From the IMG/VR virus record IMGVR_UViG_3300027896_000015: DNA of 64,000 nucleotides. One strand, given 5' to 3'. Within the stretch, counting starts at the first letter, position 1; every line of letters begins with the position of its first letter. Below, piece by piece: positions 1 through 64,000 of this stretch. This DNA is from an uncultured virus (IMG/VR IMGVR_UViG_3300027896_000015). Its lineage: Duplodnaviria > Heunggongvirae > Uroviricota > Caudoviricetes. The notes under the pieces were generated by a model. That model saw only the letters and a program-made list of their open reading frames with translations. It made no database searches and was not told where the DNA came from. Position numbers and translations under genes: made by a program.

Positions 1-5
1 TCGGA

Positions 6-3000
6 ATGATGTACGACAAGAAGACTCACCTAACTACGCAGGGGCTCGACGGAACCGTCGTCGCGGTCAACAAGCGCGCCGTCGTCGACGCCATCGACGT
101 CAGCGGGGAGATACTTGCCCTGTCGTCGTCTGGTGGAACGACCACCTTGTCGTGCACCTTAGACAGGAACGTGCAGGCGAACGGGCTGGCGGGCAAGAGA
201 GTCGTGCTGCTGACGACCACCGCACCTTCCGTAGCAATCACGTCCCCGACGCCGAATCAGGTCGTATCATCAACGACGGTCAATGTCGTCCTGTCAACCT
301 TGTCGTTCCAAGTCGGCTTGTCGGGATACGCGAAGATCATCCTGGACGGCGGAGACCCGATATACGCGACGACTCCGGCTTACTCCATTACGGGGGTCGC
401 ACAGGGGCAGCATTCGCTGTCGGTGCAGCTGACCGACCGCAACAAGAAGAACGTCTCGTCTCCAGGGGCGTTCCGACAGGTGGCGTTCTCCACGGTTTCG
501 TCGGAAATCCTGCCCTCGCTGGAGGTGCTATATCCGCAGGAACACGACACGGTTCAGACCCCGACGTTCACGGCCAAGGTGCAGCTGACCAACTTCGTGC
601 AGGAGTCGGACGGCAACATCATGATGTCCGTCGACGGCCAGACGGCCACGCAGGTTCCCTATGTGCAGGGGAATCCGAAGTCGGCGACGATCTCGGGACT
701 GGCCCAGGGCAGCCACTCCGTCAAGTTCTATCTGGTCGACATGAACGGCAACGCCGTCGGAGTGGAAGTCGTTCGGAACTTCGAAGTGGCCATAACGACC
801 GATCCCATCATACAGATCGTCAGCCCAGTGACGGGCATGACGTCGCCGTCGAAGGACGTCACGTTCAACTACTCCCTGTCGAACTTCCCCATGCCCGGTT
901 CCGGATCCGTCCAAGTGATCGTGGATGGATCGGCCGTGGTGACGACGAAGAGCAGCAACAGCGTCGTGGTATATGGAATAGCGAATGGCACACATGCGGT
1001 CGTCCTGCAGCTGCTGGACACGTCGGACAAGGCGATACCGGGCAGCTGGTCGCAGGCCAATATTACCATCACGATCGACACGTCTTTGGCCACCATTCCG
1101 ACTCTCATCGTCTCCATGCCTCAGGACGGGACGCAGTACGAATCGGGGACGAAGACGATCAGCGTCGGATATTCGACTCAGAACTTCGACATCCCCGCGG
1201 ACGGAGGCGTCATAATAGAGGCCAACGGAGTCGGGACGTTTTCGCAGCAGACCGCGTCATATACTTTGCCCGTATCCGACGGATCGTACACGCTGAAGGT
1301 GACTCTCGCCAGCGACTCGAAGACCAAGCTGACTAACGCCGAAGCCACGACGACTAGGACGTTCACCGTCGGAACGGTAACGTCGTCGACCAGGCAGGCG
1401 CCGGCCGCCCCGACTACCTCCGCGGCCGCTGTTCCAAGGCAGGCAGCGGACGACTCGTCGTCGTCCAGCCTGTCGGTCTCCGAAAGTTCCAGCAGCCAGA
1501 GTCAAGGCGTCGTAGGTGGATTCGATATCGTCAGCAATTCGGAAGCGACGCTGTCCGGGGCCGCAGCCATCATCATAGCGGGCGAGATGGGCGACGAGAT
1601 GATCGGACGCCAGTTCAAGGCCATAGGCCAGAACTCGGTGCTCTATGTGTCGTTCGACCAGCCGGTTCAGACGAACGAGTTCGGAGGCGGATACCTGTAC
1701 ATCGATCCGCAGGAGGCGGTCAACGCCGGCAAGGAGTACGGCGTCGTCTCCAGCACGCAGGATCAGATATTGATCAGCGTCGCCATCATTCCGCCCAACG
1801 TCTATTCGATGGCGGAGTCGTCCACATCCGGATCTGACTCCTCGATCAGCGAGGAGGACGACGTCGCCGCCGGCCAGGCGATACGGATGGTCCCGAAAAG
1901 CGGCAAAAGCACGCTGTGGGTCTCCTTCCTGAACTACTGGGAAAACAACGTCCTCGCGGGCGAGGCCATGACAATCCGCAACGACTCCACGCAAGGGGGT
2001 ACGACGTTCACCATCGACTCCAACACGTCGAGAAGCGTGGTGACGTCCAGCGACTTCGATCCCAGACAGTATGCGTTCGGGGACAGGGTGTCCGTCGTCT
2101 CGGACGTCTTCGTCCCGCTTCCGTCGTTCAAATGGAAGAAGACCAGCGTCGACGAGGATCACTACCATGCGGCGAACCTGATTTCGGACGTCCTGAGAGG
2201 GGACATATCCAGCATCAGTCTGGCTACTGCCGGATTCGCCACAATCTACGTCAAGAACGCCGTCGGACTGGACAACCCCCTGATCGCCGCCGACCCCACC
2301 CTTCTGCAGGGCGCCAGGCTGGTGGTGTACAGGAACTTCTCGCAGCCGATCGTGTACGACGAGATAGTCGAGGGCGCGCTGTCCGACCGCATTGTCGTCA
2401 AGGTCTCCGACCCGAGCCACTGGGACTTCGATGGATCCAACGAGTTCGGGATCACGAAGGACTACTCTTGGGAACTGGATGCTACCGCCTACGGGGCGAC
2501 CCAGGGAACGACATATCGGCAGTTCGTCGTCTTCCGCACCCCCTTGTCCGTGACGGCAGCCAAAGGCGTCGACATCGTTAAGGTCAATGACCCGTCTGGA
2601 ATCTCGCCAGGAGACAGCGTAGAACTGTCCGACATGACTATGTCAGTGTTCAGCACGACGGTGCTGTCCGTCTCCGGCAGCGACATCCACCTGACTGAAG
2701 CTCTAACGAGAGGCTTCACAGTCGCGAACGATTCCGTCCTCTCCGTCAGGAAGAACTCCTTCGGGTCGTCCCATTCCCACACCATCAGGAACGGGGAGGT
2801 AGAAAGCGTGGCCCTTGACGCCTTCGCCGCCTTGGGATACGACTACTGGCACGGGCATGTCCTGACAGGGATCGTCGAGAACGTCAGGGGTATTGTGTCG
2901 GACGATTCGGGATCGACCTATGCCGCGGGATCAGGAAGCAAGGTGTACCGCTCCTTGGACTACGGGGACACGTGGAGCGAGTTCGTCGATTTGAACGACT

Positions 3001-3269
3001 TCAGGGAAGGCGCTGACGAATGCACATCCGTGACGTACGTCGGGCAAACGCCCGCGGGCGGCCTCACATTCGGCACTCAGGGCGGATATCTTATCGTACA
3101 GGCCACGCATGCAGGTTCTTTCGTTCTTCCGCTGGAATTACCATTCATCGGCGACAACTCCAGCAGTTCCAGCGAAAGCTCGGCGGTCGAGACATTAACA
3201 AGTTCCAGCTGTTCCTCGATCACGGGAGTCAGTTCCAGCAGCAGTTCCGAAAGCACGACGAGTTGGTAA
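6..3269 (+). CDS. Large virion/tail-associated protein with tandem Ig-like domains and Ser-rich tracts (probably 5'-truncated by the window edge)
   Basis: About four repeats of 'I.I.SP..G......V.....NF...G.H.....L.D'; HxH motifs; BNR-like 'YRSLDYGDTW'; poly-Ser C-terminus. Confidence 0.6.
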   Translation: MMYDKKTHLTTQGLDGTVVAVNKRAVVDAIDVSGEILALSSSGGTTTLSCTLDRNVQANGLAGKRVVLLTTTAPSVAITSPTPNQVVSSTTVNVVLSTLSFQVGLSGYAKIILDGGDPIYATTPAYSITGVAQGQHSLSVQLTDRNKKNVSSPGAFRQVAFSTVSSEILPSLEVLYPQEHDTVQTPTFTAKVQLTNFVQESDGNIMMSVDGQTATQVPYVQGNPKSATISGLAQGSHSVKFYLVDMNGNAVGVEVVRNFEVAITTDPIIQIVSPVTGMTSPSKDVTFNYSLSNFPMPGSGSVQVIVDGSAVVTTKSSNSVVVYGIANGTHAVVLQLLDTSDKAIPGSWSQANITITIDTSLATIPTLIVSMPQDGTQYESGTKTISVGYSTQNFDIPADGGVIIEANGVGTFSQQTASYTLPVSDGSYTLKVTLASDSKTKLTNAEATTTRTFTVGTVTSSTRQAPAAPTTSAAAVPRQAADDSSSSSLSVSESSSSQSQGVVGGFDIVSNSEATLSGAAAIIIAGEMGDEMIGRQFKAIGQNSVLYVSFDQPVQTNEFGGGYLYIDPQEAVNAGKEYGVVSSTQDQILISVAIIPPNVYSMAESSTSGSDSSISEEDDVAAGQAIRMVPKSGKSTLWVSFLNYWENNVLAGEAMTIRNDSTQGGTTFTIDSNTSRSVVTSSDFDPRQYAFGDRVSVVSDVFVPLPSFKWKKTSVDEDHYHAANLISDVLRGDISSISLATAGFATIYVKNAVGLDNPLIAADPTLLQGARLVVYRNFSQPIVYDEIVEGALSDRIVVKVSDPSHWDFDGSNEFGITKDYSWELDATAYGATQGTTYRQFVVFRTPLSVTAAKGVDIVKVNDPSGISPGDSVELSDMTMSVFSTTVLSVSGSDIHLTEALTRGFTVANDSVLSVRKNSFGSSHSHTIRNGEVESVALDAFAALGYDYWHGHVLTGIVENVRGIVSDDSGSTYAAGSGSKVYRSLDYGDTWSEFVDLNDFREGADECTSVTYVGQTPAGGLTFGTQGGYLIVQATHAGSFVLPLELPFIGDNSSSSSESSAVETLTSSSCSSITGVSSSSSSESTTSW

Positions 3270-3274
3270 ACATA

Positions 3275-6200
3275 ATGAGCAGTTCTTCGAGAAGTTCGGT
3301 TTCTTCATTGTCATCGACGAGCGCAGGGCGATCGTCGTCATCGTCGTCGTCGAGTTCTTCTTCGTCGTCATCCAGCAGCGAAATCAAGGCAACCCAAATC
3401 CCCTTCAGCATATCGGGCATGGTGTGGAACCGCAGCAAGATGGTCTCCAGCGAGATGCCTGCCATCAGCGCCCACGGCGTCAGAAATCGCCTGTGTCAGA
3501 CCATCCCCATATCGACGAACACCTACTCCGTCGGATCGGTCGCCGTCAAGCTCAGGAAGAAACTCGGAGATCCTCTGATTGATTTTCCATTGAAGATCGC
3601 GCTTTACGAGGCGGACAGCAGCGGAAATCCGTCCGTTTTCGTCACCGAGGCGCTCAAGACGGCGTCCGCCATATCCGAAACAGGATGGCAGTTCTTCTCG
3701 CTGGAGTCGGGGACGCTTCCGACGCCGTCCAGCCGCAAGCTGTCCTTCGTCCTCTGGCAGGACGGCGGCGACGAGGACAACTATGTCGCATGGTTCTACG
3801 GAACGTCGTCGATGGAGGACGGATCCGTGGCCCTGTACAGCTCCGACGGAGGAACGCATTGGCAGGAGTACGACGGCGTCTCGATGGCCATCAAGGTTCT
3901 CAGCCCGTTCTCGGCGTTCGAACACGCATACGACACCAGTCCCGACAGCTACATATCGTCGTCGCCCGGCCTGCCGTCGTCGCTGGCCCTGTCCGGAACC
4001 GAATACTTGTCGTCGGGAACCATGGACGGCTGCAAGATGGACGGCGACAAGGTCGTGATCGACAACTCCAAGCTGATGGCCAGCTTCGTCATCGACTGCA
4101 GCGGCAGCATGGGATGGAACGACAGGGCCAAGAAGAAGATATTGTTCGCCAAGGAAGCGGTCAGCCGCCTGCAGACGAAGTATCCCGGGCAGCTGCTTAT
4201 CGACATCATCAAGATGGGGGCGACGGACGTCGGATCGTCGAGCTTCGAGGGCCGGCAGCCGTACGCCGCCGTCAAGCTGGACATACAGAATCCGACAAGG
4301 ACGACGCTGAACAGCGACGGCAGCACTCCGGTTCCAGGGGACGTCGTTGTTGCCGCTGGATTCGCAAATTTGACAGCCAGCCACACCTACGTTGTGTCGT
4401 CAGTCAAGGCCGGGCCTGTGGTTCTCATTGACGGAGAAGGCGCCCCCGATCCTTCCACTGGGATCAACACCCCGTTCAATATGGAGAGCGTAGGGGAATC
4501 CGCATCGTCAGCCCTGTTTTCCATACAGGACGCAGGACCGGGGTCTGAAAAAGGGTCCGGGACGCCGTCTACCGTCGTCGAGGTGCCGTCTTCAGGGACA
4601 ACCCAGGTAAGGCATCCCATATCCAGCGCGACCCCGCTTAGGACATCCAGGCTGTCGCACGCGGCCGTTTCAGGCGACACCGTGATCAGGCCCGAGGAAA
4701 GCTCGTTTTTCTCTGTCGGGTCGTTCATCGATGTCGTCGACGCTAACGGCGTGTCGACCATGCACAAGGTCACGGCGGCGGCGACAGGATCGCTGACGAT
4801 CGACCCCAAGCTGGACAGGGACTTCGGGACGGGATCGTCAGCCGCCGGGGGGTTCGTCCAGCAGTCGTCGTCAGTCACGTCGTTCGTCGTGGGCGGCTAC
4901 CAGTTCCTGGAGCTGCTGGTCAAGGACGCCGCCGCAACAACGCCTGTCACGTTCTATCTGCAGACTTCGAAAGGCGGCAGCCTGGAGTGGGACTTCATCC
5001 CGATCATCGAATGGAAGCAGATGCTCATGACGTTCGCCGACCAGTCGCTTCTGATCGAGGTCTACGCGTACGACAGCGACGGGAACCCGATCACAGAGAA
5101 CGCCGAGATCAATATGTACGTCGACGCCAAGCCGTCATGGTCGTCAACCCTTGCGGTGCAGACGTTTACGCTTTCTCCTCCGATACACCTTGCCGCGGGA
5201 AGCGACTCCATCGTGCTGCCGTCGGTGACGAACCTGTCGCTTGGATACCTGCTTGAGCTCAAGGACGACGACCACGATAAAGTCTCATACGGCAACGAGA
5301 TACAGGAGATCGACGACGTTACCAAGCGCGTGACGTTCTCGCCTCCGGTGTACGAGGAACTGTGGGTGTCGACCGTCGTCGTGACGCCGCCTCCGACCGC
5401 TGAAAAGTCTCAGGAGGAGATCGGCATGACCGTGACGGCGGTAGATGTAACCCCCATGGTAGCGGGACGTAAAATCAGCGAAAGGCTCAGAGAACCGACT
5501 GATCCTCCTCAGGTGTCTCCGTCGCAGTCGAACTACGACTACTATAACGACGACGAAAGCCGCTGGCTGTTTCAGACGTTCGAAATACCGTCCATCAGGC
5601 AGGCGGGATCGCACGCAGGAACGGCAGCGGCACGGATACTTCCGTTCACGGATGACAAGCTGTCGACCAACGCGGAGAAGGATGCCGACATAGCGTCGTC
5701 CTGCAACCCGCAGTCGACTCTCAGCGACCAGGAAAGAGCCGAACTGGAGAGTCTGGAGAACGCATACGAGAACATCCAGGCGGATCCCAGCGCCGTTGTC
5801 GTGGACGGCGGAGACCCATCATCGTCATCGTCGTCAGAAAACCAGGTCGTCGGGGACGACTATGTTGTTGCACCGTTCTCGTTCGTCCCGGGCGGCACCG
5901 CCGTCATGACGACGACAACGCAGGCCATGCAGGTATACGACCTTGGCAGGAGCAACTACGGGTTCGACATCAACGCCGTCCAGATCGGAACCGAGACCGG
6001 AGGCGTACTGGCGAAGGAATACACGCTGTATCCCGTGCTGGTCATGAAGGACGTGTACGGCAACATGCTGTCGCGGTTCGTCCTGGAGTCGCAGCTGGCC
6101 TATTTTGTTTCCCCTGTCCAGACGTTCTCGGAGGTCGACAAGACCGTAACAATCGGACCGTGTTCATGCCTGCCGGACGAAGGCGACTGCGCTGAGTTCA

Positions 6201-9200
6201 ACATCTCGCTTCCTGGAACGTATGCGTCGTCCGGAGACGACGTGACGCTGTCCTACACGATCTATGACCACAGTTCGTACATGACGACGGGGACGATGAG
6301 GGTCAGGATATTCGACCTTGACCGCAGCCGCGAGATCGCAGCCACAAGCCCGGATTCTGTTTTTCCTGACGTCTATTCCTTGTTCAATTGCGAGCCGTGG
6401 AAGTCATGCCCGACGTGCGACTCGGTCGATTCGGCGTCGCCAGACCAGTACATCTGGACCGACTTCAAGAGAAGCGACTCGGAGTCCGCATACTGGGTCG
6501 ACAGCCAGCCGGGCGTCGAGGCGACGTATCTTGACGGATACACGGAGGGAGGAATCGACGTCCCGATCGTCAACGGGCACGCTGAGATCGTCATTCCGGC
6601 GACCTGGATCGTGTGCCGCCTCAACATCGTCGCCGAGGTCAAGTCCACTGCGGACGCGACGATGTCCTGCGTCAGGTCTGATCTGGCGTGCTTCATCAAT
6701 CCTTTGAAGCTGTCGCTGGACGCGGCGGACGCGGCGATGTCGGGCCTGGATCAGCCGGCGGTCGATCTGCGGGCGTGCGCCACGTATCTGGGGCAGCCGG
6801 TGTCCGACGGATCCGAGATTTCGGCGGCGGGAAGCCAGCATGACCGATGGATCGCGGGAGACTCGGCCAAGGTCGATCCCAGCAGCGACCTCGGCAAGCA
6901 GATGACGGTCCTGGCCGACACCCTGACAAAGACGAACCCCCTGATGGGCGACCAAGTCAGGAGCATGCTGGCGTCGCCGTCGTCGTGGCCCGCGACGCCT
7001 GTCATTCCGTCCACCGGCGGGACCATATCCGGGTGCGCGACGGGATTCAAGCTGGGACCGCACGACCTGGTGCTCATGCACGAGTCCCCGAGGCCGGAGG
7101 ACGAGGGATCCATGATCGGGGACTCCGAGGTCGTCTCCTGCAGCATGGACTACGTGTCGCCGGTCAACGGCAAGTCGTACAGCGCCGTCGCACGCCACAA
7201 GATAGAGTGGAAGAGCAGCGCCGAAGATCTGGCCAAGAACGAGTACGCGATGCGCGTTACGACCTGGAAGAACGGAAGGATGCTGACCGGGTTTCCGTCA
7301 CTCTATGCGGACGGATGGGACTACGTCGTCATGATCGCCGACATTCCGGCGTCTCACAACGGCGCATATAAGCTGTTCGACGATCCGAACATCGTGGACT
7401 GCCTGCTGGGCCGGAATACGCCGCAAAAGATCGGAACAAGCGTGTCGTTCGGCGGCAATGCCGGAACATCCGGACAGTCGGTTTCCGGGATGCTTTCCAA
7501 CATCTTTGGGGCGGATAACTCGACAAATCCGAACATGATCCGGCCGGTCGACCCCGACACTGGCGTCGTGTTGGGCGATGATTCAGACGACGATGATCGG
7601 TTTGTCGGATGGGCGGCAGCTAAGATGGCGCATGCCATGCCTGTTCCTCCTGCGACATCCAATCCTGATCCTAATACGTGCGTATGGCCGACCTGCGAGA
7701 CGATTAACATAGGGTGCTACGCCAAATACAGCCGGACAGGAAACAATCCTGTCTATCTCTGGGGGTGTGCGTCCGACGACTACAGCGGCTGCGACATCCC
7801 CGGTCTTAGCGGAGAGAGCATCAAGTACAAGCCGCGGATATCCTGGGTGGAGCCGCTTGCCGGCAGCGTCGGCATGAACGGACGGATACCCAGCAGCACA
7901 AACCCGATAGACATCCCGCGCGACGGCGTTACGCCGATCGAGATCGCCGCCGATGTGACGTTCTCTGGCTATCCTATTCCGCTGGTAGCCGAACAGCGGA
8001 AAGCAGTGGGCAAGGACGGGAAGCCCGTCGGATTTCCGACGGTCAACTTCGACGTCTACTACGTCAGGAAGGCGAAGGACAGCCAGGGCAACGTCATATC
8101 GGAGTCCGAAGTCAGGGACTCGACCTTGACGCTGACCAGCCACGACGTTCAGGTCTCGGTGTGCCGGACGACGGTGACCGCCAGCCACTATCACGCCTGC
8201 TCGGTCGACGGCTACGGAACGGGATCGACCACGAAGACCTTCGCGGCGAACTCGGTAACTGAGATAACCAATCATACGCATTCCATCCTGGAACACGTCG
8301 TCGCCGCGGCTGCCGACTCAGCTGGCGCCGACCACACCCACTCGGTCAAGTCGGTCGCGATCACGACGCTCAATCCGGTGACCAACCAGCAGGACGACAT
8401 CTGCGTCAAGGCGACGACGACCTACGACGCGTCATCGGAATACGTCAGCAGGGTCGGGACGTTCACGAGCTGCACGGACATCGAGGGCGCGGCCAACGAA
8501 CAGTGGTTCCTGGGGCTGAGCGTGCCGAACTGCTCGTATGTTTGCAACGACGTGACCAAGTCTGATCACGGATTCACCGTGTCGGCCGCCCTGACTCACT
8601 ACGTCGGCGGCACACAGGTCGACGTCCCGGACGGCACCCGCGTCCAGATACAGACCAAGGCGTACAGGACGCCGTACGAGTCCGATTCCGGAGTGACCAA
8701 CTTCTACTTCGAGGACAACGACAGGCCCTATGCGGTCATCGAGTTCACGGCGCGCTGCAACATCGGCGGCAAGCAGCTTCAGGACGTCAAGAATGTCATG
8801 CTGATATCGGCCCTGAAATGGTTCCCGGAGACGAAGGCCCTGCTGAAGGAGCCGACAGACGACGCCATCTATGTCGATGACGCCTTGGACCAAATCAGCC
8901 AGGTCAAGGGGGTCAGCCCGATATCCGACGCGGCCTACATGGCGGCCGGAAGAATGTACGCGTATCAGGTTCAAAACCCGTCGTGGGAGTCGTCGAACAA
9001 GATACTGTTCCTGCTGACGGACGGCGACGAGAACTCCAACAAGAAGACGGCGTCGCAGGTCGTCACGAAGATGAACCAGCTTTCAGGCGACGGAAAGTCG
9101 CCAGTCGTGTGCTTCCTGTTCGGCAATCCCCATCCTGCCGACAAGATGACAGCGGCCCTGATGTGCGATCCCACCAGCGGATATGTCTACAGCGTCCCAT

Positions 9201-10192
9201 TCAAGTACCCTGACGCCCAAATATCGTACGGAGTGCAGACGGCCATGTCGGGAGCGTCCGACGCCTTCAACAGCGGGTCGTATGTGAACAAAGTCGATCT
9301 CGCGGGAAACAACCTGTACAAGAACGCCGCCGTATCGGTCTCTGTGCCGTCTGGAGGCCAACTGTCATTTAGCGCCGGATTCTCGCAAGACGGAGAAAGC
9401 TACGGGTTGTGGACCAGCGCCGTGACCCTGACGGGAAGCGGGATTGTCGTCCTTCCCCAGACGATCAGCCGCTATATGCAGTACCGCATGGTGCTGAAGG
9501 GCAGCCCCGACTTCGAATCTCCCAAGCTGGCGTCGATCACCGCAGGATACGTCCAAGCCAGCAACGACATCGTTTTCTTCACGCCGATCTATCCTGATCT
9601 CGGCGACGACGACTACGTCAGCGAAGTTACCATATCGCACGAGGGCACCATCCCCGAACACAGCACGATACAGTATGGGGTATGCCATTTCGATAGCGAC
9701 GATCCAGCCGACTACAGCAGCGTGCCTTATCCGGCAGCGACCCCTCACAGGCGATCCTTCCTGCTGACGAGATTTAACGAGACTGCTGTGTCCGACGACG
9801 GAGTCAAATATTCCCTGGTCAACGGATCGTGGCCGTCGTTCGCTTCCGTGGATGTGTATCGTCTGGAACCCGGGATGACGCAGGGCGTTCCTGTCAACGC
9901 AAGCGAATACAGCCTGAATCCGGCCGCGGGGACGATCACCATGCTGTCAATTCAGCCGCCGGGGACGATCATCATAGCGTCCATCGCCGTCGATCCTCTG
10001 ATCCGCATATTGTGCCAGATTACCAACTATTCAGAGGACATCGTGAAGCTCGACCACATAGGCGTCGCTTACAACGTTACTCAAAGGGTTCCGAGGCTGT
10101 CTGACGGAACAATTATGAGGCAGCCGCTTGACATGACGTTTGAACTTTCTTCGTCAAGCAGCTCGGAAAGTTCTACGTCGGGCGGGGCATAA
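3275..10192 (+). CDS. Giant (~2300 aa) virion protein with split vWA domain
   Basis: MIDAS 'FVIDCSGSM' early and 'LFLLTDGDEN' late; HxH repeats; poly-Ser at both termini; ATG 3275 follows the upstream stop. Confidence 0.6.
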   Translation: MSSSSRSSVSSLSSTSAGRSSSSSSSSSSSSSSSSEIKATQIPFSISGMVWNRSKMVSSEMPAISAHGVRNRLCQTIPISTNTYSVGSVAVKLRKKLGDPLIDFPLKIALYEADSSGNPSVFVTEALKTASAISETGWQFFSLESGTLPTPSSRKLSFVLWQDGGDEDNYVAWFYGTSSMEDGSVALYSSDGGTHWQEYDGVSMAIKVLSPFSAFEHAYDTSPDSYISSSPGLPSSLALSGTEYLSSGTMDGCKMDGDKVVIDNSKLMASFVIDCSGSMGWNDRAKKKILFAKEAVSRLQTKYPGQLLIDIIKMGATDVGSSSFEGRQPYAAVKLDIQNPTRTTLNSDGSTPVPGDVVVAAGFANLTASHTYVVSSVKAGPVVLIDGEGAPDPSTGINTPFNMESVGESASSALFSIQDAGPGSEKGSGTPSTVVEVPSSGTTQVRHPISSATPLRTSRLSHAAVSGDTVIRPEESSFFSVGSFIDVVDANGVSTMHKVTAAATGSLTIDPKLDRDFGTGSSAAGGFVQQSSSVTSFVVGGYQFLELLVKDAAATTPVTFYLQTSKGGSLEWDFIPIIEWKQMLMTFADQSLLIEVYAYDSDGNPITENAEINMYVDAKPSWSSTLAVQTFTLSPPIHLAAGSDSIVLPSVTNLSLGYLLELKDDDHDKVSYGNEIQEIDDVTKRVTFSPPVYEELWVSTVVVTPPPTAEKSQEEIGMTVTAVDVTPMVAGRKISERLREPTDPPQVSPSQSNYDYYNDDESRWLFQTFEIPSIRQAGSHAGTAAARILPFTDDKLSTNAEKDADIASSCNPQSTLSDQERAELESLENAYENIQADPSAVVVDGGDPSSSSSSENQVVGDDYVVAPFSFVPGGTAVMTTTTQAMQVYDLGRSNYGFDINAVQIGTETGGVLAKEYTLYPVLVMKDVYGNMLSRFVLESQLAYFVSPVQTFSEVDKTVTIGPCSCLPDEGDCAEFNISLPGTYASSGDDVTLSYTIYDHSSYMTTGTMRVRIFDLDRSREIAATSPDSVFPDVYSLFNCEPWKSCPTCDSVDSASPDQYIWTDFKRSDSESAYWVDSQPGVEATYLDGYTEGGIDVPIVNGHAEIVIPATWIVCRLNIVAEVKSTADATMSCVRSDLACFINPLKLSLDAADAAMSGLDQPAVDLRACATYLGQPVSDGSEISAAGSQHDRWIAGDSAKVDPSSDLGKQMTVLADTLTKTNPLMGDQVRSMLASPSSWPATPVIPSTGGTISGCATGFKLGPHDLVLMHESPRPEDEGSMIGDSEVVSCSMDYVSPVNGKSYSAVARHKIEWKSSAEDLAKNEYAMRVTTWKNGRMLTGFPSLYADGWDYVVMIADIPASHNGAYKLFDDPNIVDCLLGRNTPQKIGTSVSFGGNAGTSGQSVSGMLSNIFGADNSTNPNMIRPVDPDTGVVLGDDSDDDDRFVGWAAAKMAHAMPVPPATSNPDPNTCVWPTCETINIGCYAKYSRTGNNPVYLWGCASDDYSGCDIPGLSGESIKYKPRISWVEPLAGSVGMNGRIPSSTNPIDIPRDGVTPIEIAADVTFSGYPIPLVAEQRKAVGKDGKPVGFPTVNFDVYYVRKAKDSQGNVISESEVRDSTLTLTSHDVQVSVCRTTVTASHYHACSVDGYGTGSTTKTFAANSVTEITNHTHSILEHVVAAAADSAGADHTHSVKSVAITTLNPVTNQQDDICVKATTTYDASSEYVSRVGTFTSCTDIEGAANEQWFLGLSVPNCSYVCNDVTKSDHGFTVSAALTHYVGGTQVDVPDGTRVQIQTKAYRTPYESDSGVTNFYFEDNDRPYAVIEFTARCNIGGKQLQDVKNVMLISALKWFPETKALLKEPTDDAIYVDDALDQISQVKGVSPISDAAYMAAGRMYAYQVQNPSWESSNKILFLLTDGDENSNKKTASQVVTKMNQLSGDGKSPVVCFLFGNPHPADKMTAALMCDPTSGYVYSVPFKYPDAQISYGVQTAMSGASDAFNSGSYVNKVDLAGNNLYKNAAVSVSVPSGGQLSFSAGFSQDGESYGLWTSAVTLTGSGIVVLPQTISRYMQYRMVLKGSPDFESPKLASITAGYVQASNDIVFFTPIYPDLGDDDYVSEVTISHEGTIPEHSTIQYGVCHFDSDDPADYSSVPYPAATPHRRSFLLTRFNETAVSDDGVKYSLVNGSWPSFASVDVYRLEPGMTQGVPVNASEYSLNPAAGTITMLSIQPPGTIIIASIAVDPLIRILCQITNYSEDIVKLDHIGVAYNVTQRVPRLSDGTIMRQPLDMTFELSSSSSSESSTSGGA

Positions 10193-10196
10193 TTCC

Positions 10197-11624
10197 ATGA
10201 TCAGACGCTACAGTTTGAGGCGATCCGACAACGCGCCGGCCACCGGAGTAAGGGCAGCCATATTGTCTGGAAGCGGCACCATGAACGTCACAACGGGGTT
10301 CCCAGTGACGTCCGCCATGGTCGGGCACATCTCCCAGAACAGCGCCAGCTCCATGTACGTCACCCAGATGGAGGTCAGGAACTTCGACCTGACCGTAGAG
10401 GACTTCTATTACATCTTCCAGAAGGACGAGCCGACGGTCATCCACCAGATGCAGCTGGACTTCAGCCGGCACACCACTCTCCGACAGTATTCGATCACGG
10501 CGAGGATAGACGGGTACGGGCGCAACATCATCTCCAGGACGGCCGACCTGACTAGGCGCGTGCTGGTCACCGACTCGCTTGTGCTCAATCCCGACGACCG
10601 ATTGTACGTTTTTGCCGCCATAGACGACTCCTTGAAGAGCTCGTCTTCGTCGTCGACGTCCACGCTGAGCGCGTCGTCCCCGAGCACGGTGTCGGCGTCG
10701 TCGCTGTCGTCGACAAGCAAGTCGCTTTCCTCTCAGTCGCTGACGACGCAGTCGTCCGCCAGCAACTCTTCGAGCTCAAGTTCGGCGACCTTGTCCACCA
10801 GCCTGTCGTCGTCGAAAAGTTCGAAGTCGTCGTCGTCCAGCAAGTCGTCGTCCAAATCCTCGAAAAGCTCTCTGAGCTCCAGGTCTTCGTCGTCCACGAG
10901 TTCCATCAGCAGCTCGTCTACGTCCACGTCGACATCGCTCAGCCTCAGTTCGAAGTCGTCGTCGTCCACGTCGTCAAAGTCCAGCTCCAGTTCCTGGAAT
11001 TCAAGCTCATCAACGTCGTCGTCGAAGAATTCAAGTTCGTCAAGCTGCAGCGTTGCGACGTCCAGCTCGTCCTCCTCATCGTCATCTTCGTCGTCTTCGT
11101 CGTCCTCTTCCCAGTCGTTATCGTCGGAATCGTCTTCGTCCACGTCGTCCAGCAGCTCGTCTCTGGGCGATTTCCGCGTCACGCTGACGATATACTACAC
11201 GCCGGCGTCGATGTTCCGCGAGCTGGCCAGCTCGTCGTCGCTGAGCTCGGCATCCTCGTCCAGCCTGCGTTCGTCGCTCAGTTCGCAGTCGCCCAGCTCG
11301 AAATCGAGCAGTTCGCAGAGCCTGTCGTCGCTGTCGTCGAAGTCCAGCAAGTCTTCGTCGTCCAAGTCGTCCAAAAGTTCGTCCAGCGAGTCATCGTCGT
11401 CGAACGAGTCGTCGTCTTCCACGAGCACCGTAACCGAGTCGGAGTCGTCTCAGAGCATGTCATCGAAATCTTCGTCATCCGAATCGACCAGCTCGTCGTC
11501 CTTGATGCCCTATCGAGGGGCGTCATCCATCTGGGTCTCCGGATATACGAGCACGGGATTCATTGTCAGCTATGCCCATGTGCCCATCAGCACGGTCGTC
11601 AGCTTCTCCTACATGGCCATGTGA
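10197..11624 (+). CDS. Extremely Ser-rich low-complexity protein, probably structural
   Basis: Two long S/T/K tracts split by a short hydrophobic strand; ATG just after the upstream stop. Confidence 0.6.
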   Translation: MIRRYSLRRSDNAPATGVRAAILSGSGTMNVTTGFPVTSAMVGHISQNSASSMYVTQMEVRNFDLTVEDFYYIFQKDEPTVIHQMQLDFSRHTTLRQYSITARIDGYGRNIISRTADLTRRVLVTDSLVLNPDDRLYVFAAIDDSLKSSSSSSTSTLSASSPSTVSASSLSSTSKSLSSQSLTTQSSASNSSSSSSATLSTSLSSSKSSKSSSSSKSSSKSSKSSLSSRSSSSTSSISSSSTSTSTSLSLSSKSSSSTSSKSSSSSWNSSSSTSSSKNSSSSSCSVATSSSSSSSSSSSSSSSSSQSLSSESSSSTSSSSSSLGDFRVTLTIYYTPASMFRELASSSSLSSASSSSLRSSLSSQSPSSKSSSSQSLSSLSSKSSKSSSSKSSKSSSSESSSSNESSSSTSTVTESESSQSMSSKSSSSESTSSSSLMPYRGASSIWVSGYTSTGFIVSYAHVPISTVVSFSYMAM

Positions 11625-11652
11625 TGGAGTTTTGTGGCGGACGCGCCAGGAT

Positions 11653-11663
11653 TGTTGTATAAT
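11653..11663 (+). promoter_or_regulatory. Extended -10 sigma70-type promoter
   Basis: tgttgTATAAT, then AAGGAG RBS; same motif recurs near 49830, 58237 and 61714. Confidence 0.7.
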
Positions 11664-11689
11664 GCCGCCGCAAAAACAAAGGAGCCTCC

Positions 11690-13879
11690 ATGAGATGGAC
11701 ACAAGATGAAATCCTGTCGCTCTTCAAAGCCATTCAAGGAAAAACAAGCTGGAAAGAAAAAGGCATCGCCTTTCGCAAGGCGGCGCGGCAGCTCGGCAAA
11801 AGCGAAGGCTCGTGCCGAATCAAGTATGCGCGGATTGATCCGAAGCATATCCTGTCAGGATGCGGTCCTGAAAATCGGAACAGCCGCCCCTGGGAGAAAA
11901 GCGAGCTCGCCATCCTGTACAACCGGCGCCACGACCGCGGCATGAGCTTCATCGAGATCGGCGAACTGCTTGGGAGGTCTCCGATATCCTGCGAACGGCA
12001 ATATCAGGTGGCGGACTGGGATCTGATGCAGTGGATACCGTCCAGCCAGGACAAGAAGGCGGACAAGAAGGTGGACAAGAAGCCCAAGGAAGACGAATGG
12101 GTTGACAGGATATGCCAGAACGAGGACAAGGAGCGCAGCAAGCGGAGAAAAGAGGCCTTCCTGGAGAAGTTCATCGACTACATATGCGGCATGGCGCGCG
12201 GCAGCTTCGAGCGTTTCAAGCTGATCGACGAGAGAACTTTCATCAAGAAGCTTCGCGAGGCCTACGATGCGGCCCAGATCGACTTCACCGAGAAGGATCT
12301 GCCCATGCCGTTTCAGGCGATGAAGAAGCTCGCCTACAAGAAGTTCGAAAGCCTCGGCATGACGTATCCCGAACAGAAGAAGTTCGGCAAGGGCCGCTAT
12401 CTGGTCGTCGGAGACTCGCACGGGAAGCATACCCGCAGCGGAATGTTCGACCTGTTTGAACGCGTCATCAAGGAACTGAATATCGACGCGGTCGTCCATA
12501 TCGGGCACATGTTCGACGACGATGACGACGTCAGCTATCTGTGGCAGAATGTGCCGAATCTGGTCGTCGTGGGCATGCGCCCGGAGCTCGGCAGCCTGAA
12601 GAGGCAGAAGCACCGCTACGACGTCTACCGCGAAAGGGTATGCCTGGGCAAGCTGGTCGTCGGCAGCCAGTACGACGTCAACGACTTCAGCGCCAAGTTC
12701 GTCGGGAACATAGACCAGAACATCCTTCCGGGAATGTGCTGCGTGATCAACAGCCATCGGCACGAGATGTTCAAGCCCTGCCAGTACAGGGAGCCGGAGC
12801 AGTACGCCACGTACGGCGAACGCATCATCACCAGCCCAGGATGCCTGTGCGAACGCCACATCAACAAGGTTCTCAAGGAAATCCGCATGCCGAACGGCAT
12901 TCCGCAGGTCAGGGTCGCCCATCCGTTCGGTTACTCGAAGTACAACCGCCAAGAAAGGCTGTCGTCATCCTGGGAACAGGGCCTGCTGGTCGTCGACGTC
13001 GAAAGCGACGGCGGCTACACGATTCATCCGTGCAGGATTCGGGGCACATCCCGAGGCTACACGACGTCCTATTTCGACAAGATCATAACTCAAGACGGAT
13101 GCTACAAGCCCGACGACAAGATATTCTTCAACGGCGACCTTCATGTGCCGCATCATGACCGCCAAGTTCTGGACATCCAGGAACAGTTCTGCAAGGACTA
13201 TCGCCCGTCGACCGCGGTCAACGTCGGCGACGCCCTGGACAATCGGGCGATCAATCATCACATCATGGAGAGGACTCACGGCCCGACGCGCGGCGACTTT
13301 CTGTCCGACGTCAGAATCTGCCGCCACATCCTGTCGAGAATGCGTTTTTGGGCTCCTAACGCCCATATGCTTCTTGGAAATCACGAGAGGTTCATAGACG
13401 ACTTCGTCGGGCAGTATCCCCAGATGGCCAGCATGCTGGACGTGAACATGCTGCTTGGGACGAAGCAGATGAACATCAATCTTGTGCCTCTCAAGAGGGT
13501 CCTGCATTTCGGCGCGGCGAAGTTCATACACGGCGACCAGAAAATGTACGGGCAGAACGGATCGAAAATGGACAAGGTCGAGCATACGTTCGGAACCAAC
13601 ACCATTATGGGCAACCTGCATTATCCTCGCATCCGCAAAGGCTGCTATATGGTCGGCTTCTCCGGGATAATGGATCAGGGCTACAACGAGATCGATGCGT
13701 CCCAATGGATGCGCGGATTCGGATACTGCAACATTTTCGACGGCAAGGCCTTCATATCGCTGGTGAACATCGAAGAATGCCGGTGTTCGATCGGCGGAAA
13801 GTCGTACTCGCCCAGAAAGAACCTGGACGGATGGAACGCCCCTGACGCCGAACCCGTGCTGGAATTCCGCAAGGTTTAG
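11690..13879 (+). CDS. Tandem calcineurin-like metallophosphoesterase with N-terminal Myb/HTH-like repeats
   Basis: 'VVGDSHG..VHIGHMFD' and 'GDLHVPH..VGDALD..LGNHE..FIHGD'; N-terminal 'WTQDE'/'WEKSE' repeats. Confidence 0.7.
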   Translation: MRWTQDEILSLFKAIQGKTSWKEKGIAFRKAARQLGKSEGSCRIKYARIDPKHILSGCGPENRNSRPWEKSELAILYNRRHDRGMSFIEIGELLGRSPISCERQYQVADWDLMQWIPSSQDKKADKKVDKKPKEDEWVDRICQNEDKERSKRRKEAFLEKFIDYICGMARGSFERFKLIDERTFIKKLREAYDAAQIDFTEKDLPMPFQAMKKLAYKKFESLGMTYPEQKKFGKGRYLVVGDSHGKHTRSGMFDLFERVIKELNIDAVVHIGHMFDDDDDVSYLWQNVPNLVVVGMRPELGSLKRQKHRYDVYRERVCLGKLVVGSQYDVNDFSAKFVGNIDQNILPGMCCVINSHRHEMFKPCQYREPEQYATYGERIITSPGCLCERHINKVLKEIRMPNGIPQVRVAHPFGYSKYNRQERLSSSWEQGLLVVDVESDGGYTIHPCRIRGTSRGYTTSYFDKIITQDGCYKPDDKIFFNGDLHVPHHDRQVLDIQEQFCKDYRPSTAVNVGDALDNRAINHHIMERTHGPTRGDFLSDVRICRHILSRMRFWAPNAHMLLGNHERFIDDFVGQYPQMASMLDVNMLLGTKQMNINLVPLKRVLHFGAAKFIHGDQKMYGQNGSKMDKVEHTFGTNTIMGNLHYPRIRKGCYMVGFSGIMDQGYNEIDASQWMRGFGYCNIFDGKAFISLVNIEECRCSIGGKSYSPRKNLDGWNAPDAEPVLEFRKV

Positions 13880-13946
13880 AAGCCTCGACCGTCGAACAAT
13901 AAGCCTTGAGAACCGGCGTCAGAAACCATACTTGCGGCGGTAGGCA

Positions 13947-15977
13947 ATGAACATCATCAAGCTTTCTTGGTCGGATAAAAGGCGGAATCATTTCGTCAAC
14001 TTCTACGCCTTTCAGGACGACAAATCCAAGACGCCAGTGGTCCTAACCATGCCGTTCTCAATGTCAGCGGGAGACGCCAGGCAGCAGTACGACGCTGACA
14101 GATACCGCCGCGGCGTTCCTCCCTATTCCGGTCCTGTTCTCCACATCTGCCTCGATCTGGCGTCCGGGCGCCTGTATCTGCCTGACATGGAGGATGTTAA
14201 GGAGATCGAGACGGACGATCAGACGCGGGCGCTGCTCTATGCCATCAGGCTCCAGGCCGAAAAGCTGGTCGGTCCGCTTCCGATGGCGCCGATCATCAGC
14301 GGAGATCCTCTTCACACCATCCGAATCAAAAAAATCGCGGACTTTCCTTCCGCCGCCCAATTCGTCGCGCAGCACGTCAAAAAAGGCACGGCTGAACAGC
14401 ACCTGAACCTGCCTGTTGTCGAGGCTGATCTGTCGGTCATGCCCTTGACGGTATCGAGGCTTCCGGAGCCGGAGAAAGCCAAGATGACGCAGGGGACGTA
14501 CGTCGGCAAGTCGGCAGGCCCTTACGTCGAGTTCTACGCCCGGCGCGGAGAAAAAGAAAATCAGGAGGATGTGTTTCTCGCCAGCCAGAAGACGCCGTTC
14601 ATCCTGCTGAATATATCGAAGGACGCCAAAACATCGGCGGGAGACAAGGAGAGGCTTGTCGTCACCCTGCACAAGGAGTTTTTCGAGGAATCCGGAGAAT
14701 CCAAAGCCACGTCGCCCGAGAACAAAGATGTAGCGGCCATCAAATACCTGATGTATGTCGGATGGTCGTTCAAGGAACTGTGCACATGGATGTTGTCCGA
14801 GGACAACGTCGCCAACTTCAGGGACTTGATCTATAAGGGGTCGTACCTGTATAACGCCGCGAAGCTTCTGGCGAAGGACGGCTATGCGGATCCGAGCGCG
14901 AACCCGTACTATTATTCGTTCGCCTACACGAAGGAGTTCCCGATGTCGTTCAGGCCGGGCGACCCCGACAGGCCTTTGGATGTTTCCGGACAGCCCCCTA
15001 TATTTCAAGTCATGCATTTCGATCCGACGACGTCCATGGTCACCATCAAGACTCCTTTTTACATTTCCGAGGCGCTTGCCGAGAAGGTTCTGGGAGTCCA
15101 AGGGGCTTTCTTCGCGTCGCAATATGATCCGAACACCCGGTCCATAAAGATGGCGTCCGATCCTGCCGCGTTCGCGGCCGCGGCTCACCGCAGCACCCGC
15201 ATGATCCAGAACGACGTCGCCGCTGTGCACAAGCTTGAAAAAACAGCCCCGTTCAAGGAGATCGCCGAGACCGAGATTTTCTTCGAAAGGAAGAAGATAT
15301 CCGACTATCCGCAAGCGTCCGACATCATCCGCAGGCTGTGCCGGGCCATGACCACCCCTGAAAAAACGATCCGGTTCGACGATCTGGACGTCATCGTCGG
15401 TCCTTGGACGCGCGTCACAGGGGCTTCGGGAGCATACTACGACAGAAAGCGTATGCAGGCCGCGGGAATAGCCGTCCCGTTCGAGCTGATGCCCGGGTTC
15501 ATGGTGTCGCCGCCGATCATCGCGATCGACGACGCGGAACAGCCCAATATCGCCGACAGGACGCATATCATCGTCCACGAGTACCGCCATCATATCAACT
15601 CCATGCTGTGGGTCAGCGACCCTCGCGAGGTGACGAAAGAGGAAGTAGCCAAGGGCGACAGCGAGGACGAATTTTTGAAGTATCTGGACAACAAGGATGA
15701 ACGTCTGGCCCACAAGGCGCAGTTCAAGTATCTCATGGGCATCGGAATGTCGAAGGAGGAGATACTGAACCAGATGCTGCAGGACAAGGTCACGGCGTCG
15801 AACATTAGGATAGCCAAGAAGTATATGGAGATACTCAACGATGCCGCGAAGGAGATGAAGGAAGAGGAATATCAGGCGTCCGTGGAAAAGGACGTTCAAA
15901 AAGCCATGGAAGAAAACAAGTTCGATTCCGGCTCCGCTGACGAAATATTGTTCGATCCCGACGAACTTGAGCTATAA
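13947..15977 (+). CDS. Internally duplicated protein with zincin-like HExxH motif
   Basis: 'IIVHEYRHH' plus downstream 'DERLAH'; duplicated 'KKI.D.P.A' and 'KYLM..G.S..E'. Confidence 0.5.
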   Translation: MNIIKLSWSDKRRNHFVNFYAFQDDKSKTPVVLTMPFSMSAGDARQQYDADRYRRGVPPYSGPVLHICLDLASGRLYLPDMEDVKEIETDDQTRALLYAIRLQAEKLVGPLPMAPIISGDPLHTIRIKKIADFPSAAQFVAQHVKKGTAEQHLNLPVVEADLSVMPLTVSRLPEPEKAKMTQGTYVGKSAGPYVEFYARRGEKENQEDVFLASQKTPFILLNISKDAKTSAGDKERLVVTLHKEFFEESGESKATSPENKDVAAIKYLMYVGWSFKELCTWMLSEDNVANFRDLIYKGSYLYNAAKLLAKDGYADPSANPYYYSFAYTKEFPMSFRPGDPDRPLDVSGQPPIFQVMHFDPTTSMVTIKTPFYISEALAEKVLGVQGAFFASQYDPNTRSIKMASDPAAFAAAAHRSTRMIQNDVAAVHKLEKTAPFKEIAETEIFFERKKISDYPQASDIIRRLCRAMTTPEKTIRFDDLDVIVGPWTRVTGASGAYYDRKRMQAAGIAVPFELMPGFMVSPPIIAIDDAEQPNIADRTHIIVHEYRHHINSMLWVSDPREVTKEEVAKGDSEDEFLKYLDNKDERLAHKAQFKYLMGIGMSKEEILNQMLQDKVTASNIRIAKKYMEILNDAAKEMKEEEYQASVEKDVQKAMEENKFDSGSADEILFDPDELEL

Positions 15978-16324
15978 TGGCCGAGATGAACCAGGAAACG
16001 CCATCCCAAAAAGAAACGTCCCAAGCTAAGCTGGACGACATCGTGTGCCGGCTGCAGCAGGCGGAAAGCTCGATCCGCACCGGTCAGTTCGTCTACGCCT
16101 ACAGGGATTTGTGGCGCATATTGAAGGACGTCCATCGCGACACCAGCTTCGTCGACTCCCTATCGGAAGCCGAGAAGTGGAAGCTCAGGGATGCCTGCGT
16201 CGCGATGAAGCGCGCGGTCGGCTTCCTACAGAACATCATAGGCTCGCATGCTGAGACGCAAAGTGCGCTCGACTTGGCCAAATCCTTGTCGGGCAATCAC
16301 GGAAAGACCCATGCAGGGAGTTAA
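15977..16324 (+). CDS. Hypothetical protein
   Basis: Start overlaps the upstream stop. Confidence 0.55.
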   Translation: MAEMNQETPSQKETSQAKLDDIVCRLQQAESSIRTGQFVYAYRDLWRILKDVHRDTSFVDSLSEAEKWKLRDACVAMKRAVGFLQNIIGSHAETQSALDLAKSLSGNHGKTHAGS

Positions 16325-16715
16325 AATACCAAGGAAGGTCTTGAGGCGGGTTCATCGAAGCATGATCCGCCGCGCCCGTCTGCCGAAATGGATGTCCCAG
16401 GTGTGCTTATGTCCGTCCTGCGGTCTTCCGATAAGCATGTACGACATCATGTCCTTCGGCATGAAGCTGAACGCCCAGCATTTCGGGGATTTCTACGTCA
16501 TGGCCATATGCCCGAGATGCAACGCAGGCATCGATCTCCATTATAGGAACGCGTGCCCGGATGTTCATTCGTTCGTTGATTTTTTAAGAAAAGGCGGACA
16601 AGCAAAGGCCGTGTTCGCGAAGGACATTCAGGCACGAGAGAACAATCTCACGGACGAAATCATTAGGAAAATCAACAGAAAATCGAAGGGGGTGACAACC
16701 AGTGACTCTGCATAA
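16311..16715 (+). CDS. Zn-finger protein
   Basis: CPSC...CPRC; operon packing. Confidence 0.55.
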   Translation: MQGVKIPRKVLRRVHRSMIRRARLPKWMSQVCLCPSCGLPISMYDIMSFGMKLNAQHFGDFYVMAICPRCNAGIDLHYRNACPDVHSFVDFLRKGGQAKAVFAKDIQARENNLTDEIIRKINRKSKGVTTSDSA

Positions 16716-16929
16716 GAGATGTAATTGTTCAGGTTTTGTTGCGGTGTCGAAGTGCATGTTCAGGTGCAGCAACATCGAATGCGGATATTCAACCGTCAGC
16801 GAAGCCGGCACCGACGATTCGAAGACGTGCCCGAAATGCGGCTCGGCGATGGAGATGATATCCTGTTCTACGGCACCGGACGAAAAGAATGTTGTATTCT
16901 ACGGATCCGAACGAAGGGCAAAAACGTAA
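16702..16929 (+). CDS. Small Zn-ribbon protein
   Basis: 'FRCSNIECG...CPKCG'; start uncertain. Confidence 0.45.
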   Translation: MTLHKRCNCSGFVAVSKCMFRCSNIECGYSTVSEAGTDDSKTCPKCGSAMEMISCSTAPDEKNVVFYGSERRAKT

Positions 16930-16977
16930 AAACAAATTCTTGACGAACGGCCTGCTTTGCTGCAACAATGGTGCCCG

Positions 16978-18525
16978 ATGTCTGTCAAAATCGTAGCCAA
17001 CAACATTTTCTCGCGCGTCTACGGGCCTTTGGATGACGTCGTCCGATCGTCGCTGATGTCCAAGCTGTCCTATCGCATCAAGGACGCATACTTCCGCACC
17101 GGCGAGTTCGGAGACTGGGACGGCGTATGCAAGCTATTCTGGCCGTCTGAAGGCAACAAGTTCTATACCGGAATGATGTCCGTCGTCCGAGACATCCTCG
17201 ACAAGGCCGGCGTCGAGTACTCCCTTGAAGACCGCAGGCAGGCTCCAGCCCAAAACCTTCCCTACAATCTTTTCTCTCCGAAGTCTCCGAAAGAGGACCG
17301 CCTGTATCAGAACTTCACGGTCAACAAATGTCTCAAGGCCACGCGAGGCATCATTCAAAGCGCCACGGGGGCCGGCAAGACATACATGGTGACCAAGCTG
17401 ATCGGAGGAATCAAAACCAGCCCGTTCATCTTCTTCGTCCTTTCCAAGGATCTTCTGGAGCAGGCGCAGCAATGCCTGTCGGACTGCCTGAATGTGTCCG
17501 TAGGGATCGTCGGCGACGGGCAAATAGACATCCAGCCTGTCACGGTCATGACCGTCCAGACCGCCATCAGGGCAATCCACTGGAAGGACAAGAACGTCGA
17601 CTTGAACGCCTACAAATACGACGAGGATGACTCTTGGGATGACGCAACCATAGACAACGCCGGATCAGATCAAGCGGATGCGGTAGCAGCCCTTATAGCC
17701 GACGCCAAGGGGGTCTATTTCGACGAGGTGCATCACGCGGCCGCCAGGACATGTCAGGAGGTTCTTGAGTTCGCCAAGGGCGCCTATTGGCGTTTTGGGG
17801 GGTCTGCGACGCCTTTCAGGGAGGACGGGGCGGAAATGATGCTTCAGGCCCTGTTCGGCAAGACTCTTGTGTCCATATCGGCGTCCTGGCTGATCAAAAA
17901 CGGATATTTGGTCAAGCCGTATATCTTCAATATCGCTGTGCCAGGGAACACAAGCTTCATGATGTATCCGTCAATCTACAAGGAGAGAATCGTCCAAAAC
18001 GCAGACTTGAACAACTTGGTGGTTGCCTTAGCCTGCAAGATGGAATCCAGAAACATACCGTTTCTGACGCTTGTGCAGCAGTACGACCACGGAGAAAGCC
18101 TTAAAATCAGGCACAATTCAATTCCCTTTATCCGCGGCGACATGCCGAGAAAGAAACGCAAGCAGGCCATAGACGATCTGAAGGCTGGCATCATACCTGG
18201 TGCCATAGCCACCACCTTGGCTGACGAAGGGCTGGACATCGAAAGGCTTGGATCCGCGATCATCGCTGGAGGAGGAAAGTCGGTTACGAGATGCTACCAG
18301 CGTGTCGGAAGGACCCTGAGAACGTTCCCGGGCAAGAAAAGAGCCCTGGTTTTCCTGTTCCACCACAAATGCAAGTATCTGAAGGAACACGGCAGCAGGG
18401 TCAGAAGACTTCTGGCGGAGGAACCTGAGTTTTCCATATCGGATTTCACGCCAAGCACTATAATGTCCGGCATAGACGACCTTCTTGACGGAACTTCGAC
18501 GTCGAATTTGTTCGCGTCCAGTTGA
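16978..18525 (+). CDS. SF2 DExH helicase (UvsW/ResIII-like)
   Basis: 'ATGAGKT', 'FDEVHH', 'GSATP', 'EGLDI', 'QRVGRTLR'. Confidence 0.9.
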   Translation: MSVKIVANNIFSRVYGPLDDVVRSSLMSKLSYRIKDAYFRTGEFGDWDGVCKLFWPSEGNKFYTGMMSVVRDILDKAGVEYSLEDRRQAPAQNLPYNLFSPKSPKEDRLYQNFTVNKCLKATRGIIQSATGAGKTYMVTKLIGGIKTSPFIFFVLSKDLLEQAQQCLSDCLNVSVGIVGDGQIDIQPVTVMTVQTAIRAIHWKDKNVDLNAYKYDEDDSWDDATIDNAGSDQADAVAALIADAKGVYFDEVHHAAARTCQEVLEFAKGAYWRFGGSATPFREDGAEMMLQALFGKTLVSISASWLIKNGYLVKPYIFNIAVPGNTSFMMYPSIYKERIVQNADLNNLVVALACKMESRNIPFLTLVQQYDHGESLKIRHNSIPFIRGDMPRKKRKQAIDDLKAGIIPGAIATTLADEGLDIERLGSAIIAGGGKSVTRCYQRVGRTLRTFPGKKRALVFLFHHKCKYLKEHGSRVRRLLAEEPEFSISDFTPSTIMSGIDDLLDGTSTSNLFASS

Positions 18526-18527
18526 AC

Positions 18528-19733
18528 ATGAATAACACTGTGCCAAACCTTTTTGATTTGGACGGAAGCGGCGATCCGAACGTGCCGTACGACATTCTCA
18601 CCACCACCGTCCTGAAGCTTCTGCGGTCCATGCCTATCAACTATGTAGGCAACAAGAAGAAGCTTCTGGAGAACATCCTGTCCGTTCTTCACGACAACAA
18701 TATCAAGTACGATACCGTGTTCGACGCCTTCTGCGGAAGCTCGGTTGTGTCGTCCGTCTTCAGATCCATGGGTAAGAAGGTCGTTGCCAACGACCTGCTG
18801 TCGTTCTCTTCGTCGGGGGCTGTCTTCTACCTGATGTGCGACAAGATACCCCTTTCAAGAAGCGCCGCCATCGAGCTGACGAAGGACAGCGGACAGGCCG
18901 CTCCCAAATTCGTCCAAGGGAGGTACGAGAAGTTCTTCACGGATGACGAGGCAAGGCTGCTTGACGTCATCCGACACAACTTCCTGCAGTCGAAGATGGG
19001 GCGATCAGGAACCTTCACGGGCCTCGGATTGGACGGGTCGCCGAAATTCGTCGGAGGAACAGGCAAGGATGTCTCCAGCCCGGGCGACATGCTGGCATCC
19101 GCTTTCTTCATGCATTTTGTCTGCAATCATGTTCTTCACAGATGCTTTTCTGGAGGAAGATACTATAGCGGACAAACGCTGTCGCGGATAGACAAGCGCC
19201 AGCAAAAGACCAGCAAGACGATAGCCGACGACATACTGGCTTCCTTGGACGAAAACCATCATCCGGGTTCGTCCATGATCGCCCACATCGGGAGCATGCC
19301 GACGGGCACAGTTTACAACTGCGACATCCTGAAGCTGCTGGAATCCGGCAGAGTCGACGCCGACTTGGCTTATTTTGACCCGCCGTACGGAGGGGACAGC
19401 AGCGATTACGCTTCTCTTTACAGGGTCTGCGAGGAGTACATTCGCGGCCCGTCCATTGATGATCTGGACGGCACCAAGGATGCTTTCAGAAGGTTCAGAG
19501 ACAAGAAGGCTTATCAATCCAACTTCGAAAGCATGCTGGACTTGTGCCGCAAGTTCCCGTCGTGGCTGATCAGCTTCAACGAAAGTTCGTTCGCGTCCAT
19601 AGATGACATCAGCGCCATCATCCGCAGATTCAGGACGAAAATAGACGTCCGTCCGGTAAGATACCGGTACAATTACCGCAAAACAGGAGGGGGCGAGAAC
19701 AAAGAGAACGAGTATCTCGTCCTGGCGCGATGA
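18528..19733 (+). CDS. DNA adenine methyltransferase (D12/Dam class)
   Basis: 'NYVGNKKKL', 'FDAFCGS', 'YFDPPY'. Confidence 0.85.
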   Translation: MNNTVPNLFDLDGSGDPNVPYDILTTTVLKLLRSMPINYVGNKKKLLENILSVLHDNNIKYDTVFDAFCGSSVVSSVFRSMGKKVVANDLLSFSSSGAVFYLMCDKIPLSRSAAIELTKDSGQAAPKFVQGRYEKFFTDDEARLLDVIRHNFLQSKMGRSGTFTGLGLDGSPKFVGGTGKDVSSPGDMLASAFFMHFVCNHVLHRCFSGGRYYSGQTLSRIDKRQQKTSKTIADDILASLDENHHPGSSMIAHIGSMPTGTVYNCDILKLLESGRVDADLAYFDPPYGGDSSDYASLYRVCEEYIRGPSIDDLDGTKDAFRRFRDKKAYQSNFESMLDLCRKFPSWLISFNESSFASIDDISAIIRRFRTKIDVRPVRYRYNYRKTGGGENKENEYLVLAR

Positions 19734-21889
19734 AAAGCCTAGAACAATTCGGCCATTCTTTCATGGGAAGCAGCGACACCAATGCCGTGTTCCAAAGGCG
19801 AAGCAACGCCATAGAGATGGGATACTGGTGTCTGGACAGCCGCGTTTCGGCCGTCGCCAGGTTCCTATACAACGAGTCCTTAAGGCGCGTCTATATCCGC
19901 AGGGAAAACGGGTCGACGCATATTGTCAGCTCAAACAACAGAAGATGGACGAGGACCCTGGACGGCAACGAGATACTTCTCGGCGTGCGGCCAGACCTGG
20001 AGCCGTCCAAAAATTCAGTCGGAAAATGCACGCGTTCGGTGTCGCAGCTTGTCGACGGGGCTGTGTTTCATAGGTTTTCAGTCAGGTGTCTGCATGCGTC
20101 CTTCTCGATATGCACCTACGAAAGAAACGTGTTTCAATGGTCCGTGTTTCAAAACGGATTCCTGTCTCCTGGCATGATGGACGCCCCGAAACGCCCTTTG
20201 GTCATATGCCCGCGGACGGTTCTCACGATGATCCGATCGTATCCCGACGCCCGCTACTGCATGCTGAAGGGGATGATGAGCGACCTGCATCCCGGCAAAA
20301 GGCTCAGCTGCCTTTCGGACGACGAACGCGGGGCCATCGTCTCTAAAATATCCGAGTCCTTCTGTTCTGATTTCATAGGAGGACTGATAGACAGAATGAC
20401 CGATGAGTCAAGAAAACGCATTCCGAAGTTCAACAAGTCGTTCAGCACGTCGTCATATTTGACCGAAATAGGCAGCATCATAGAAAGAGACCTGCAGCCG
20501 TACAGCGGGATCGATGTTGACACGGATTTCATCTTGAAGCTGAAGATACCTCCGACATGCAAGCAATGGATCAGAACAATATTGGAGAAACCAGATTCTG
20601 GCGAGATTTCAGGACGCGAAGACGAATTTCATCGACCCTCCAAATTGAGGGTCGATGAAGCTCATCATCCCTCCAAATTGAGGGTCGATGAAGCTCATCA
20701 TCCCTCCAAATTGAGGGTCAATGAAGCTCATCATCCCTCCAAATTGAGGGTCGATGAAGGGGGGTCTGCAGGGGATAACGTGTTGAAAGGCAATGAGTTG
20801 GTTGTGCAGAGTTGTGCGCCTATAGATACGTTAAGAGTAGATATAGATACCATCCAGAAAGATATCAGTACTCAAAATCGAGAAAAGACCGATGAAAAAG
20901 AATCTTGCATGATCGACGAAGAACCGTGTATAATGCTGGCGATGAACGAGAGTACCCAAGACACCGAGGTCGATGTTCAAGTTGCTTCCTGCAGTTCAGT
21001 GAACGCGGAACACGACATCCAGAGGCTGTCCAGGGAGTTCTCTCCCGGAAGCATCCCCGGAAGAAAAACGACGACAATATGTACGTCGATGAAGAAAGAA
21101 ATTATCGATCCTGAACAGCTTCAATGGAGCGACGTGTCCAAATCCCTTTCGGGATGCCGGACCGGCAGGGATCGAAGTCCTATCGATTCCCCGAAAAGCG
21201 CCTACGTCGCGTTCAAGAGAAAAGCGGAATCCAAGTTTCCTAATTGCTCGTTTGCAAAATTCGAGAAAGAGGCGGCTGAAATATCGGCCGCAGGGGCGCT
21301 GCTTGATCTGCTTCAGTCCAAGGGGTGCCGCAACCAGGAGACCTTCCGGTCCTGGACGGCGTGGTACTTGTCCAAACTGAAGAAGGAGGACGTCGACCGA
21401 TACGGCATCCGAATCAAAAACATGCTGAAGACATGGGAGTCGTTCAAAAGATTCCGCCCGTCGACCGGGAACGTCATGGCGAGAAAGAAGGAAAGCGGAG
21501 ATCCGATAGGGGACGCAGTCAGGCTCATGGTCGGAGACAAGGCATCCGTTTCCGTGGCATCCGTCGTGAGAGGATGCCGAATCTTCGGGGTAGTCATAGT
21601 GGGGAACTATCTGGTGCCCATGTTCGGAAGGGAGACGGCGGAGCGCGTCATCCAAGAGGCGATCAAGGAGTCGCGCGACCAAGGGCAGCCTTCTTCCGAG
21701 ACTTTTCTGTGCATCTGCGCGGCGACGAGAAAGTATTTCGTCGGACGGGCGTCGAAGGCGGCGGCCTTTTTGTCTGACTGGCAGGAGAAGTTCCCTGAAT
21801 TGGCATCATCGCAGCTTTCGGACGGAGATCAAGGCAAGGCCGACAAGTCGGCGATCGAAGCGTTTTTTAACGGAGTGAAACCGTCATGA
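19730..21889 (+). CDS. Putative replication initiator containing an iteron-like repeat array
   Basis: Central 33-bp tandem repeat and AT-richer tract; immediately upstream of loader-like and DnaB genes. Confidence 0.5.
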   Translation: MKSLEQFGHSFMGSSDTNAVFQRRSNAIEMGYWCLDSRVSAVARFLYNESLRRVYIRRENGSTHIVSSNNRRWTRTLDGNEILLGVRPDLEPSKNSVGKCTRSVSQLVDGAVFHRFSVRCLHASFSICTYERNVFQWSVFQNGFLSPGMMDAPKRPLVICPRTVLTMIRSYPDARYCMLKGMMSDLHPGKRLSCLSDDERGAIVSKISESFCSDFIGGLIDRMTDESRKRIPKFNKSFSTSSYLTEIGSIIERDLQPYSGIDVDTDFILKLKIPPTCKQWIRTILEKPDSGEISGREDEFHRPSKLRVDEAHHPSKLRVDEAHHPSKLRVNEAHHPSKLRVDEGGSAGDNVLKGNELVVQSCAPIDTLRVDIDTIQKDISTQNREKTDEKESCMIDEEPCIMLAMNESTQDTEVDVQVASCSSVNAEHDIQRLSREFSPGSIPGRKTTTICTSMKKEIIDPEQLQWSDVSKSLSGCRTGRDRSPIDSPKSAYVAFKRKAESKFPNCSFAKFEKEAAEISAAGALLDLLQSKGCRNQETFRSWTAWYLSKLKKEDVDRYGIRIKNMLKTWESFKRFRPSTGNVMARKKESGDPIGDAVRLMVGDKASVSVASVVRGCRIFGVVIVGNYLVPMFGRETAERVIQEAIKESRDQGQPSSETFLCICAATRKYFVGRASKAAAFLSDWQEKFPELASSQLSDGDQGKADKSAIEAFFNGVKPS
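20628..20759. repeat. 4 x 33-bp tandem repeat with palindromic core; candidate origin
   Basis: CCCTCCAAATTGAGGGTCGATGAAGCTCATCAT units at 20636, 20669, 20702, 20735 (last partial). Confidence 0.95.
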
Positions 21890-22632
21890 ACAGCGAATAC
21901 GCTTCGGAATATGACACCCCGCTGGCGGCAAGAGCCGACCAGCGCAACAGGGTCAAGATATGCGTCTCGGAAGCCAAGAGGCTAGATGCCCTGCTGACGT
22001 CCTTTGGAATCGTCGACGACATCAGGATCATCAAATCCTTGGACGTTCAGAAGCTTCTGGACCCGTCATACTACAACGATGCAATAAGCGAAAGGGCCGT
22101 GGTAGCGGACTACATCGTCGATAGTCCGATGGAATGGGCGTCGAGATTCGACAGCGGAGACGGATCCATCATCGTCATAGACGGCGGCGACGACACTTCA
22201 AGGCATGTTCTGTCAAGGGTCGTTCTCATGGGAGGAATATTCTCCGGAGTAGGCTCGGACACCGATGCGGCCGAGGACGTGTCCATGTTCAACATCATAC
22301 CCGTATTCAACAGCTTCGATGATGAAAGATTCAGTGTCAGGAACCGGATGCTGGAGACCCCGTTCCTGATGATATCGGACCTGTCCAGCGACTGTTCGTT
22401 CCGCGACTCGGGGGACGGATGCAACCTGTTCGACTCCGTGATAAAAGGGCGCCGTTCCGGAGGCAAGCCTACCGCGTTCGTCCTGACGACGCCTTCCGAA
22501 GCTTGGGACGTGAAATCCATGATTGGAAAGCAGATCGAGACCGTGCTGAAGGAAAAGCACAGCATGGTCAACCGCATATGCCGGCTGCGCGCGGTCGACA
22601 TGCCGAAAGGAACGAAGGATCAGAATGCCTGA
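21886..22632 (+). CDS. Degenerate DnaC/IstB-like helicase loader
   Basis: 'FLMISDL', 'FDSVIKGRRSGGKPTAF' resemble the DnaC C-terminal half; no intact Walker A; adjacent to DnaB. Confidence 0.45.
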   Translation: MNSEYASEYDTPLAARADQRNRVKICVSEAKRLDALLTSFGIVDDIRIIKSLDVQKLLDPSYYNDAISERAVVADYIVDSPMEWASRFDSGDGSIIVIDGGDDTSRHVLSRVVLMGGIFSGVGSDTDAAEDVSMFNIIPVFNSFDDERFSVRNRMLETPFLMISDLSSDCSFRDSGDGCNLFDSVIKGRRSGGKPTAFVLTTPSEAWDVKSMIGKQIETVLKEKHSMVNRICRLRAVDMPKGTKDQNA

Positions 22633-24346
22633 CGACCATCAAAGTATTCTTGAAAAGTTTCCCAACGAGAAGGTTCTCGCGACCGCGAAGATCGAGGAGC
22701 CGAGGCTTGTGTCCCTCATGCTCAAGAACAAAGCCCTTTTTTCGCAGGCGGTGGAGAGAGGATTGTCTCCCGAACATTTCGCGTCGCCTTACTGCCGCGG
22801 AATCTATTCCGTGATGGTGAGATACCGCGAGGAGCACGACGGGGCGCTGCTGACCCGAAACTCCTTCGAGTCCATTGCGGTGAGGACTTTCGGCGACGAG
22901 GAGGCCGCGAAATACCGCAGCGCCTTCGACTCGATATACGCGGAGATCGTCTACGACGACGACTTCTCGTCCCTGATGGACGCCATCGAGGACAGATGGC
23001 TCCAGGCCAGCTTCTTCGGAATCAGCACGAAGTATCACGGGCTTATTTTAAACTCGTCGGCGGGGCAGAAGGAGCTCTGCCAGTCGATGATGGAGGATAT
23101 CAACGGGGTGCAGTTCATGGGCGAAGGGGCCTTCAATCGGTCTTTCGGTCTGGACGATCTGCTTGAAAACGACGTCATGCCTAGCGTCATGGACCGCCGC
23201 GAGCATCCGGAGAAGTACAGAGGCATGCTGTCGGGATTCAAGAAGATAGACAAGGAGTTCCACGGCTTCAGACCATCCCGATATCTGGTCATCATCGCCA
23301 CGGAGGGTGGAGGCAAGACCACCTTCATGCTGAACCTGGCCAGGAACTTCGCCATGCGCGGCCACGGCGTCGCGTTCGTGACCATAGAGTCGCCGGCCGC
23401 CGACATCGCCGAGAGGCTCCTGACGATACATTCCGCCGTGAACCAGAACAGGATATTCGAGGGAGGCAAGGACGTCGAGACCGGGCTGTGCGACTTCATC
23501 ATCAAGGAGCTCAGCGCCGCCAAGGACGACATGAAGACGATGATGTCAAAGAACCTGCACATCATTCAGGTTCTTGAAGGAACCAGCCGAAAGGAGATAT
23601 GCAGGCTGGTCGAGCAGATCATGGCCAAGCACAAAATCGACGCCGTCTTCGTCGACTACCTCCAGGTGGTGGGCAAGGAGAAGTCTTATCCTGGGCGTCC
23701 GGACCTGGAGCTGGCGCACGTCTCCAGCATGTTCCGCGCGTGGGGAAGATCGAGAAAGGTCTTTACGGCCACCGCCCAGCAGATCAAGACGGAGAGGTCC
23801 AAGAAGCTGAACGAGGCCGGGATGAAGGGAACCGACAACGTCCAGATGTATAAGAGCGACGTCAGCGGTTCGAAGGAAATCTCCGGCGCGGCCGACCACA
23901 TGCTGTCCTTATGGGTTCCGCCGACGAAGGACAAGGCCGTCGTATTCAACCTCAAGAACCGGCAGGGAATCGACGCGTCAAAATGCGAGCTGGCTTACGA
24001 CCCCAACAGCGGCAGGATGGAGGACTTTCCGGACCGCGCGGGATACGACAACATCAAGAAGGTCGTCGCCGATCCCGAGATGGCCAAGAAGCTCAGGAAG
24101 GCGGATGCCGAGGCGGCGTCCGCGGTCGAAAAGGACGGCATGGTCAAGCAGGACTCCCGCATCGGCGACCAGGACACGAGAGGGATTATGGACTATTTCT
24201 TCACCGCGGAATTTCCGGCGATCCTTCCTGTCTCAGCCGACCGGAAGCCGGCGGAAGAGCAGGCGGTTCCGGAACAAAAACAGCCTGAACCTCCACCCGC
24301 TAACGACCAGAAGCCCGTCGAAGCACAGGAGCAGCGGACGCCATGA
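22625..24346 (+). CDS. dnaB: Replicative DNA helicase, DnaB-like
   Basis: 'ATEGGGKTT', 'FVTIES', 'VFVDYLQ', 'TAQQ', 'LKNRQG'. Confidence 0.85.
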   Translation: MPDDHQSILEKFPNEKVLATAKIEEPRLVSLMLKNKALFSQAVERGLSPEHFASPYCRGIYSVMVRYREEHDGALLTRNSFESIAVRTFGDEEAAKYRSAFDSIYAEIVYDDDFSSLMDAIEDRWLQASFFGISTKYHGLILNSSAGQKELCQSMMEDINGVQFMGEGAFNRSFGLDDLLENDVMPSVMDRREHPEKYRGMLSGFKKIDKEFHGFRPSRYLVIIATEGGGKTTFMLNLARNFAMRGHGVAFVTIESPAADIAERLLTIHSAVNQNRIFEGGKDVETGLCDFIIKELSAAKDDMKTMMSKNLHIIQVLEGTSRKEICRLVEQIMAKHKIDAVFVDYLQVVGKEKSYPGRPDLELAHVSSMFRAWGRSRKVFTATAQQIKTERSKKLNEAGMKGTDNVQMYKSDVSGSKEISGAADHMLSLWVPPTKDKAVVFNLKNRQGIDASKCELAYDPNSGRMEDFPDRAGYDNIKKVVADPEMAKKLRKADAEAASAVEKDGMVKQDSRIGDQDTRGIMDYFFTAEFPAILPVSADRKPAEEQAVPEQKQPEPPPANDQKPVEAQEQRTP

Positions 24347-24969
24347 CAAGGCATTCCATCATGTCCAACAAGGCCGTTGCGGCGTACCTGTACGACGCCG
24401 TCAAGAAGATCGACCTGGCGGCCTTCGTCGAGAAGGTTTCCGGAACGTCCATGTCGGGAACGCGCAGGGGGTGGATGTCGAAATGCCCGATGCCGTGGCA
24501 CGACGAGACCAAGCCGTCGTTCCATGTAGCCAGACACGACAACGGCATATGGGTCTACCACTGCTTCGGATGCCATAGCGGAGGAACGATCATCGACTTC
24601 TGCAGAGCGTACTTCTCTCTGGAACATCCCTACGAGGCCATGCTGATGGTCGCCGAGCAGTGCGGGGTCGAGATCGGTTCGGAGATGCTGACGAAAGCCG
24701 TCACCGAGGCCAAGGTGACCATCGACGAGAACAAGCGGCTTGAATGCGCGCACTTCGTGGCGGCGTCCAACTGCAGGAGGCTGCTGAGGTCCAGGAACGG
24801 CGACAGCATGAAGTGGGTGGCGGACGCGTACTGGAGGATGAACCGAATGCTGGACGCGCAGGACGTGGCGGGCATCGATGCCGTCGGGCGCGACGCCCTG
24901 ATGATGATCGCGTCGCACGGGGCGGTCCGCAGCATTGGTGAACAAAGCGGAGAAAATAATGTATATTGA
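24343..24969 (+). CDS. Primase CHC2 zinc-finger domain protein (no TOPRIM)
   Basis: 'CPMPWHDETKPSF...YHCFGCHSGG'. Confidence 0.8.
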   Translation: MTRHSIMSNKAVAAYLYDAVKKIDLAAFVEKVSGTSMSGTRRGWMSKCPMPWHDETKPSFHVARHDNGIWVYHCFGCHSGGTIIDFCRAYFSLEHPYEAMLMVAEQCGVEIGSEMLTKAVTEAKVTIDENKRLECAHFVAASNCRRLLRSRNGDSMKWVADAYWRMNRMLDAQDVAGIDAVGRDALMMIASHGAVRSIGEQSGENNVY

Positions 24970-25639
24970 CCTTTCCAATATCCGAGGAATGGGCGAGCTT
25001 GAAGACTTCATGAAGAATGCCCGGAAGAAAAGACAGGGATACATAACCAAGGACTCCGCGTTCTTAAGCGTCGCCGCGATCATGTCGATGAGAAGCAAGG
25101 ATCCTGACACCCAGAACGGCGCCTGCATCGTCGACCAGAACGACAGGATACTTTCCGTCGGGTATAACGGGCTTCCTCTGGGGTGCTCGGACGACGATTT
25201 TCCTTGGAACAGGCACGAAGAACAAAGCTACATGGAGAAGATTCCATACGTCATCCATGCGGAAAACAACGCGATCAGCAACTGCCCTCATCGCCATGAT
25301 CTTGTCGGGTCGAGAATGTACCTGTATTCCGAACGCGGATACTTTCCTTGTTCGTTCTGCGCGCAGGCCATTATCAACGCCCGCATCAAAGCCGTCATCA
25401 TGGCGACGGTGAGATTCGAGCCGACCGACAGGTACGACTGGCGTCCCACCATCAAGATGTTCCAGCATTGCGGCATCGACATGTTTGTCGGATGCTATTC
25501 CATGGGCGACGTCCGCTCCAGCGGAACTTTTAAGGACATGTCGGTCCGGTTTGCCAAGGTCGCCGAATTGTCAGCCGGCCTGGAAAACGAAGCCGAGTCG
25601 CAAAAACATGAGAATCAAGCTCCACAGCAAGATAAATGA
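24959..25639 (+). CDS. dCMP deaminase
   Basis: 'RSKDPDTQNGACI', 'GYNG', 'HAENNAI', 'PCSFCA'. Confidence 0.92.
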   Translation: MYIDLSNIRGMGELEDFMKNARKKRQGYITKDSAFLSVAAIMSMRSKDPDTQNGACIVDQNDRILSVGYNGLPLGCSDDDFPWNRHEEQSYMEKIPYVIHAENNAISNCPHRHDLVGSRMYLYSERGYFPCSFCAQAIINARIKAVIMATVRFEPTDRYDWRPTIKMFQHCGIDMFVGCYSMGDVRSSGTFKDMSVRFAKVAELSAGLENEAESQKHENQAPQQDK

Positions 25640-26504
25640 CCTGACAGCCAGCCAGTGGCTGTTCCGGTCGAAAAGCGTGATGAAGCGGAACTTCGGGCGC
25701 GGAAAGCACCTGCATGACCTGCGCAGGAAGTTCAACAAGTCGTGCAAGCCTCCGGAACTGTGCCGCGACATCGTCGAGAACCTTTCCAAGTCCGGCGACG
25801 TCGTGTTCGACCCCTTTGCGGGCACCGGAGGGGTCCTGATGGGCGCCCAGATGGCCGGGCGCAAGGCTGTCGGATGCGAGATCGATCCCGAACAGGTCGA
25901 CGCCTACGGGAGGGTGTGCCTGCGCAGCGCCGACCTGTTTGTCTCTCCGTACGACGTCGCTGCGATCAAGTGCGCCGATTTCTTCAAGGAATATGAGCCC
26001 TTCGATAAGGAGATGTATTTCGGCAGCGAGTTTGTTCATCCTTGTCCTCAAGCCGACATGATTCTTACCGATCCTCCATGGTTCAATTTGGACGAAAGAC
26101 GGAAGTCAAGCAGATGGTGGAAGGGCAAGGGCAGCACGCAGCGTCCTATGCTTCCTTACGGGACTTGCCATTTCGACACCATCGACGACTGGAAGAAATT
26201 CATGGCGCGATTCGGGAGGATGGCCAGGCTCATACTCAAGCCGGGAAAGTACATGGCGTTCTTCATGGAGGATGCCTATCTGGACGGAGAGTACGTGTTC
26301 CTGACGCACATTTCAAGCGACATCATGAAGGAGTGCGGTTTTATCCCGCAGGGCGAGTGGATATGGTATAATGAGGCAAGACGGGCGTGCTTTTTCGGCT
26401 TTCCAAGCAAGATGATCACAAGCCGGACGCATACGTCCGTGCTGTATTTCTTAAACCCGAAGGAGGACGAAAATGAGCGAACCAGAAAAGAAAGAAGCGC
26501 ATAA
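25608..26504 (+). CDS. DNA N4/N6 methyltransferase (FxGxG before DPPW)
   Basis: 'KPPEL', 'VFDPFAGTG', 'LTDPPW'. Confidence 0.8.
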   Translation: MRIKLHSKINDLTASQWLFRSKSVMKRNFGRGKHLHDLRRKFNKSCKPPELCRDIVENLSKSGDVVFDPFAGTGGVLMGAQMAGRKAVGCEIDPEQVDAYGRVCLRSADLFVSPYDVAAIKCADFFKEYEPFDKEMYFGSEFVHPCPQADMILTDPPWFNLDERRKSSRWWKGKGSTQRPMLPYGTCHFDTIDDWKKFMARFGRMARLILKPGKYMAFFMEDAYLDGEYVFLTHISSDIMKECGFIPQGEWIWYNEARRACFFGFPSKMITSRTHTSVLYFLNPKEDENERTRKERSA

Positions 26505-26739
26505 GGCCGCCGATCAGGCCCCCGAGAATCCGACAGAAACCGCACTCAAAGACTTCGTCATGAAGGCGGTGTCGTCGGGAGGAAAGCTCGACATCAACGC
26601 GGCCAAGGCCATGTCGCACGCCTTGGCGTCGGTCAGAAGCAAGCTGAACAAGGCGTGCAGAACCGACGTCGAAAAGCAGATAGCGTCGCTGAACGAGACG
26701 CTCAAGCAGATAGCCGAAATGGATGCTCCGCAGAAGTAG
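26473..26739 (+). CDS. Hypothetical protein
   Basis: GGAGG RBS; operon packing. Confidence 0.6.
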   Translation: MSEPEKKEAHKAADQAPENPTETALKDFVMKAVSSGGKLDINAAKAMSHALASVRSKLNKACRTDVEKQIASLNETLKQIAEMDAPQK

Positions 26740-26742
26740 CTG

Positions 26743-26775
26743 GTCGCACCCCGCACGAGGTGCGTGGATTGAAAC
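26743..26775 (+). CRISPR. Solitary type I-C-like CRISPR repeat (no array, no cas genes)
   Basis: GTCGCACCCCGCACGAGGTGCGTGGATTGAAAC, 33 nt; CGCACC/GGTGCG stem; ATTGAAAC 3' end. Confidence 0.8.
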
Positions 26776-26779
26776 AAAC

Positions 26780-27775
26780 ATGCACGAAGCCGTACAAGCA
26801 GCCGTAGACATCATGTCGCAAGGGCTCATGATTCGGATGGAGTTCCGAGGATGGGAATGCGGGTCATCCCCCGACATATTCCAAGGACTCGGGAAAATTC
26901 AGGGCGTCGGAGACGTATGTCTTGTTCCCCCGGCCGTGTTCAACAAGCTGAAGAAAATCCGCGTTGCGGCCAGGCAGGAACTGGCCCTTCATACGATCAA
27001 GACCAGCCGCGGGCTGTTCATGCCGCAGTCAGCCTATCCGCACTGGGCGGAGAAGCTTCAGGGGCTCCGGTCCGACCTGGAGAAGATGTACGGCGTCCTT
27101 GCAGAATCCGTCGGCGAGCTGAGAAGCATCGCGTCAGACGCGTCAGTCAAGGTCGCCAGCGACCTGTGGAAGTCGGCCCATCCCGAAGACGGAGGGTCTC
27201 CTCCGGGCGCCTACGCCGAGTCGGTCAGAAGAATCGTGGTCGGAGAAATACCTCCGTCTCATGACATCAGGAAGTCGGAAGGGATCGCGTGCACTTATTA
27301 TCCTCATCCGATTCTGGTCGCCAACAGCGGGCTGCTGGCAACGGTGCCGATTCCCGATGCGTTCTCGCTCGGAGAAGGCTATCAGGAGTCCGAAGCGTGG
27401 TCGTTCATTGACGATGTCGTGGCGGGCCACGCGAAGTCGACAGCGGCCTTATGCGGCAGCATCATCGCTAAAAAGATCGTGGGCAGATGGTCCAGCATCA
27501 CGGACGGGCGCAATATTGATCGGCATATCATGACCTGCGCCTACGGCCACGAGAAAATGATCTCGGCATTATCCTGCGCGCTGGAGTGCCTGACCCGGCC
27601 AGAGAACAACGCCGTTGACGCCGCCCGCGCGAAGGACGCGCTGGCGGAGGCGTCGAGATGCGCGGACGAGGTGTCCACGGCTAGGATGTTTTTAGAGTGG
27701 AGCAAAAAATGTGAAAAAGAACAGAAAACTGACGACGGTGCGAGACTCGAAAGGACGGCTGCTGCTGTCGACTGA
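26780..27775 (+). CDS. Hypothetical protein
   Basis: Long ORF; ATG just after the solitary repeat. Confidence 0.55.
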   Translation: MHEAVQAAVDIMSQGLMIRMEFRGWECGSSPDIFQGLGKIQGVGDVCLVPPAVFNKLKKIRVAARQELALHTIKTSRGLFMPQSAYPHWAEKLQGLRSDLEKMYGVLAESVGELRSIASDASVKVASDLWKSAHPEDGGSPPGAYAESVRRIVVGEIPPSHDIRKSEGIACTYYPHPILVANSGLLATVPIPDAFSLGEGYQESEAWSFIDDVVAGHAKSTAALCGSIIAKKIVGRWSSITDGRNIDRHIMTCAYGHEKMISALSCALECLTRPENNAVDAARAKDALAEASRCADEVSTARMFLEWSKKCEKEQKTDDGARLERTAAAVD

Positions 27776-27971
27776 GGACGCCGGCGGAAAGCTGAAAATC
27801 GTTTTCGGGCGGTATCAGGACATGTCCGACGACGACAAGAAGGTCATCAGGGAGGTCTTTTCATCCCTGAAGAAGGCCGGAGCGTCGCTGGCGGACCATG
27901 ACGGCAAGGAGATAGGCGACATCGAGTCGTTTCTGTCGTTCAAGGAAACAGATCAGGATCTGTGCGGCTAG
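27711..27971 (+). CDS. Hypothetical protein
   Basis: Operon packing. Confidence 0.5.
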   Translation: MKKNRKLTTVRDSKGRLLLSTEDAGGKLKIVFGRYQDMSDDDKKVIREVFSSLKKAGASLADHDGKEIGDIESFLSFKETDQDLCG

Positions 27972-27979
27972 GGGGGTCA

Positions 27980-30322
27980 ATGCAGGATTCAGCATACCTT
28001 AGATTCAAGATATTCGCCAAGGAAAAAGCGTCCAAATGCGGCCTGACGGAAATGACGCCTGAGGTGTTCGCGTCCGCCGTCGTCGAGTCCGGTCCGAACG
28101 TCGTGACCAAAGTGCTGTCGGTGGTCGGGATCAACTTGGACAGCCTTCATCGCGACCTGGACAAGGCGATCAGCGTCAAAGGCCCGTCGTCATGCACGCT
28201 GTCCGTGGGTCTGTCTGATGCGTCCAAGCAAGTGCTGACGTTCGCTGCCGACTGCTGCTCCAACATGGGCGACCCCGTTGTCGGCGTGCAGCATGTTTTT
28301 CTGTCCCTGCTCAAGCGCAGTCCGGTGGTCAGCATGATATGCGAGGGCCACGGCGTCACATATGCTTCGTTCATGAACGCGGTCAAGCAGATGATCTCAG
28401 TAGACCAGCCACCAGGAGGATCCAAGAAGCCTCCGAAAGAGATGGTGTCAGACTCGCCCATGGGCCACGCTCCGCACGACAAGGCGTCGAAAAACAAGCC
28501 GTCGTCCGACAAGGACATACTGGACAAGTACTGCCGAGACCTGACCAAGGCGGCGTCGAACGGCAAGCTCGACCCCGTCATCGGCAGGGAGAAGGAGATG
28601 GACCGCGTCATCGTGACGCTTTCCAGGCGCAAGAAGAACAACCCCATGCTGACCGGCGACCCGGGAGTCGGCAAGACGTCCATCGTCGAAGGCATCGCGC
28701 AGAGGATCGCGTCCGGCTTGGTTCCGGAGCCGATGAAGACCAAGCGCATATTCTGCCTCAACATGGCCAGCGTGGTCGCGGGGACGCAGTATCGCGGGCA
28801 GTTTGAGGAGAAAATGAAGAACATCGTCGAGGTGTTCAGGAAGAATCCTTCCTACATACTGTTCATCGACGAGATACACACTATTCTCGGGGCCGGAGGA
28901 TCCGTCGGCGGCCTGGATGCGGCCAACATCATGAAGCCGGCCCTGGCCAACGGCGAGCTTAGGTGCGTCGGGGCGACCACCGACGAGGAATTCAAGAAGT
29001 ACTTCCGCAAGGACGGGGCGCTCGAACGAAGATTCCAGCGCATCCCCGTCGACGAGCCTTCCGATGCCGACACGATCCGCATTCTGGACGGGATCAAGGA
29101 GACCCTCGAGGCCCACCATGCGTGCGTCATATCCGACGACGCGATCAAGGCGTCAGTCGACCTGTCCAAGCGCCACATGTTCGACCGCAAGTTCCCCGAC
29201 AAGGCGATCGACTGCCTGGACGAGGCCTGCGCCGCCTTCGCCGCCAAGAAGCTGGCCGCCGGCGAGCGGCCTCCCGTCATCACGAAGGACGAGGTGGCCA
29301 AGGTCGTCGCCGACCAGTCGGGGATACCGTCGAGCGTCATCATCAGCTCCGACATGCAGAAGGCGGCTTCAGTGGAGCGCAGGCTGTCCGAGAGCGTGTT
29401 CGGCCAGGACGGCGCCGTCAGGATCGTGTCGCGGTCGATCCGCAACGCGTTCGCCGGAATCAGGCACAAGGGCAAGCCGATCGGAAGCTTCGTGTTCGGC
29501 GGGCCTCCGTCCGTCGGGAAGGCGCACGTGGCCGAGGTCGTCGCCAAGGAGCTGTTCTCGTCGGACGACGCCATCATCCGCATCAACATGTCCGAGTACC
29601 AGGAAGGGCACTTCCAGAGCAAGCTGATCGGCAGCCCTCCGGGATACGTGGGGTTCGGGGAGAAGAACCAGCTTTCCGACCGCCTGCTGAAGAAGCCGCA
29701 TTCCGTCGTCCTTCTCGACGGGATCGAGTACGCCCACGCCAACATCATCAAGCTGTTCATGCGCGTCCTGTCGGACGGCATGCTCATCGATTCCGAGGGG
29801 CGGAAGGTCAGTTTCCAGCACGCGATCATCATCATGACGTTCGGGACGGACGCCGTCAAGAAGCCGTCCCAGATCGGCTTCGAGAACGGCCCGTCGCAGT
29901 CCGACTTCGATGCCGCGCAGAAGAACGTCAGGGACGCGTGCCGCAAGAGGTTCGGGGACGACTTTGTGACGAAGATCGGGTCGTTCGTGCCGTTCTTCCC
30001 CCTGCAGCTCGCCAACCTTGAGTCCATCGCCGACGTCATGCTGAAAGATCTGGCGTCGAGAATGTCCGAGAACGGCGTTTCCCTGTCGTTCTCCGGCTCC
30101 GTGGCGGCCAGCTTGGCGGCGTCATCGGCGCTGAACCAGAAGGCGTCCGCCAAGGACGTCGAGAGAGCCGTCTCCGAACGGGTCGAGGACGCGGTGTCGG
30201 CGGCCATGTCCGCCGGAACTCCGGAACCAGGAGATCGGATCGTCGTTTCCACCGCCCGCGACGGGTCCATCTCCGCAAAGAGGCGCAAGCGGGCCAGGCT
30301 GCCCGCCGCGTCGGCATCATGA
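27980..30322 (+). CDS. clpC: ClpC/ClpA-like AAA+ ATPase
   Basis: Clp-N region, 'LDPVIGRE', 'GDPGVGKT', 'FIDEIH', '[11 protein letters not shown]', IGF loop. Confidence 0.9.
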
Positions 30323-31359
30323 GAGCCGATAAGGACTACTATGCCGTCCTGGGAGTGAAGAAGGACGCGACCCCTGACGCGATCAAAAAGGCGTACCGCC
30401 GGCTCGCCATGAAGCACCATCCCGACCGGAACCAGGGCGACTCCGAGTCCGAATCGGCGTTCAAGGACGTCACGGAGGCATACGATGTGCTTTCCGACGC
30501 CCAGAAGCGCGCGCACTACGACAACGAGGGGCTTTTCAGGAGCATGCCGTACGGAGGAGAAGGAGGCATATTCAACGTCATGTTCGACGCCATGACGTTC
30601 AACTTCGGGATCGGCGGCCAGCCGCAGAGGATCGCGCGCGACATCCGCATGCCGCTTCAGATCACGCTGCAGGAGGCGTATTCGGGGTGCGTCAAGACGG
30701 TCGAATACTCCAGGGCCGTGGCCTGCGCGGCGTGCAGAGGATCGGGGATCATCGTCGATCCCGGCTCAACATGCCCGTCATGCGGAGGCGCGGGCGGCAG
30801 CATGCTGTTCCAGTGCCGATCGTGCCGCGGGACCGGAAAGCTGTCGTCGCCGTGCAGGCGGTGCGGAGGCAAAGGCCATTCGTCGCATCAGGCGAAGGCG
30901 TCCGGGTCCATACCGAAAAAGGTGAGGCCGGGATCCGTCATACTCGTCGAGGGCGGAGGCAACGACAGCGGCGACGGGTCGAAGCCTGGAAACCTGTACA
31001 TGGTCGTCTCATATCCTTCAGCCGACCCGAAGAACGGCGTGTCCGTCCTGCGAGACGGGACGATTGTCAGGGAGTGCAGCGTGCCGTGGAAGGACGTCCT
31101 GGCTGACCTGACGCGCTCCTTCAGCGTAACCGGAGGCCCGGAATGTGTGTCTCTCAAGCTCGACGGCGACCGGCCCAGCGGCCACCAGTATTCGTTCCCT
31201 AAGACGGGGATGGACGAAGCCAGACCGTTTATCCTGAAGGTATTCTACGATCTTCCTGAGAAGTTAAGTAAAAAGGCCAGAGCAAAAATAGCGAGAATAC
31301 TCGATGGCGACTCCGAGGATGCAGCCGGACAAGATACAGCTTCAGCAGGACATCATTGA
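30319..31359 (+). CDS. dnaJ: DnaJ chaperone
   Basis: J domain with HPD; four CxxCxGxG motifs. Confidence 0.92.
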
Positions 31360-31510
31360 TGTGTTCTGCTTGAGGATCAAGAAGCTGTCCGAATTTCCTC
31401 CCGCCAGGCAGAAGCTGATCTGCGACGCATACAGGTTCTGGGGCATACAGTACGAGTCCGACGACCCCATGATCGCGTCCAGGACGTCGGACACGCTGGA
31501 CATAATCTGA
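31304..31510 (+). CDS. Small hypothetical protein
   Basis: Operon packing. Confidence 0.4.
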
Positions 31511-31728
31511 TGAGCTTTGACACATATACGGACCAGCAGGTCAAGGACGCGCAATACGAGTTCTCGGGATACCAGCTTCCGCTGATCATCCTGGACGAGA
31601 CCGGCCCCGCCTACGTGCAGATACAGCCGAATCCCGGGAACTTCACCGGCATCCCGGAATGGTGGGGATGGGAGGATCCGTACGTCGTCCTCGATCTGGC
31701 TCCGAATATCTTGAACGGCCCATCGTAA
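31510..31728 (+). CDS. Small hypothetical protein
   Basis: TGATG overlap with upstream ORF. Confidence 0.5.
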   Translation: MSFDTYTDQQVKDAQYEFSGYQLPLIILDETGPAYVQIQPNPGNFTGIPEWWGWEDPYVVLDLAPNILNGPS

Positions 31729-31747
31729 TTGTGGTACAATGGAGGCA

Positions 31748-32377
31748 ATGGACACTCCAGAAAAGATCGCGGGCGCCTCTAACGACAGTCCTGCCGATAT
31801 TCAGGCCGAATATCTCGCCAGAGGCAACATGTATTTCGTCAGCGGCATCGTCAGGACGGACGCCGCCCCTTATGCCGTTCTCATGGACACGGAATGCTCC
31901 CGATTCCTGCCGATCGTCACGACCGCCGCCTACGCCGGATGCATCGAGAACATCCTGGGATTCAAGCCCGACCCGAACGCTTCCATATCCATGTTCGTCA
32001 CGGTCCAGATACTTTTGAAGGCCGTCGGCGTCACGATCGGAAGGTTCTCTCTCATGCTGGCCGACGACGGCCTGCTGTCCGTCGTCCTGGACCTGTATCA
32101 GGCTAACGAGGCCAGCATCTGCGTCGGGCGCGTCCCCATCATCCCGCAGGACGCCTGCATCCTCAGCGCCCTTACCCTCATGCCGTTCGCGGTGTTCGAG
32201 CGCCAGGACAATCCCATAACGATCGCCATCGGAAAGGACGACCTGGACGAAGGGACGCTCAGCCCGCAGGAATTCATGGCGGGCAAGATCAGGGAGCTTG
32301 AGGCGAAAATCGAAGCGTCCAAAAAGCCGCTGGCTAAAGCCAAGCGCGGCAAGCCGCGCAATCCCGTCCGCGCCTGA
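31748..32377 (+). CDS. Bifunctional nuclease (DUF151)-like protein
   Basis: 'RFLPIV...A..I' and 'PQDACILSALTLMPF' resemble the family pattern. Confidence 0.55.
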   Translation: MDTPEKIAGASNDSPADIQAEYLARGNMYFVSGIVRTDAAPYAVLMDTECSRFLPIVTTAAYAGCIENILGFKPDPNASISMFVTVQILLKAVGVTIGRFSLMLADDGLLSVVLDLYQANEASICVGRVPIIPQDACILSALTLMPFAVFERQDNPITIAIGKDDLDEGTLSPQEFMAGKIRELEAKIEASKKPLAKAKRGKPRNPVRA

Positions 32378-32383
32378 AACTTG

Positions 32384-34120
32384 ATGCGCTCCAAAGGCAA
32401 ATGGAATTTGAGGCAGTTTGATCCGTCGCTGCGCGACGAGCATCTCCGTTTCGGAATGCCCGAGACGGAGGCCAGGCTTCTGTCCCAGCGCGGCGTCAGG
32501 CCCGAGAACGTCAAGGCGTTCTACTCCCCGTCGCTGGCCCGCATCAGCAGCCCGTCGTCTTTCGGACCCGGCATGTCTCGCGCGGCCGAGATCATGTGCG
32601 AATGCGGACGGAATGGGTCCGCCGTCGGCATCGTCGGCGACTACGACACCGACGGGATCATGTCGGCCGCCATCATCGCCAGACTATGCAAGGACGTCGG
32701 CGCCGTTCCGCTGCCGTTCATCCCCAGGCGCGAGAAGGAAGGCTACGGGCTCAATGACGGCACGGTGATGTCCGTTTCGTCGGCATGGTCGTCGATCCCG
32801 CTTGGGGCTATATTCGTGGCAGATTCGGGATCGTCGTCCAACAGGCAAATTTTGGAGTTGAAGAGAACGTTCGGCTGCCCTGTCGTCGTCATCGACCATC
32901 ATATTCCTGACATGGCCAGATTCGCGACCGCCGCGGACGCCCATGTCAACTGGAGAGTCGAAGGCCCCGAAATGTGCGCCGCCGGCGAATGCTACATGCT
33001 TGCCAGGGCGGTCGCGGAGCTGTCCGACAAGGTCGACCCCGACAGGCAGGCGGCTCTCGCCGCCATAGCCACCGTCGCCGACATGGTTCCGGCGTCAGGC
33101 GACAACCGCACGCTGGTCAGGATCGGGCTCGGGTTCGAAATGGTCGAACGTTCGCAGTGCGACGGCCTGCAGGACTTGTGTCTGAAGTCTTGCAGCGGCA
33201 CAATCTCGCAAAGCGCCGTCTCGTTCCAGATAGCCCCCCGCATCAACTCAGCCGGAAGGGTCGACGATCCGTCGAAGTCCTTGGCCCTCATGATGACGCG
33301 GGATAAGGCCAGGATCGCGTCCCTGATGGCATCCTTGGAAGCCTACAACAAGATGAGAAAGGCCATCCAGGACGGGATGGAGAAGGAAGCCGAGAACGCG
33401 GCGTCGGAGAGCAGGCGCGACGGCGGGATACTGCTGTACAGCCCGTCATGGCATCCTGGCATATGCGGCATAGCCTGCAGCGGGCTTGTGTCCAAGCTGG
33501 GCGTCCCCTGCATCCTTTTCGGATCGTCGAACGGCAGGATCAAAGGCAGCGGAAGGTCGCTGTCGGGCGCCAGCATCAAGAGCATCATGGACGCCTGCAG
33601 CGGCCTGTTCGTAGGATACGGCGGCCACGACATGGCATGCGGAGCCGAACTGCGTCCTGACAAGGTGTCCGAGGCGTCAGACGTTTTCGACAGGGCATGC
33701 CTGGAACACTACGCCGTTCACGGCAGGCCGTCCGCCGACAAAAGGTACGACGCCGAAATATCCGTATCCCAGGTGAACAAGAAGAACGCGTTCAAGCTGT
33801 TCAAGACGTTCTATCCGTACTCCGACAAGGACAACCCCGAGCCGGTGTTTAAGATCGCCGGGGCGACGGCCGAATCGGTCAAGCTGCGCGCTGGAGACTA
33901 TTCCCGATTCACGACGTTCAGGCTCGTGAAGGACGGGAAAAGGACGCCATTGGAACTGATGCTGTTCCATGGCGAAGGCGAGCCCGTCAGGAATGGAGAC
34001 CTTGTGGACGCCTATGTCTCCTTGCCGCAGATCGGCGCCGACGCGGAGGAAGGATGGGATGCGGGATACGAAGCGACGGCCGACGTCGTAGAGATATGTC
34101 TGGCAAACCGATGCAGCTAA
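32384..34120 (+). CDS. recJ: ssDNA exonuclease RecJ
   Basis: 'GDYDTDG', 'IDHH', 'ATVADM', 'PRINSAGR', 'GSGRS', 'GGH'. Confidence 0.92.
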   Translation: MRSKGKWNLRQFDPSLRDEHLRFGMPETEARLLSQRGVRPENVKAFYSPSLARISSPSSFGPGMSRAAEIMCECGRNGSAVGIVGDYDTDGIMSAAIIARLCKDVGAVPLPFIPRREKEGYGLNDGTVMSVSSAWSSIPLGAIFVADSGSSSNRQILELKRTFGCPVVVIDHHIPDMARFATAADAHVNWRVEGPEMCAAGECYMLARAVAELSDKVDPDRQAALAAIATVADMVPASGDNRTLVRIGLGFEMVERSQCDGLQDLCLKSCSGTISQSAVSFQIAPRINSAGRVDDPSKSLALMMTRDKARIASLMASLEAYNKMRKAIQDGMEKEAENAASESRRDGGILLYSPSWHPGICGIACSGLVSKLGVPCILFGSSNGRIKGSGRSLSGASIKSIMDACSGLFVGYGGHDMACGAELRPDKVSEASDVFDRACLEHYAVHGRPSADKRYDAEISVSQVNKKNAFKLFKTFYPYSDKDNPEPVFKIAGATAESVKLRAGDYSRFTTFRLVKDGKRTPLELMLFHGEGEPVRNGDLVDAYVSLPQIGADAEEGWDAGYEATADVVEICLANRCS

Positions 34121-34127
34121 TGATAGG

Positions 34128-34529
34128 ATGTTCTGTAATTGGTACAGGAGGCTGAAAATGAGCGAAAGCGAAAAGACATCAGCGACGGAGAAGCCTGCCG
34201 GAAAGTTCCTGTCCGACAGGTCCAAGCAGGTCGGCAGAGACGGCGCATACCTGGAGGTCGAGTCGAAAGGCCTTCTGGAGTCCCTTAAGGACGGCGAGCT
34301 TCTGGCGGCCAACATGATCGTGATCACGGATTCCAGGATGGATATCTCAGACCCCGACCGCGTCGAGGAGCTGAAGGCCGTCGTCGAGAAAGTCGCGTCG
34401 GGATTCTACGATGACGATCTGAAGAACATGGACGACCGGCAGAGAAGCCTCTTCGTCGTCCGGAAAATAGTCGAGATGGGCATATCGGCGCTGGCGAAGG
34501 CTTGCGGAGTGGCCAAAAAAGAGGACTAA
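34128..34529 (+). CDS. Hypothetical protein
   Basis: ORF with GGAGG before an internal ATG; start uncertain. Confidence 0.55.
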   Translation: MFCNWYRRLKMSESEKTSATEKPAGKFLSDRSKQVGRDGAYLEVESKGLLESLKDGELLAANMIVITDSRMDISDPDRVEELKAVVEKVASGFYDDDLKNMDDRQRSLFVVRKIVEMGISALAKACGVAKKED

Positions 34530-34534
34530 ACAAC

Positions 34535-35338
34535 ATGCGGCAGCAGCTTAATTCGGAAACGCTTGATTTGTTTGGAAAACCCCGTTCCGTCGAGCTGACG
34601 CAGGAATATTGGAATGCGATCCTGGTCATCGCATTTTGTAGGCACGACCACATGAAGTTCAGCGAGGAAAGCGGGAGAAGCCGAGGAACGTTCAAAAATC
34701 TCATGGGGCAGATCGGCGGCATCATGGGAGAAGTTTCATTCCTGCGTTTCTTGTCCCGCTGTCCTGGAATAAGAATTCTTCATGGGCTTGCCACCAGATG
34801 CGACACCGGCAAATGCGACATGAAAATTTTCGTCGGAGGCGCGTGGATCAACGCGGAAATCAAGACGCACCTGATTCTCCCCAATAAATTCCTGTTCATG
34901 ATCTATGAGGGCGCGCACGAAATATCTAAGCAGAAAGGAATGGACTTTTATGTGCCGTTCATCTCGGCTTTCGGGTCCGATGTGGCTTTAATGGGGAGAC
35001 TATTGTCGCCAGATGACGTCGACAAATGGGCGGTCGCAAATCACGGCTACAAGACAGAACCGAAAGAAGAGCCACTGAACAGCATTTGCCCGCTGTATTT
35101 TAACGACAACTTCAGCGCAATAGAGACGCGGCTATACGATCACAAGAATTTGTTCGGCATGCCGACCCGCGACATTAACGGACTCATTGAACGAGAATCG
35201 CTGGAATTCGTTGACGTCGATCTTTTCTGCAGAGCCGGGGCAATTTTTTATCAGAAGGCATACGCAGAAGGATATACAAGTCGGCCTTTTGACGAGACCA
35301 TTATGCTGGCTCTTGAGTGCCTTAAGCTTGCTAAATAG
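34535..35338 (+). CDS. Putative PD-(D/E)xK nuclease
   Basis: 'GIMGE...KCDMKI...NAEIKT'; visibly lower GC. Confidence 0.5.
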   Translation: MRQQLNSETLDLFGKPRSVELTQEYWNAILVIAFCRHDHMKFSEESGRSRGTFKNLMGQIGGIMGEVSFLRFLSRCPGIRILHGLATRCDTGKCDMKIFVGGAWINAEIKTHLILPNKFLFMIYEGAHEISKQKGMDFYVPFISAFGSDVALMGRLLSPDDVDKWAVANHGYKTEPKEEPLNSICPLYFNDNFSAIETRLYDHKNLFGMPTRDINGLIERESLEFVDVDLFCRAGAIFYQKAYAEGYTSRPFDETIMLALECLKLAK

Positions 35339-35359
35339 CACAACGGTTAAGAACATCTC

Positions 35360-35686
35360 ATGGCATCACTGCAGGAACATTGCGACGACTGCAAGCGCGA
35401 GCTGGGAGACGAGTTCCGCCACGTCCACCTTTGGCTCGACGAGCTCTTTAAGACAATGGGTCCGAAGCACAGGGACGCCAGACATCATGCCGGCGGAGTG
35501 GAGCGCGTCAGGGCTGTCTGGGGCGACGCCGCCGCCAGGGCCGCCGAGATACACATCAAAAAGGACTACAACGGGAAGGTTCCGACCGAAAAGGAAGCCC
35601 AGATGTGGAGTCTGTTCGGTAAGGACGGATGCTGCGACGGCAGGACGTTTTTAAGCGACGAACCGGATGCTACAAAGCAGCCATAA
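35360..35686 (+). CDS. His-rich phage protein (DUF6915-like)
   Basis: 'VHLWLD..HRDARHH..G..HIKKD..KVPT'. Confidence 0.5.
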   Translation: MASLQEHCDDCKRELGDEFRHVHLWLDELFKTMGPKHRDARHHAGGVERVRAVWGDAAARAAEIHIKKDYNGKVPTEKEAQMWSLFGKDGCCDGRTFLSDEPDATKQP

Positions 35687-35781
35687 CGGCTGCTACAAAG
35701 TAGCGCTAGAATGTGCTTGATTATCCGTTTTTGTTGTGATATCATTCTTGCATGGAAATCAGACATTTTAGGAGATAGCCA

Positions 35782-36390
35782 GTGAAAGTCAGAAAATTAG
35801 AAGAATCGATAGCGGTCGCTGACGACGTCCGTTCTCTTACCAAAACGGGCGCGGCAATGTCGCTGTCGGAAACGGTCAGGGACTTGGCGCAATCGTTGTC
35901 GGGAAAAGGCGTCAAGTGGGCGCTGTGCGGGGGCCTTGCGGTCGGAGTGCACGCCAATCCACGCGGGACTAGCGACGTCGACATCATTCTGGAGAATGAT
36001 GCCGCCATCGATGATGTCGTCCGTTTGTCGAACAGTTTGTTCAAAAAAAACAGGCCGCATGCCATGACCAACAATATGACAGGAGTCGAGGTGGAATTTG
36101 TAACCCCTGAACACGTCAACGTTTCTCCTGGTGTTGTGTCCACGGCGATTGAAACCGCTAAGTGGTCTCTGTTTGGAGGAATTGAGATACCCGTTGTCAC
36201 AAGATCGGGTTTGGTCGCGATGAAGCTCGAAAGGGGCAGCCGACAGGATTTGGCTGACATAGAGGCTGTGATCAGGTCTGGAAGCGTGGTCGACGTGTCT
36301 GCATACGGACTTTCGGAATCCAAGATGTCCGTCCTGCGCGAAATCGAGAACGATGTGCTGAACATCGGCGAAAAAACAAGGAAATCTTGA
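35782..36390 (+). CDS. Nucleotidyltransferase (AbiEii-like fold)
   Basis: 'ALCGGLAV..H..PRGTSDVDI', 'LVAMKL...QDLADI'. Confidence 0.75.
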   Translation: MKVRKLEESIAVADDVRSLTKTGAAMSLSETVRDLAQSLSGKGVKWALCGGLAVGVHANPRGTSDVDIILENDAAIDDVVRLSNSLFKKNRPHAMTNNMTGVEVEFVTPEHVNVSPGVVSTAIETAKWSLFGGIEIPVVTRSGLVAMKLERGSRQDLADIEAVIRSGSVVDVSAYGLSESKMSVLREIENDVLNIGEKTRKS

Positions 36391-36415
36391 TGGTTTTCGA
36401 GAACAATAACGCAAC

Positions 36416-36873
36416 GGGCCTGATTGGTTTCGACATGGGTGTCGGACAGGCTGGCTGCATGCCGAGGACTCCGGTTGGCCTCGTAAAACATCCGGAAGAA
36501 CGAATAAGTGCCAAAAACACAGGCACCACGGTGCTCGCGCGCCTGAACAAGACGGTCTTGGCCCGGCTTAACACGCCGGTCTACTCCGTCTCCGAAGTCG
36601 CGTTCGCTGTCTAAACAACAGCACACCCCCAAAACGGAGGGCCGCCGCAGCAACCTCCTGACGGGTCAAAGATCGCGGATGGCTGATCGGAAAGACGATC
36701 TGGCCGGGAAGGCGGGAGCGGTCAGCTGAAGCCCGCCTTGGAGCCTGGGGACATCACCAGGGCCGCTTCCTTGGCGCGGCGGGCAGCAATGCCTTGAAGC
36801 CGGGGAGAAGCATGTGGTAGCCATCTTCGAAGACCCTGTGGACGCGAGGTTCAACTCCTCGCCAGGTCCACCA
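36416..36873 (+). ncRNA. ssrA: tmRNA
   Basis: 5' GGGCCTGA..TTCGAC; 3' T-arm then CAGGTCC-ACCA; G3:U70 Ala determinant; tag ORF 36510-36614 after ATAAGT. Confidence 0.9.
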
Positions 36874-36877
36874 TTTT

Positions 36878-37222
36878 GGGGAAGGCCGCTTGTCTGGTTG
36901 TTAGGCTCTTCGAAGCCGGGTTGCGATTCCTTTCGCGATCTGGCGATCGATGGCGAAAGCCGTTGGGAGCCTTTCGATCTGCGGTGCTATGCCGTATATG
37001 GGGACGTCAGCGTCCTCGGGATGTGGGATGCCGGGCGCCGCTGAACGGCGATGGCCGGGTCAGCCGATTCGTTGGTGTTTCGGTTGCGAAGGCCGACAGC
37101 GCGGCATCGTTTCTGTACAATGCCTGGGAATCCTCGGGCTGGAGACAGAAAAGGTGGGACCAAGGTTGGAATCTTGGACGGCATTAGAAGGCGCAAGCGT
37201 TCGGCACCGGCGGACTTCCCCA
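36878..37222 (+). ncRNA. Unassigned ~345-nt structured RNA
   Basis: Ends pair (GGGGAAG-G-CCGC / GCGG-A-CTTCCCC); several internal hairpins, some with GNRA loops; followed by a T-run. Confidence 0.55.
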
Positions 37223-37240
37223 TTTTTTACGGAGAGAATC

Positions 37241-37759
37241 GTGAACCCGAGAAACACAAGGCGAGTATACGTCCTCAACAACTCGTACGAGTGCGTCAGC
37301 CAGACCACCGTCGGCCGGGCTATCTACATGATCGAGAGCCATGCCGCCGAAGTCGTCAGGTGGTCGGACGAAGTCGTCAAGACGGTCAGGAGGGTCGTCA
37401 GGATTCCTCTGATCATCCGCATTTTTAAGTACGTTCGGGCTTTTGGCAGAATTTTGAAATATACGAACCGCTTCGTATGGGAACGGGACGATTTTTACTG
37501 CCAATATTGTCACAAGAAGATCACATCAAAAGCCGATCTACAAACCGACCACGTCATACCCGAAAGCCGCGGGGGCAAGACGACATACGACAACATGGTC
37601 ACCGCCTGCAGGGAATGCAACGCGAAGAAGGACAACAAGACGCCTTTCGAGGCGCATATGACCCTGCTCCGAAAGCCTGTCCGCCCTCAGATGTCCAAGA
37701 ACATGGCCAAGATCGCCGACGAGGCGAAGCGCATCATGACGGAAGAGGTCGGCCTATAG
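37241..37759 (+). CDS. HNH endonuclease (McrA-like)
   Basis: 'RDDFYCQYC..DHVIPESRGG..NMVTACRECNAKK'; GTG start with GGAGAG RBS. Confidence 0.88.
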   Translation: MNPRNTRRVYVLNNSYECVSQTTVGRAIYMIESHAAEVVRWSDEVVKTVRRVVRIPLIIRIFKYVRAFGRILKYTNRFVWERDDFYCQYCHKKITSKADLQTDHVIPESRGGKTTYDNMVTACRECNAKKDNKTPFEAHMTLLRKPVRPQMSKNMAKIADEAKRIMTEEVGL

Positions 37760-37777
37760 GCGAAAGGTTCTGGAAAC

Positions 37778-38437
37778 ATGCAGAGAGTCGCCGCACTGTT
37801 CGTTCGCGCCGACAGCGTCTATAAGACGCTGCCCGACGTGGAGTGCTACGACGCCGAACGCGACGCCAGGACATGGCCCGGCGGGTGCCCGGCGGTTGCG
37901 CATCCTCCGTGCCGGACATGGGGAGGCTTGAAGGCGTTCGTAAAGTCGGCCCCCGCAGACGAACATGACCTGGGTCCATGGGCTATCGATCAGGTGCGCC
38001 GCTGGGGCGGCGTGGTCGAACATCCCAAGAGCAGCACGCTGTATCGGGACTGCGGCTGCGGATTAATTGACGGCGTGCCTGACCAGTGGGGAGGATGGAC
38101 GCTGGTCGTCGACCAATTTCATTGGGGGCACAAGGCGCGCAAGCCGACAAGGCTTTATATCGTCGGAACGCGAGACGTCCCGCCGATGCCGCACCGGGAC
38201 GGTCAGCCGACGCATAACCTGAGCCGATTAAGCCGCACGAAGGAGAACAGGCAGGCCAAAGGGCCGCATTTGCCGGAATTGAGCGCGAAGGCCCGCGAGG
38301 CCACGCCAATTGCTTTTGCCGTCTGGCTTGTGGAGTTGGCTCGAAGGTGCGGCAAAAACAGCGATGTCAGCCGTCGTTTCGATTTGTTCAGTTCGGACGA
38401 GCAACTCGGCATGCGTCCCGCGGAGAAAAACCCATGA
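37778..38437 (+). CDS. Phage DNA cytosine methyltransferase-like protein
   Basis: 'VAALF', 'AHPPC', 'VEHP', 'GHKARKPTRL'. Confidence 0.65.
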   Translation: MQRVAALFVRADSVYKTLPDVECYDAERDARTWPGGCPAVAHPPCRTWGGLKAFVKSAPADEHDLGPWAIDQVRRWGGVVEHPKSSTLYRDCGCGLIDGVPDQWGGWTLVVDQFHWGHKARKPTRLYIVGTRDVPPMPHRDGQPTHNLSRLSRTKENRQAKGPHLPELSAKAREATPIAFAVWLVELARRCGKNSDVSRRFDLFSSDEQLGMRPAEKNP

Positions 38438-38766
38438 ACCAAAGTGCGTCAGCAGCCGATCCGTTCGACGACGATTGTACGCCTATAGTAACTGTTGCGT
38501 CTGCGAGGCGGATCGTGCGGATTAAACACGCCAAGACTATGGCGCGAGCTTTGTCTACTGCGGACGGAAGATGGGCGCTGCGGAAGGTGCTAAGAAACAT
38601 GATTTCTGACTACGGCAATCGGGTCGACGAAGTCACGGGCAGGACATATGCGAAGCTTCTAGGAATTCTTGACGACCCGCTTGCCGGCGGCGATCTTGCT
38701 GCGCTGGTCAAATTACTGGATGAAAAGATCACGTCCTTGGAAATGGACGTTGACTTTCCCGAGTAG
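38434..38766 (+). CDS. Hypothetical protein
   Basis: ATGA overlap. Confidence 0.5.
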   Translation: MNQSASAADPFDDDCTPIVTVASARRIVRIKHAKTMARALSTADGRWALRKVLRNMISDYGNRVDEVTGRTYAKLLGILDDPLAGGDLAALVKLLDEKITSLEMDVDFPE

Positions 38767-38784
38767 CCGTCGTATAGTCGTCCC

Positions 38785-39477
38785 ATGCAAGAACCATCCA
38801 TGTGCCCTGTTTTGTACTACAGCGACGACGTTGTCGACCTGTATCACGGGGACTTCATGTCTTTTACATGGACCCGCCCTGAATTCAGCCTCATTTTAAC
38901 CGATCCTCCGTACGATTTCAGCGCCGACAAGAAGAACGCCGTCCATGCCAAGCTGACGGAAAGGTCCAGGCAGATCATCGTCTTCTCGCCTCCCGAGAAC
39001 CAGTGGATTCTTCCCGCCGACCAGTACGGCTTCTGGGTCAAGCCGATCTCGACCAAGAACACATCCAAGCGGTACTCCAGGTTCGTCGAGATGCTGTTCA
39101 TGTACGGTGTCCGGTTTCAGGACGCCAAAAGGCACTGGTCGCAGTACACCAATGTGTTCCACGATCTCGTCGAAGGGGAGAGCGACCATCCGTTCGAGAA
39201 GCCGCGATCGCTGATATCCAGACTGATCTTCAACCACACTAAGGCAGGAGACGTCATCTTCGACCCGTTCTGCGGATCTGGAACGACGCTGGTCTGTGCG
39301 AAGACGATGGGCAGGAAGGCGATCGGCATTGACGCATCCAAGACGGCATGCGACATGGCCGTGGAAAGGCTGGAGTCCACATCCGTTCCGCCAAGCATTT
39401 GCGAGGAGAAACATGAAGCCGAAAAACAAGTCCAAGAAAATGCCGGCATTGTCCAAGGGAACGATTCGGTGCTTTGA
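38785..39477 (+). CDS. DNA N4/N6 methyltransferase
   Basis: 'LTDPPY', 'HPFEKP', 'DPFCGSGTT'. Confidence 0.88.
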   Translation: MQEPSMCPVLYYSDDVVDLYHGDFMSFTWTRPEFSLILTDPPYDFSADKKNAVHAKLTERSRQIIVFSPPENQWILPADQYGFWVKPISTKNTSKRYSRFVEMLFMYGVRFQDAKRHWSQYTNVFHDLVEGESDHPFEKPRSLISRLIFNHTKAGDVIFDPFCGSGTTLVCAKTMGRKAIGIDASKTACDMAVERLESTSVPPSICEEKHEAEKQVQENAGIVQGNDSVL

Positions 39478-39739
39478 CGGCGGCTGTTCCGAACATCGCC
39501 AATGCCGTCGCTGGCTGGAACGCAACGACAAGGGCGCCGACGCCCTGCCTAGTCTGTTTCCGTACGACATCCCTCTGTGCAGCCCGTGCCCACTGAAAAT
39601 CGCCGCTGAATAACCCCGTTAGGCGCGAAATTGTGCTTGCTATCAAAAACCACTTGTGATATATTCCTTGCCAGCACAACAGGAAAGGTGGATGATAAGC
39701 CAGCGGACAGCGTCGCTGGTTTCTTAGCTATGAAAAGCC

Positions 39740-40708
39740 ATGAAAAATAACAGATCAACAAAAAAGCTGACTGTGTCGTCACTGTTTTGCGGAGCCGGAG
39801 GCATGGATATTGGCTTCTCCGATGCTGGGTTTGAAGTGGTCTGGGCGAACGACCACAATCAGGACGCCTGCGACACGTATCGGCGCCAAATCGGGGCCGA
39901 GGTGGTCTGCGCCGATGTTGCAACGATGAGCCCGTCTGGCATGCCTGATACAGATATTATCATTGGGGGATTCCCGTGCCAAGGTTTCAGCTTCGCTGGC
40001 AACCGCAAGCTTGACGACAGCCGGAACGTGCTTTATCGCCATTTGGTTCGCTGCGTCGGGGACAAAAAACCGATAGCGTTCGTCGCCGAGAACGTCACAG
40101 GACTTCTGACGATCGGAGGATCCGACCGTACGATGAGGATGATTATCAAGGCCTTCGAGTCGAAGGGATATGTCGTGAATTGGGAAATTTTGAACGCCTG
40201 CAGAATGGGCGTTCCGCAGGAAAGAAAGAGGGTGTTCATCGTCGGCATCAGAAGGGACATCGGAATTGAGCCGACTCTGCCGGATCATGACGACGTCAAG
40301 ACCACGATGAAAGATGTCCTGTGGGGCTTGCCAGAACCAGATCATGACGATGTTTTTTGGGGTTCATTCTCGTCTCAGTTCATGAGCCGGAACAGATGGA
40401 GAGGCTGGGATGAGCCGTCCTTCACCGTCATCGCCAAGCCCGACAAGGCCCCGCTGCACCCTTCGTCGCCCCCGATGATCCAGGTTTCGAAGGAGCAGTG
40501 GAAATTCGGCGCCGGAAAAACACGGAGAATGTCCTGGAGGGAGGTAGCCATGATTCAGACGTTCCCGAAAGGCATGGAGTTTTCTGGAAGCCTGTCGTCA
40601 AAGTACCATCAGATAGGCAACGCCGTTCCGTGCAAGCTTGCCGAAAGGGTGGCCGCTAATCTGATCAGGGACCTGGCAGGCAAGGGAAGAAAAAGCCTCT
40701 TCTCGTAG
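39740..40708 (+). CDS. C5 DNA cytosine methyltransferase (HaeIII/BsuRI-like target-recognition domain)
   Basis: 'LFCGAGG', 'GGFPCQ', 'ENV', 'QERKR', 'MSRNR', 'GNAVP'. Confidence 0.93.
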   Translation: MKNNRSTKKLTVSSLFCGAGGMDIGFSDAGFEVVWANDHNQDACDTYRRQIGAEVVCADVATMSPSGMPDTDIIIGGFPCQGFSFAGNRKLDDSRNVLYRHLVRCVGDKKPIAFVAENVTGLLTIGGSDRTMRMIIKAFESKGYVVNWEILNACRMGVPQERKRVFIVGIRRDIGIEPTLPDHDDVKTTMKDVLWGLPEPDHDDVFWGSFSSQFMSRNRWRGWDEPSFTVIAKPDKAPLHPSSPPMIQVSKEQWKFGAGKTRRMSWREVAMIQTFPKGMEFSGSLSSKYHQIGNAVPCKLAERVAANLIRDLAGKGRKSLFS

Positions 40709-40722
40709 CAGGCGTTTGTCCT

Positions 40723-41730
40723 CTATTCCTCGTCTGTTTTTCTGACGGGCTGTCCAGAGAACCCGCTGTCGAAGAACTCAGGATGCGACACGCTGCTTCT
40801 GATTTTTTCGACGTCGTGATTGCGGCCAAGCTTGAATCCTATCCTCAGCAGGTTCATCACGTAGTCCGAACCGGGATGGCCGTCCATCATCTTGAAGCCG
40901 TGATCGCCGTAATGCCTTTCGGATTGCTGATGCTCGTTGAACGCGTCCAGCTTGTCGCCCATAATGTTCTCTATTTCCGGAACCGGCTGCGGAATGACGA
41001 TCTTGAAAGAGTTGGTCCAGCTGGTGGTCTCCCTCGGCCTGATCCAGACGGCGGCCATTTCGCTGCCCTGTCCCTCCCCTTTTTCGGCGATCAGGGGATC
41101 CAAGTCGTCGCCGGTCAGGTGGGAGTATATCTTCCTGAACCGGTCCAGGTCGTCCTCAAGAATGCCGGCCTCCAGCTTGGCCCATTTGGCGTAATATCCC
41201 AATGCGAACGACTCGCGTTCCCCCGCGATGATGTCGGGCCTGAGCTGCGATCCAAGGTCGTTCATTTCGCGCCGCATTTCCCGGTACATGTGCCGCGCCT
41301 GGTCGGCGACATTTAAAACCTGCCGCCTTCCCCTGGCAGGCCCGTCGACATACTCCACTTCCATCTTCTGCAGGTCGTCGCTCATCGAAAGAACGCGGTA
41401 GGTGGTTTTGACTCCGTTCTGGAGATTGTAGCCGGAGCCGCCTTCCTTGATTGTGACGTTGCCGTACGCCGAAAACGACGCGCTTTTCGGCTTCCTGACT
41501 CCGGTCAAGGACGCGGTAGAGTCGTTGGCGGAGAAGCCGACGGAGTCGAATTTCAGCTCGACGCGGCCGTCATCGGTGTCGACGCCGACGACGCCTCCCG
41601 ATTCAGATTCGGAGATCGAATCCACGATCCCGTACTTGCCTCTGAGGCTGATTTCATCCCCGACGGAGTAGTCGTGGTTCCCGATTCTGACCGCCACCTT
41701 GAAGATCGAAGCCAGCTTGACGATTCTCAT
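40723..41730 (-). CDS. Hypothetical protein beginning MRIVKLAS
   Basis: AGGAG RBS; AAGG-N19-GAA promoter upstream. Confidence 0.65.
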   Translation of the reverse strand: MRIVKLASIFKVAVRIGNHDYSVGDEISLRGKYGIVDSISESESGGVVGVDTDDGRVELKFDSVGFSANDSTASLTGVRKPKSASFSAYGNVTIKEGGSGYNLQNGVKTTYRVLSMSDDLQKMEVEYVDGPARGRRQVLNVADQARHMYREMRREMNDLGSQLRPDIIAGERESFALGYYAKWAKLEAGILEDDLDRFRKIYSHLTGDDLDPLIAEKGEGQGSEMAAVWIRPRETTSWTNSFKIVIPQPVPEIENIMGDKLDAFNEHQQSERHYGDHGFKMMDGHPGSDYVMNLLRIGFKLGRNHDVEKIRSSVSHPEFFDSGFSGQPVRKTDEE

Positions 41731-41932
41731 GTTGTCTCCTGCTCGGATGCCTGTCGGATTGCCGCGCGCCGCTGCATCATAGTTCCGGACGCTGTTCCGA
41801 TGTTCCTTCAACGACCAGAAACAACCGAGCGCTAAATTGTGCCCGAAAAGCAGGAAACATTAGGGCTGCTTGGAGAATGCAAAGATGGGGGATTTTTTAA
41901 GCCTGCGTGTCAACCCTTGAAGGAGAACAGCC

Positions 41933-42691
41933 ATGCAAAAAGCCAGCGACCTCAAAAAAATCAGCGGAAAACAGGTCATAGGACGGACGCTGCTGTCGTA
42001 CCAGCTGTCCGACGACTTCGTCATGAACTTCGGAATGGGGTGCGTAGCCGGCGGCGACAACATGCTGCATCTGGCCACGGCCAACCACGGGAACGGATCG
42101 CTGATCACGTCGTTCTACCAGAAGGATCTGCCGGGCAACCCGATAGACCAGAAGAAGCTGAGCCAGATGCAGACGCGCGTCTCCATGGCGAAGAAATACT
42201 TCGACATCGCGATATGGCTGTTCGAGGACGACTCGGCGCCGCTGACGTCGCTGCCCGTCAATGTGCTGATTGGGTACATTAACGATGCGGCCAAGTACTT
42301 CGGACAGTACGCGAAGGATGTCTGCTTGGGCAACGAGGTTCTGGAGTACTTCGACATCGGCAAGTGCGCCAAGCTGATCGCCGCAGCCAAGCAGGCGTTC
42401 AAGAAGCGGGTCGGCATACATCTGAACGCCGGCACCGGATCGAAGGAAGCGTCCATCGTCAAGTCGTCAGGTGCGGACGCCTGGTATATCCAGTATCCAT
42501 TGTCGGGCAGCAATCCGCAGTCCCTGAGTGCTTTGGTTTCCCAGACCAACAGCGCGAAGGCGGCCTGTGCGTCGGCGGGCATTCCTGCGATTCCGCTTTG
42601 TGCATTTGAGTACGACCCGACGTCGTCGCACAAGCTGGGATCCCAGATCGTCAAAGCATGCCCGTATCTGATCGGCTACGGGAACGGCTGA
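41933..42691 (+). CDS. Hypothetical protein, possibly glycoside-hydrolase-like barrel
   Basis: AAGGAG RBS; 'LGNE' and 'AFEY' resemble clan GH-A catalytic motifs (weak). Confidence 0.45.
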   Translation: MQKASDLKKISGKQVIGRTLLSYQLSDDFVMNFGMGCVAGGDNMLHLATANHGNGSLITSFYQKDLPGNPIDQKKLSQMQTRVSMAKKYFDIAIWLFEDDSAPLTSLPVNVLIGYINDAAKYFGQYAKDVCLGNEVLEYFDIGKCAKLIAAAKQAFKKRVGIHLNAGTGSKEASIVKSSGADAWYIQYPLSGSNPQSLSALVSQTNSAKAACASAGIPAIPLCAFEYDPTSSHKLGSQIVKACPYLIGYGNG

Positions 42692-42699
42692 AAAAGATG

Positions 42700-42909
42700 T
42701 TGACTTCGTAAAAAAAATATGCCATGATGAAGGTTATGAACGATGGATCGGAGAAGAAGAGAATCAGGAACATGAAAAGACTATTGTCAAGTAGCATATC
42801 GTCGCTGTCCCTCTTAACGGAGGGGTTTGCGGCGGTTTGTACTTGACCGCCGATGAAGGCAGAAGCCTTCGAGAAATCAAGCCCCTCTGGAAACGGAGGG
42901 GCTTTTTTT
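42700..42909 (+). promoter_or_regulatory. Promoter + Leu/Ser/Ile leader peptide + attenuator
   Basis: TTGACT-N17-CATGAT; leader 42772-42846 MKRLLSSSISSLSLLTEGFAAVCT (in-frame ATG also at 42736); terminator 42879-42909. Confidence 0.85.
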
Positions 42910-42932
42910 GTTCTCTGAAAACAGAATAGCGA

Positions 42933-43008
42933 GCGCCCATAGCTCAATCGGCAGAGCAGCGGACCCATAATCCGCCGGTTCCCCGTTCAACCCGGGGTGG
43001 GCGCACCA
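42933..43008 (+). tRNA. tRNA CAT (probably Ile2)
   Basis: Cloverleaf; loop CCCATAA; CCA end; leader contains ATA. Confidence 0.85.
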
Positions 43009-43012
43009 TAAG

Positions 43013-43101
43013 GGAGAGATGCTGTAATTGGTATCAGGCCTGCCCCGAACGCAGGTGGGGTCTCAAAGCCCTTGGGAGTTCGATCCTCCCTCTCTCCTCC
43101 A
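43013..43101 (+). tRNA. tRNA-Ser(CGA)
   Basis: Loop CCCGAAC; long variable arm. Confidence 0.85.
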
Positions 43102-43131
43102 GTATATTTCCATATAGTGATTTGAATAGAC

Positions 43132-43218
43132 GCGAACGTGTCGGAAATTGGTATACGACTCCGACTCAGGATCGGAGGCCCTATGGGCTTGAGGGTTCGA
43201 CCCCCTCCGTTCGCACCA
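43132..43218 (+). tRNA. tRNA-Leu(CAG)
   Basis: Loop CTCAGGA; long variable arm. Confidence 0.9.
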
Positions 43219-43220
43219 AT

Positions 43221-43305
43221 GCGTCCGTGGCGGAACTGGAATACGCGCTAGCCCGAGGCGTTAGCCCCGCAAGGGATGGAGGTTCGACTCCTCTCGGACG
43301 CACCA
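43221..43305 (+). tRNA. tRNA-Leu(GAG)
   Basis: Loop CCGAGGC. Confidence 0.88.
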
Positions 43306-43309
43306 TTAA

Positions 43310-43399
43310 GGAAGGTGAACTGACAAGGCGTCAGGGTGGCCTGCTAAGCCAATCGCCCGCTCATTTGCGGGTGCGGGTCGGGACCGCCACCTTCCGCCA
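43310..43399 (+). tRNA. tRNA-Ser(GCT)
   Basis: Loop CTGCTAA; atypical T-loop. Confidence 0.82.
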
Positions 43400-43406
43400 T
43401 TTTCAT

Positions 43407-43493
43407 GGAGGAATGCCGGAATTGGCAAACGGGCTGGTCCTGAAAACCAGAGCCCTTCGGGGCGTGCGAGATCGTGGCTCGCTTCCTCCGCCA
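43407..43493 (+). tRNA. tRNA-Ser(TGA)
   Basis: Loop CCTGAAA; atypical T-loop. Confidence 0.85.
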
Positions 43494-43500
43494 TTTTAAT

Positions 43501-43588
43501 GCCGGCGTGGCGAAACTTTGGCATACGCAGCCTCCTCAAAAGGGGTCACCGAAAGGCACTGAGGGTTCGACTCCCTCCGCCGGCACCA
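43501..43588 (+). tRNA. tRNA-Leu(CAA)
   Basis: Loop CTCAAAA. Confidence 0.88.
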
Positions 43589-43694
43589 CATATGGACGAA
43601 CAGGTTCATGTCAATTTTTAATGAAGGAGATACGTGTGCCATTTGAGTATAAGAATATCAGCTACTAGGCACAAAACATAAAATGAGGCGATAA

Positions 43695-44420
43695 ATGGGC
43701 AGAAGAAGGACATGGACGGATGAACAGCTCATAGTGGCCGCAAAAGCCGCCATATCGGGATCTTCGGTTCTGCGAATGGTTGGTTTGCAATTGACTGGAT
43801 CAAATCGCACAACAGTAAAAAACGCCATTTTGAGGCTTGGAATTGACACGTCTCATTGGCTTGGAAAAGCCCACATGAGAGGAAAGCATCACACGTGGAG
43901 TAAGAAACTAACCTTGCATGATATGTTGACTCGTGATGCCCCAGTCAGGCGAGCATCATTTAAAAAGTTATTACTCCAAGATGGGATATTACGAAATGAG
44001 TGTTCTGAGTGTGGTCAGGTGTCGTTGTGGAACAATAAACCGTTAGTTATGGTACTAGACCACATCAATGGCGTGCACAACGACTACAAAATAAAAAACC
44101 TTCGCATGCTTTGTCCCAACTGCAACAGCCAACAAGATACATTTTCTGGTAGAAACTTAAGGGGAATTCCAGCCAAACACCCAAGAAAGAAAACGCCGAT
44201 TTTTTGTTGCAAATGTGCAAAGTTATTAACCAGAAAAAACAAAACGCGCATGTGTTTCTCTTGTTTTCAAAGGATTAAAAAAGAGAGTGGCACCAAAGGG
44301 AAACATATTCCAAACGACTTGTTGCTAAATATCAAAAATTTAGGAGTGATGCAAACATCTAGGAAATATGGCGTAAGTCACACAACAGTTGCCAGATGGA
44401 TGAATGCCGTCTCGGCATAA
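43695..44420 (+). CDS. HNH homing endonuclease inserted in the tRNA cluster
   Basis: 'CSECG..LDHING..NLRMLCPNCNS'; markedly AT-rich. Confidence 0.85.
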   Translation: MGRRRTWTDEQLIVAAKAAISGSSVLRMVGLQLTGSNRTTVKNAILRLGIDTSHWLGKAHMRGKHHTWSKKLTLHDMLTRDAPVRRASFKKLLLQDGILRNECSECGQVSLWNNKPLVMVLDHINGVHNDYKIKNLRMLCPNCNSQQDTFSGRNLRGIPAKHPRKKTPIFCCKCAKLLTRKNKTRMCFSCFQRIKKESGTKGKHIPNDLLLNIKNLGVMQTSRKYGVSHTTVARWMNAVSA

Positions 44421-44490
44421 TGGGTTGGAGAGACCATATTGTAATCTGCAAAATAGACACTACAAGTTTCACTTATTTCCTGATACCAAT

Positions 44491-44583
44491 GGACCAATGG
44501 CGGAACTGGATAACGCGCTTGCCCGGAGAGCAAGTTGACCCCGAAAGGTGGTCATGAAGGTTCAAGTCCTTCTTGGTCCGCCA
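44491..44583 (+). tRNA. tRNA-Ser(GGA)
   Basis: Loop CCGGAGA. Confidence 0.88.
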
Positions 44584-44585
44584 CC

Positions 44586-44672
44586 GCGGACGTAGCCGAA
44601 CTGGTAGCAGGCTGCCTCCCTAAAAGGGGCTGGAGAAATCCCGTGCGGGTTCGAATCCCGCCGTCCGCACCA
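44586..44672 (+). tRNA. tRNA-Leu(TAA)
   Basis: Loop CCTAAAA. Confidence 0.88.
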
Positions 44673-44675
44673 TTT

Positions 44676-44760
44676 GCCCGCATGGCGGAATCGACAGACG
44701 CGCAAGTTCTAGGCACTTGTGCCGAAAGGCGTGGAGGTTTAAATCCTCCTGCGGGCACCA
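44676..44760 (+). tRNA. tRNA-Leu(TAG)
   Basis: Loop TCTAGGC. Confidence 0.88.
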
Positions 44761-44805
44761 CATCTGGCGCAAGGGCTCGGTCGCCTGTCCGCGGAAATAT
44801 AGTTC

Positions 44806-45432
44806 ATGCCCGAATTCTCCAACAGATGGTCCCGCAAGCTGTATCATACGCTTCGCCCCTTTAGGGAGGAGCTGGCCAGCCAGCCTCGCAAGTACCTTGA
44901 GATCGGCGTCTTCGAAGGCGGCTCGATACACATGATGATGACATCCTACCTGAAGCATCCCGAAAGCCGGGCGTGGGGCGTCGATCCGTGGGGCCTTCGG
45001 GAGATGAGCCGCAGGCGCTATCCGGCGAACGACGAAGGCCTGAAGAAAATCCAGGCGGTTGAACAGCGTGCCAGGAACAACTTGGCGGAGTTCGGCACCA
45101 AGGTCGAACTGATCAAGGCGTGTTCTCGGGACTACCTGCTCGGTAATCCGTTCCCGGAGGAGTTCTTCGACGTCATCTATGTCGACGGGGTGCATTACGG
45201 CTACGGAGCGCTGACAGACTCCGTCCTGACGTGGCCGCTGCTGAAGGTCGGAGGATTGTGCGTGTGGGACGACTACGAGGCCAGGCACGCTCCCGATCTG
45301 CCGAGGGTTGTGACCGCCTTTCTGTCGGCTCTTGGCCCCGGCAGTCACGAGATTTTAAAGGATGTCAGCCAGCTTTTGGTCCGCAAGCTGGCGCCGATCC
45401 AGCAGGCTCCTCCGCTGGACGAACCAAGTTAG
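44806..45432 (+). CDS. Class I SAM methyltransferase (Methyltransf_24-like)
   Basis: 'YLEIGVFEGGS', 'IYVDGVH', 'LKVGG...DDY'. Confidence 0.85.
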   Translation: MPEFSNRWSRKLYHTLRPFREELASQPRKYLEIGVFEGGSIHMMMTSYLKHPESRAWGVDPWGLREMSRRRYPANDEGLKKIQAVEQRARNNLAEFGTKVELIKACSRDYLLGNPFPEEFFDVIYVDGVHYGYGALTDSVLTWPLLKVGGLCVWDDYEARHAPDLPRVVTAFLSALGPGSHEILKDVSQLLVRKLAPIQQAPPLDEPS

Positions 45433-45470
45433 CCTGGCTTTGTCGGATCAAAAAGCGGTATAATGGTCGC

Positions 45471-45956
45471 ATGGAAAAGGTCAAGATCAACCTCGGATGC
45501 GGGCCTACGCTGTTTCCAGGCTGGCTGAATCTGGACGCCAACAGCAAGCGGTTTCCCGGATCGGTCCAGTGGTGCTGGAACGACCGCATACCGTGCGAAG
45601 ACGGAGCGGCCGACCTGGTCGTCGTCCAGCACGCCTTGATGTACTGTAAGGAACAGGACTACGACACCAACTTCAGGGAGATCAGGAGGGTTTTGGCGCT
45701 CGGATGCGTCCTGCTTCTCAAGGAGGACGACAACCGCCGGCGCTTTTGGCGCGAGATAGGCAGGAGGGACGGCGACGGGCGCGTACGGAGCTCGACCAAC
45801 CCGAGGCTCATTAAATCCGTCTTGGACAGGCACGGCTTCGGACGCCTTGTGTGGGACGCGCATGAGCTCGTGGCAAAGTATCCTACGATCGTCAACAGGG
45901 TTCCCAACCTGCTCAGGAGAATGTTCTTCATCGTGGAGTGCGTCAAAATGCGGTGA
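45471..45956 (+). CDS. SAM methyltransferase-like protein
   Basis: 'KINLGCG...GWLNLD', 'EIRRVL..G'. Confidence 0.75.
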   Translation: MEKVKINLGCGPTLFPGWLNLDANSKRFPGSVQWCWNDRIPCEDGAADLVVVQHALMYCKEQDYDTNFREIRRVLALGCVLLLKEDDNRRRFWREIGRRDGDGRVRSSTNPRLIKSVLDRHGFGRLVWDAHELVAKYPTIVNRVPNLLRRMFFIVECVKMR

Positions 45957-45972
45957 CGCCAAGGGAGAAGGC

Positions 45973-46905
45973 ATGGGCGACATCTACTATTTCGTTCCGA
46001 CTCGCGGCAACAAGATCGCCCTCACGTTCGACGACGGACCCAGCTCAGCCACAATCAACATCCTGGACAAGCTCAGGGCCTTCGGGTGCAAGGCGACGTT
46101 CTTCGCCCTAGGGCGCATGATCGGCATCGACCGCCGGGCGGACATCGTCAGAAGGATCGTCGACGAGGGGCACGAGATCGCCGTCCACGGCATGGTGCAC
46201 AAATCCGAGACGTGGGCTTCGTCCGCGGAGTCGTTCGCCAGCGTCTCGGATACCGTGAGGATCATCAGGGACTGCTGCGGGGTCAGCCCAAAATTCTTTC
46301 GTCCTCCGTTCGGGTGCCTGACGCCGCAAGCCTTGATGGCCGCCAGGAGAGAGAACCTTTCTTCGGTCGGCTGGTCCATCCACATCAAGGAATGGACCTG
46401 CGTCGGATCAATGAGCAGATCCGTGGGCTGGTTCTGGCAGCAGGCCAGGCCAGGATGCATGTTTCTCCTACATGATGACGACCGGAGCCACGTGGCCAAG
46501 CATGTCGACGCCCTTCTCGATATCCTGATTCCGGAGATGCGCCGAAGAGGGCTTGTGTTCTCGACCGTCGGAGATCTCATCGATGAGTGGGATGACGACG
46601 CGGCCTTCAGGATGGGAACCGGGCGCATTCTCGGCTTTAGGCACCAAGTTACCGCGCAACTCAGGCATCCAGGCAGACTGTCGATCGGCATGTCTGTCCT
46701 TCCCGACATACCCATGATCGGAACCGAGTTTTCGATCCGACTGGTAAGGCGCGGACGCGTGCTGGACGAGCGCAAGGTCGCCGCAGGAAGGCTGGATTCG
46801 ATGGCCACTTGGCCGGCGAAAACTAATTTTCCGGTTCCGCGCAGGTCGAGAAACCTGACGCTGTCCATATCGGACGGGCTAGACGCAATCGGTGTGAAGG
46901 TTTAA
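45973..46905 (+). CDS. Polysaccharide deacetylase (NodB/CE4)
   Basis: 'LTFDDGP', 'HEIAVHGMVH', 'FRPPFG', 'LLHD'. Confidence 0.9.
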   Translation: MGDIYYFVPTRGNKIALTFDDGPSSATINILDKLRAFGCKATFFALGRMIGIDRRADIVRRIVDEGHEIAVHGMVHKSETWASSAESFASVSDTVRIIRDCCGVSPKFFRPPFGCLTPQALMAARRENLSSVGWSIHIKEWTCVGSMSRSVGWFWQQARPGCMFLLHDDDRSHVAKHVDALLDILIPEMRRRGLVFSTVGDLIDEWDDDAAFRMGTGRILGFRHQVTAQLRHPGRLSIGMSVLPDIPMIGTEFSIRLVRRGRVLDERKVAAGRLDSMATWPAKTNFPVPRRSRNLTLSISDGLDAIGVKV

Positions 46906-46945
46906 TCGGCTTGATTTTCGCCCTTAGTTCTGATAGCATTCCTCC

Positions 46946-47797
46946 ATGGACGCGCCAAAAAAGATGTCGCTGGGCGACCGCATGAAGCTGTACGAGGACG
47001 CCGAATCCAGGCGCATGCTGATGCCTCTGCTGCCGATATGCGCCAGGCTGGACGGCAAATGCTTCCACAAATTCACCAAAGGCATGGATACGCCGTACTC
47101 CGTTGCGTTTCGTGAAATGATGCTGGACGTCACCACGCACTTGGTCGACGAATCGTGCGCCAGCATCGGCTACACCCAGTCCGACGAGATCAGCCTGGTG
47201 TGGGCCGGTTCGGATTTCAAAAGCCAGACGTTTTTCGACGGGCGAATATCGAAGATTGTGTCGGTTCTTGCCGCCATGGCTTCCGTAAAATTCTTCGATT
47301 TGGTAGTCGATCGCATGCCCGAAAAAAGAAGCATGCTGCCTGTTTTCGACTGCAGGGTTTGGAACGTTCCGACGGAGGCCGAGGCCGTCAACACCTTGCT
47401 GTGGCGCGAGCGCGACGCATCTAAAAACAGCATCACTTCTGCGGCCTTGTGCTTTTACAGCCACAAAGAGATCGAAGGCAAGAACGGTTCGGACAAGCAA
47501 GAAATGCTGTTCAAAAAAGGCGTCAACTGGAACGACTATCCAGCGTTCTTCAGGCGCGGAACATACGTACAGCGCAGAAAAGTCGAGCGGAAGTTTCTTC
47601 CGAACGAGATCGAACGCCTGCCGGAAAAGCACGAGGCCAGAAGAAATCCTGATCTGATGGTCGTCAGAACCGACATCGTCGTCCTCGGCATGCCGCCGAT
47701 CGCGTCGATATCGAACGCGGCCGATGTTGTTTTTAGAGGATGCGATCCGATTCCGATATCGTGTGGCCCAGAACCATCACGTCAAGATGACGATTGA
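46946..47797 (+). CDS. Thg1-like 3'-5' nucleotidyltransferase
   Basis: 'RLDGKCFHKFT', 'YTQSDEISL', 'FDCR', 'WRERDA..NSI'. Confidence 0.9.
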   Translation: MDAPKKMSLGDRMKLYEDAESRRMLMPLLPICARLDGKCFHKFTKGMDTPYSVAFREMMLDVTTHLVDESCASIGYTQSDEISLVWAGSDFKSQTFFDGRISKIVSVLAAMASVKFFDLVVDRMPEKRSMLPVFDCRVWNVPTEAEAVNTLLWRERDASKNSITSAALCFYSHKEIEGKNGSDKQEMLFKKGVNWNDYPAFFRRGTYVQRRKVERKFLPNEIERLPEKHEARRNPDLMVVRTDIVVLGMPPIASISNAADVVFRGCDPIPISCGPEPSRQDDD

Positions 47798-47855
47798 TTT
47801 TGGCGGTTAAAGGCTTAGCGCTCCGTCCTGAAGAAATATATTGTGGGGGATTATC

Positions 47856-48554
47856 ATGCCCACATGCAGAGACTGCAAATGGAGAAAGGATAAAGAATGT
47901 ACCGCCCCGCTTCGGGTGGCCTTGGGAAAAAACGGCAGGCAACCGACTCCGGTTCGGCACTGCATCGGAGCGATCATCGATTCCATGGTTGAGCAAGCTT
48001 CAGGCAAGCTGGTCGAGATCGGACCCGGGAACGCCCAGATGTTCAAGGCGCTGATCGATCGGAAAAGAAGGGACGGAACCGACGTCCAGTGGTACGGCGT
48101 CGACCCGAAATTTATCCATGCGCGCGACGGATTTTATCCTGGCAGCGCGGCCCACATTCCCTTCGACGACAACTACTTCGACATGGCCTGTTCCATCTGC
48201 TCGATAGAGCACTGGCAGGGGTACGGAGAAAGCGTTGCAGACGGGATCGCCGAAATCAGGCGCGTCCTTAAACCCGGCGGGATCATCTGGCTGGTCATAC
48301 CGATCCACTACCACGGCGAGGAGATATTCGTCCGCGGGTATATGCGCGGAATCAAGCGGCCGTTCAAAACTGGCTGGAAGGACGTCCGTTTCGAGCCTTG
48401 GCGCAAGGACTACGAGCCTCTGGAGCCGTTCCGTCCTTGGAAGACCGCCAGGGGACGCAGGCGATCTAGGGTCATCACAAGGATGGTCATGGAGTCTTCA
48501 AGGCAGAAGATCCCGTCAAGCTGGATGCTGGAGGTCACGGCCGCCAAGGATTAG
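47856..48554 (+). CDS. SAM methyltransferase with N-terminal Cys cluster (paralog 1)
   Basis: 'VEIGPG', 'SIEHW', 'RRVLKPGG'. Confidence 0.8.
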   Translation: MPTCRDCKWRKDKECTAPLRVALGKNGRQPTPVRHCIGAIIDSMVEQASGKLVEIGPGNAQMFKALIDRKRRDGTDVQWYGVDPKFIHARDGFYPGSAAHIPFDDNYFDMACSICSIEHWQGYGESVADGIAEIRRVLKPGGIIWLVIPIHYHGEEIFVRGYMRGIKRPFKTGWKDVRFEPWRKDYEPLEPFRPWKTARGRRRSRVITRMVMESSRQKIPSSWMLEVTAAKD

Positions 48555-48562
48555 GAGCATTG

Positions 48563-49249
48563 ATGCCGGCGTGCAAGGACTGCAAATGGATTCTGAAAGA
48601 CGGATGCGGAGCCCCAGCCATGGTCAAGAGGCGCCGTTCGTCGCCCGTCCGCCATTGCATCGGAGCCATCCTGGAGTCCATGATCTCGGAGGCGCGAGGC
48701 AACGTGCTTGAGGTCGGCCCTGGGAACGCGCACGCCCTCCGCAGAAACCTGGTCAGGAAGCGCGAACAGGGCACCGACGTCCTCTGGTTCGGGATCGAGC
48801 CGAGATGGGGCGACGAACGCAAGAACCTGTTCAAAGGCAGTGTCGGACGCATGCCGTTCGTCGACGGATTTTTCGACATGGTCTGTTCCATCTGCTCGAT
48901 GGAGCATTGGCACGAGAAGAGGGACAGCGTCGAGAAAGGCATAGCCGAATGCCGCAGGGTGCTCAAGCCTGGAGGGACTTTCTGGTCGTGCGTTCCGATC
49001 CACTATCATGGCGACTGGATTTTCATCAGGGGCGAGATGCGGACGATCAAGAGAATGTTCAGGCAAGGCTGGGGCAGCGTGCATTTCGATGCATGGAGGA
49101 AGGACTACGAGCCTCTGGAACCGTTCCGTCCCTGGAAGACCGCTTTAGGAACCGACAGGCCAGCCAGGATCGAAAAGGCGGTCATGGAGTCGTCGCGTCA
49201 GAAGGTTCCCTCCAGCTGGCTCCTTGAAATAAAGGCCGTAAAGGAGTAA
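48563..49249 (+). CDS. SAM methyltransferase with N-terminal Cys cluster (paralog 2)
   Basis: Same motifs; shares 'WRKDYEPLEPFRPWKTA' with paralog 1. Confidence 0.8.
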   Translation: MPACKDCKWILKDGCGAPAMVKRRRSSPVRHCIGAILESMISEARGNVLEVGPGNAHALRRNLVRKREQGTDVLWFGIEPRWGDERKNLFKGSVGRMPFVDGFFDMVCSICSMEHWHEKRDSVEKGIAECRRVLKPGGTFWSCVPIHYHGDWIFIRGEMRTIKRMFRQGWGSVHFDAWRKDYEPLEPFRPWKTALGTDRPARIEKAVMESSRQKVPSSWLLEIKAVKE

Positions 49250-49255
49250 TCCGTC

Positions 49256-49816
49256 ATGATCAGGCAGATTGGCAAGCAGTCGCACGACGAGGTCTTCTAT
49301 GACGTTGACGGGGTCAAAGTCAGGCTTTGGCTGATCGTCGGAGGCACTCCGGCTCTTGGAATCGAAGATCCAAAAGAGGGTGCCGGAATTGTTAAGAGGT
49401 TCGGGACGGATCCGAAGCTGTCAAGCCGTCCTGGCGTCCTGACATATGAAGTCCTGCCGAACGGAGAGAAGGATATCGTCTCTTTCGTCGACGAGGTCAT
49501 GCCGATGGTCGAGCGCAGGAAGTCCAGGGATAATGTGTTCAAGCATTTCAAGGTCATGAAGGCTCCGATATTCGAGGACGCTGACGGCAGCAGGTGCATC
49601 CTGCGCGTCAAGTACGACTTTCCATGGGCTCCTCGCGTCAGGATCGACGGCGACTGCGACGTGTACAAGTCCAGCCTTCCTGACGCATGGAAGGAGCTGG
49701 CCGCAGTTCTGGAGGTCGAATCGGGAGAGGACATCGGCTCCCTCAGCAACGCCGAGTACTGGGAGATGGTCAAGGCCCTGAACGCCTGCGCCGCCACGGC
49801 GACGATCTCCGAGTAG
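49256..49816 (+). CDS. Hypothetical protein
   Basis: AAGGAG RBS. Confidence 0.55.
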   Translation: MIRQIGKQSHDEVFYDVDGVKVRLWLIVGGTPALGIEDPKEGAGIVKRFGTDPKLSSRPGVLTYEVLPNGEKDIVSFVDEVMPMVERRKSRDNVFKHFKVMKAPIFEDADGSRCILRVKYDFPWAPRVRIDGDCDVYKSSLPDAWKELAAVLEVESGEDIGSLSNAEYWEMVKALNACAATATISE

Positions 49817-49845
49817 GATGCCGGCTTTTGTTGTATAATGCCGCC

Positions 49846-50412
49846 ATGCCGGATCGACTCAGAACCAGGAAAATAGAGTTTGTTGAGCACCCGTCGGCCG
49901 CGAGGATCGTCACGGCCTATCACCGCTACGGGCATCCCAAAATGAGCCGCGACAGGCTGATGCGTATGCCTACGGAGTTCACCGTCAACGGCCCTCCGAC
50001 GGGCAACATCGAAATAAGGCACGTCCCCGTAAAGGATCTGATCAAGGCGGTCAAATTCATCGGGTGCTGGGGATACCGCAACCGCGTCGGCAGCCTGCAC
50101 GACGAGATTCACTACTGGATCGGCAAAAACGCGACCCCGATGAGCGTCATAACTCTTTTCGCCCACGAGATCGCGCACGCTTTGGGTTACGACGAGGAGG
50201 AGGACGCCGTCATGATAGCTGGCATCGCCGCGTTCGCGTACGACGTGTGCTCGGACGGCGGCGTGGCTAAGGCGGTTATGCGGTCACAGTCCGAAGGGAT
50301 TCTGGACTCGTCGCATTGTTTTTTAACAAGAAGCGACAAGCCGATCAGAATAAAAGGCGCCATGCGGCTCGGCGCGGCGTCGAGCGATCCGCGGCAAGGA
50401 GAGCAGCCATGA
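49846..50412 (+). CDS. Putative zincin-like metallopeptidase
   Basis: 'FAHEIAHALG..EE.A'; ATG 6 nt after TATAAT. Confidence 0.55.
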   Translation: MPDRLRTRKIEFVEHPSAARIVTAYHRYGHPKMSRDRLMRMPTEFTVNGPPTGNIEIRHVPVKDLIKAVKFIGCWGYRNRVGSLHDEIHYWIGKNATPMSVITLFAHEIAHALGYDEEEDAVMIAGIAAFAYDVCSDGGVAKAVMRSQSEGILDSSHCFLTRSDKPIRIKGAMRLGAASSDPRQGEQP

Positions 50413-50678
50413 ACAACTATCATCTGGTGAACAAATATGCAAAGCATCTTGTGTCTGAATTGTTCCCGGAATTCGGCGGCCAGAAGCGTCTTCCAATGGA
50501 GACCATAGTCGATGCGCTTGGCGATTTCGCCGAGGAGCTTCTTGCCGAACGCGAAAAAGAAGCAAATACGCGGCCTGCCGCCGAGACCGAATGTTCCGCG
50601 TCCGGCGACTGCATGGACGAGCCGCGGCGAAGATGGCATAGGTTCTTCGGACAGGAAGCCGAAAGGCAGGAAGAGTGA
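50409..50678 (+). CDS. Hypothetical protein
   Basis: AGGAG RBS; ATGA overlap. Confidence 0.5.
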   Translation: MNNYHLVNKYAKHLVSELFPEFGGQKRLPMETIVDALGDFAEELLAEREKEANTRPAAETECSASGDCMDEPRRRWHRFFGQEAERQEE

Positions 50679-51811
50679 TCGGAAAGCACCAGATCGTCAG
50701 GGACGATGTCGTCGCCGTCTGCAAGAATCTGCAGGAACGCAGCTTCGACGCTTGCCTTTGCGATCCTCCGTATCATCTGACTCCCAAAAATCAGGACGCT
50801 TCCGGCTTCATGGGCAAGAAATGGGACGGCGGCGGAGTCGCTTTTGATCCCGAAACCTGGGCGGCCGTCAGGAGATGCCTGAAGCCCGGGGCCAGCTTGA
50901 TGGCCTTTGGAGGCAGAAGGACGTTCCACCGCATGGCGTGCGCGATCGAGGACGCGGGATTCCTGATATCCGACGTCATTATGTGGGTCTACGCGCAGGG
51001 CCGGCCGTTTAGCAAGGATATCAGCAAGGCCATAGACGGGAAGCTTGGCGCCGAACGGGAGGTGGTCGGAAAATACCAGCCTCCTGGCATGTCGGGAGAA
51101 TGGAACCTGTCTAAGGCGAAGGACGAGCGTTCCGTGAACATCTTCGCCAGCAGCCGCAACAACTTGGACATTACCGCCGCCGCCACTACCGAAGCCAAGA
51201 CGTGGGACGGCTACGGGACGGCGCTCAAGCCGTCGTACGAACCGATCATATGGGCCGTCAATCCTGTCGAAGGAACGTACGCCGAGAACGCCATGAAGTG
51301 GGGAGTTGCCGGAATCAACGTCAGCGGATGCAGGACGCCGCTGTCGGAGGAAGAGGCTGCTGCCGCAGGATCGAACAAGAAATCAGGAAGGTGGCCTGCT
51401 GATGTCATTTTGGACGATGTCGCATCCAGGATGATGAATATGCAGCAGGACGGGGCATCAAGGTTCTTTTTTTGCTCCAAGGTTTCGACCGCTGAACGCA
51501 ACGCTGGCGTTGATGCGATTGCCGGCAATCTTCATCCTACGCTGAAGCCGCTGAAGCTGGCGGCGTTTCTGGCGTCGCTGATGATCCCGCCGAAACGGGA
51601 CGGATGCGTCCGCCGCATGCTGGTGCCGTTCAGCGGGGCCGGATCGGAGATGGCCGGAGCCCTTTTGGCCGGATGGGATGACGTGGTCGGGATCGAGAAC
51701 GGCGGAGGCGACGAAGCTGTCGCCAATGAATATGCGGAGATATCCGAGAAGAGGATTGCCTATTGGAGTTCAGGAAAGGCTGAACTGCTTGACGAACAAG
51801 AGGAGAAATAG
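50675..51811 (+). CDS. DNA N4/N6 methyltransferase
   Basis: 'CDPPY', 'HPTLKP', 'PFSGAGS'. Confidence 0.88.
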   Translation: MIGKHQIVRDDVVAVCKNLQERSFDACLCDPPYHLTPKNQDASGFMGKKWDGGGVAFDPETWAAVRRCLKPGASLMAFGGRRTFHRMACAIEDAGFLISDVIMWVYAQGRPFSKDISKAIDGKLGAEREVVGKYQPPGMSGEWNLSKAKDERSVNIFASSRNNLDITAAATTEAKTWDGYGTALKPSYEPIIWAVNPVEGTYAENAMKWGVAGINVSGCRTPLSEEEAAAAGSNKKSGRWPADVILDDVASRMMNMQQDGASRFFFCSKVSTAERNAGVDAIAGNLHPTLKPLKLAAFLASLMIPPKRDGCVRRMLVPFSGAGSEMAGALLAGWDDVVGIENGGGDEAVANEYAEISEKRIAYWSSGKAELLDEQEEK

Positions 51812-52039
51812 TACCATGCGCGTATTAAGGACGGTATACATGGGTGGGGAAGGTTCGGTCGTTGTTCCGAGAATAGGCAAGGCTGGCCTCCGCAACAAGC
51901 GGAACCAGAAATGCCCGAAGTCGCTGAAGGCACAGCAGTCGCAGCGCAGGCCGAGGAAGCCGCGGCGGTCGGAGAGCGACGACGGTCAGGATCAGTTCGG
52001 TGGCGAGTACGGGCCGCAATAGAGAAAAAGGACAACACC

Positions 52040-52408
52040 ATGAAAAAGTTAGCTATTGCATTGCTGTTCGCATCGCTGCTGTTCGCGTCCGGGTGCGCGA
52101 CGTCCCCGAGATGCTGGGAGTTCTCGCTGGTGGATTTGGATCTCAGGTCGGAAGAACAGATCAAGGCGGACGCCGAGAAGCACCGTGCTGAGGTCGCCCC
52201 TGCCGCCCAGCCTGAAGCCGCGCAGCCGAAGGCGTTCGTGCCGCCGGAATGGCTGCAGCCCGTTCTTGACGTTCTCGGAATCATCAAGGGCCGGCTGAGA
52301 GTGCTGTCGTTCGGTTGGACGACGCATCAGTGCCCGACGGCGTGCCAGCAGACTGCCGCGCCCGTTGCGCCGACGCCTGTTCCGGCTCCGCCGTCCGCGC
52401 ACAAATAG
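52040..52408 (+). CDS. Lipoprotein
   Basis: 'MKKLAIALLFASLLFASGC' lipobox; Pro/Ala-rich tail. Confidence 0.75.
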   Translation: MKKLAIALLFASLLFASGCATSPRCWEFSLVDLDLRSEEQIKADAEKHRAEVAPAAQPEAAQPKAFVPPEWLQPVLDVLGIIKGRLRVLSFGWTTHQCPTACQQTAAPVAPTPVPAPPSAHK

Positions 52409-52420
52409 AGAGGATCGGAC

Positions 52421-52651
52421 ATGGCTGCATGGGACGAAATCAAGGCGCACGACTGCGGGAACAGGATGATTGTCGCCCTCAACGGCGAGGAGTTTCAGTG
52501 CAAGGGCTGCGGTCAAAAGTGGGTTGTAAGCCCGTCAGGAGGAACTGCTTGGTGGCAAAAAGTATCGTCCTCCGACATCCTGCTTCGCGACCCTTTTAAG
52601 GACCACCTTGAACCGAAAACGGACTGCGACCGGGAGGAGCTTTGGGAGTGA
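52421..52651 (+). CDS. Small Zn-ribbon protein (paralog 1)
   Basis: 'HDCG..CKGCG..W..FKD'. Confidence 0.6.
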   Translation: MAAWDEIKAHDCGNRMIVALNGEEFQCKGCGQKWVVSPSGGTAWWQKVSSSDILLRDPFKDHLEPKTDCDREELWE

Positions 52652-52923
52652 AGGCGTCCAGGATGGCATGGCGCGACATGGCCGAGCACGACTGCGGCAC
52701 CAGGACGATCGTGTTCATCCCGTGCACTCTAACAGGCTTGCCGTTCAACGTCGGCAGCTACTACAAATGCCTTGGCTGTGGAAGCATGTGGCTGGCCCCG
52801 CAAACCAAAACCATCACAGAGTTGTTCAATCGCGAGAGGAAGGCGTCCATTCAGCGTCGGGATGTTTTTAAGGATCCCATAGGCGCGAGAATCGGCCCAA
52901 GGGATCCGTTCGCTTTGCCATGA
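52642..52923 (+). CDS. Small Zn-ribbon protein (paralog 2)
   Basis: 'HDCG..CLGCG..W..FKD'; start uncertain. Confidence 0.6.
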   Translation: MGVKASRMAWRDMAEHDCGTRTIVFIPCTLTGLPFNVGSYYKCLGCGSMWLAPQTKTITELFNRERKASIQRRDVFKDPIGARIGPRDPFALP

Positions 52924-53591
52924 AGCTCGGCTCAAGAACCAACGCCTATCTTTTGAGGCACGAGGGCGCCGTGGGCCAGTACGGCATCGCCGCCGCCTAC
53001 TGCGCCGGAATCAGGCCGCAAGCTTTCGTCGATATCGGCGCCAACGTCGGATTGGTCAGCATCGGAGTCCGGCTCATTTTCGGCGGGGATATCGTCATAC
53101 ATGCCGTGGAGCCAGACGAGACATCTTTCAAATATCTTTCAGAGAACTGCGAGCAGATGAACATCAGGACGTACCGGTTAGCTTTGGGATCTTCTCCTCG
53201 CGCCAAGCTGGTCAGCGCCAACCGCAGGCTTGTGTCGCGCCAGTATGCCGCATCGGACGACGGCACAGGCGTGGATGCGTTCACATTGAGCGCGATCGCG
53301 GAAAAGATCAGGATTAGGCCCTCGGAAACGGCGTGGAAGATCGACTGCGAGGGGGGCGAGTTCAGCCTGTTCGACGATCCGGATGGGCGCAAGATTTTGT
53401 CGCTGTCCCCGTTCGTCTGCGGCGAATTCCATTCATGCCAACTGGTGTCGCGCAGAAACAGAAGCCGCCAAGCGGCCAGAGACAGATGCCTGAAGCTGAT
53501 CCGAGAGATGTTTCCTGATGCGTCCCATGACCTGACGGCAAGGCAGTCCTGGCGTTTTGTGTCCTTTAACGCGACCCGCAGGAAGGCCTAG
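52920..53591 (+). CDS. FkbM-family methyltransferase
   Basis: 'VDIGANVG', 'AVEP', 'KIDCEGGE', 'GEFH'. Confidence 0.88.
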   Translation: MKLGSRTNAYLLRHEGAVGQYGIAAAYCAGIRPQAFVDIGANVGLVSIGVRLIFGGDIVIHAVEPDETSFKYLSENCEQMNIRTYRLALGSSPRAKLVSANRRLVSRQYAASDDGTGVDAFTLSAIAEKIRIRPSETAWKIDCEGGEFSLFDDPDGRKILSLSPFVCGEFHSCQLVSRRNRSRQAARDRCLKLIREMFPDASHDLTARQSWRFVSFNATRRKA

Positions 53592-53821
53592 AGCTTCTTG
53601 GCCAGGTCGAAGAGGTTGCGGATGATCCAGATGTTCTGCCTGGAGAGGGCCTTCAGGACGGTGATGATCATCTTCTTTCCCCAGGCGTTCCCGTTCCAGA
53701 TCATGAACAGGTCGGGATAGAAGCTTTGAAGCTGCTTCCTGATCAGCACCTCGGGGGAGATGTCGACGTCCTTGACGCGGACGACCTTTCTCTGTTTTCC
53801 GGCTATCTTGACTATCCGCAT
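53588..53821 (-). CDS. Small protein beginning MRIVKIAG
   Basis: AAGG-N19-GAA promoter upstream. Confidence 0.55.
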   Translation of the reverse strand: MRIVKIAGKQRKVVRVKDVDISPEVLIRKQLQSFYPDLFMIWNGNAWGKKMIITVLKALSRQNIWIIRNLFDLAKKL

Positions 53822-54067
53822 GCCTGGTATTTCTTCGGGAAAGAAAGTATTTCCTTTTCGCCGCAAACAGCATAGAATACCTGTCATGGAAAAGATATCG
53901 GGATTGTTAGATTTTGGTAGCAACCACGCCTATTGCGGAGACTATCTGGATTTTTTGAGTAATTCTTTCTCGTCGCATTCCCCCGGCTTTAGCCGTGGGG
54001 TTAGGGGGCATGAAAAATATTCTCGATAAAGAAGGTATTAGACCGCCGATTGTGGTATAATATAGGC

Positions 54068-54463
54068 ATGAAAGGATACAAGCATAACAAAAACGTCACC
54101 TATTCGTCGAAGTACCATGTCGTGTGGTGCTGCAAGTATCGCAGGAAAGTCCTCACTCCCGAGGTACAGTCCAGGCTGAAGAACATTGCGCTGGATGTCT
54201 GCCAGGAAAGGGGCGCCGAAGCGATATCCTTGGAGATCACGCCTGACTGCGTCCATCTTCTGGTCGAAATCGATCCTCAATACGGGATTCACAAGCTGAT
54301 CAAACAGATCAAAGGACGCTCCTCCAGACTGCTCAGGCAGGAATTCAAGCATCTGACCACCCGGCTGCCGTCCTTGTGGACTAATTCATACTTCGTTTCA
54401 GCCGTCGGATGTGTTGCAACATCGGCTATTAGGAAATACGTCGAGGAACAGAAACACATATGA
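54068..54463 (+). CDS. tnpA: Y1 transposase TnpA
   Basis: 'YHVVWCCKYRRKVL', 'IKGRSS', 'LWTNSYF', 'KYVEEQ'; HUH motif reads CVH. Confidence 0.92.
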   Translation: MKGYKHNKNVTYSSKYHVVWCCKYRRKVLTPEVQSRLKNIALDVCQERGAEAISLEITPDCVHLLVEIDPQYGIHKLIKQIKGRSSRLLRQEFKHLTTRLPSLWTNSYFVSAVGCVATSAIRKYVEEQKHI

Positions 54464-55518
54464 TCATCCGAACTCTAAAACTCAGGCTGACGTCCAAGCA
54501 GGAACGGGAGCTGGAGCAGTGGCTGTTCCATCTGACTGGAGTATGGAACTGGGCGGTCAAGAAAATCGGACACGACGCCAAGGACAAAATTTACCATTCT
54601 CCGAATGATTTTCAGAACTTGCTGGCGGAACACGGACAGAAGATGGACATGCCGTCCCATGTGCTGCAGGGAATGCTGGTTCAAGCCTACAACTCGTGGC
54701 AGAGATGCTTCAGTAAGCTGGCTAGGAAGCCCCATTTAAAAGGCATTCGCAACAAGCTTCGTTCTATCCCCTTTCCCGATCCGATCAGGCCTCCGAAGGA
54801 TGGCAGAATCGGCGTTCCTGGAATCGGAAAGGTTCGGTTCCACAAGCAGGAGCTTCCGGAAGCCAATATAAAATGCGGACGGATCGTCCACAAAACTTCT
54901 GGATGGTATTTACACCTTTGGTTGGACACAGAACATAAGTTTCCCGTCAAGCAGACGAACAAGGCCGTCGGCATCGATCCAGGCTTCAAGACTCTTCTTA
55001 CCTTGTCCGACGGCGTCAAGATCGAGAATCCCAGGGAACTTCAGAAAGGAGCCAGAAGGCTCGCGCAGGCGCAGAGAGGCGGCAAGAAGCTGGCCGCAAG
55101 GATTCACGAAAGGCAGGCGAACAGGCGAAACGACCGCAACCACAAGATCAGCCGAAAACTGGTTGAGGACTACGCCACGATCTGCTACTCGAACGACAAT
55201 TTCAAGGGAATGGCAAGGCTCCACGGAAAGTCGGTTTCCGAGGCCGCCTTGGGAAACCTGATCGGAATGCTGGCCTACAAGTGCCGTACAGGCGGTAGGA
55301 ATCTCGTTCCTGTCAGATCAGCTTACACCACCATGACCTGCTCGGCTTGCGGGTCCTTGACTGGACCTACAGGGCTTAGCGGGCTTGCGGTAAGGCGCTG
55401 GAGATGTTCCGCCTGTGGGGCGGACCATGACAGGGATATCAACTCTGCCCTGGTAGTCCTCAGCACCGGGCTCGGAACGAGCCGCGAGGGAACCAAGACC
55501 GCCCACGTGACGGCCTAG
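54460..55518 (+). CDS. tnpB: TnpB-family RNA-guided protein
   Basis: 'VGIDPG', Zn finger CSAC..CSAC, 'DRDINSA'. Confidence 0.9.
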   Translation: MIIRTLKLRLTSKQERELEQWLFHLTGVWNWAVKKIGHDAKDKIYHSPNDFQNLLAEHGQKMDMPSHVLQGMLVQAYNSWQRCFSKLARKPHLKGIRNKLRSIPFPDPIRPPKDGRIGVPGIGKVRFHKQELPEANIKCGRIVHKTSGWYLHLWLDTEHKFPVKQTNKAVGIDPGFKTLLTLSDGVKIENPRELQKGARRLAQAQRGGKKLAARIHERQANRRNDRNHKISRKLVEDYATICYSNDNFKGMARLHGKSVSEAALGNLIGMLAYKCRTGGRNLVPVRSAYTTMTCSACGSLTGPTGLSGLAVRRWRCSACGADHDRDINSALVVLSTGLGTSREGTKTAHVTA

Positions 55519-55653
55519 TTCGTCCGGAATCCCCGGCTTTAGCCGTGGGGAGGTTCAATACTGCGAGATGACCAGGAAGAGGATCGCAATGTGCCTGGAC
55601 GGGTCTTTGAGGACCAGGCCGATCGGCAGGCCGACGCTCCAGCCTCCGCGGCC

Positions 55654-56028
55654 CTAGAGCGTCCCGGACTGCAGCGAGAACAGCGTCTCGTCCAGGAACG
55701 ACGAGTTCATCATCCTGTCCTGAATCGAGCCTCCGTCGTTCGTGCTCGCCAGCCATGCCGTGATGACGGCCATGGCGACCTTCTTGGCGGCCGGCTCCGG
55801 CAGCATGCCGCGGGAGTTGGCCGCGATCATCTGCGCCAGCCTTTCCAGGACGCCGTCCAGTTCTGACGACGCCATTGTGATCATGGACGGGATGACGTCG
55901 TTCTTGATGAATTCCGTGCGCGCGGTGATGTCCTGGGCGGCAGCCAGTTCGCTGGCTTGCCCGATCCCTACGGACATCCCGCCTGCGTAGCCCTCGTATT
56001 CGACGGCTGTTTTAATCCATGTGCGCAC
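55654..56028 (-). CDS. Hypothetical protein beginning (M)RTWIKTA
   Basis: GTG start just after an AAGG-N19-GAA promoter. Confidence 0.5.
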   Translation of the reverse strand: MRTWIKTAVEYEGYAGGMSVGIGQASELAAAQDITARTEFIKNDVIPSMITMASSELDGVLERLAQMIAANSRGMLPEPAAKKVAMAVITAWLASTNDGGSIQDRMMNSSFLDETLFSLQSGTL

Positions 56029-56083
56029 GAACCATATTTCGTGGTATAATGGTCGCGAACCTTGAAGAACTAAGGAGCGCACC

Positions 56084-56908
56084 ATGGCAGAAGAACTGAT
56101 CAGCGAACCGTTCGCGGCTAAGCCCGCCGTTCAGCCGAAGCGAAACGACGTCCTGTCCCAGAAGATGGACGAGTTCCAGAAGCAGCAGGAGTCCGCCGCG
56201 GAGCTCTCGAAGCTTTCTCCCGAGCAGATCGAGGAGATGGTGTCCCGCGTGGACGTCCAGAAGGCCGCCGACGAGATACTGACGTGGCTGGTGGCAAACG
56301 TCGAGCAGTACGTCGAGAACAAGGAGACGTCCTACCTCCTGTTCATATCCGTTCCTCCCGAGATGAAGGACGCCATGCCGAACGCGTTCCTGATTCAGGA
56401 CGCCTTCATGCGCGTTCCTGAAGAGACCGGCCATCCGCTTCCGGAGTCACAGGACGCGCTTACCCAGTTCCTGTCGGACGAAGTTCCGCAGGAGGTCATA
56501 GACCGCCTGTACGACATGCTGTCCAAGAAGGTGGACGAGATTAAGGCCGCCATCATGGGGCACAAGGAGGGGCTGCAGGCCCTGTTCAAGCGTCTTGTGT
56601 TCTTCTACGAGATGACGGGGTTCTCCCCGGCGACGGGTCCCGTCATACAGGAGATGGCCGGGGAGGTCAAGGTCAACGACTTCTATTTCGACCCCATAGC
56701 CATGTCGGTCCAGGTCGCCCAGGGAGTGGGGAGAGCCGACGAGGCCGTCGTCGTTGAGGAGGACGACGAGAAGACGGTCAGCGAGTCGAAGATCGTCGAG
56801 ACGGGGGAAAAGAGGGTCGTCAGGGAGACGTTCGTCCCCGCAGGATTCGGGATCGACATGGAGATATCGTTCTGGCAGGGAAGCAGCCCCAGCGTGTCGA
56901 TGTACTAG
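56084..56908 (+). CDS. Acidic hypothetical protein
   Basis: TGGTATAAT promoter; AAGGAG RBS. Confidence 0.7.
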   Translation: MAEELISEPFAAKPAVQPKRNDVLSQKMDEFQKQQESAAELSKLSPEQIEEMVSRVDVQKAADEILTWLVANVEQYVENKETSYLLFISVPPEMKDAMPNAFLIQDAFMRVPEETGHPLPESQDALTQFLSDEVPQEVIDRLYDMLSKKVDEIKAAIMGHKEGLQALFKRLVFFYEMTGFSPATGPVIQEMAGEVKVNDFYFDPIAMSVQVAQGVGRADEAVVVEEDDEKTVSESKIVETGEKRVVRETFVPAGFGIDMEISFWQGSSPSVSMY

Positions 56909-57153
56909 GCGCCGACGATCTCCTTCAGCCTTTTGATCTCGCCTTCCCAGAGGTCGAGCTTCGACTTGAAGCATCCTTGGCACTGTCCGGACGACTTCGC
57001 CTCGTCCAGCTTCTTCTGAAGGTCGGCGATCTTGATCCTGGCGTCGTCGATGCGCCGCTGGCGGCGCGCGGATCCTCTTTCCAGGGCGCGTCGGCGGATG
57101 GCTTCGTTCTCCAGTTCGCGCTCCTGTTCACTTGTTCTGGGATGCCTGCGCAT
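56905..57153 (-). CDS. Small coiled-coil protein with CxxC
   Basis: Run of three small minus-strand ORFs. Confidence 0.5.
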   Translation of the reverse strand: MRRHPRTSEQERELENEAIRRRALERGSARRQRRIDDARIKIADLQKKLDEAKSSGQCQGCFKSKLDLWEGEIKRLKEIVGA

Positions 57154-57376
57154 CTTGTTTCGCCTTCTCCCTCATTTCCCGCAGGCGTCGCCTTGCGGCC
57201 TTGCATCCGCTGCAGCCGTGTTTCGACTCCGGAGGAGGAACAGGCCTGCCTGCCAGAGACATTGTGTTCGATGCCAGATGGCGCCTGAGCCTTCTGATCA
57301 TCCTTCTGAAGCGGCGCCTCTGAAGCGACCGTTCTTTCTCGGCCTGCATTGCGAGGATTCTTTGGTGTCGCGTCAT
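57128..57376 (-). CDS. Small basic protein with CxxC
   Basis: Run of three small minus-strand ORFs. Confidence 0.45.
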   Translation of the reverse strand: MTRHQRILAMQAEKERSLQRRRFRRMIRRLRRHLASNTMSLAGRPVPPPESKHGCSGCKAARRRLREMREKAKQDAQASQNK

Positions 57377-57396
57377 GGCTGTCTTCGTGCCCTGGT

Positions 57397-57624
57397 TCAG
57401 CGTTCTTGTCCGACGATCTGGTTCGCCATCCTGCCCCAGGCGGCCGCCTGTCGGCGGACGGACCGATCGATTTGACGCCCAAGTTCTCCGCTGGAGATTT
57501 CCTTGGCCACTCTCTGAAAAACAGTGATCGTCTCTCCAGTGGGCTTCAAGTTTTCAGGATCTTTGAGCAGATCGGGTCGGCTGCGCAGTTCGTCGATGAA
57601 TGTCATGGTTTTCACGCCTTTCAC
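57397..57624 (-). CDS. Small hypothetical protein
   Basis: TTGACA-type promoter upstream on the minus strand. Confidence 0.5.
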   Translation of the reverse strand: MKGVKTMTFIDELRSRPDLLKDPENLKPTGETITVFQRVAKEISSGELGRQIDRSVRRQAAAWGRMANQIVGQER

Positions 57625-57670
57625 AATATCTTACTGCGGGATGGCTGTCAACTCCTGTTTGAAAATAACG

Positions 57671-57856
57671 TTGACTTTGAAGGAACGATATGGCATCATT
57701 CAAGAAAGAGATATGGAAATGAACGCTATCTTGACATCTGGCAACATGTGGCGCGACCGAATGCCCATCGGGCATGCGGATCGCTAGCGGTCTGCAAGGA
57801 TGGCGAGAAGCGAAGGCGTGCCCGGAAATCCGAATGGATTACGGGCTTTTGTTTTT
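57671..57856 (+). promoter_or_regulatory. Promoter + Met/Trp leader peptide + attenuator
   Basis: TTGACT-N17-CATCAT; leader 57713-57787 MEMNAILTSGNMWRDRMPIGHADR; terminator 57820-57856. Confidence 0.75.
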
Positions 57857-57897
57857 AATGTGGCTGGATGTTCGTCAGCCCATAACGGAGGATAGCA

Positions 57898-58062
57898 ATG
57901 AACAGGGATAGTTTCGCTAAGTTCAGTCAACCGATTGTTCGCTGCATAAGATGTCGTAAACGCAAGGTCAGTAAAGATGGGCTCGTATGGTGTAAAGCGT
58001 GCAGAGAGAAAATGAAGGCGGTGGCCGAACGAGTTAATCGTATGCAGTTGGATGTAGATTGA
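57898..58062 (+). CDS. 54-aa Zn-finger protein (not in the ORF track)
   Basis: GGAGG RBS; 'CIRC...WCKAC'. Confidence 0.6.
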   Translation: MNRDSFAKFSQPIVRCIRCRKRKVSKDGLVWCKACREKMKAVAERVNRMQLDVD

Positions 58063-58068
58063 TGAAAT

Positions 58069-58144
58069 AGGAGTGTGGTTTAACTGGCAAAATCCGTGCC
58101 TCCAAAGCACGTGGATGAGCGTTCGAATCGCTCCACTCCTGCCA
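58069..58144 (+). tRNA. tRNA-Trp(CCA)
   Basis: Loop CTCCAAA; CCA end. Confidence 0.9.
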
Positions 58145-58148
58145 ATTT

Positions 58149-58233
58149 CCCGGCGTGCGAGTAATGGTATCTCAGGAGCTTCATAAGCTCCCGCCGTAAG
58201 GCCTTGGATGTTCAAGTCATCTCGCCGGGACCA
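58149..58233 (+). tRNA. tRNA-Met(CAT) with long variable arm
   Basis: Loop TTCATAA; CCA end. Confidence 0.8.
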
Positions 58234-58312
58234 TTTTGTTGTATAATGTCGCTGTCCAGGAGAGGGCTCTTCGGCTAAACCGAAGAGGAGACATCTGGAC
58301 AAGGAGGGGTAA

Positions 58313-58639
58313 ATGCAGGATCAAAACAAGCCAGCACTGGATGCCGAGGGCATCCGCAACAGGGTGCGGGAGGGCGACTACTCTCCTGTAACCGCCATGA
58401 TCGAGCAGACTCGCAGGAACATCGAGGTCCTGTCGAACATCTGCCGCAGCATCATGCACGACATTGACGAGAACGTGACGGTTCCTCGGAAGGACGATTG
58501 CGAAAGCGTTTCGTCCTTCAAAAAGGAGATTCGCGATCATGTCGTTCAAACCGAAAAGAACGTGTCCCAGGCTCTGTCGGAAAACTTCAGGGTTCTGGGA
58601 AAACTGACGCAGTTCGTCGGCGAAGTGGTTTCGAAGTAG
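58313..58639 (+). CDS. Hypothetical protein
   Basis: AAGGAGG RBS; own promoter; GC hairpin downstream. Confidence 0.65.
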   Translation: MQDQNKPALDAEGIRNRVREGDYSPVTAMIEQTRRNIEVLSNICRSIMHDIDENVTVPRKDDCESVSSFKKEIRDHVVQTEKNVSQALSENFRVLGKLTQFVGEVVSK

Positions 58640-58685
58640 TTGTCCGCGGGCGGCGCGGGTCTGTTGCCGCGCCGCCACTTTTCTG

Positions 58686-58880
58686 TTGACTAATGCAGGA
58701 TTTTGTGGCATGATTCAGGTACAAGTAATGCAAGACAAGGATATCAGTCATGATTGCATCTGACAGGCGGAGAGATCGTGATGCCGAGCCCGACGGGGCT
58801 TCCGGCCGATCGTGATCCGCAGAGATGCGTTCGGCAGAAGGGAAGACCCAGCGGGCGAAAGCTTGCTGGGTTTTTTGTTT
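58686..58880 (+). promoter_or_regulatory. Promoter + Arg/Asp leader peptide + attenuator
   Basis: TTGACT-N17-CATGAT; leader 58750-58815 MIASDRRRDRDAEPDGASGRS; terminator 58845-58880. Confidence 0.85.
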
Positions 58881-58887
58881 TCAAGAT

Positions 58888-58962
58888 GCGCCTGTAGCTC
58901 AAAGGAAGAGTGCCTCGCTTCGAACGAGGAAGTTGGGAGTTTAAGTCTCTCCAGGCGCGCCA
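58888..58962 (+). tRNA. tRNA-Arg(TCG)
   Basis: Loop CTTCGAA. Confidence 0.88.
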
Positions 58963-58971
58963 AAATATATG

Positions 58972-59046
58972 GTCCCTGTGGCGTAACGGACAGCGCAAAT
59001 CTCTCCTAAAGATTAGGTCCTGGTTCAATTCCAGGCAGGGACACCA
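58972..59046 (+). tRNA. tRNA-Arg(CCT)
   Basis: Loop CTCCTAA. Confidence 0.9.
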
Positions 59047-59049
59047 AAT

Positions 59050-59126
59050 GCGTGCGTCGCCTAGCAGCAATGGCACTGGCTTGTCGAGCCAGCATACCGC
59101 AGGTGCGAGTCCTGTCGCACGCGCCA
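59050..59126 (+). tRNA. tRNA-Asp(GTC)
   Basis: Loop TTGTCGA. Confidence 0.85.
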
Positions 59127-59137
59127 ACTTGATTGCT

Positions 59138-59214
59138 GTCGCCGTGGCCTAACGGACGGGCGCCGCCCTGCGAAGGCGGATATCGTGCAGGTTCGACTCC
59201 TGTCGGCGACGCCA
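59138..59214 (+). tRNA. tRNA-Arg(GCG)
   Basis: Loop CTGCGAA. Confidence 0.85.
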
Positions 59215-59219
59215 GCTTT

Positions 59220-59302
59220 GCGGGTGTAGCGGAGCGGTTTTCTAAACCGTGCATTGTACCGTAATTGGACGCATGGGGGTTCAACTCCCTCCTCCCGCAC
59301 CA
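59220..59302 (+). tRNA. Atypical tRNA-Arg(TCT), D-arm missing
   Basis: Acceptor stem, loop TTTCTAA, long extra arm, T-arm, ACCA. Confidence 0.65.
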
Positions 59303-59317
59303 TGTAAAACAGGAGGA

Positions 59318-59629
59318 ATGACGATGCTGAAGAAAACGTTCGATGCTGGGATCAGATTCTTCGGTCCCAAAAACAAGAAGCTCAAGATCGTCCTGGCGGA
59401 TCAGGACATGGTGAGCTTCTCCGACAAGCAGGCGGCCGAAATTCTTAAAGTTCTCGGTCACGAAGAGGCGCTGATCACGGACGAGAGCTGCGTTTCGGAC
59501 TTCTCGCCGGACAAGAAGACTCTGGCGAGGCTGTCGAAGCTGCTGGGGTTCGACGTCAAGCCGATCGACAGGATTGCCGTTTTGGCGCGAATTTTAATGG
59601 TGCAGCCGAGAAGCTTCAGGGCAAAATAG
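59318..59629 (+). CDS. Hypothetical protein
   Basis: AGGAGG RBS. Confidence 0.6.
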   Translation: MTMLKKTFDAGIRFFGPKNKKLKIVLADQDMVSFSDKQAAEILKVLGHEEALITDESCVSDFSPDKKTLARLSKLLGFDVKPIDRIAVLARILMVQPRSFRAK

Positions 59630-59641
59630 CGTTCAGGATGT

Positions 59642-60085
59642 TCATTTTATCAGTAGACGCAGCAGCGCCTGTTCCAGCTTCTTGACCGCTACGGGATCAT
59701 CTGGTGTATCAGGAATATCCCTCGCGGCTGGAACCCCAGGTCTGACGGCCAATGGGCCTTTTAGTCCCTCGGCTTTGGCAAAACGATCCATCCATTCCCG
59801 TGTGCCTGCAATTTCGCCAGCAGCATCCACAATGCGCCCATTTGGCAACAGAAGCCCAAAATGTTCAGTTTGTTCATTTTGGCCAATTAAACTAACGATC
59901 CTCACCAGATCTCCACCATATATCCGCTGCAGGGCCTTCGCCGCGATCAGGCAACCGCCGTCGAAAGGCCCGCTGCCGGCGATGGAGTCCATCAGGATGC
60001 CCGCCACTTCGTTGGTCCTGAAGGCGTCGGCGACGTTCATTCCAGATTTCGCATTCTTGTCGGCGGATATTTTGACGATCCTCAT
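59642..60085 (-). CDS. Hypothetical protein beginning MRIVKISA
   Basis: AAGG-N19-GAA promoter; 'GGC..A.AL...H......IVDAAG' hints at a Cys-His-Asp triad. Confidence 0.6.
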   Translation of the reverse strand: MRIVKISADKNAKSGMNVADAFRTNEVAGILMDSIAGSGPFDGGCLIAAKALQRIYGGDLVRIVSLIGQNEQTEHFGLLLPNGRIVDAAGEIAGTREWMDRFAKAEGLKGPLAVRPGVPAARDIPDTPDDPVAVKKLEQALLRLLIK

Positions 60086-60212
60086 GGGCAATCTCTCATG
60101 CTTCTATTTCGTCGGATGCTTGTCGGCGACCTTCTATGCAGGACATCCGGAGTCGGTTCAGGAACAATAAACACACTGATTGCTGGAAGGAAAATCAACC
60201 TGAGGATGAGCC

Positions 60213-61010
60213 ATGAAAAAGCTGAAGATCGTTATGTCCAGAAAGGAATGGGAGAACGCAGGGCTGAAGGCCGGATGGATCAAGGCGTCCGCAGCAGTCG
60301 CCCCGACGGTGGCCCCATCGTCATCCGTGCCCGCGGGCGTTCCGAAGCGCGACAAGGGCACCGTTCCTGAAATCCCGTACGAGAAGGGCGCGCTCAAGGA
60401 GCAGATCAAGTACCTGCTGGACGCCGGGATGTCGGAGGAGGAGATTCTCAACCGGATGCTGCGCGGCACGATCGGGACCGAAAGCGCCGCGGCCGCCAAA
60501 AAGTGCATGGGCGTCATTCGAGAGGCGCTTGACGAACTGAAGGAAGAACACCCCAAGTTTTCTCCCAATGTCCTTCAGGAGATAGCCTCCCAGAACGCCA
60601 AGATGAAGACGGCGGCGGTCGGGCACAGTATCATCGACAGGGTCATCGACAAGTCGCCGATAGCCGGAAAAATCCTGGACAGCCTAGGGGAAGCCGCTTT
60701 GGCGGGCGCCATCAAGATCGTCGAGCAGATGATGGCCGGCAAGCGGCCAGTCGAGTCCGTCGCCCCGACTGCGGCGGACATGGCGAAGGTCGAAGCTCTC
60801 GCCAACCAGGTTCGGTCCGCGTCGTCCCAGGATGGCCTCACAAAGGTCGCCTTTGACGTCGACCAGGTCAGGCTGGCGGTCATCGTCATCCTGCTTGCCT
60901 TGGGCGTTTATACAGGCGGCAAGGCCGTCACAAAGGCCCTGGACATTGGCAAGGAGCGGGCAGCGGCGATCGAACAGGCGTCCGACATGATGCAGAATCC
61001 AGGAGCGTGA
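60213..61010 (+). CDS. Hypothetical protein sharing a domain with 13947..15977; C-terminal hydrophobic helix
   Basis: 'QIKYLLDAGMSEEEILNRML..AKK.M'. Confidence 0.65.
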   Translation: MKKLKIVMSRKEWENAGLKAGWIKASAAVAPTVAPSSSVPAGVPKRDKGTVPEIPYEKGALKEQIKYLLDAGMSEEEILNRMLRGTIGTESAAAAKKCMGVIREALDELKEEHPKFSPNVLQEIASQNAKMKTAAVGHSIIDRVIDKSPIAGKILDSLGEAALAGAIKIVEQMMAGKRPVESVAPTAADMAKVEALANQVRSASSQDGLTKVAFDVDQVRLAVIVILLALGVYTGGKAVTKALDIGKERAAAIEQASDMMQNPGA

Positions 61011-61093
61011 CGGTCGTCAAAAGCCCTTGACTTTAGTCCGCCAATGTGCTATTCTGGCGTCAGAAACAGTGAAGAAAGGATCGGTTCTCAAGC

Positions 61094-61276
61094 ATGATCA
61101 GGAAGGCATACCGGAAGCTGGGCAAAATCGGATGGGGGCAGTTTCTGTTCGTGGCCGCCGCCGCGCTGATCGTCGGGGTCATCATCGGCCTGTCTTGGAA
61201 GCTGATCCAGATTCATACTTGCGGCGTCGAGGTCAGGGAGAACGGGATTACGTCCGTCGTTCATGCCGCGAAGTGA
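61094..61276 (+). CDS. Small membrane protein
   Basis: Single hydrophobic helix. Confidence 0.5.
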   Translation: MIRKAYRKLGKIGWGQFLFVAAAALIVGVIIGLSWKLIQIHTCGVEVRENGITSVVHAAK

Positions 61277-61282
61277 TTTTTG

Positions 61283-61446
61283 AAGGTTTTGTCGCCTCGA
61301 TTAAGGAATAAGGGCGGTAGGAGAGAACAATGAGATTGCAGCGCAACAATAGCCAAAATGCACCGAGGCCTGACGGCCTTCGGGCGGGCTGATTGTTGCC
61401 CCGTTCGGACACCCTCAGGTCGGAAGGCCTGGGGGTTTTTGAGTTT
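61283..61446 (+). promoter_or_regulatory. Promoter + Asn/Gln leader peptide + attenuator
   Basis: AAGG-N19-GAATA; AGGAG RBS; leader 61330-61392 MRLQRNNSQNAPRPDGLRAG; terminator 61411-61440. Confidence 0.82.
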
Positions 61447-61451
61447 AAAAT

Positions 61452-61539
61452 ACCGGAGTGGAGGAGAACTGATATTCCCCCAGGTTGTTACCCTGGAGCC
61501 GCAAGGTCATTGCTGGTTTAATCCCAGCCTCCGGTGCCA
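61452..61539 (+). tRNA. tRNA-Asn(GTT) with long variable arm
   Basis: Loop TTGTTAC. Confidence 0.8.
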
Positions 61540-61550
61540 TTTTGTTAATT

Positions 61551-61624
61551 TGGTCCTTGGTGTATCGGCTGCACGCGAGTCCCTGAAATTCTAGGACTGG
61601 GTCCGACTCCCGGAGGACCAACCA
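61551..61624 (+). tRNA. tRNA-Gln(CTG)
   Basis: Loop CCCTGAA; weak anticodon stem. Confidence 0.75.
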
Positions 61625-61627
61625 TCT

Positions 61628-61702
61628 AGGCCCATGGGGTATAGGTTGCCCATCTGCCTTTGAAGCAGAAAGAGGTGGTCCGATTCCATCTGGGCCTGCC
61701 CA
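61628..61702 (+). tRNA. tRNA-Gln(TTG)
   Basis: Loop CTTTGAA; 3' end GCCCA. Confidence 0.8.
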
Positions 61703-61723
61703 ACACGCCGCATTTGTTGTATA

Positions 61724-61975
61724 ATGGACGCAAGCAAGGAGCATCATATGGAAAGGAAAGTCGTCAGCTGGGAAATTGACATCGACCTTGACGACGTCAC
61801 GGTCGACCGCATCAAGAAGATGGCGCTGGAAAGGATCAAGAACGACACGCCGGCCTTGGTGAACTACGGGGCGAACATCATCCTGAAGGAATATCTGGAG
61901 CGGCAAGAACGCTGTTCGTCCGAAAAATGCTGTTCGTCCAAGGGGAAGAAATGTCGTCGCCAGCCAAAGCCCTGA
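61724..61975 (+). CDS. Small hypothetical protein
   Basis: Promoter and AAGGAG before ATG near 61748. Confidence 0.55.
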   Translation: MDASKEHHMERKVVSWEIDIDLDDVTVDRIKKMALERIKNDTPALVNYGANIILKEYLERQERCSSEKCCSSKGKKCRRQPKP

Positions 61976-62385
61976 TCAGGTTCTTTTCGGGCATCTGGAA
62001 GCGTTCCGTCGTCTGCGGCCGCGGGCGGTCAGCGTTCGCCGCAGGATGGCGGGCCGTCAGGGACAACTACATCCTGATGCATCGGAAGTGCGAGATCTGC
62101 GGCTACATGCCTTCCGGTAAGCTGGAATCCAACAACGATGTTCACCATATCGTTCCGAGGCATGTCGATCCTGGAAGAATCTGCGACGAGTCCAACCTGA
62201 TGACCTTGTGCCAGAAATACAAATGCCATCTCCGGTTCGGGCATTTCGGGGACTATCGCCGCTACTACAATCCGCGCATCAGGGAAATATTTCCGAATGC
62301 CGGTACAGACATGTCCGCAGAGGAGAACAGGGCCAAAGGGATCGACTCGCCGCCTGCCAGTTCGTCAGACAGCTGGGACGACTGA
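61951..62385 (+). CDS. Small HNH endonuclease
   Basis: 'CEICG..VHHIVP..NLMTLC..CHLRFGH'. Confidence 0.8.
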   Translation: MSSPAKALIRFFSGIWKRSVVCGRGRSAFAAGWRAVRDNYILMHRKCEICGYMPSGKLESNNDVHHIVPRHVDPGRICDESNLMTLCQKYKCHLRFGHFGDYRRYYNPRIREIFPNAGTDMSAEENRAKGIDSPPASSSDSWDD

Positions 62386-62542
62386 TTTTTTCTCTTGCGT
62401 TCCGCGGAAGAATTGTTGTACAATGATCGTCTGCACCATGTTAGGTGCAGTGACGTTGAAATATCAGTACAAATGCGGCCAAGGTTGCGCAAGGTTAGTT
62501 GTACTACGGTGTGCCGGACGACTGTCTGGAAACTTTAAGCGC

Positions 62543-62573
62543 AGCGGGGGCTGTTTCCAGCCCCCGCTTTTTT
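62543..62573 (+). terminator. Intrinsic terminator
   Basis: AGCGGGGGCTG-tttc-CAGCCCCCGCT followed by a T-run. Confidence 0.8.
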
Positions 62574-62672
62574 GTTGACTTTGTTCTCGGGGTTTTGTAT
62601 CGTATCAGCCATGCAGACAGCAGAACGGTTTGCGAAGATCATCCGGCGAGCGGAGAAACAAGCAGGAGCGTC

Positions 62673-63074
62673 GTGAACATCTACCGATTAGCCATGGCCG
62701 TGTCCCGATCCGAGTACACCAAGGACGCATACAACGATCTTTCCGGCGCGTTCGGGGAGTTCATGAAGTACAGGACGGCGGACATGAACCGCTGCTACCA
62801 TGAGCGCGACCAGTGGAAACAGGAGTACCGGAAGCTGATCGATGCGGCTTTCGTCAGGAGCATAGGCAGGCCGCCGAAGGGGTCGTGGGATCAAAAGAAG
62901 GTTCTGCGCGGCGTCGTCGATTTGCTGCGTTCTGAGGCCGCCTGGTATGCCGACGTCGCCGCGCGCCGCCTTGTCGTAAGATACGGGCGCGGCATCAAAG
63001 TCAAGCCGTCTTTGAACGACGCCAAGGAATTTTTCGATTTCGTCGAAGCGGCAATCAATTCTGTTTTGGGGTGA
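62673..63074 (+). CDS. Hypothetical protein
   Basis: AGGAG + GTG start. Confidence 0.5.
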   Translation: MNIYRLAMAVSRSEYTKDAYNDLSGAFGEFMKYRTADMNRCYHERDQWKQEYRKLIDAAFVRSIGRPPKGSWDQKKVLRGVVDLLRSEAAWYADVAARRLVVRYGRGIKVKPSLNDAKEFFDFVEAAINSVLG

Positions 63075-63077
63075 AGC

Positions 63078-64000
63078 ATGATCATGATCAAATCTCCTGA
63101 CGGACGAAAGCCGATCTTCTCGTGGTGCCCCGACGCGGACGACGGGACCATCAGCCAGATGACGGTCATATCCTCCCTGCCGTTCGTCGATCACTGCGCC
63201 CTGATGCCGGACGCCCATGTCGGCATGATGATGCCGATAGGCGGAGTCGTCGCGTGCGACGGAGTCGTGGTTCCGAATTTCGTCGGAATCGATATTGGCT
63301 GCGGCGTAAAGGCCCTTCAGACCTGCATCAAGGAGGACGAACTGTCCGACCAGGGCCGGCAGGATATCCTTGCTGAGCTGGCGAAGTCAGTCCCCGTCGG
63401 ATTCGCGCACAACGACGCGGCAAGAATTGCCCGAATCATGACGTTCGACGGGCCGGTTGTGAGATACGTCTCCGGCTTGATCTCAAATGAGCCTCGGCAC
63501 AATCCTGTCGGAGACGTCGCCGCCAGCGTGCAGTCGCAGATCGGCACTCTCGGAGGCGGGAACCATTTCCTTGAGTTCCAGCGCGACGAGTTCGGAAGAG
63601 TATGGATCATGATCCATTCCGGATCGCGCAACATCGGAAAGAAGATCGGCGACTATTTCAACGGCGTCGCTTCCGACTTGAACGCAAGGAACTTCGCGTC
63701 GGTTCCCAGGGACATTCCGTTTCTTCCGACCGATTCCGAAGAGGGCAGGTCGTACCTGGAATGGATGCGTTTCGCCCTTGAGTTCGCGAAGTTCAACCGC
63801 TGCGAGATCATGAACGACGCCGTCAGGGTTCTGGAGACGGTTACTGGGAAGAAGTATTACCGGCTTGAAGAGCAGTTCGTTGACATCGACATCCACCACA
63901 ATTACGCGTCCCTGGAGACTCATTTTGGCAAGGAAGTATGGGTCCACAGGAAAGGGGCCACCTTGGCTTCCAAGGACACGGTCGGCGTCATCCCAGGGAG
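63078..64000 (+). CDS. rtcB: RtcB RNA ligase (3'-truncated; not in the ORF track)
   Basis: 'MPDAH.G..MPIGGV', 'DIGCG', 'GTLGGGNHFLE', 'IHSGSR', 'HHNYA', 'HRKGAT'. Confidence 0.93.
   Translation, partial: MIMIKSPDGRKPIFSWCPDADDGTISQMTVISSLPFVDHCALMPDAHVGMMMPIGGVVACDGVVVPNFVGIDIGCGVKALQTCIKEDELSDQGRQDILAELAKSVPVGFAHNDAARIARIMTFDGPVVRYVSGLISNEPRHNPVGDVAASVQSQIGTLGGGNHFLEFQRDEFGRVWIMIHSGSRNIGKKIGDYFNGVASDLNARNFASVPRDIPFLPTDSEEGRSYLEWMRFALEFAKFNRCEIMNDAVRVLETVTGKKYYRLEEQFVDIDIHHNYASLETHFGKEVWVHRKGATLASKDTVGVIPG

Follow-up and report, generated by a model that had tools for sequence, protein, structure and literature searches.

Leader-peptide attenuators are well known from amino-acid biosynthetic operons, with trpL, hisL, leuL, pheL and the multivalent thrL and ilvL as examples. 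Such a device can also govern a part of the translation apparatus: in Escherichia coli, the pheST attenuator with its pheM leader controls phenylalanyl-tRNA synthetase. A different solution is the T-box riboswitch, which binds tRNA directly and requires a conserved Stem I and the T-box sequence. Phages are also known to act on tRNAs, since T4 repairs tRNA-Lys cut by PrrC, and T5 has anticodon-loop variants. It has been reported that tRNAs encoded by phages counter tRNA-targeting defences (PMC11555353). The available part of that text deals with the action of the tRNAs and not with the control of their synthesis; in it the strings 'leader' and 'attenuat' are absent, and 'terminator' appears solely in a cloning method.

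How does the locus described here compare with these systems? It belongs to a large freshwater phage, and the window (the whole 64 kb stretch of DNA that was analysed) carries 20 tRNA genes in four leader-headed units. Within the units the parts are ordered as promoter, translatable leader, protector, antiterminator and terminator helices, and then tRNAs. They share with trpL/hisL-type attenuators a short promoter-proximal ORF rich in regulatory codons, the three helices, an intrinsic terminator ahead of the genes under control and, as proposed here, a ribosome whose position would report the supply of charged tRNA. However, the classical systems regulate enzymes while the phage units would regulate tRNAs, and classical leaders repeat one codon while the phage leaders span two or three amino acids, leader 1 even using each synonymous codon about once. 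We consider it likely that the units are four independent ribosome-mediated transcription attenuators with tRNA operons as their regulated products. The initial annotation knew of no leader-peptide attenuator whose output is tRNA genes, and a literature search found no description of one either. No close relatives of the phage were found.

tRNA genes and the codons of their leaders

That all 20 tRNAs fall into four clusters grouped by amino acid, as initially annotated, is borne out. ARAGORN called 18 of them in the window, a relaxed threshold added Ser-GCU (43310-43399) as the nineteenth, and the Rfam tRNA model recognized the twentieth at 59220-59299 with 32.4 bits. This last gene is degenerate, its D arm being truncated and a 21-nt insert being present, and its anticodon loop is UUUCUAA in the Rfam alignment, giving UCU (Arg). 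The CAU tRNA of unit 2 is 85 nt long and was called by ARAGORN alone. Operon 1 is split by an HNH endonuclease gene (Table 1); leader 1 contains TCC, TTA and CTA, which are the codons of Ser-GGA, Leu-UAA and Leu-UAG in the second block. The zinc-ribbon-like ORF that separates terminator 2 from the unit 2 tRNAs gave only sub-threshold matches in Pfam. Position 33, where U is near-universal, is C in 8 of the 18 phage tRNAs compared with 18 of 230 elsewhere. The genes of this phage also include a tmRNA, a Thg1-like enzyme and an RtcB ligase.

Table 1. Positions of the promoters, leaders, helices, terminators and genes of the four tRNA units
Feature	Position (strand)	Description
Promoter, unit 1	42700..42728 (+)	TTGACT, 17 nt, CATGAT; upstream TG
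Leader ORF 1	42772..42846 (+)	24 codons; in-frame alternative start 42736; MKRLLSSSISSLSLLTEGFAAVCT
Protector helix, leader 1	42785-42815 x 42818-42848 (+)	matched codons in 5' segment; duplex -35.8 kcal/mol
Antiterminator, leader 1	42817-42830 x 42877-42890 (+)	with terminator 5' arm; -22.0 kcal/mol
Terminator 1	42878..42911 (+)	hairpin 42878-42905, then T run; 11-bp stem, GAAA loop; -21.3 kcal/mol
tRNAs, unit 1	42933-43588 and 44491-44760 (+)	CAU + 4 Ser + 5 Leu
Unit 1, first block	42933..43588 (+)	CAU, Ser-CGA, Leu-CAG, Leu-GAG, Ser-GCU, Ser-UGA, Leu-CAA
HNH endonuclease gene	43695..44420 (+)	splits tRNA operon 1; phrog_10822, E=1.9e-39
Unit 1, second block	44491..44760 (+)	Ser-GGA, Leu-UAA, Leu-UAG
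Promoter, unit 2	57671..57699 (+)	TTGACT, 17 nt, CATCAT; TG
Leader ORF 2	57713..57787 (+)	24 codons; MEMNAILTSGNMWRDRMPIGHADR
Antiterminator, leader 2	57768-57778 x 57815-57825 (+)	-19.7 kcal/mol
Terminator 2	57818..57858 (+)	hairpin 57818-57847, then T run; two-part stem; -15.3 kcal/mol
Zinc-ribbon-like ORF	57898..58062 (+)	54 aa; between terminator 2 and unit 2 tRNAs
tRNAs, unit 2	58069..58233 (+)	Trp-CCA, CAU
Promoter, unit 3	58686..58714 (+)	TTGACT, 17 nt, CATGAT; TG
Leader ORF 3	58750..58815 (+)	21 codons; MIASDRRRDRDAEPDGASGRS
Antiterminator, leader 3	58787-58803 x 58841-58857 (+)	-24.2 kcal/mol; best duplex of arm with leader -25.9 kcal/mol
Terminator 3	58843..58880 (+)	hairpin 58843-58874, then T run; -22.8 kcal/mol
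tRNAs, unit 3	58888..59299 (+)	Arg-UCG, Arg-CCU, Asp-GUC, Arg-GCG, degenerate tRNA (UCU)
Promoter-like site nearest leader 4	61027..61055 (+)	TTGACT, 17 nt, TATTCT; TG
Leader ORF 4	61330..61392 (+)	20 codons; MRLQRNNSQNAPRPDGLRAG
Antiterminator candidate, leader 4	61366-61377 x 61411-61422 (+)	-14.4 kcal/mol
Terminator 4	61409..61441 (+)	hairpin 61409-61438, then T run; -20.7 kcal/mol
tRNAs, unit 4	61452..61702 (+)	Asn-GUU (88 nt), Gln-CUG, Gln-UUG

Each tRNA had been said to find a cognate codon in its own leader, and the count is indeed 20 of 20, if ATA is taken to be read by the CAU tRNA at 42933 and AGA by the degenerate tRNA at 59220-59299. Leader 1 is the richest, with 12 of 23 codons matched, all of them consecutive (42781-42816; CTA TTG TCA AGT AGC ATA TCG TCG CTG TCC CTC TTA), and its 10 tRNAs are all served by a Watson-Crick codon. 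Leu is written there with five codons, precisely the Watson-Crick cognates of the five Leu tRNAs (P=4.4e-4), CTA and TTA each making up 2% of the Leu codons of the phage. Every synonymous Leu/Ser codon is used about once, and thus the leader would sense isoacceptors, beyond amino acids alone. In leader 3, 9 of 20 codons are matched and 5 of 5 tRNAs served, and positions 58762-58782 form a matched run, D R R R D R D. In leader 4, 5 of 19 codons are matched, Watson-Crick codons serve 3 of 3 tRNAs, and the matched run (61339-61359) reads Q R N N S Q N. The weakest is leader 2, where 4 of 23 codons are matched, namely three internal Met codons (57719, 57746, 57761) and one Trp codon (57749). Upstream of the ORFs, Shine-Dalgarno sequences are found for leader 3 (AAGGA, 8 nt upstream) and leader 4 (AGGAG), those of leaders 1 and 2 being poor.

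The match was compared with randomised controls. When the 20 tRNAs were randomly reassigned to the clusters, 30 matched codons were obtained once in 200,000 trials and full coverage never in 200,000. Among the 592 small ATG ORFs of the window, every leader ranks first or second for its own cluster, and in all four no other of the six frames scores as high as the leader frame, which has 12, 4, 9 and 5 matched codons (leaders 1-4) against at most 6, 2, 5 and 2 in the other five. Random peptides drawn from the codon usage of the phage reached both count and coverage in 5, 1840, 16 and 1127 of 200,000 trials for leaders 1-4, so that leaders 2 (about 1% of the time) and 4, taken singly, are only moderately significant. 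The claim that each leader holds the codons of its own cluster therefore stands as to frame and cluster, but specificity is looser than claimed, because leaders 2 and 4 also contain five Arg/Asp codons each, some of them within the modelled sensing window. The four leaders are unrelated in sequence, as comparison of all four confirmed.

Promoters, terminators and alternative pairings

A promoter had been assigned to each cluster, and this holds for units 1-3. The 64 kb contain just three matches to the motif TTGACT-N15-TGnCATsAT, at 42700, 57671 and 58686, and all three sites adjoin leaders 1-3, just upstream. The promoter of unit 2 is divergent from a promoter-like site on the minus strand (57651-57623), and that of unit 3 lies directly 3' of the terminator of the upstream gene (58648-58677). 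For unit 4 only a distant site was found, about 275 nt upstream of leader 4 and without a match to the shared motif, and it is a weak candidate for the promoter of this leader. Strong intrinsic terminators, on the other hand, were found before every cluster (4 of 4), each with its T run. They end 8-28 nt before the first downstream gene, and thus the tRNAs have no space for their own promoter.

An antiterminator pairing alternative to the terminator had likewise been described for each leader. Of 500 dinucleotide shuffles per leader, 1, 15, 2 and 45 (leaders 1-4) gave at least as much complementarity to the terminator 5' arm, the helix boundaries having been picked after the duplexes were seen; the real complementarity exceeds the shuffles in leaders 1-3 and is marginal in leader 4. 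Unconstrained MFE folding gives every leader a large hairpin across the ORF, together with the terminator. It had been suggested to fold the leaders with a ribosome footprint, and for this the A site was placed along the leader in snapshots taken before the 3' arm of the terminator is made. A clear switch appears in leaders 3 and 4. In leader 3, sequestering of 10 of 13 nt of the arm requires an A site within 58762-58774, on D R R R D, and in leader 4 that of 9 of 11 nt requires one within 61336-61354, on L Q R N N S Q; in both the arm is free once the ribosome is further along. The antiterminator of leader 2 needs the A site at 57716-57758 (codons 2-16) to form, and is gone from 57761 on as well as without a ribosome. 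That of leader 1, however, is present in the snapshot MFE even when the ribosome is absent or has reached the stop codon, and therefore its conditionality depends on an assumed kinetic trap. Shuffled sequences reached the ribosome-dependent switch in 30, 27, 6 and 0 of 150 cases for leaders 1, 2, 3 and 4. In full-length constrained MFE the outcome is also divided: terminator 1 disappears with the A site at 42778-42790, whereas the terminators of leaders 3 and 4 are retained at all ribosome positions.

From these parts we infer the following course of events. The sigma-70-like promoter would start the transcript, and the short leader ORF would be translated. If the matched codons are decoded fast, the ribosome would clear them, the matched-codon region would pair again with the downstream segment to restore the protector helix, the terminator hairpin would form, and RNA polymerase would halt before the first gene. 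If any matched codon is slow, the ribosome would stall on the matched run and keep the protector open, so that the freed segment may pair with the terminator 5' arm and polymerase may read into the tRNA genes.

Other explanations and analogues in other phages

The anatomy, the frame- and cluster-specific codon match and the ribosome-position-dependent sequestering of the arm in the snapshots support the reading of the initial annotation that these are leader-peptide attenuators. Is a switch needed at all? The terminators might be leaky or insulating, or the short transcripts might be small RNAs or micro-protein genes, with constitutive tRNAs made by read-through and a codon match due to chance or another purpose. 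The modest significance of leaders 2 and 4, the terminators of leaders 3 and 4 that persist in full-length MFE, and a promoter, ORF and strong terminator at 62413-62576 in the same window with no tRNAs behind them would fit such a view. So would the survey of 34 multi-tRNA clusters in distant phages, in which matched upstream ORFs were not enriched over swapped controls (7 of 34 against 20.5% at p<=0.05; 1 of 34 against 2.3% at p<=0.001). Nevertheless we regard it as unlikely, because four leaders of unrelated sequence jointly match four different tRNA sets, which none of 200,000 reassignments reproduced, the codon signal is specific to the reading frame, the choice of synonymous codons in leader 1 is very improbable by chance, and three of four leaders complement the terminator arm better than their shuffles do. 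Leader translation could instead act by altering transcript stability, by exposing RNA to RNase where ribosomes stall, or by Rho-dependent polarity. In the models, the conditional antiterminator of leaders 1 and 2 is weak, and the 18-32 nt from stop codons to terminator stems are untranslated RNA, but a canonical hairpin and T run stand immediately upstream of the tRNAs in every unit, together with a segment able to pair with the terminator 5' arm, for which such a route has no need; we think this quite improbable. A T-box-like riboswitch would share with these units codon-specific sensing of tRNA status tied to the choice of terminator or antiterminator, and the displayed codons are Watson-Crick partners of the downstream anticodons, as would be needed if the leader RNA bound tRNAs directly without translation. 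But Rfam gave no T-box or other leader family match in the leaders at E<=1, and the matched triplets share one translatable frame that runs from start to stop codon, leaders 3 and 4 also having Shine-Dalgarno sequences. We know of no T-box with 5 to 12 adjacent specifiers, and such a mechanism is very hard to believe here.

The initial annotation had also proposed a scan of other phages. While the survey of 34 clusters gave no general support, and a matched leader with terminator was looked for in the tRNA region of phage T5 and none was found, two candidate analogues emerged in unrelated uncultured phages, each a single case picked from 73 clusters. In L169 (2110-2157; MIINQQNQPEEGMTF) a short ORF with 8 matched codons in a row (8 of 100,000 random trials did as well) and a terminator precede Glu, Glu, Gln, Pro, Asp and Asn tRNAs, the terminator by 6 nt. 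In L182 (2428-2547), 17 of 38 codons are matched and 6 of 6 anticodons served (2 of 100,000 random trials), and the terminator lies 51 nt before the first tRNA. Both resemble the window in having a terminator preceded by a short ORF that spells out the amino acids of the downstream tRNAs, but they show no sequence similarity to the leaders of the window, their tRNA sets differ, and their genomes are AT-rich.

If the attenuators work as proposed, what are they for? As the initial annotation proposed, they may serve counter-defence, the leaders detecting loss of given host isoacceptors through anticodon nucleases or similar agents and turning on the phage tRNAs that replace them. The codons of leader 1 distinguish single isoacceptors, and as in the counter-defence systems of other phages, the tRNAs stand beside tRNA-repair-type genes (Thg1-like, RtcB, plus tmRNA) and have unusual anticodon loops, C33 adjoining the cut site of some anticodon nucleases. 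Phage tRNAs have been reported to defeat tRNA-cleaving defences (PMC11555353). Yet an attenuator would answer any slow decoding alike, including that from codon-usage mismatch (AGA, AGG and ATA are heavily used by the phage), decay of host tRNAs in infection, or amino-acid starvation. To our knowledge, there is no nuclease whose target set matches the Leu/Ser, Arg/Asp, Asn/Gln and Trp/Met groups, and we hold this role to be possible but doubtful.

What would the four proposed attenuators then mean for the phage? Like pheST, they would apply leader-peptide attenuation to a translation component acting on the sensed tRNA; there, however, the output is a synthetase and one amino acid is read, while here the tRNAs themselves would be made, closing a direct product-feedback loop. 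New charged tRNAs would relieve the stall, giving negative feedback on decoding capacity. The phage probably makes these tRNAs mainly when the matched codons are read slowly.

tRNA units and the codons of their leaders

The window comes from a large phage of a freshwater metagenome, whose genes, nearly all on the + strand, include helicases, many methyltransferases, a RecJ-like nuclease and HNH endonucleases. ARAGORN finds 18 tRNA genes in it; Ser(GCU) at 43310-43399 was added at a relaxed threshold, and the Rfam tRNA model gives a 20th at 59220-59299, whose loop UUUCUAA offers UCU (Arg) as anticodon. This last tRNA-like gene is degenerate, its D arm being cut to 4 nt and its variable region carrying a 21-nt insert. 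As the initial annotation had it, the 20 tRNAs form four clusters, each with a leader ORF of 20-24 codons and an intrinsic terminator. An HNH gene stands inside the Leu/Ser operon, yet leader 1 keeps codons of the three tRNAs past it; HNH genes are also found among the tRNAs of phage T5. Two more tRNAs are of odd architecture, tRNA-Asn at 61452-61539 (88 nt) and the second CAU tRNA at 58149-58233 (85 nt), which is found by ARAGORN and not by Rfam.

Features of the window, with coordinates where these are given
Feature	Coordinates	Content or remark
Leader 1	42772-42846	heads unit 1
Leader 2	57713-57787	heads unit 2
Leader 3	58750-58815	heads unit 3
Leader 4	61330-61392	heads unit 4
Unit 1		CAU, four Ser, five Leu; physically split by the HNH gene
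HNH endonuclease gene in unit 1	43695-44420
Unit 2		Trp and CAU
Unit 3		four Arg and Asp
Unit 4		Asn and two Gln
Candidate antiterminator pairing, leader 1	42817-42830 with 42877-42890	complement of terminator 5' arm
Candidate antiterminator pairing, leader 2	57768-57778 with 57815-57825	complement of terminator 5' arm
Candidate antiterminator pairing, leader 3	58787-58803 with 58841-58857	complement of terminator 5' arm
Candidate antiterminator pairing, leader 4	61366-61377 with 61411-61422	complement of terminator 5' arm
ClpB-like ATPase and DnaJ-like protein	27962-31359
tmRNA	36416-36873	Rfam
Thg1-like enzyme	46946-47797
RtcB ligase	63078-63998	reaches the end of the window

How closely do the leaders correspond to the tRNAs behind them? 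Under standard wobble rules, matched codons, namely those readable by a tRNA of the leader's own cluster, make up 12/23, 4/23, 9/20 and 5/19 of the codons of leaders 1-4, and all 20 tRNAs have a readable codon in their own leader, provided that ATA is the codon of the CAU tRNA at 42933 and that the degenerate tRNA is correctly identified. The match between leader and cluster proposed from the sequence is upheld. In leader 1 the matched codons form an unbroken run of twelve (CTA TTG TCA AGT AGC ATA TCG TCG CTG TCC CTC TTA), which provides a Watson-Crick codon for every one of the ten tRNAs of unit 1, also for the three past the HNH insertion. When the small ATG ORFs of the window, 592 with the leaders themselves and nested starts counted in, are ranked for each cluster, the leader of that cluster comes first or second, and in all four the reading frame of the leader beats the other five frames. 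Random peptides drawn with the codon usage of the phage reach the observed count with full coverage in 5, 1840, 16 and 1127 of 200,000 cases for leaders 1-4. When the 20 tRNAs are randomly reassigned to clusters of 10, 2, 5 and 3, at least 30 matched codons are obtained once in 200,000 trials, and coverage of all 20 tRNAs never in the same 200,000, the highest being 18. The weakest codon signal is that of leader 2, and leaders 2 and 4 contain five Arg/Asp codons each as well. Given the amino acids, the five Leu codons of leader 1 coincide with the five cognates at P=4.4e-4, which is so low because CTA and TTA each account for 2% of the Leu codons of the phage; for Ser, Ile-ATA, Arg and Gln the same test gives P of only 0.20-0.37.

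The two CAU tRNAs deserve a separate remark, as their leaders hint at different identities for them, leader 1 having ATA and leader 2 three ATG codons. The acceptor stem of the CAU tRNA at 42933-43008 contains C4-G69 and C5-G68, pairs that act as determinants for lysidine synthetase in E. coli. The near-universal U at position 33 is replaced by C in 8 of the 18 ARAGORN tRNAs (CAU, Ser-CGA, Leu-GAG, Ser-UGA, Ser-GGA, Leu-UAA, Leu-UAG and Gln-CUG), seven of which belong to unit 1; in the other phage loci examined, C33 is found in 18 of 230 distinct tRNAs.

Promoters, terminators and the modelled switch

Leaders 1-4 are ATG-started ORFs of 24, 24, 21 and 20 codons, with good Shine-Dalgarno sequences in leaders 3 and 4 and poor ones in leaders 1 and 2. 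A shared promoter motif, TTGACT-N15-TGnCATsAT, has exactly three sites in the 64 kb, each directly upstream of one of leaders 1-3; of the promoters claimed for every cluster, three have this motif, and for leader 4 the nearest promoter-like site stands about 275 nt away on the upstream side. All four leaders are followed by a terminator of hairpin and T run (-15 to -23 kcal/mol) between the ORF and the downstream genes, ending 8-28 nt ahead of the next gene. In units 1, 3 and 4 the first tRNA begins about 8-28 nt past the hairpin and T run and has no space for a promoter of its own; between the terminator and the tRNAs of unit 2 stands a 54-codon zinc-ribbon-like ORF. The four leader regions show no similarity to one another beyond that of shuffles, in agreement with the initial annotation, which had called them unrelated.

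Some neighbouring elements are to be noted. Protein ORFs at 59319-61010 stand directly 3' of cluster 3 with no recognisable promoter or terminator between, and attenuator 3 may govern these genes too. A second conserved promoter-like motif, TTGTTGTATAATG, distinct from the one ahead of the leaders, is found at 11652, 49828, 58236 and 61714, with variants at 54050 and 62413; it precedes protein genes and adjoins the 3' side of tRNA clusters 2 and 4. At 62413-62576, promoter-like TTGTTGTACAAT is followed by a unit of ~150 nt closing with a strong terminator (62541-62570). Its 47-codon Cys-rich ORF extends into the terminator, a TTGACT promoter-like site comes right after, and tRNAs are absent behind; this unit may encode a small RNA or a micro-protein, or may itself be one more attenuator.

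Folded without constraint, each leader gives a long hairpin, in which the region of matched codons pairs with the sequence behind it, and then the terminator. The best duplexes between terminator arm and leader have -22.0, -19.7, -25.9 and -14.4 kcal/mol in leaders 1-4 and are equalled by 1, 15, 2 and 45 of 500 dinucleotide shuffles, arm boundaries for this test having been picked after the duplexes were seen. A ribosome-dependent switch between terminator and antiterminator was modelled in snapshots, in which the ribosome is represented by 29 unpaired nt around the A site and the RNA is folded before the 3' arm of the terminator exists. In this model, 10 of the 13 arm nucleotides of leader 3 are captured only when the A site is on D R R R D, and 9 of the 11 of leader 4 only when it is on L Q R N N S Q. 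The antiterminator of leader 2 is present with the A site at codons 2-16 and lost later and without a ribosome; that of leader 1 is present with the ribosome either on the matched codons or at the stop codon, and also when there is no ribosome. A switch of the same size is found in 6 of 150 shuffles for leader 3 and in 0 of 150 for leader 4, and in these two the modelled position-dependent switch is clear; it is not so in leaders 1 and 2, which 30 and 27 of 150 shuffles match. In full-length equilibrium minimum-free-energy folds, only leader 1 loses its terminator, with the A site at 42778-42790; leader 2 loses it in part, and leaders 3 and 4 keep it at every ribosome position. Attenuation is a kinetic choice, as established for trp, and therefore these equilibrium folds are not decisive.

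Relatives of the phage and leaders in other phages

Close relatives of the phage were found neither among GenBank phages, whose matches to the window span only single, tRNA-sized stretches, nor among viral contigs, nor in the metagenome scan. By protein query, the best relatives in viral contigs are a Thg1 of 54% identity, on the locus G001 (L001), and an RtcB of 45% (L032); the 41933-42691 protein has no relative among these contigs, and the 60213-61010 protein has only a 22-residue match. Queries with the ClpB-like protein and with the 37778-38437 protein led to nothing but distant or promiscuous matches. One locus of the metagenome scan, L038, is the same DNA as 37832-57794 of the window, identical over 19,963 bases. 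Of the sequencing runs listed, one contains the locus, probably the DNA run from which it came, and it is an RNA run in no case. The metagenome relatives of Thg1 have 48-61% identity, and none of these loci matches more than one further gene of the window, and that weakly. An IS200/IS605-type TnpA and TnpB pair is located within the phage genome at 54050-55518.

As relatives are lacking, distant loci were scanned instead: 55 Thg1-linked metagenome loci, including L038 (32 clusters, 65 tRNAs), and 70 RtcB-linked viral loci (73 clusters, 194 tRNAs), in the latter of which a terminator is found within 60 nt of the first tRNA in 10 of the 73 clusters. Upstream ORFs of 34 distinct multi-tRNA clusters were scored against their own and against swapped tRNA sets, and overall enrichment is absent among these clusters (7/34 versus 20.5% of swapped sets at p<=0.05; 1/34 versus 2.3% at p<=0.001). 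Thus, either the design is not general among these phages, or the crude score is blind to it. Two single cases stand out, L169 and L182, unrelated uncultured phages that are convincing as individual analogues both by eye and by simulation. In L169, the ORF at 2110-2157 encodes MIINQQNQPEEGMTF, with a terminator 6 nt before tRNAs for Glu, Glu, Gln, Pro, Asp and Asn; its run of 8 matched codons is equalled in 8 of 100,000 simulation trials, and within 2110-2213 a protector hairpin pairs the matched codons with downstream sequence, like the protector helices of the window. In L182, the ORF at 2428-2547 has 17 matched codons of 38 and serves 6/6 anticodons, which is equalled in 2 of 100,000 trials, and in the region 2428-2610 a terminator stands 51 nt before tRNAs for Ser, Gln, Ser, Pro, His and Arg.

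Other candidates were discarded. The leader of a third locus (L085) is only weakly matched. No matched leaders were found for the 33 tRNAs of G001, where a Trp-rich ORF before tRNA-Trp is without a terminator, and a terminator ahead of the Thr cluster belongs to the end of a lysine-rich gene. The tRNA region of phage T5 contains no convincing matched leader; a Cys-rich ORF before its tRNA-Cys resembles a small zinc-ribbon protein, and this is a warning on false positives.

Probable attenuation with tRNA genes as output

The best-supported reading of the four units, and probably the right one, is that they are ribosome-mediated attenuators of the classical type whose output is tRNA operons. Among the features that define leader-peptide attenuators are a short leader ORF, regulatory codons and an intrinsic terminator, and these three are found in the units of the window; a fourth, an antiterminator governed by the position of the ribosome, comes out clearly in the models of leaders 3 and 4 but not in those of leaders 1 and 2. 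Not like the leaders of amino-acid operons, which have biosynthetic genes downstream, these leaders have tRNAs downstream, and at E<=1 none of them matches the Rfam leader families (Trp, His, Leu and Thr leaders). A T-box riboswitch (RF00230), which has a Stem I with specifier loop and a conserved T-box sequence in its antiterminator, is detected in neither of the leader regions searched at E<=1, and a sub-threshold hit to the PyrR-binding site that covers leader 1 (28.2 bits, the gathering score being 54; E=0.31) was put down to generic hairpin resemblance. As attenuators, the units would differ from all known ones in that their output is tRNA genes, that sensing by their leaders is multivalent and codon-diverse, and that the system is located on a phage. 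A full-text literature search found no published description of tRNA genes gated by a leader peptide, as the initial annotation had presumed, and papers beyond the searched library are possible.

How might such a unit work? The parts of the units and their statistics are observed; we infer that the leaders are translated, that ribosomes stall on them, in which direction the switch turns and how it is fed back. If any codon that the operon serves is decoded slowly, the ribosome would stall on the 5' half of the protector, the helix over the matched codons; the antiterminator would then form and the polymerase would continue into the tRNA genes. Once the product tRNAs are charged, fast decoding would return, and termination with it.

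What, then, would make decoding slow? The initial annotation, whose interpretation is supported in part, proposed that the phage senses failure of host isoacceptors. On this possible but rather doubtful view, the leaders are an array of isoacceptor-resolved sensors within a counter-defence kit: removal of particular tRNAs by a host nuclease or some other system would stall ribosomes on the corresponding codon of the corresponding leader and switch on only the matching replacement operon, the C33 loops of many of these tRNAs may resist cleavage, and RtcB, the Thg1-like enzyme and tmRNA would repair or rescue the rest. The text of a leader would then also be a key to tRNA identity, predicting ATA as the codon of the CAU tRNA at 42933 and AGA as that of the D-arm-less tRNA at 59220. 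Compatible with such a trigger are the repair-type genes of the window, the unexpected frequency of C33 among its ARAGORN tRNAs and published evidence that phage tRNAs defeat tRNA-cleaving defences (PMC11555353). An attenuator would answer equally to mismatch in codon usage, to decay of host tRNAs or to starvation. The phage carries a set of genes for translation and proteostasis, comprising the ClpB-like ATPase, the DnaJ-like protein, tmRNA, the Thg1-like enzyme and RtcB ligase.

Leader-peptide attenuation is a textbook mechanism for genes of amino-acid synthesis and for one synthetase operon, and in the window its logic seems to have been turned on the tRNA genes themselves. The hypothesis lends itself to direct tests, for which this locus is well suited, as one genome contains the design four times over. 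If it is true, the units would be ready-made, compact, codon-specific sensors for synthetic biology, and the feedback would be the most direct imaginable, the sensor reading the very codons that its product decodes. It would also allow a prediction, at the level of sequence, of which codons the phage expects to run short, and would account for the way in which phages rich in tRNA genes are spared the synthesis of dozens of unneeded tRNAs.

Follow-up and report, generated by a model that had tools for sequence, protein, structure and literature searches.

Why would a phage place a strong transcription terminator between a promoter and its own tRNA genes? The question is raised by a window of 64,000 nucleotides (the whole stretch of DNA that was analysed) from an uncultured giant phage of a freshwater sample, in which there are four tRNA clusters, each laid out as a promoter followed by a short ORF, a strong intrinsic terminator and then the tRNAs (Table 1). 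All four units lie within 19 kb, and the codon set of the short ORF differs from unit to unit. A leader ORF with its start codon near the promoter is present in every unit, the terminator stems have energies of -15.3 to -22.2 kcal/mol, and T-runs accompany 4/4 of them. The promoter pattern of the first unit (P1) occurs five times in the 64-kb window, four times at tRNA leaders and once before a tmRNA unit; a Thg1-like gene, an RtcB gene, the tmRNA and an AbiEii-like nucleotidyltransferase gene are found near the tRNA units. We consider it likely that the four leaders are ribosome-stalling transcription attenuators, each opening its tRNA cluster when any of the tRNAs in that cluster is scarce.

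Table 1. Coordinates of the features of the four tRNA units in the window
Feature	Position	Strand	Evidence or detail
Promoter P1	42700-42728	+	TTGACT, 17-nt spacer including TG, CATGAT; consensus matches 9/12
Leader ORF 1	42772-42846	+	ATG at 42772, 24 codons, TGA at 42844-42846
Codon checklist, leader 1	42781-42816	+	12 consecutive codons; Watson-Crick codon for 10/10 downstream anticodons
Inner 1:2 hairpin	42808-42825	+	segment 1 42808-42814, segment 2 core 42819-42825; 7 bp
Segment 2, putative antiterminator strand	42818-42829	+	pairs with 42878-42889
Intrinsic terminator (segments 3 and 4)	42879-42911	+	11-bp stem, GAAA loop, seven T, -21.3 kcal/mol
tRNA, anticodon CAT, read as tRNA-Ile2	42933-43008	+	ATA codon match; ARAGORN
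tRNA-Ser(cga)	43013-43101	+	ARAGORN
tRNA-Leu(cag)	43132-43218	+	ARAGORN
tRNA-Leu(gag)	43221-43305	+	ARAGORN
Sub-threshold tRNA-Ser(gct)	43310-43399	+	ARAGORN, thresholds lowered to 90%
tRNA-Ser(tga)	43407-43493	+	ARAGORN
tRNA-Leu(caa)	43501-43588	+	ARAGORN
HNH homing-endonuclease gene, splits tRNA array	43695-44420	+	phrog_10822 E 1.9e-39; Pfam HNH 0.003
tRNA-Ser(gga), tRNA-Leu(taa), tRNA-Leu(tag), distal array	44491-44760	+	ARAGORN; TCC, TTA, CTA in leader 1
Unit 2	57671-58233	+	promoter, leader ORF, terminator, zinc-ribbon ORF, two tRNAs
Unit 2 promoter	57671-57699	+
Unit 2 leader ORF	57713-57787	+
Unit 2 terminator	57820-57846	+	followed by T-run
Unit 2 zinc-ribbon ORF	57898-58062	+
Unit 2 tRNA-Trp	58069-58144	+
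Unit 2 tRNA(CAT)	58149-58233	+
Unit 3	58686-59299	+
Unit 3 promoter	58686-58714	+
Unit 3 leader ORF	58750-58815	+
Unit 3 terminator	58844-58873	+	followed by T-run
Unit 3 aberrant tRNA-like gene	59220-59299	+	anticodon loop UCU; D-arm-poor Arg-UCU
Unit 4	61027-61702	+
Unit 4 promoter	61027-61055	+
Unit 4 small ORF	61094-61276	+
Unit 4 leader ORF	61330-61392	+
Unit 4 terminator	61411-61436	+	followed by T-run

The leader 1 codons and the tRNA array behind them

The ATG of leader 1 lies 72 nt downstream of P1, and codons 4-15 of the ORF form a checklist that reads CTA TTG TCA AGT AGC ATA TCG TCG CTG TCC CTC TTA, in which Leu and Ser are each written with five different codons (TCG twice) and ATA occurs once; an internal ATG is absent. 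The first-pass annotation of this DNA had read the same twelve codons, and the reading was borne out exactly, in frame within the 24-codon ORF. It had also matched them to ten downstream tRNAs. Under default settings, ARAGORN called nine tRNAs in 42933-44760, with anticodons cat, cga, cag, gag, tga, caa, gga, taa and tag; tRNA-Ser(gct) was not among them, was missed by the tRNA model of Rfam at a threshold as loose as E<=1, and has a 4-bp T stem, an atypical T loop, a long variable arm and the end GCCA. The array, counted as five Leu and four Ser isoacceptors plus tRNA-Ile2, is made up of nine solid genes and one sub-threshold gene with an odd T-arm, so that the match stands as far as Watson-Crick codons for all ten anticodons are concerned, with the qualification that tRNA-Ser(gct) is called at a relaxed threshold only.

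The annotation's further proposal, that the match is one of isoacceptors, proved to hold well beyond chance. When 12-codon windows were compared at all 128,000 positions of the six frames, the checklist was the only one with 12/12 readable codons and 10/10 anticodons, and the next best non-overlapping window covered five anticodons. When the leader 1 peptide was kept fixed and synonymous codons were resampled, 10/10 coverage arose in 2 of 100,000 resamples with the phage's codon usage and in 52 of 100,000 with uniform usage.

For the CAT tRNA, a predicted identity as Ile2 had been drawn from the lone ATA, and the acceptor stem backs it. This stem consists of G1 C2 G3 C4 C5 C6 A7 with T66 G67 G68 G69 C70 G71 C72. 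A comparison across 234 genomes, in a passage of PMC1635315, distinguishes tRNA-Ile(CAT) from tRNA-Met and tRNA-fMet by G3 or A3 with C70 or T70, with C4-G69 and C5-G68 frequent; the phage gene has G3-C70, C4-G69 and C5-G68, and its G1-C72 argues against an initiator tRNA. Grouping with Ile2 is thus supported by the acceptor-stem discriminators, and both lysidine modification and charging with Ile are predicted. The anticodon loop carries C33 in place of U33, and a blastn search against E. coli genomes gave no match to this tRNA.

An HNH gene separates the last three tRNAs from the rest. On the + strand, no promoter-like or strong terminator-like site was found in 43589-44490, and from that absence alone co-transcription across the insert is predicted. 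Leader 1 itself matched no Rfam cis-regulatory family: the best match, a PyrR binding site, was rejected, its 28.2 bits falling short of the gathering score of 54, and the T-box covariance model found nothing across 42650-44800, even at E<=1. A minus-strand ORF (42651-42968) overlapping the leader matched no Pfam family. By eye, the leader 1 peptide resembles a signal-peptide-like stretch rich in Leu and Ser.

Competing pairings and the proposed switch

The minimum-free-energy fold of leader 1 (-74.2 kcal/mol, z = -6.95) sets the 1:2 hairpin inside a larger hairpin, whose outer stem pairs approximately 42787-42807 with 42830-42848 and in which most checklist codons are buried. Three pairings had been proposed from the first reading of the sequence, and each was recovered: the 1:2 hairpin TCCCTCT/GGAGGGG, at 42808-42814 with 42819-42825; the 2:3 duplex of 42818-42829 with 42878-42889, which has 12 bp including two G:U pairs and an energy of -20.9 kcal/mol that none of 1000 shuffled leaders reached; and the 3:4 terminator at 42879-42909, whose 11-bp stem joins 42879-42889 with 42894-42904, the end coordinate 42909 taking in the T-run (42903-42909). 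A 10-nt word at 42816-42825 recurs in the 3' arm of this terminator (3/2000 shuffles), and segments 2 and 4 therefore compete for segment 3. Between the T-run and the first tRNA there are just 22 nt, too few to accommodate another promoter, so the tRNAs depend on read-through.

Computation has shown the ORF, the codon-anticodon match and how improbable it is, a promoter and a terminator, pairings that compete, and the recurrence of the layout in four units. To these, the model that we favour adds leader translation, a fold shifted by stalling, conditional termination and a biological trigger, which we infer. Transcription would begin at 42700-42728, and ribosomes would translate the 24-codon leader as RNA polymerase proceeds. 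With prompt decoding of all listed codons, segment 1 would pair with segment 2 within the larger hairpin that buries the checklist, the terminator (42879-42904 and its T-run) would form, and transcription would end 22 nt short of the first tRNA. If charged tRNA were scarce for any listed codon, a ribosome would stall in the checklist and melt or cover the 1:2 structure, and the freed segment 2 would pair with the terminator 5' arm (42878-42889), allowing read-through of the whole array with its HNH gene and the three tRNAs beyond it. Leader 1 would in this way be an OR gate over ten isoacceptors, and the other three clusters would be built alike, each around a codon set of its own. As the circuit yields the same tRNAs that it tests for, it would work by negative feedback, as supply on demand.

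We modelled the effect of a ribosome on these folds in two ways. In equilibrium folds of the full-length leaders, masking leader 1 with the A site at codons 3-8 lowered the probability of the full terminator from 0.96 to 0.10-0.56; this switch appeared in leader 1 only, and leaders 2-4 stayed terminated at nearly all mask positions. In a sequestration model, transcripts were cut before the terminator 3' arm and the mask was set on cognate or on other codons. For these truncated transcripts, sequestration of the 5' arm with cognate versus other codons masked was 0.92 versus 0.64 in leader 1, 0.61 versus 0.31 in leader 3 and 0.75 versus 0.36 in leader 4, a contrast that was stable for ribosome 3' footprint edges from 9 to 15 nt; leader 2 showed no switch. 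Modelled sequestration in leader 1 drops at TCC, CTC and TTA (0.75, 0.88 and 0.46), where a stall would cover most of segment 2, so the twelve codons are unequally placed. Antiterminator pairing in the truncated leader 1 transcript was also complete in the model when no ribosome was present (1.00); equilibrium folding therefore cannot separate an untranslated leader from a stalled one, and a kinetic argument is needed.

These folds bear directly on a different reading, which we regard as unlikely: that the leaders are translated and codon-matched yet act by another route, for example through processing or stability of the tRNA precursor, or through control of the embedded HNH or zinc-ribbon ORF genes. 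Such a route would accommodate the equilibrium folds in which leaders 2-4 keep the terminator, a 2:3 duplex in leader 2 that is not significant (228/1000 shuffles as stable), and the presence of protein genes behind the terminators of units 1 and 2. Against it stand the significant 2:3 duplexes of leader 1 and leader 3 (the latter -24.7 kcal/mol, 1/1000 shuffles; that of leader 4 is marginal, at -13.4 kcal/mol and 53/1000) as well as the 10-nt repeat that ties segment 2 to the terminator 3' arm. The mask positions that free the antiterminator are, moreover, those of cognate codons, and units 3 and 4 have nothing but tRNAs behind the terminator.

Codon content of the four leaders

The codons of the other leaders also track their own tRNAs, namely Trp/Met in unit 2 (weakly), Arg/Asp in unit 3 and Asn/Gln in unit 4. 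Unit 2 is the weakest case of the four: its leader has three internal ATG, one TGG, zero ATA and no distinctive codon run, and its CAT tRNA carries C3-G70, a Met-type pair. Leader 3 has seven Asp/Arg codons in a run (58762-58782) ahead of tRNAs Arg(tcg), Arg(cct), Asp(gtc) and Arg(gcg), and its AGA codon fits the UCU anticodon loop of the aberrant tRNA-like gene. Leader 4 places CAG, AAC, AAT, CAA and AAT inside seven codons, ahead of Asn(gtt), Gln(ctg) and Gln(ttg). Ranked among 576 short ATG ORFs by own-cluster codons, leaders 1-4 came 1st, 5th, 5th and 1st. Random 23-codon ORFs held a readable codon for every tRNA of the respective cluster in 703, 122,794, 13,304 and 170,684 cases per 1,000,000, and multiplied together these four rates give about 2e-7 as the probability of complete coverage by all four leaders at once. 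For the codon run of leader 3, and likewise for that of leader 4, only one other window among 128,000 positions takes in every tRNA of the cluster concerned.

Searches for relatives gave the following picture. GenBank phages yielded only 60-90% matches to single tRNAs and no relative of the locus. With six proteins as queries, IMG/VR returned only distant records (Thg1 54%, RtcB 45%, HNH 31-41%), and zero records for the ORF adjoining the leader and for DnaB. A metagenome scan gave 18 loci, one of which (L040) is identical to the window and therefore not independent, its contig running on for some 13.6 kb past the end of the window, where more units may lie; the other 17 are 35-58% identical, and none of them has the cluster-1 tRNA array. 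In GTDB contigs there was no match for the ORF neighbouring the leader, and Thg1 led to five Myxococcota MAG loci (49-54% identity), 0/5 with tRNAs. Since no ortholog of the element was found, covariation can be followed only within this genome, among its four units. A look through sequencing runs returned the probable source sample and no RNA data set. The tRNA arrays of five phage records (G001, with 33 tRNAs, and L055, L058, G002 and G003) showed no convincing analogous leader; a Trp-rich short ORF in G001 was considered and rejected, as it lies inside a coding sequence and has no terminator. No published case of tRNA genes controlled by an attenuator or a leader came up in literature searches, and PMC10264068 does not use 'attenuat', 'leader', 'terminator' or 'promoter'.

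Could the pattern be chance combined with ordinary features, the short ORFs being no translated sensors and the hairpins and terminators being constitutive structure or leaky stops before tRNA genes? The Shine-Dalgarno matches of leaders 1 and 2 are weak: the anti-SD duplex energy is -2.9 kcal/mol in leader 1, which is average (the median of all ATGs), and -0.9 in leader 2, compared with a long-ORF median of -5.6 and values of -5.2 and -8.1 in leaders 3 and 4. Ser and Leu codons are favoured where hairpin arms are rich in pyrimidines, the leader 1 peptide has its signal-peptide-like look, and no relatives were found for a comparison of conservation. Against this stand the codon-match statistics, with their joint chance for four leaders, and the layout itself, seen four times: a strong terminator some 150 nt behind a promoter would make no sense if it stopped transcription unconditionally. 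We judge this explanation improbable.

If the leaders are attenuators, they might sense the supply of amino acids (Leu, Ser, Ile and so on) in the classical manner and not the levels of single isoacceptors. The synonymous-codon choice is not significant in leader 3 (52,260/100,000 resamples) or leader 4 (32,123/100,000), and any attenuator that reads charged tRNA responds to amino-acid starvation too. In leader 1, the synonymous choice covers all ten anticodons and takes in CTA, TTA and AGT, which make up only 1.5 to 3.5 per thousand codons each in the phage's own genes, and extra tRNA would not relieve amino-acid starvation; amino-acid sensing is accordingly quite improbable in our estimation. 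Anticodons of tRNAs might instead bind the listed codons directly on RNA that is not translated, in the manner of a T-box or a tRNA sponge and without a ribosome, which we hold to be very improbable. Complementarity to the product anticodons, in its favour, is built into the list, but the codons stand in frame between ATG and stop in 4/4 leaders, are mostly stem-buried in the minimum-free-energy fold, and come with no T-box or other Rfam cis-regulatory match.

Relation to known attenuators and meaning for phage tRNA supply

Ribosome-stalling attenuation, as proposed here, has its closest counterparts in the enterobacterial thr, ilvGMEDA, his, leu, trp and pheA leaders, which combine a short ORF containing regulatory codons with 1:2, 2:3 and 3:4 hairpins, a terminator and ribosome stalling. 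In some of them the codons belong to more than one amino acid, and the trp and his attenuators read charged tRNA, hence their response to amino-acid starvation. The phage leaders share with them the promoter-proximal codon-rich ORF, the alternative hairpins, the terminator and the mixed codons, together with a predicted stalling read-out. Unlike those attenuators, which control biosynthetic enzymes, the phage element precedes tRNA genes, so that its product would be the sensed molecule; where they repeat one codon, leader 1 uses each synonymous codon about once, with ten anticodons addressed in twelve codons; and the element is phage-borne, with four copies in 19 kb that differ in codon set. 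The chromosomal pheST leader, with Phe codons before the phenylalanyl-tRNA synthetase genes, senses one amino acid; it resembles the phage leaders as leader-peptide attenuation acting on a gene of the translation apparatus, but its target is a synthetase and not a tRNA array. A T-box likewise gauges tRNA status through codon-anticodon recognition and a terminator/antiterminator pair, whereas it binds uncharged tRNA directly, at a single specifier codon and without translation.

What phage tRNA genes are for has been argued over for decades, and codon compensation was the earlier proposal; to our knowledge the control of their expression has hardly been addressed. A newer view (PMC10264068, PMC11555353) is that phage tRNAs replace tRNAs destroyed by host defences. 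The trigger of the leaders may be a shortage or cleavage of host tRNAs during infection, which would fit the nearby RtcB, Thg1-like, tmRNA and AbiEii-like genes. Tentatively, we suggest as a real possibility that the four units form an isoacceptor-resolved circuit of tRNA homeostasis, each leader listing precisely the codons that the tRNAs behind it read. Should one isoacceptor of host or phage be lost, perhaps to a host anticodon nuclease or to the phage's own attack on host tRNAs, only the cluster that replaces it would be turned on, and the new tRNAs would turn it off again.

If the attenuation model is true, the phage monitors how well each codon can be decoded and supplies tRNAs only on need, and classic attenuation would reach a kind of target new to it, one whose product is itself what the leader senses. 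The leaders would constitute a compact natural sensor of tRNA availability at the level of isoacceptors, and single-codon swaps should change the shortage that is sensed. They would also offer a route from sequence only to the function of odd phage tRNAs; as a corollary of the homeostasis circuit, they would be a key to the decoding identity of aberrant tRNAs that gene finders miss or mislabel, such as the CAT tRNAs (Ile2 versus Met), the sub-threshold Ser-GCT and the D-arm-poor Arg-UCU.

Leader codons and the tRNAs they precede

All 18 tRNAs predicted by ARAGORN in the window lie within four clusters, each behind the same layout of a promoter, an ORF of 20-24 codons and a strong terminator with a stem of -15.3 to -22.2 kcal/mol followed by a T-run. 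The promoter pattern had five matches in 64 kb: four exact ones at the leaders, and a fifth with one mismatch ahead of an ORF-tmRNA unit; the pattern was built from the four leaders, so that information comes solely from its absence at other sites.

Features of the four tRNA units and neighbouring genes (window positions)
Feature	Position	Description	Downstream tRNAs
13-nt motif with TATAAT	11652, 49828, 58236, 61714; 62413	exact at the first four, one mismatch at 62413; 0.02 expected
ORF-tmRNA unit	35717-36873	leader-type promoter (one mismatch), 202-aa ORF, phage tmRNA directly after
tmRNA	36416-36873
Leader promoters	42700, 57671, 58686, 61027	TTGACT, 17-nt spacer with TG, CATGAT-like hexamer
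Leader 1 ORF	42772-42846	ATG at 42772, 24 codons
tRNAs cat, cga, cag, gag, tga, caa	42933-43588	ARAGORN default
tRNA-Ser(gct)	43310-43399	ARAGORN only with thresholds lowered to 90%; occupies a tRNA-sized gap
HNH endonuclease gene	43695-44420	phrog_10822, E 1.9e-39; interrupts cluster 1 array
tRNAs gga, taa, tag	44491-44760	ARAGORN default
Thg1-like gene	46946-47797	Pfam
TnpB/IS605 OrfB-type gene	54460-55518	Cas12f1-like TNB and OrfB_IS605 domains; between cluster 1 and clusters 2-4
Leader 2 ORF	57713-57787	three internal ATG, one TGG	Trp(cca), CAT
54-aa ORF	57898-58062	two CxxC pairs; between leader 2 terminator and tRNA-Trp
Cluster 2 CAT tRNA	58149-58233	85 nt
Leader 3 ORF	58750-58815	seven-codon Asp/Arg run; later GAC, CGA	Arg(tcg), Arg(cct), Asp(gtc), Arg(gcg), aberrant tRNA-like gene
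UCU tRNA-like gene	59220-59299	aberrant gene of cluster 3
Leader 4 ORF	61330-61392	CAG, AAC, AAT, CAA, AAT within seven codons	Asn(gtt), Gln(ctg), Gln(ttg)
tRNA-Asn	61452-61539	88 nt
RtcB gene	63078-63998	Pfam

For leader 1, re-reading reproduced exactly the codons listed in the first-pass annotation: codons 4-15 (42781-42816) are CTA, TTG, TCA, AGT, AGC, ATA, TCG, TCG, CTG, TCC, CTC and TTA, twelve uninterrupted codons for Leu, Ser and Ile only. The accompanying claim of a full match to ten downstream anticodons held in that 10/10 have a Watson-Crick codon in the leader, with the qualification that default ARAGORN finds nine of the tRNAs and the tenth, tRNA-Ser(GCT), appears only at a relaxed threshold, being matched neither by default ARAGORN nor by the Rfam tRNA model at E<=1. 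The surplus codons are AGT, a G:U wobble partner of GCT, and the second TCG; of the Leu and Ser codons only CTT and TCT are unlisted, and the array has no tRNA dedicated to either. Among 128,000 positions in six frames, this was the sole 12-codon window with 12/12 readable codons and 10/10 anticodons, and the non-overlapping runner-up covered five anticodons.

The array amounts to a full decoding set for Leu and Ser, and its three distal tRNAs, beyond the HNH gene, have the leader 1 codons TCC, TTA and CTA; a consensus scan of the + strand at 43589-44490 found no promoter-like site and no strong terminator-like site. CTA, TTA and AGT are in the leader 1 list, yet occur at 1.5, 1.6 and 3.5 per thousand codons in the phage's own long ORFs, and tRNAs are encoded for these scarcely used codons. 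Cluster 1 resembles a wholesale substitute for the host's tRNAs more than a compensation for codon usage. Homologues of the HNH gene lie between tRNA genes at 3/3 IMG/VR loci (L058, L059, L060), and a tblastn match in the 430-kb phage record G001 (locus L033, 1573-1761) falls between tRNA-Thr and tRNA-Ser; this family seems to home into tRNA arrays.

Ranked for codons of their own cluster among 576 ATG ORFs (15-40 codons, either strand), leaders 1-4 came 1st, 5th, 5th and 1st. For clusters 3 and 4 alike, just two windows in 128,000 positions cover the whole tRNA set, one of them being the codon run of the cluster's own leader; AGA of leader 3 pairs with the UCU that an Rfam alignment places in the anticodon loop of the aberrant cluster 3 gene. 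Leader 2 was weak by every measure.

Leader structure and modelled stalling

Leader 1 folds at -74.2 kcal/mol (z = -6.95 against shuffled versions) into a long hairpin that encloses most of the listed codons and is tipped by a 7-bp hairpin (42808-42814, segment 1, with 42819-42825), and its terminator pairs 42879-42889 (segment 3) with 42894-42904 (segment 4) ahead of seven T. In an alternative duplex, segment 2 (42818-42829) pairs with 42878-42889 over 12 bp, two of them G:U, at -20.9 kcal/mol, a value equalled by 0/1000 dinucleotide shuffles. The word at 42816-42825 is repeated in the terminator 3′ arm (3/2000 shuffles); segments 2 and 4 are therefore rivals for segment 3, a competition that is the hallmark of an attenuator. 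As far as predicted folds and shuffles can tell, the 1:2, 2:3 and 3:4 geometry proposed earlier for leader 1 is confirmed. The 2:3 duplex was also significant in leader 3 (-24.7 kcal/mol, 1/1000 shuffles) and marginal in leader 4 (53/1000), and leader 2 had no significant one (228/1000).

Stalling was modelled, for inference only, by forcing a ribosome-sized stretch to remain unpaired at each A-site codon. With the mask at codons 3-8 of leader 1, the probability of the full terminator fell from 0.96 to 0.10-0.56. When transcripts ended before the terminator 3′ arm and sequestration of the 5′ arm was scored, cognate codons gave 0.92 versus 0.64 for other codons in leader 1, 0.37 versus 0.34 in leader 2, 0.61 versus 0.31 in leader 3 and 0.75 versus 0.36 in leader 4, steady for 3′ footprint edges from 9 to 15 nt. 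Against the model, the shortened leader 1 transcript forms the antiterminator without a ribosome too (1.00), masks on TCC, CTC and TTA overlie segment 2 (0.75, 0.88 and 0.46), and leaders 2-4 stayed terminated at nearly all mask positions with the full terminator present. The choice between termination and read-through would have to be kinetic in such a model; in classical attenuators the decision is kinetic. An alternative, that the leaders are translated and codon-matched but work by a different route, we consider unlikely.

tRNA identities, phage context and relatives

According to Silva et al. 2006 (PMC1635315), G3 or A3 with C70 or T70 marks tRNA-Ile(CAT), in which C4-G69 and C5-G68 are also frequent, and C3-G70 is usual for tRNA-Met and tRNA-fMet. 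The CAT tRNA at 42933-43008 has G3-C70, C4-G69, C5-G68 and G1-C72 and would therefore be of the Ile2 type, the lysidine-modified tRNA that reads ATA, so that these acceptor-stem pairs support, at the sequence level, the identity predicted by the first-pass annotation. Its cluster 2 counterpart has C3-G70, the Met type. The leader codons fit both assignments: leader 1 contains ATA and no internal ATG, and leader 2 has internal ATG codons and no ATA. The Ile2-type tRNA has C33, not U33, in its anticodon loop; the cluster 2 CAT tRNA and tRNA-Asn each carry a class II-like stem-loop variable arm; and the UCU tRNA-like gene has a nearly missing D-arm and a 21-nt insert, with an alternative fold, Asn(att), under relaxed ARAGORN.

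The window seems to belong to a huge phage, with Pfam matches to DnaB, a ClpB-like ATPase, several DNA methylases, TnpB, a Thg1-like enzyme and RtcB. The Thg1-like and RtcB genes, both of tRNA-repair type, lie on either side of the tRNA region. Pfam assigns an AbiEii-like nucleotidyltransferase domain (1.8e-5) to the 202-aa ORF ahead of the tmRNA. Since tRNA acceptor ends are modified by AbiEii and MenT enzymes, the phage may have a tRNA-directed activity of its own. Two copies of the 13-nt motif stand directly behind tRNA clusters 2 and 4, ahead of the next ORF, and the motif probably represents a further class of promoter, at which transcription starts anew past each tRNA unit. The 54-aa ORF, with weak double-zinc-ribbon matches under the Pfam cut-offs, would be co-controlled with the cluster 2 tRNAs.

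Similarity to GenBank phages was confined to tRNAs, with the element absent; IMG/VR scans with six proteins returned distant records only, none with the element; and a metagenome scan found one contig identical to the window, its other matches being distant Thg1 loci without the cluster. GTDB contigs gave Myxococcota loci only: the closest Thg1 matches were five MAG loci (L068-L072; 49-54% identity), none with nearby tRNAs, a faint hint of origin or host. None of five other phage records with tRNA arrays had a convincing leader, and the design is therefore not universal. Among the sequencing runs listed for the window, none was of RNA. A full-text literature search, with most subscription journals outside its scope, found no case of tRNA genes controlled by a leader peptide or an attenuator, and a key phage-tRNA paper (PMC10264068) mentions no leaders, terminators or promoters. 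The mechanism class is classical; as far as could be found, neither its use on tRNA genes nor the checklist logic has been published.

Proposed attenuation and its alternatives

A promoter, a strong terminator about 150 nt on and, in unit 1, only 22 nt from there to the first tRNA would serve a purpose only with conditional termination. Since leader codon content is also the sole feature whose variation among the four units follows the downstream tRNAs, we infer ribosome-mediated attenuators. Chance combined with constitutive structure is improbable: random same-length ORFs had a readable codon for every cluster tRNA at rates of 703, 122,794, 13,304 and 170,684 per 1,000,000 for leaders 1-4, with a product of ~2e-7. 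Sensing at the amino-acid level would be in keeping with leaders 3 and 4, where synonymous resampling gave the codon choice no significance, but with the leader 1 peptide held fixed, 10/10 coverage arose in just 2/100,000 resamplings under phage codon usage and 52/100,000 under uniform usage, and we regard it as very improbable. Direct tRNA-RNA pairing is the least credible reading, and highly improbable.

The four units are probably ribosome-mediated attenuators, each of which would open its tRNA cluster when a charged tRNA encoded there becomes limiting. They would thereby place tRNA supply under negative feedback, resolved in leader 1 to the single isoacceptor.
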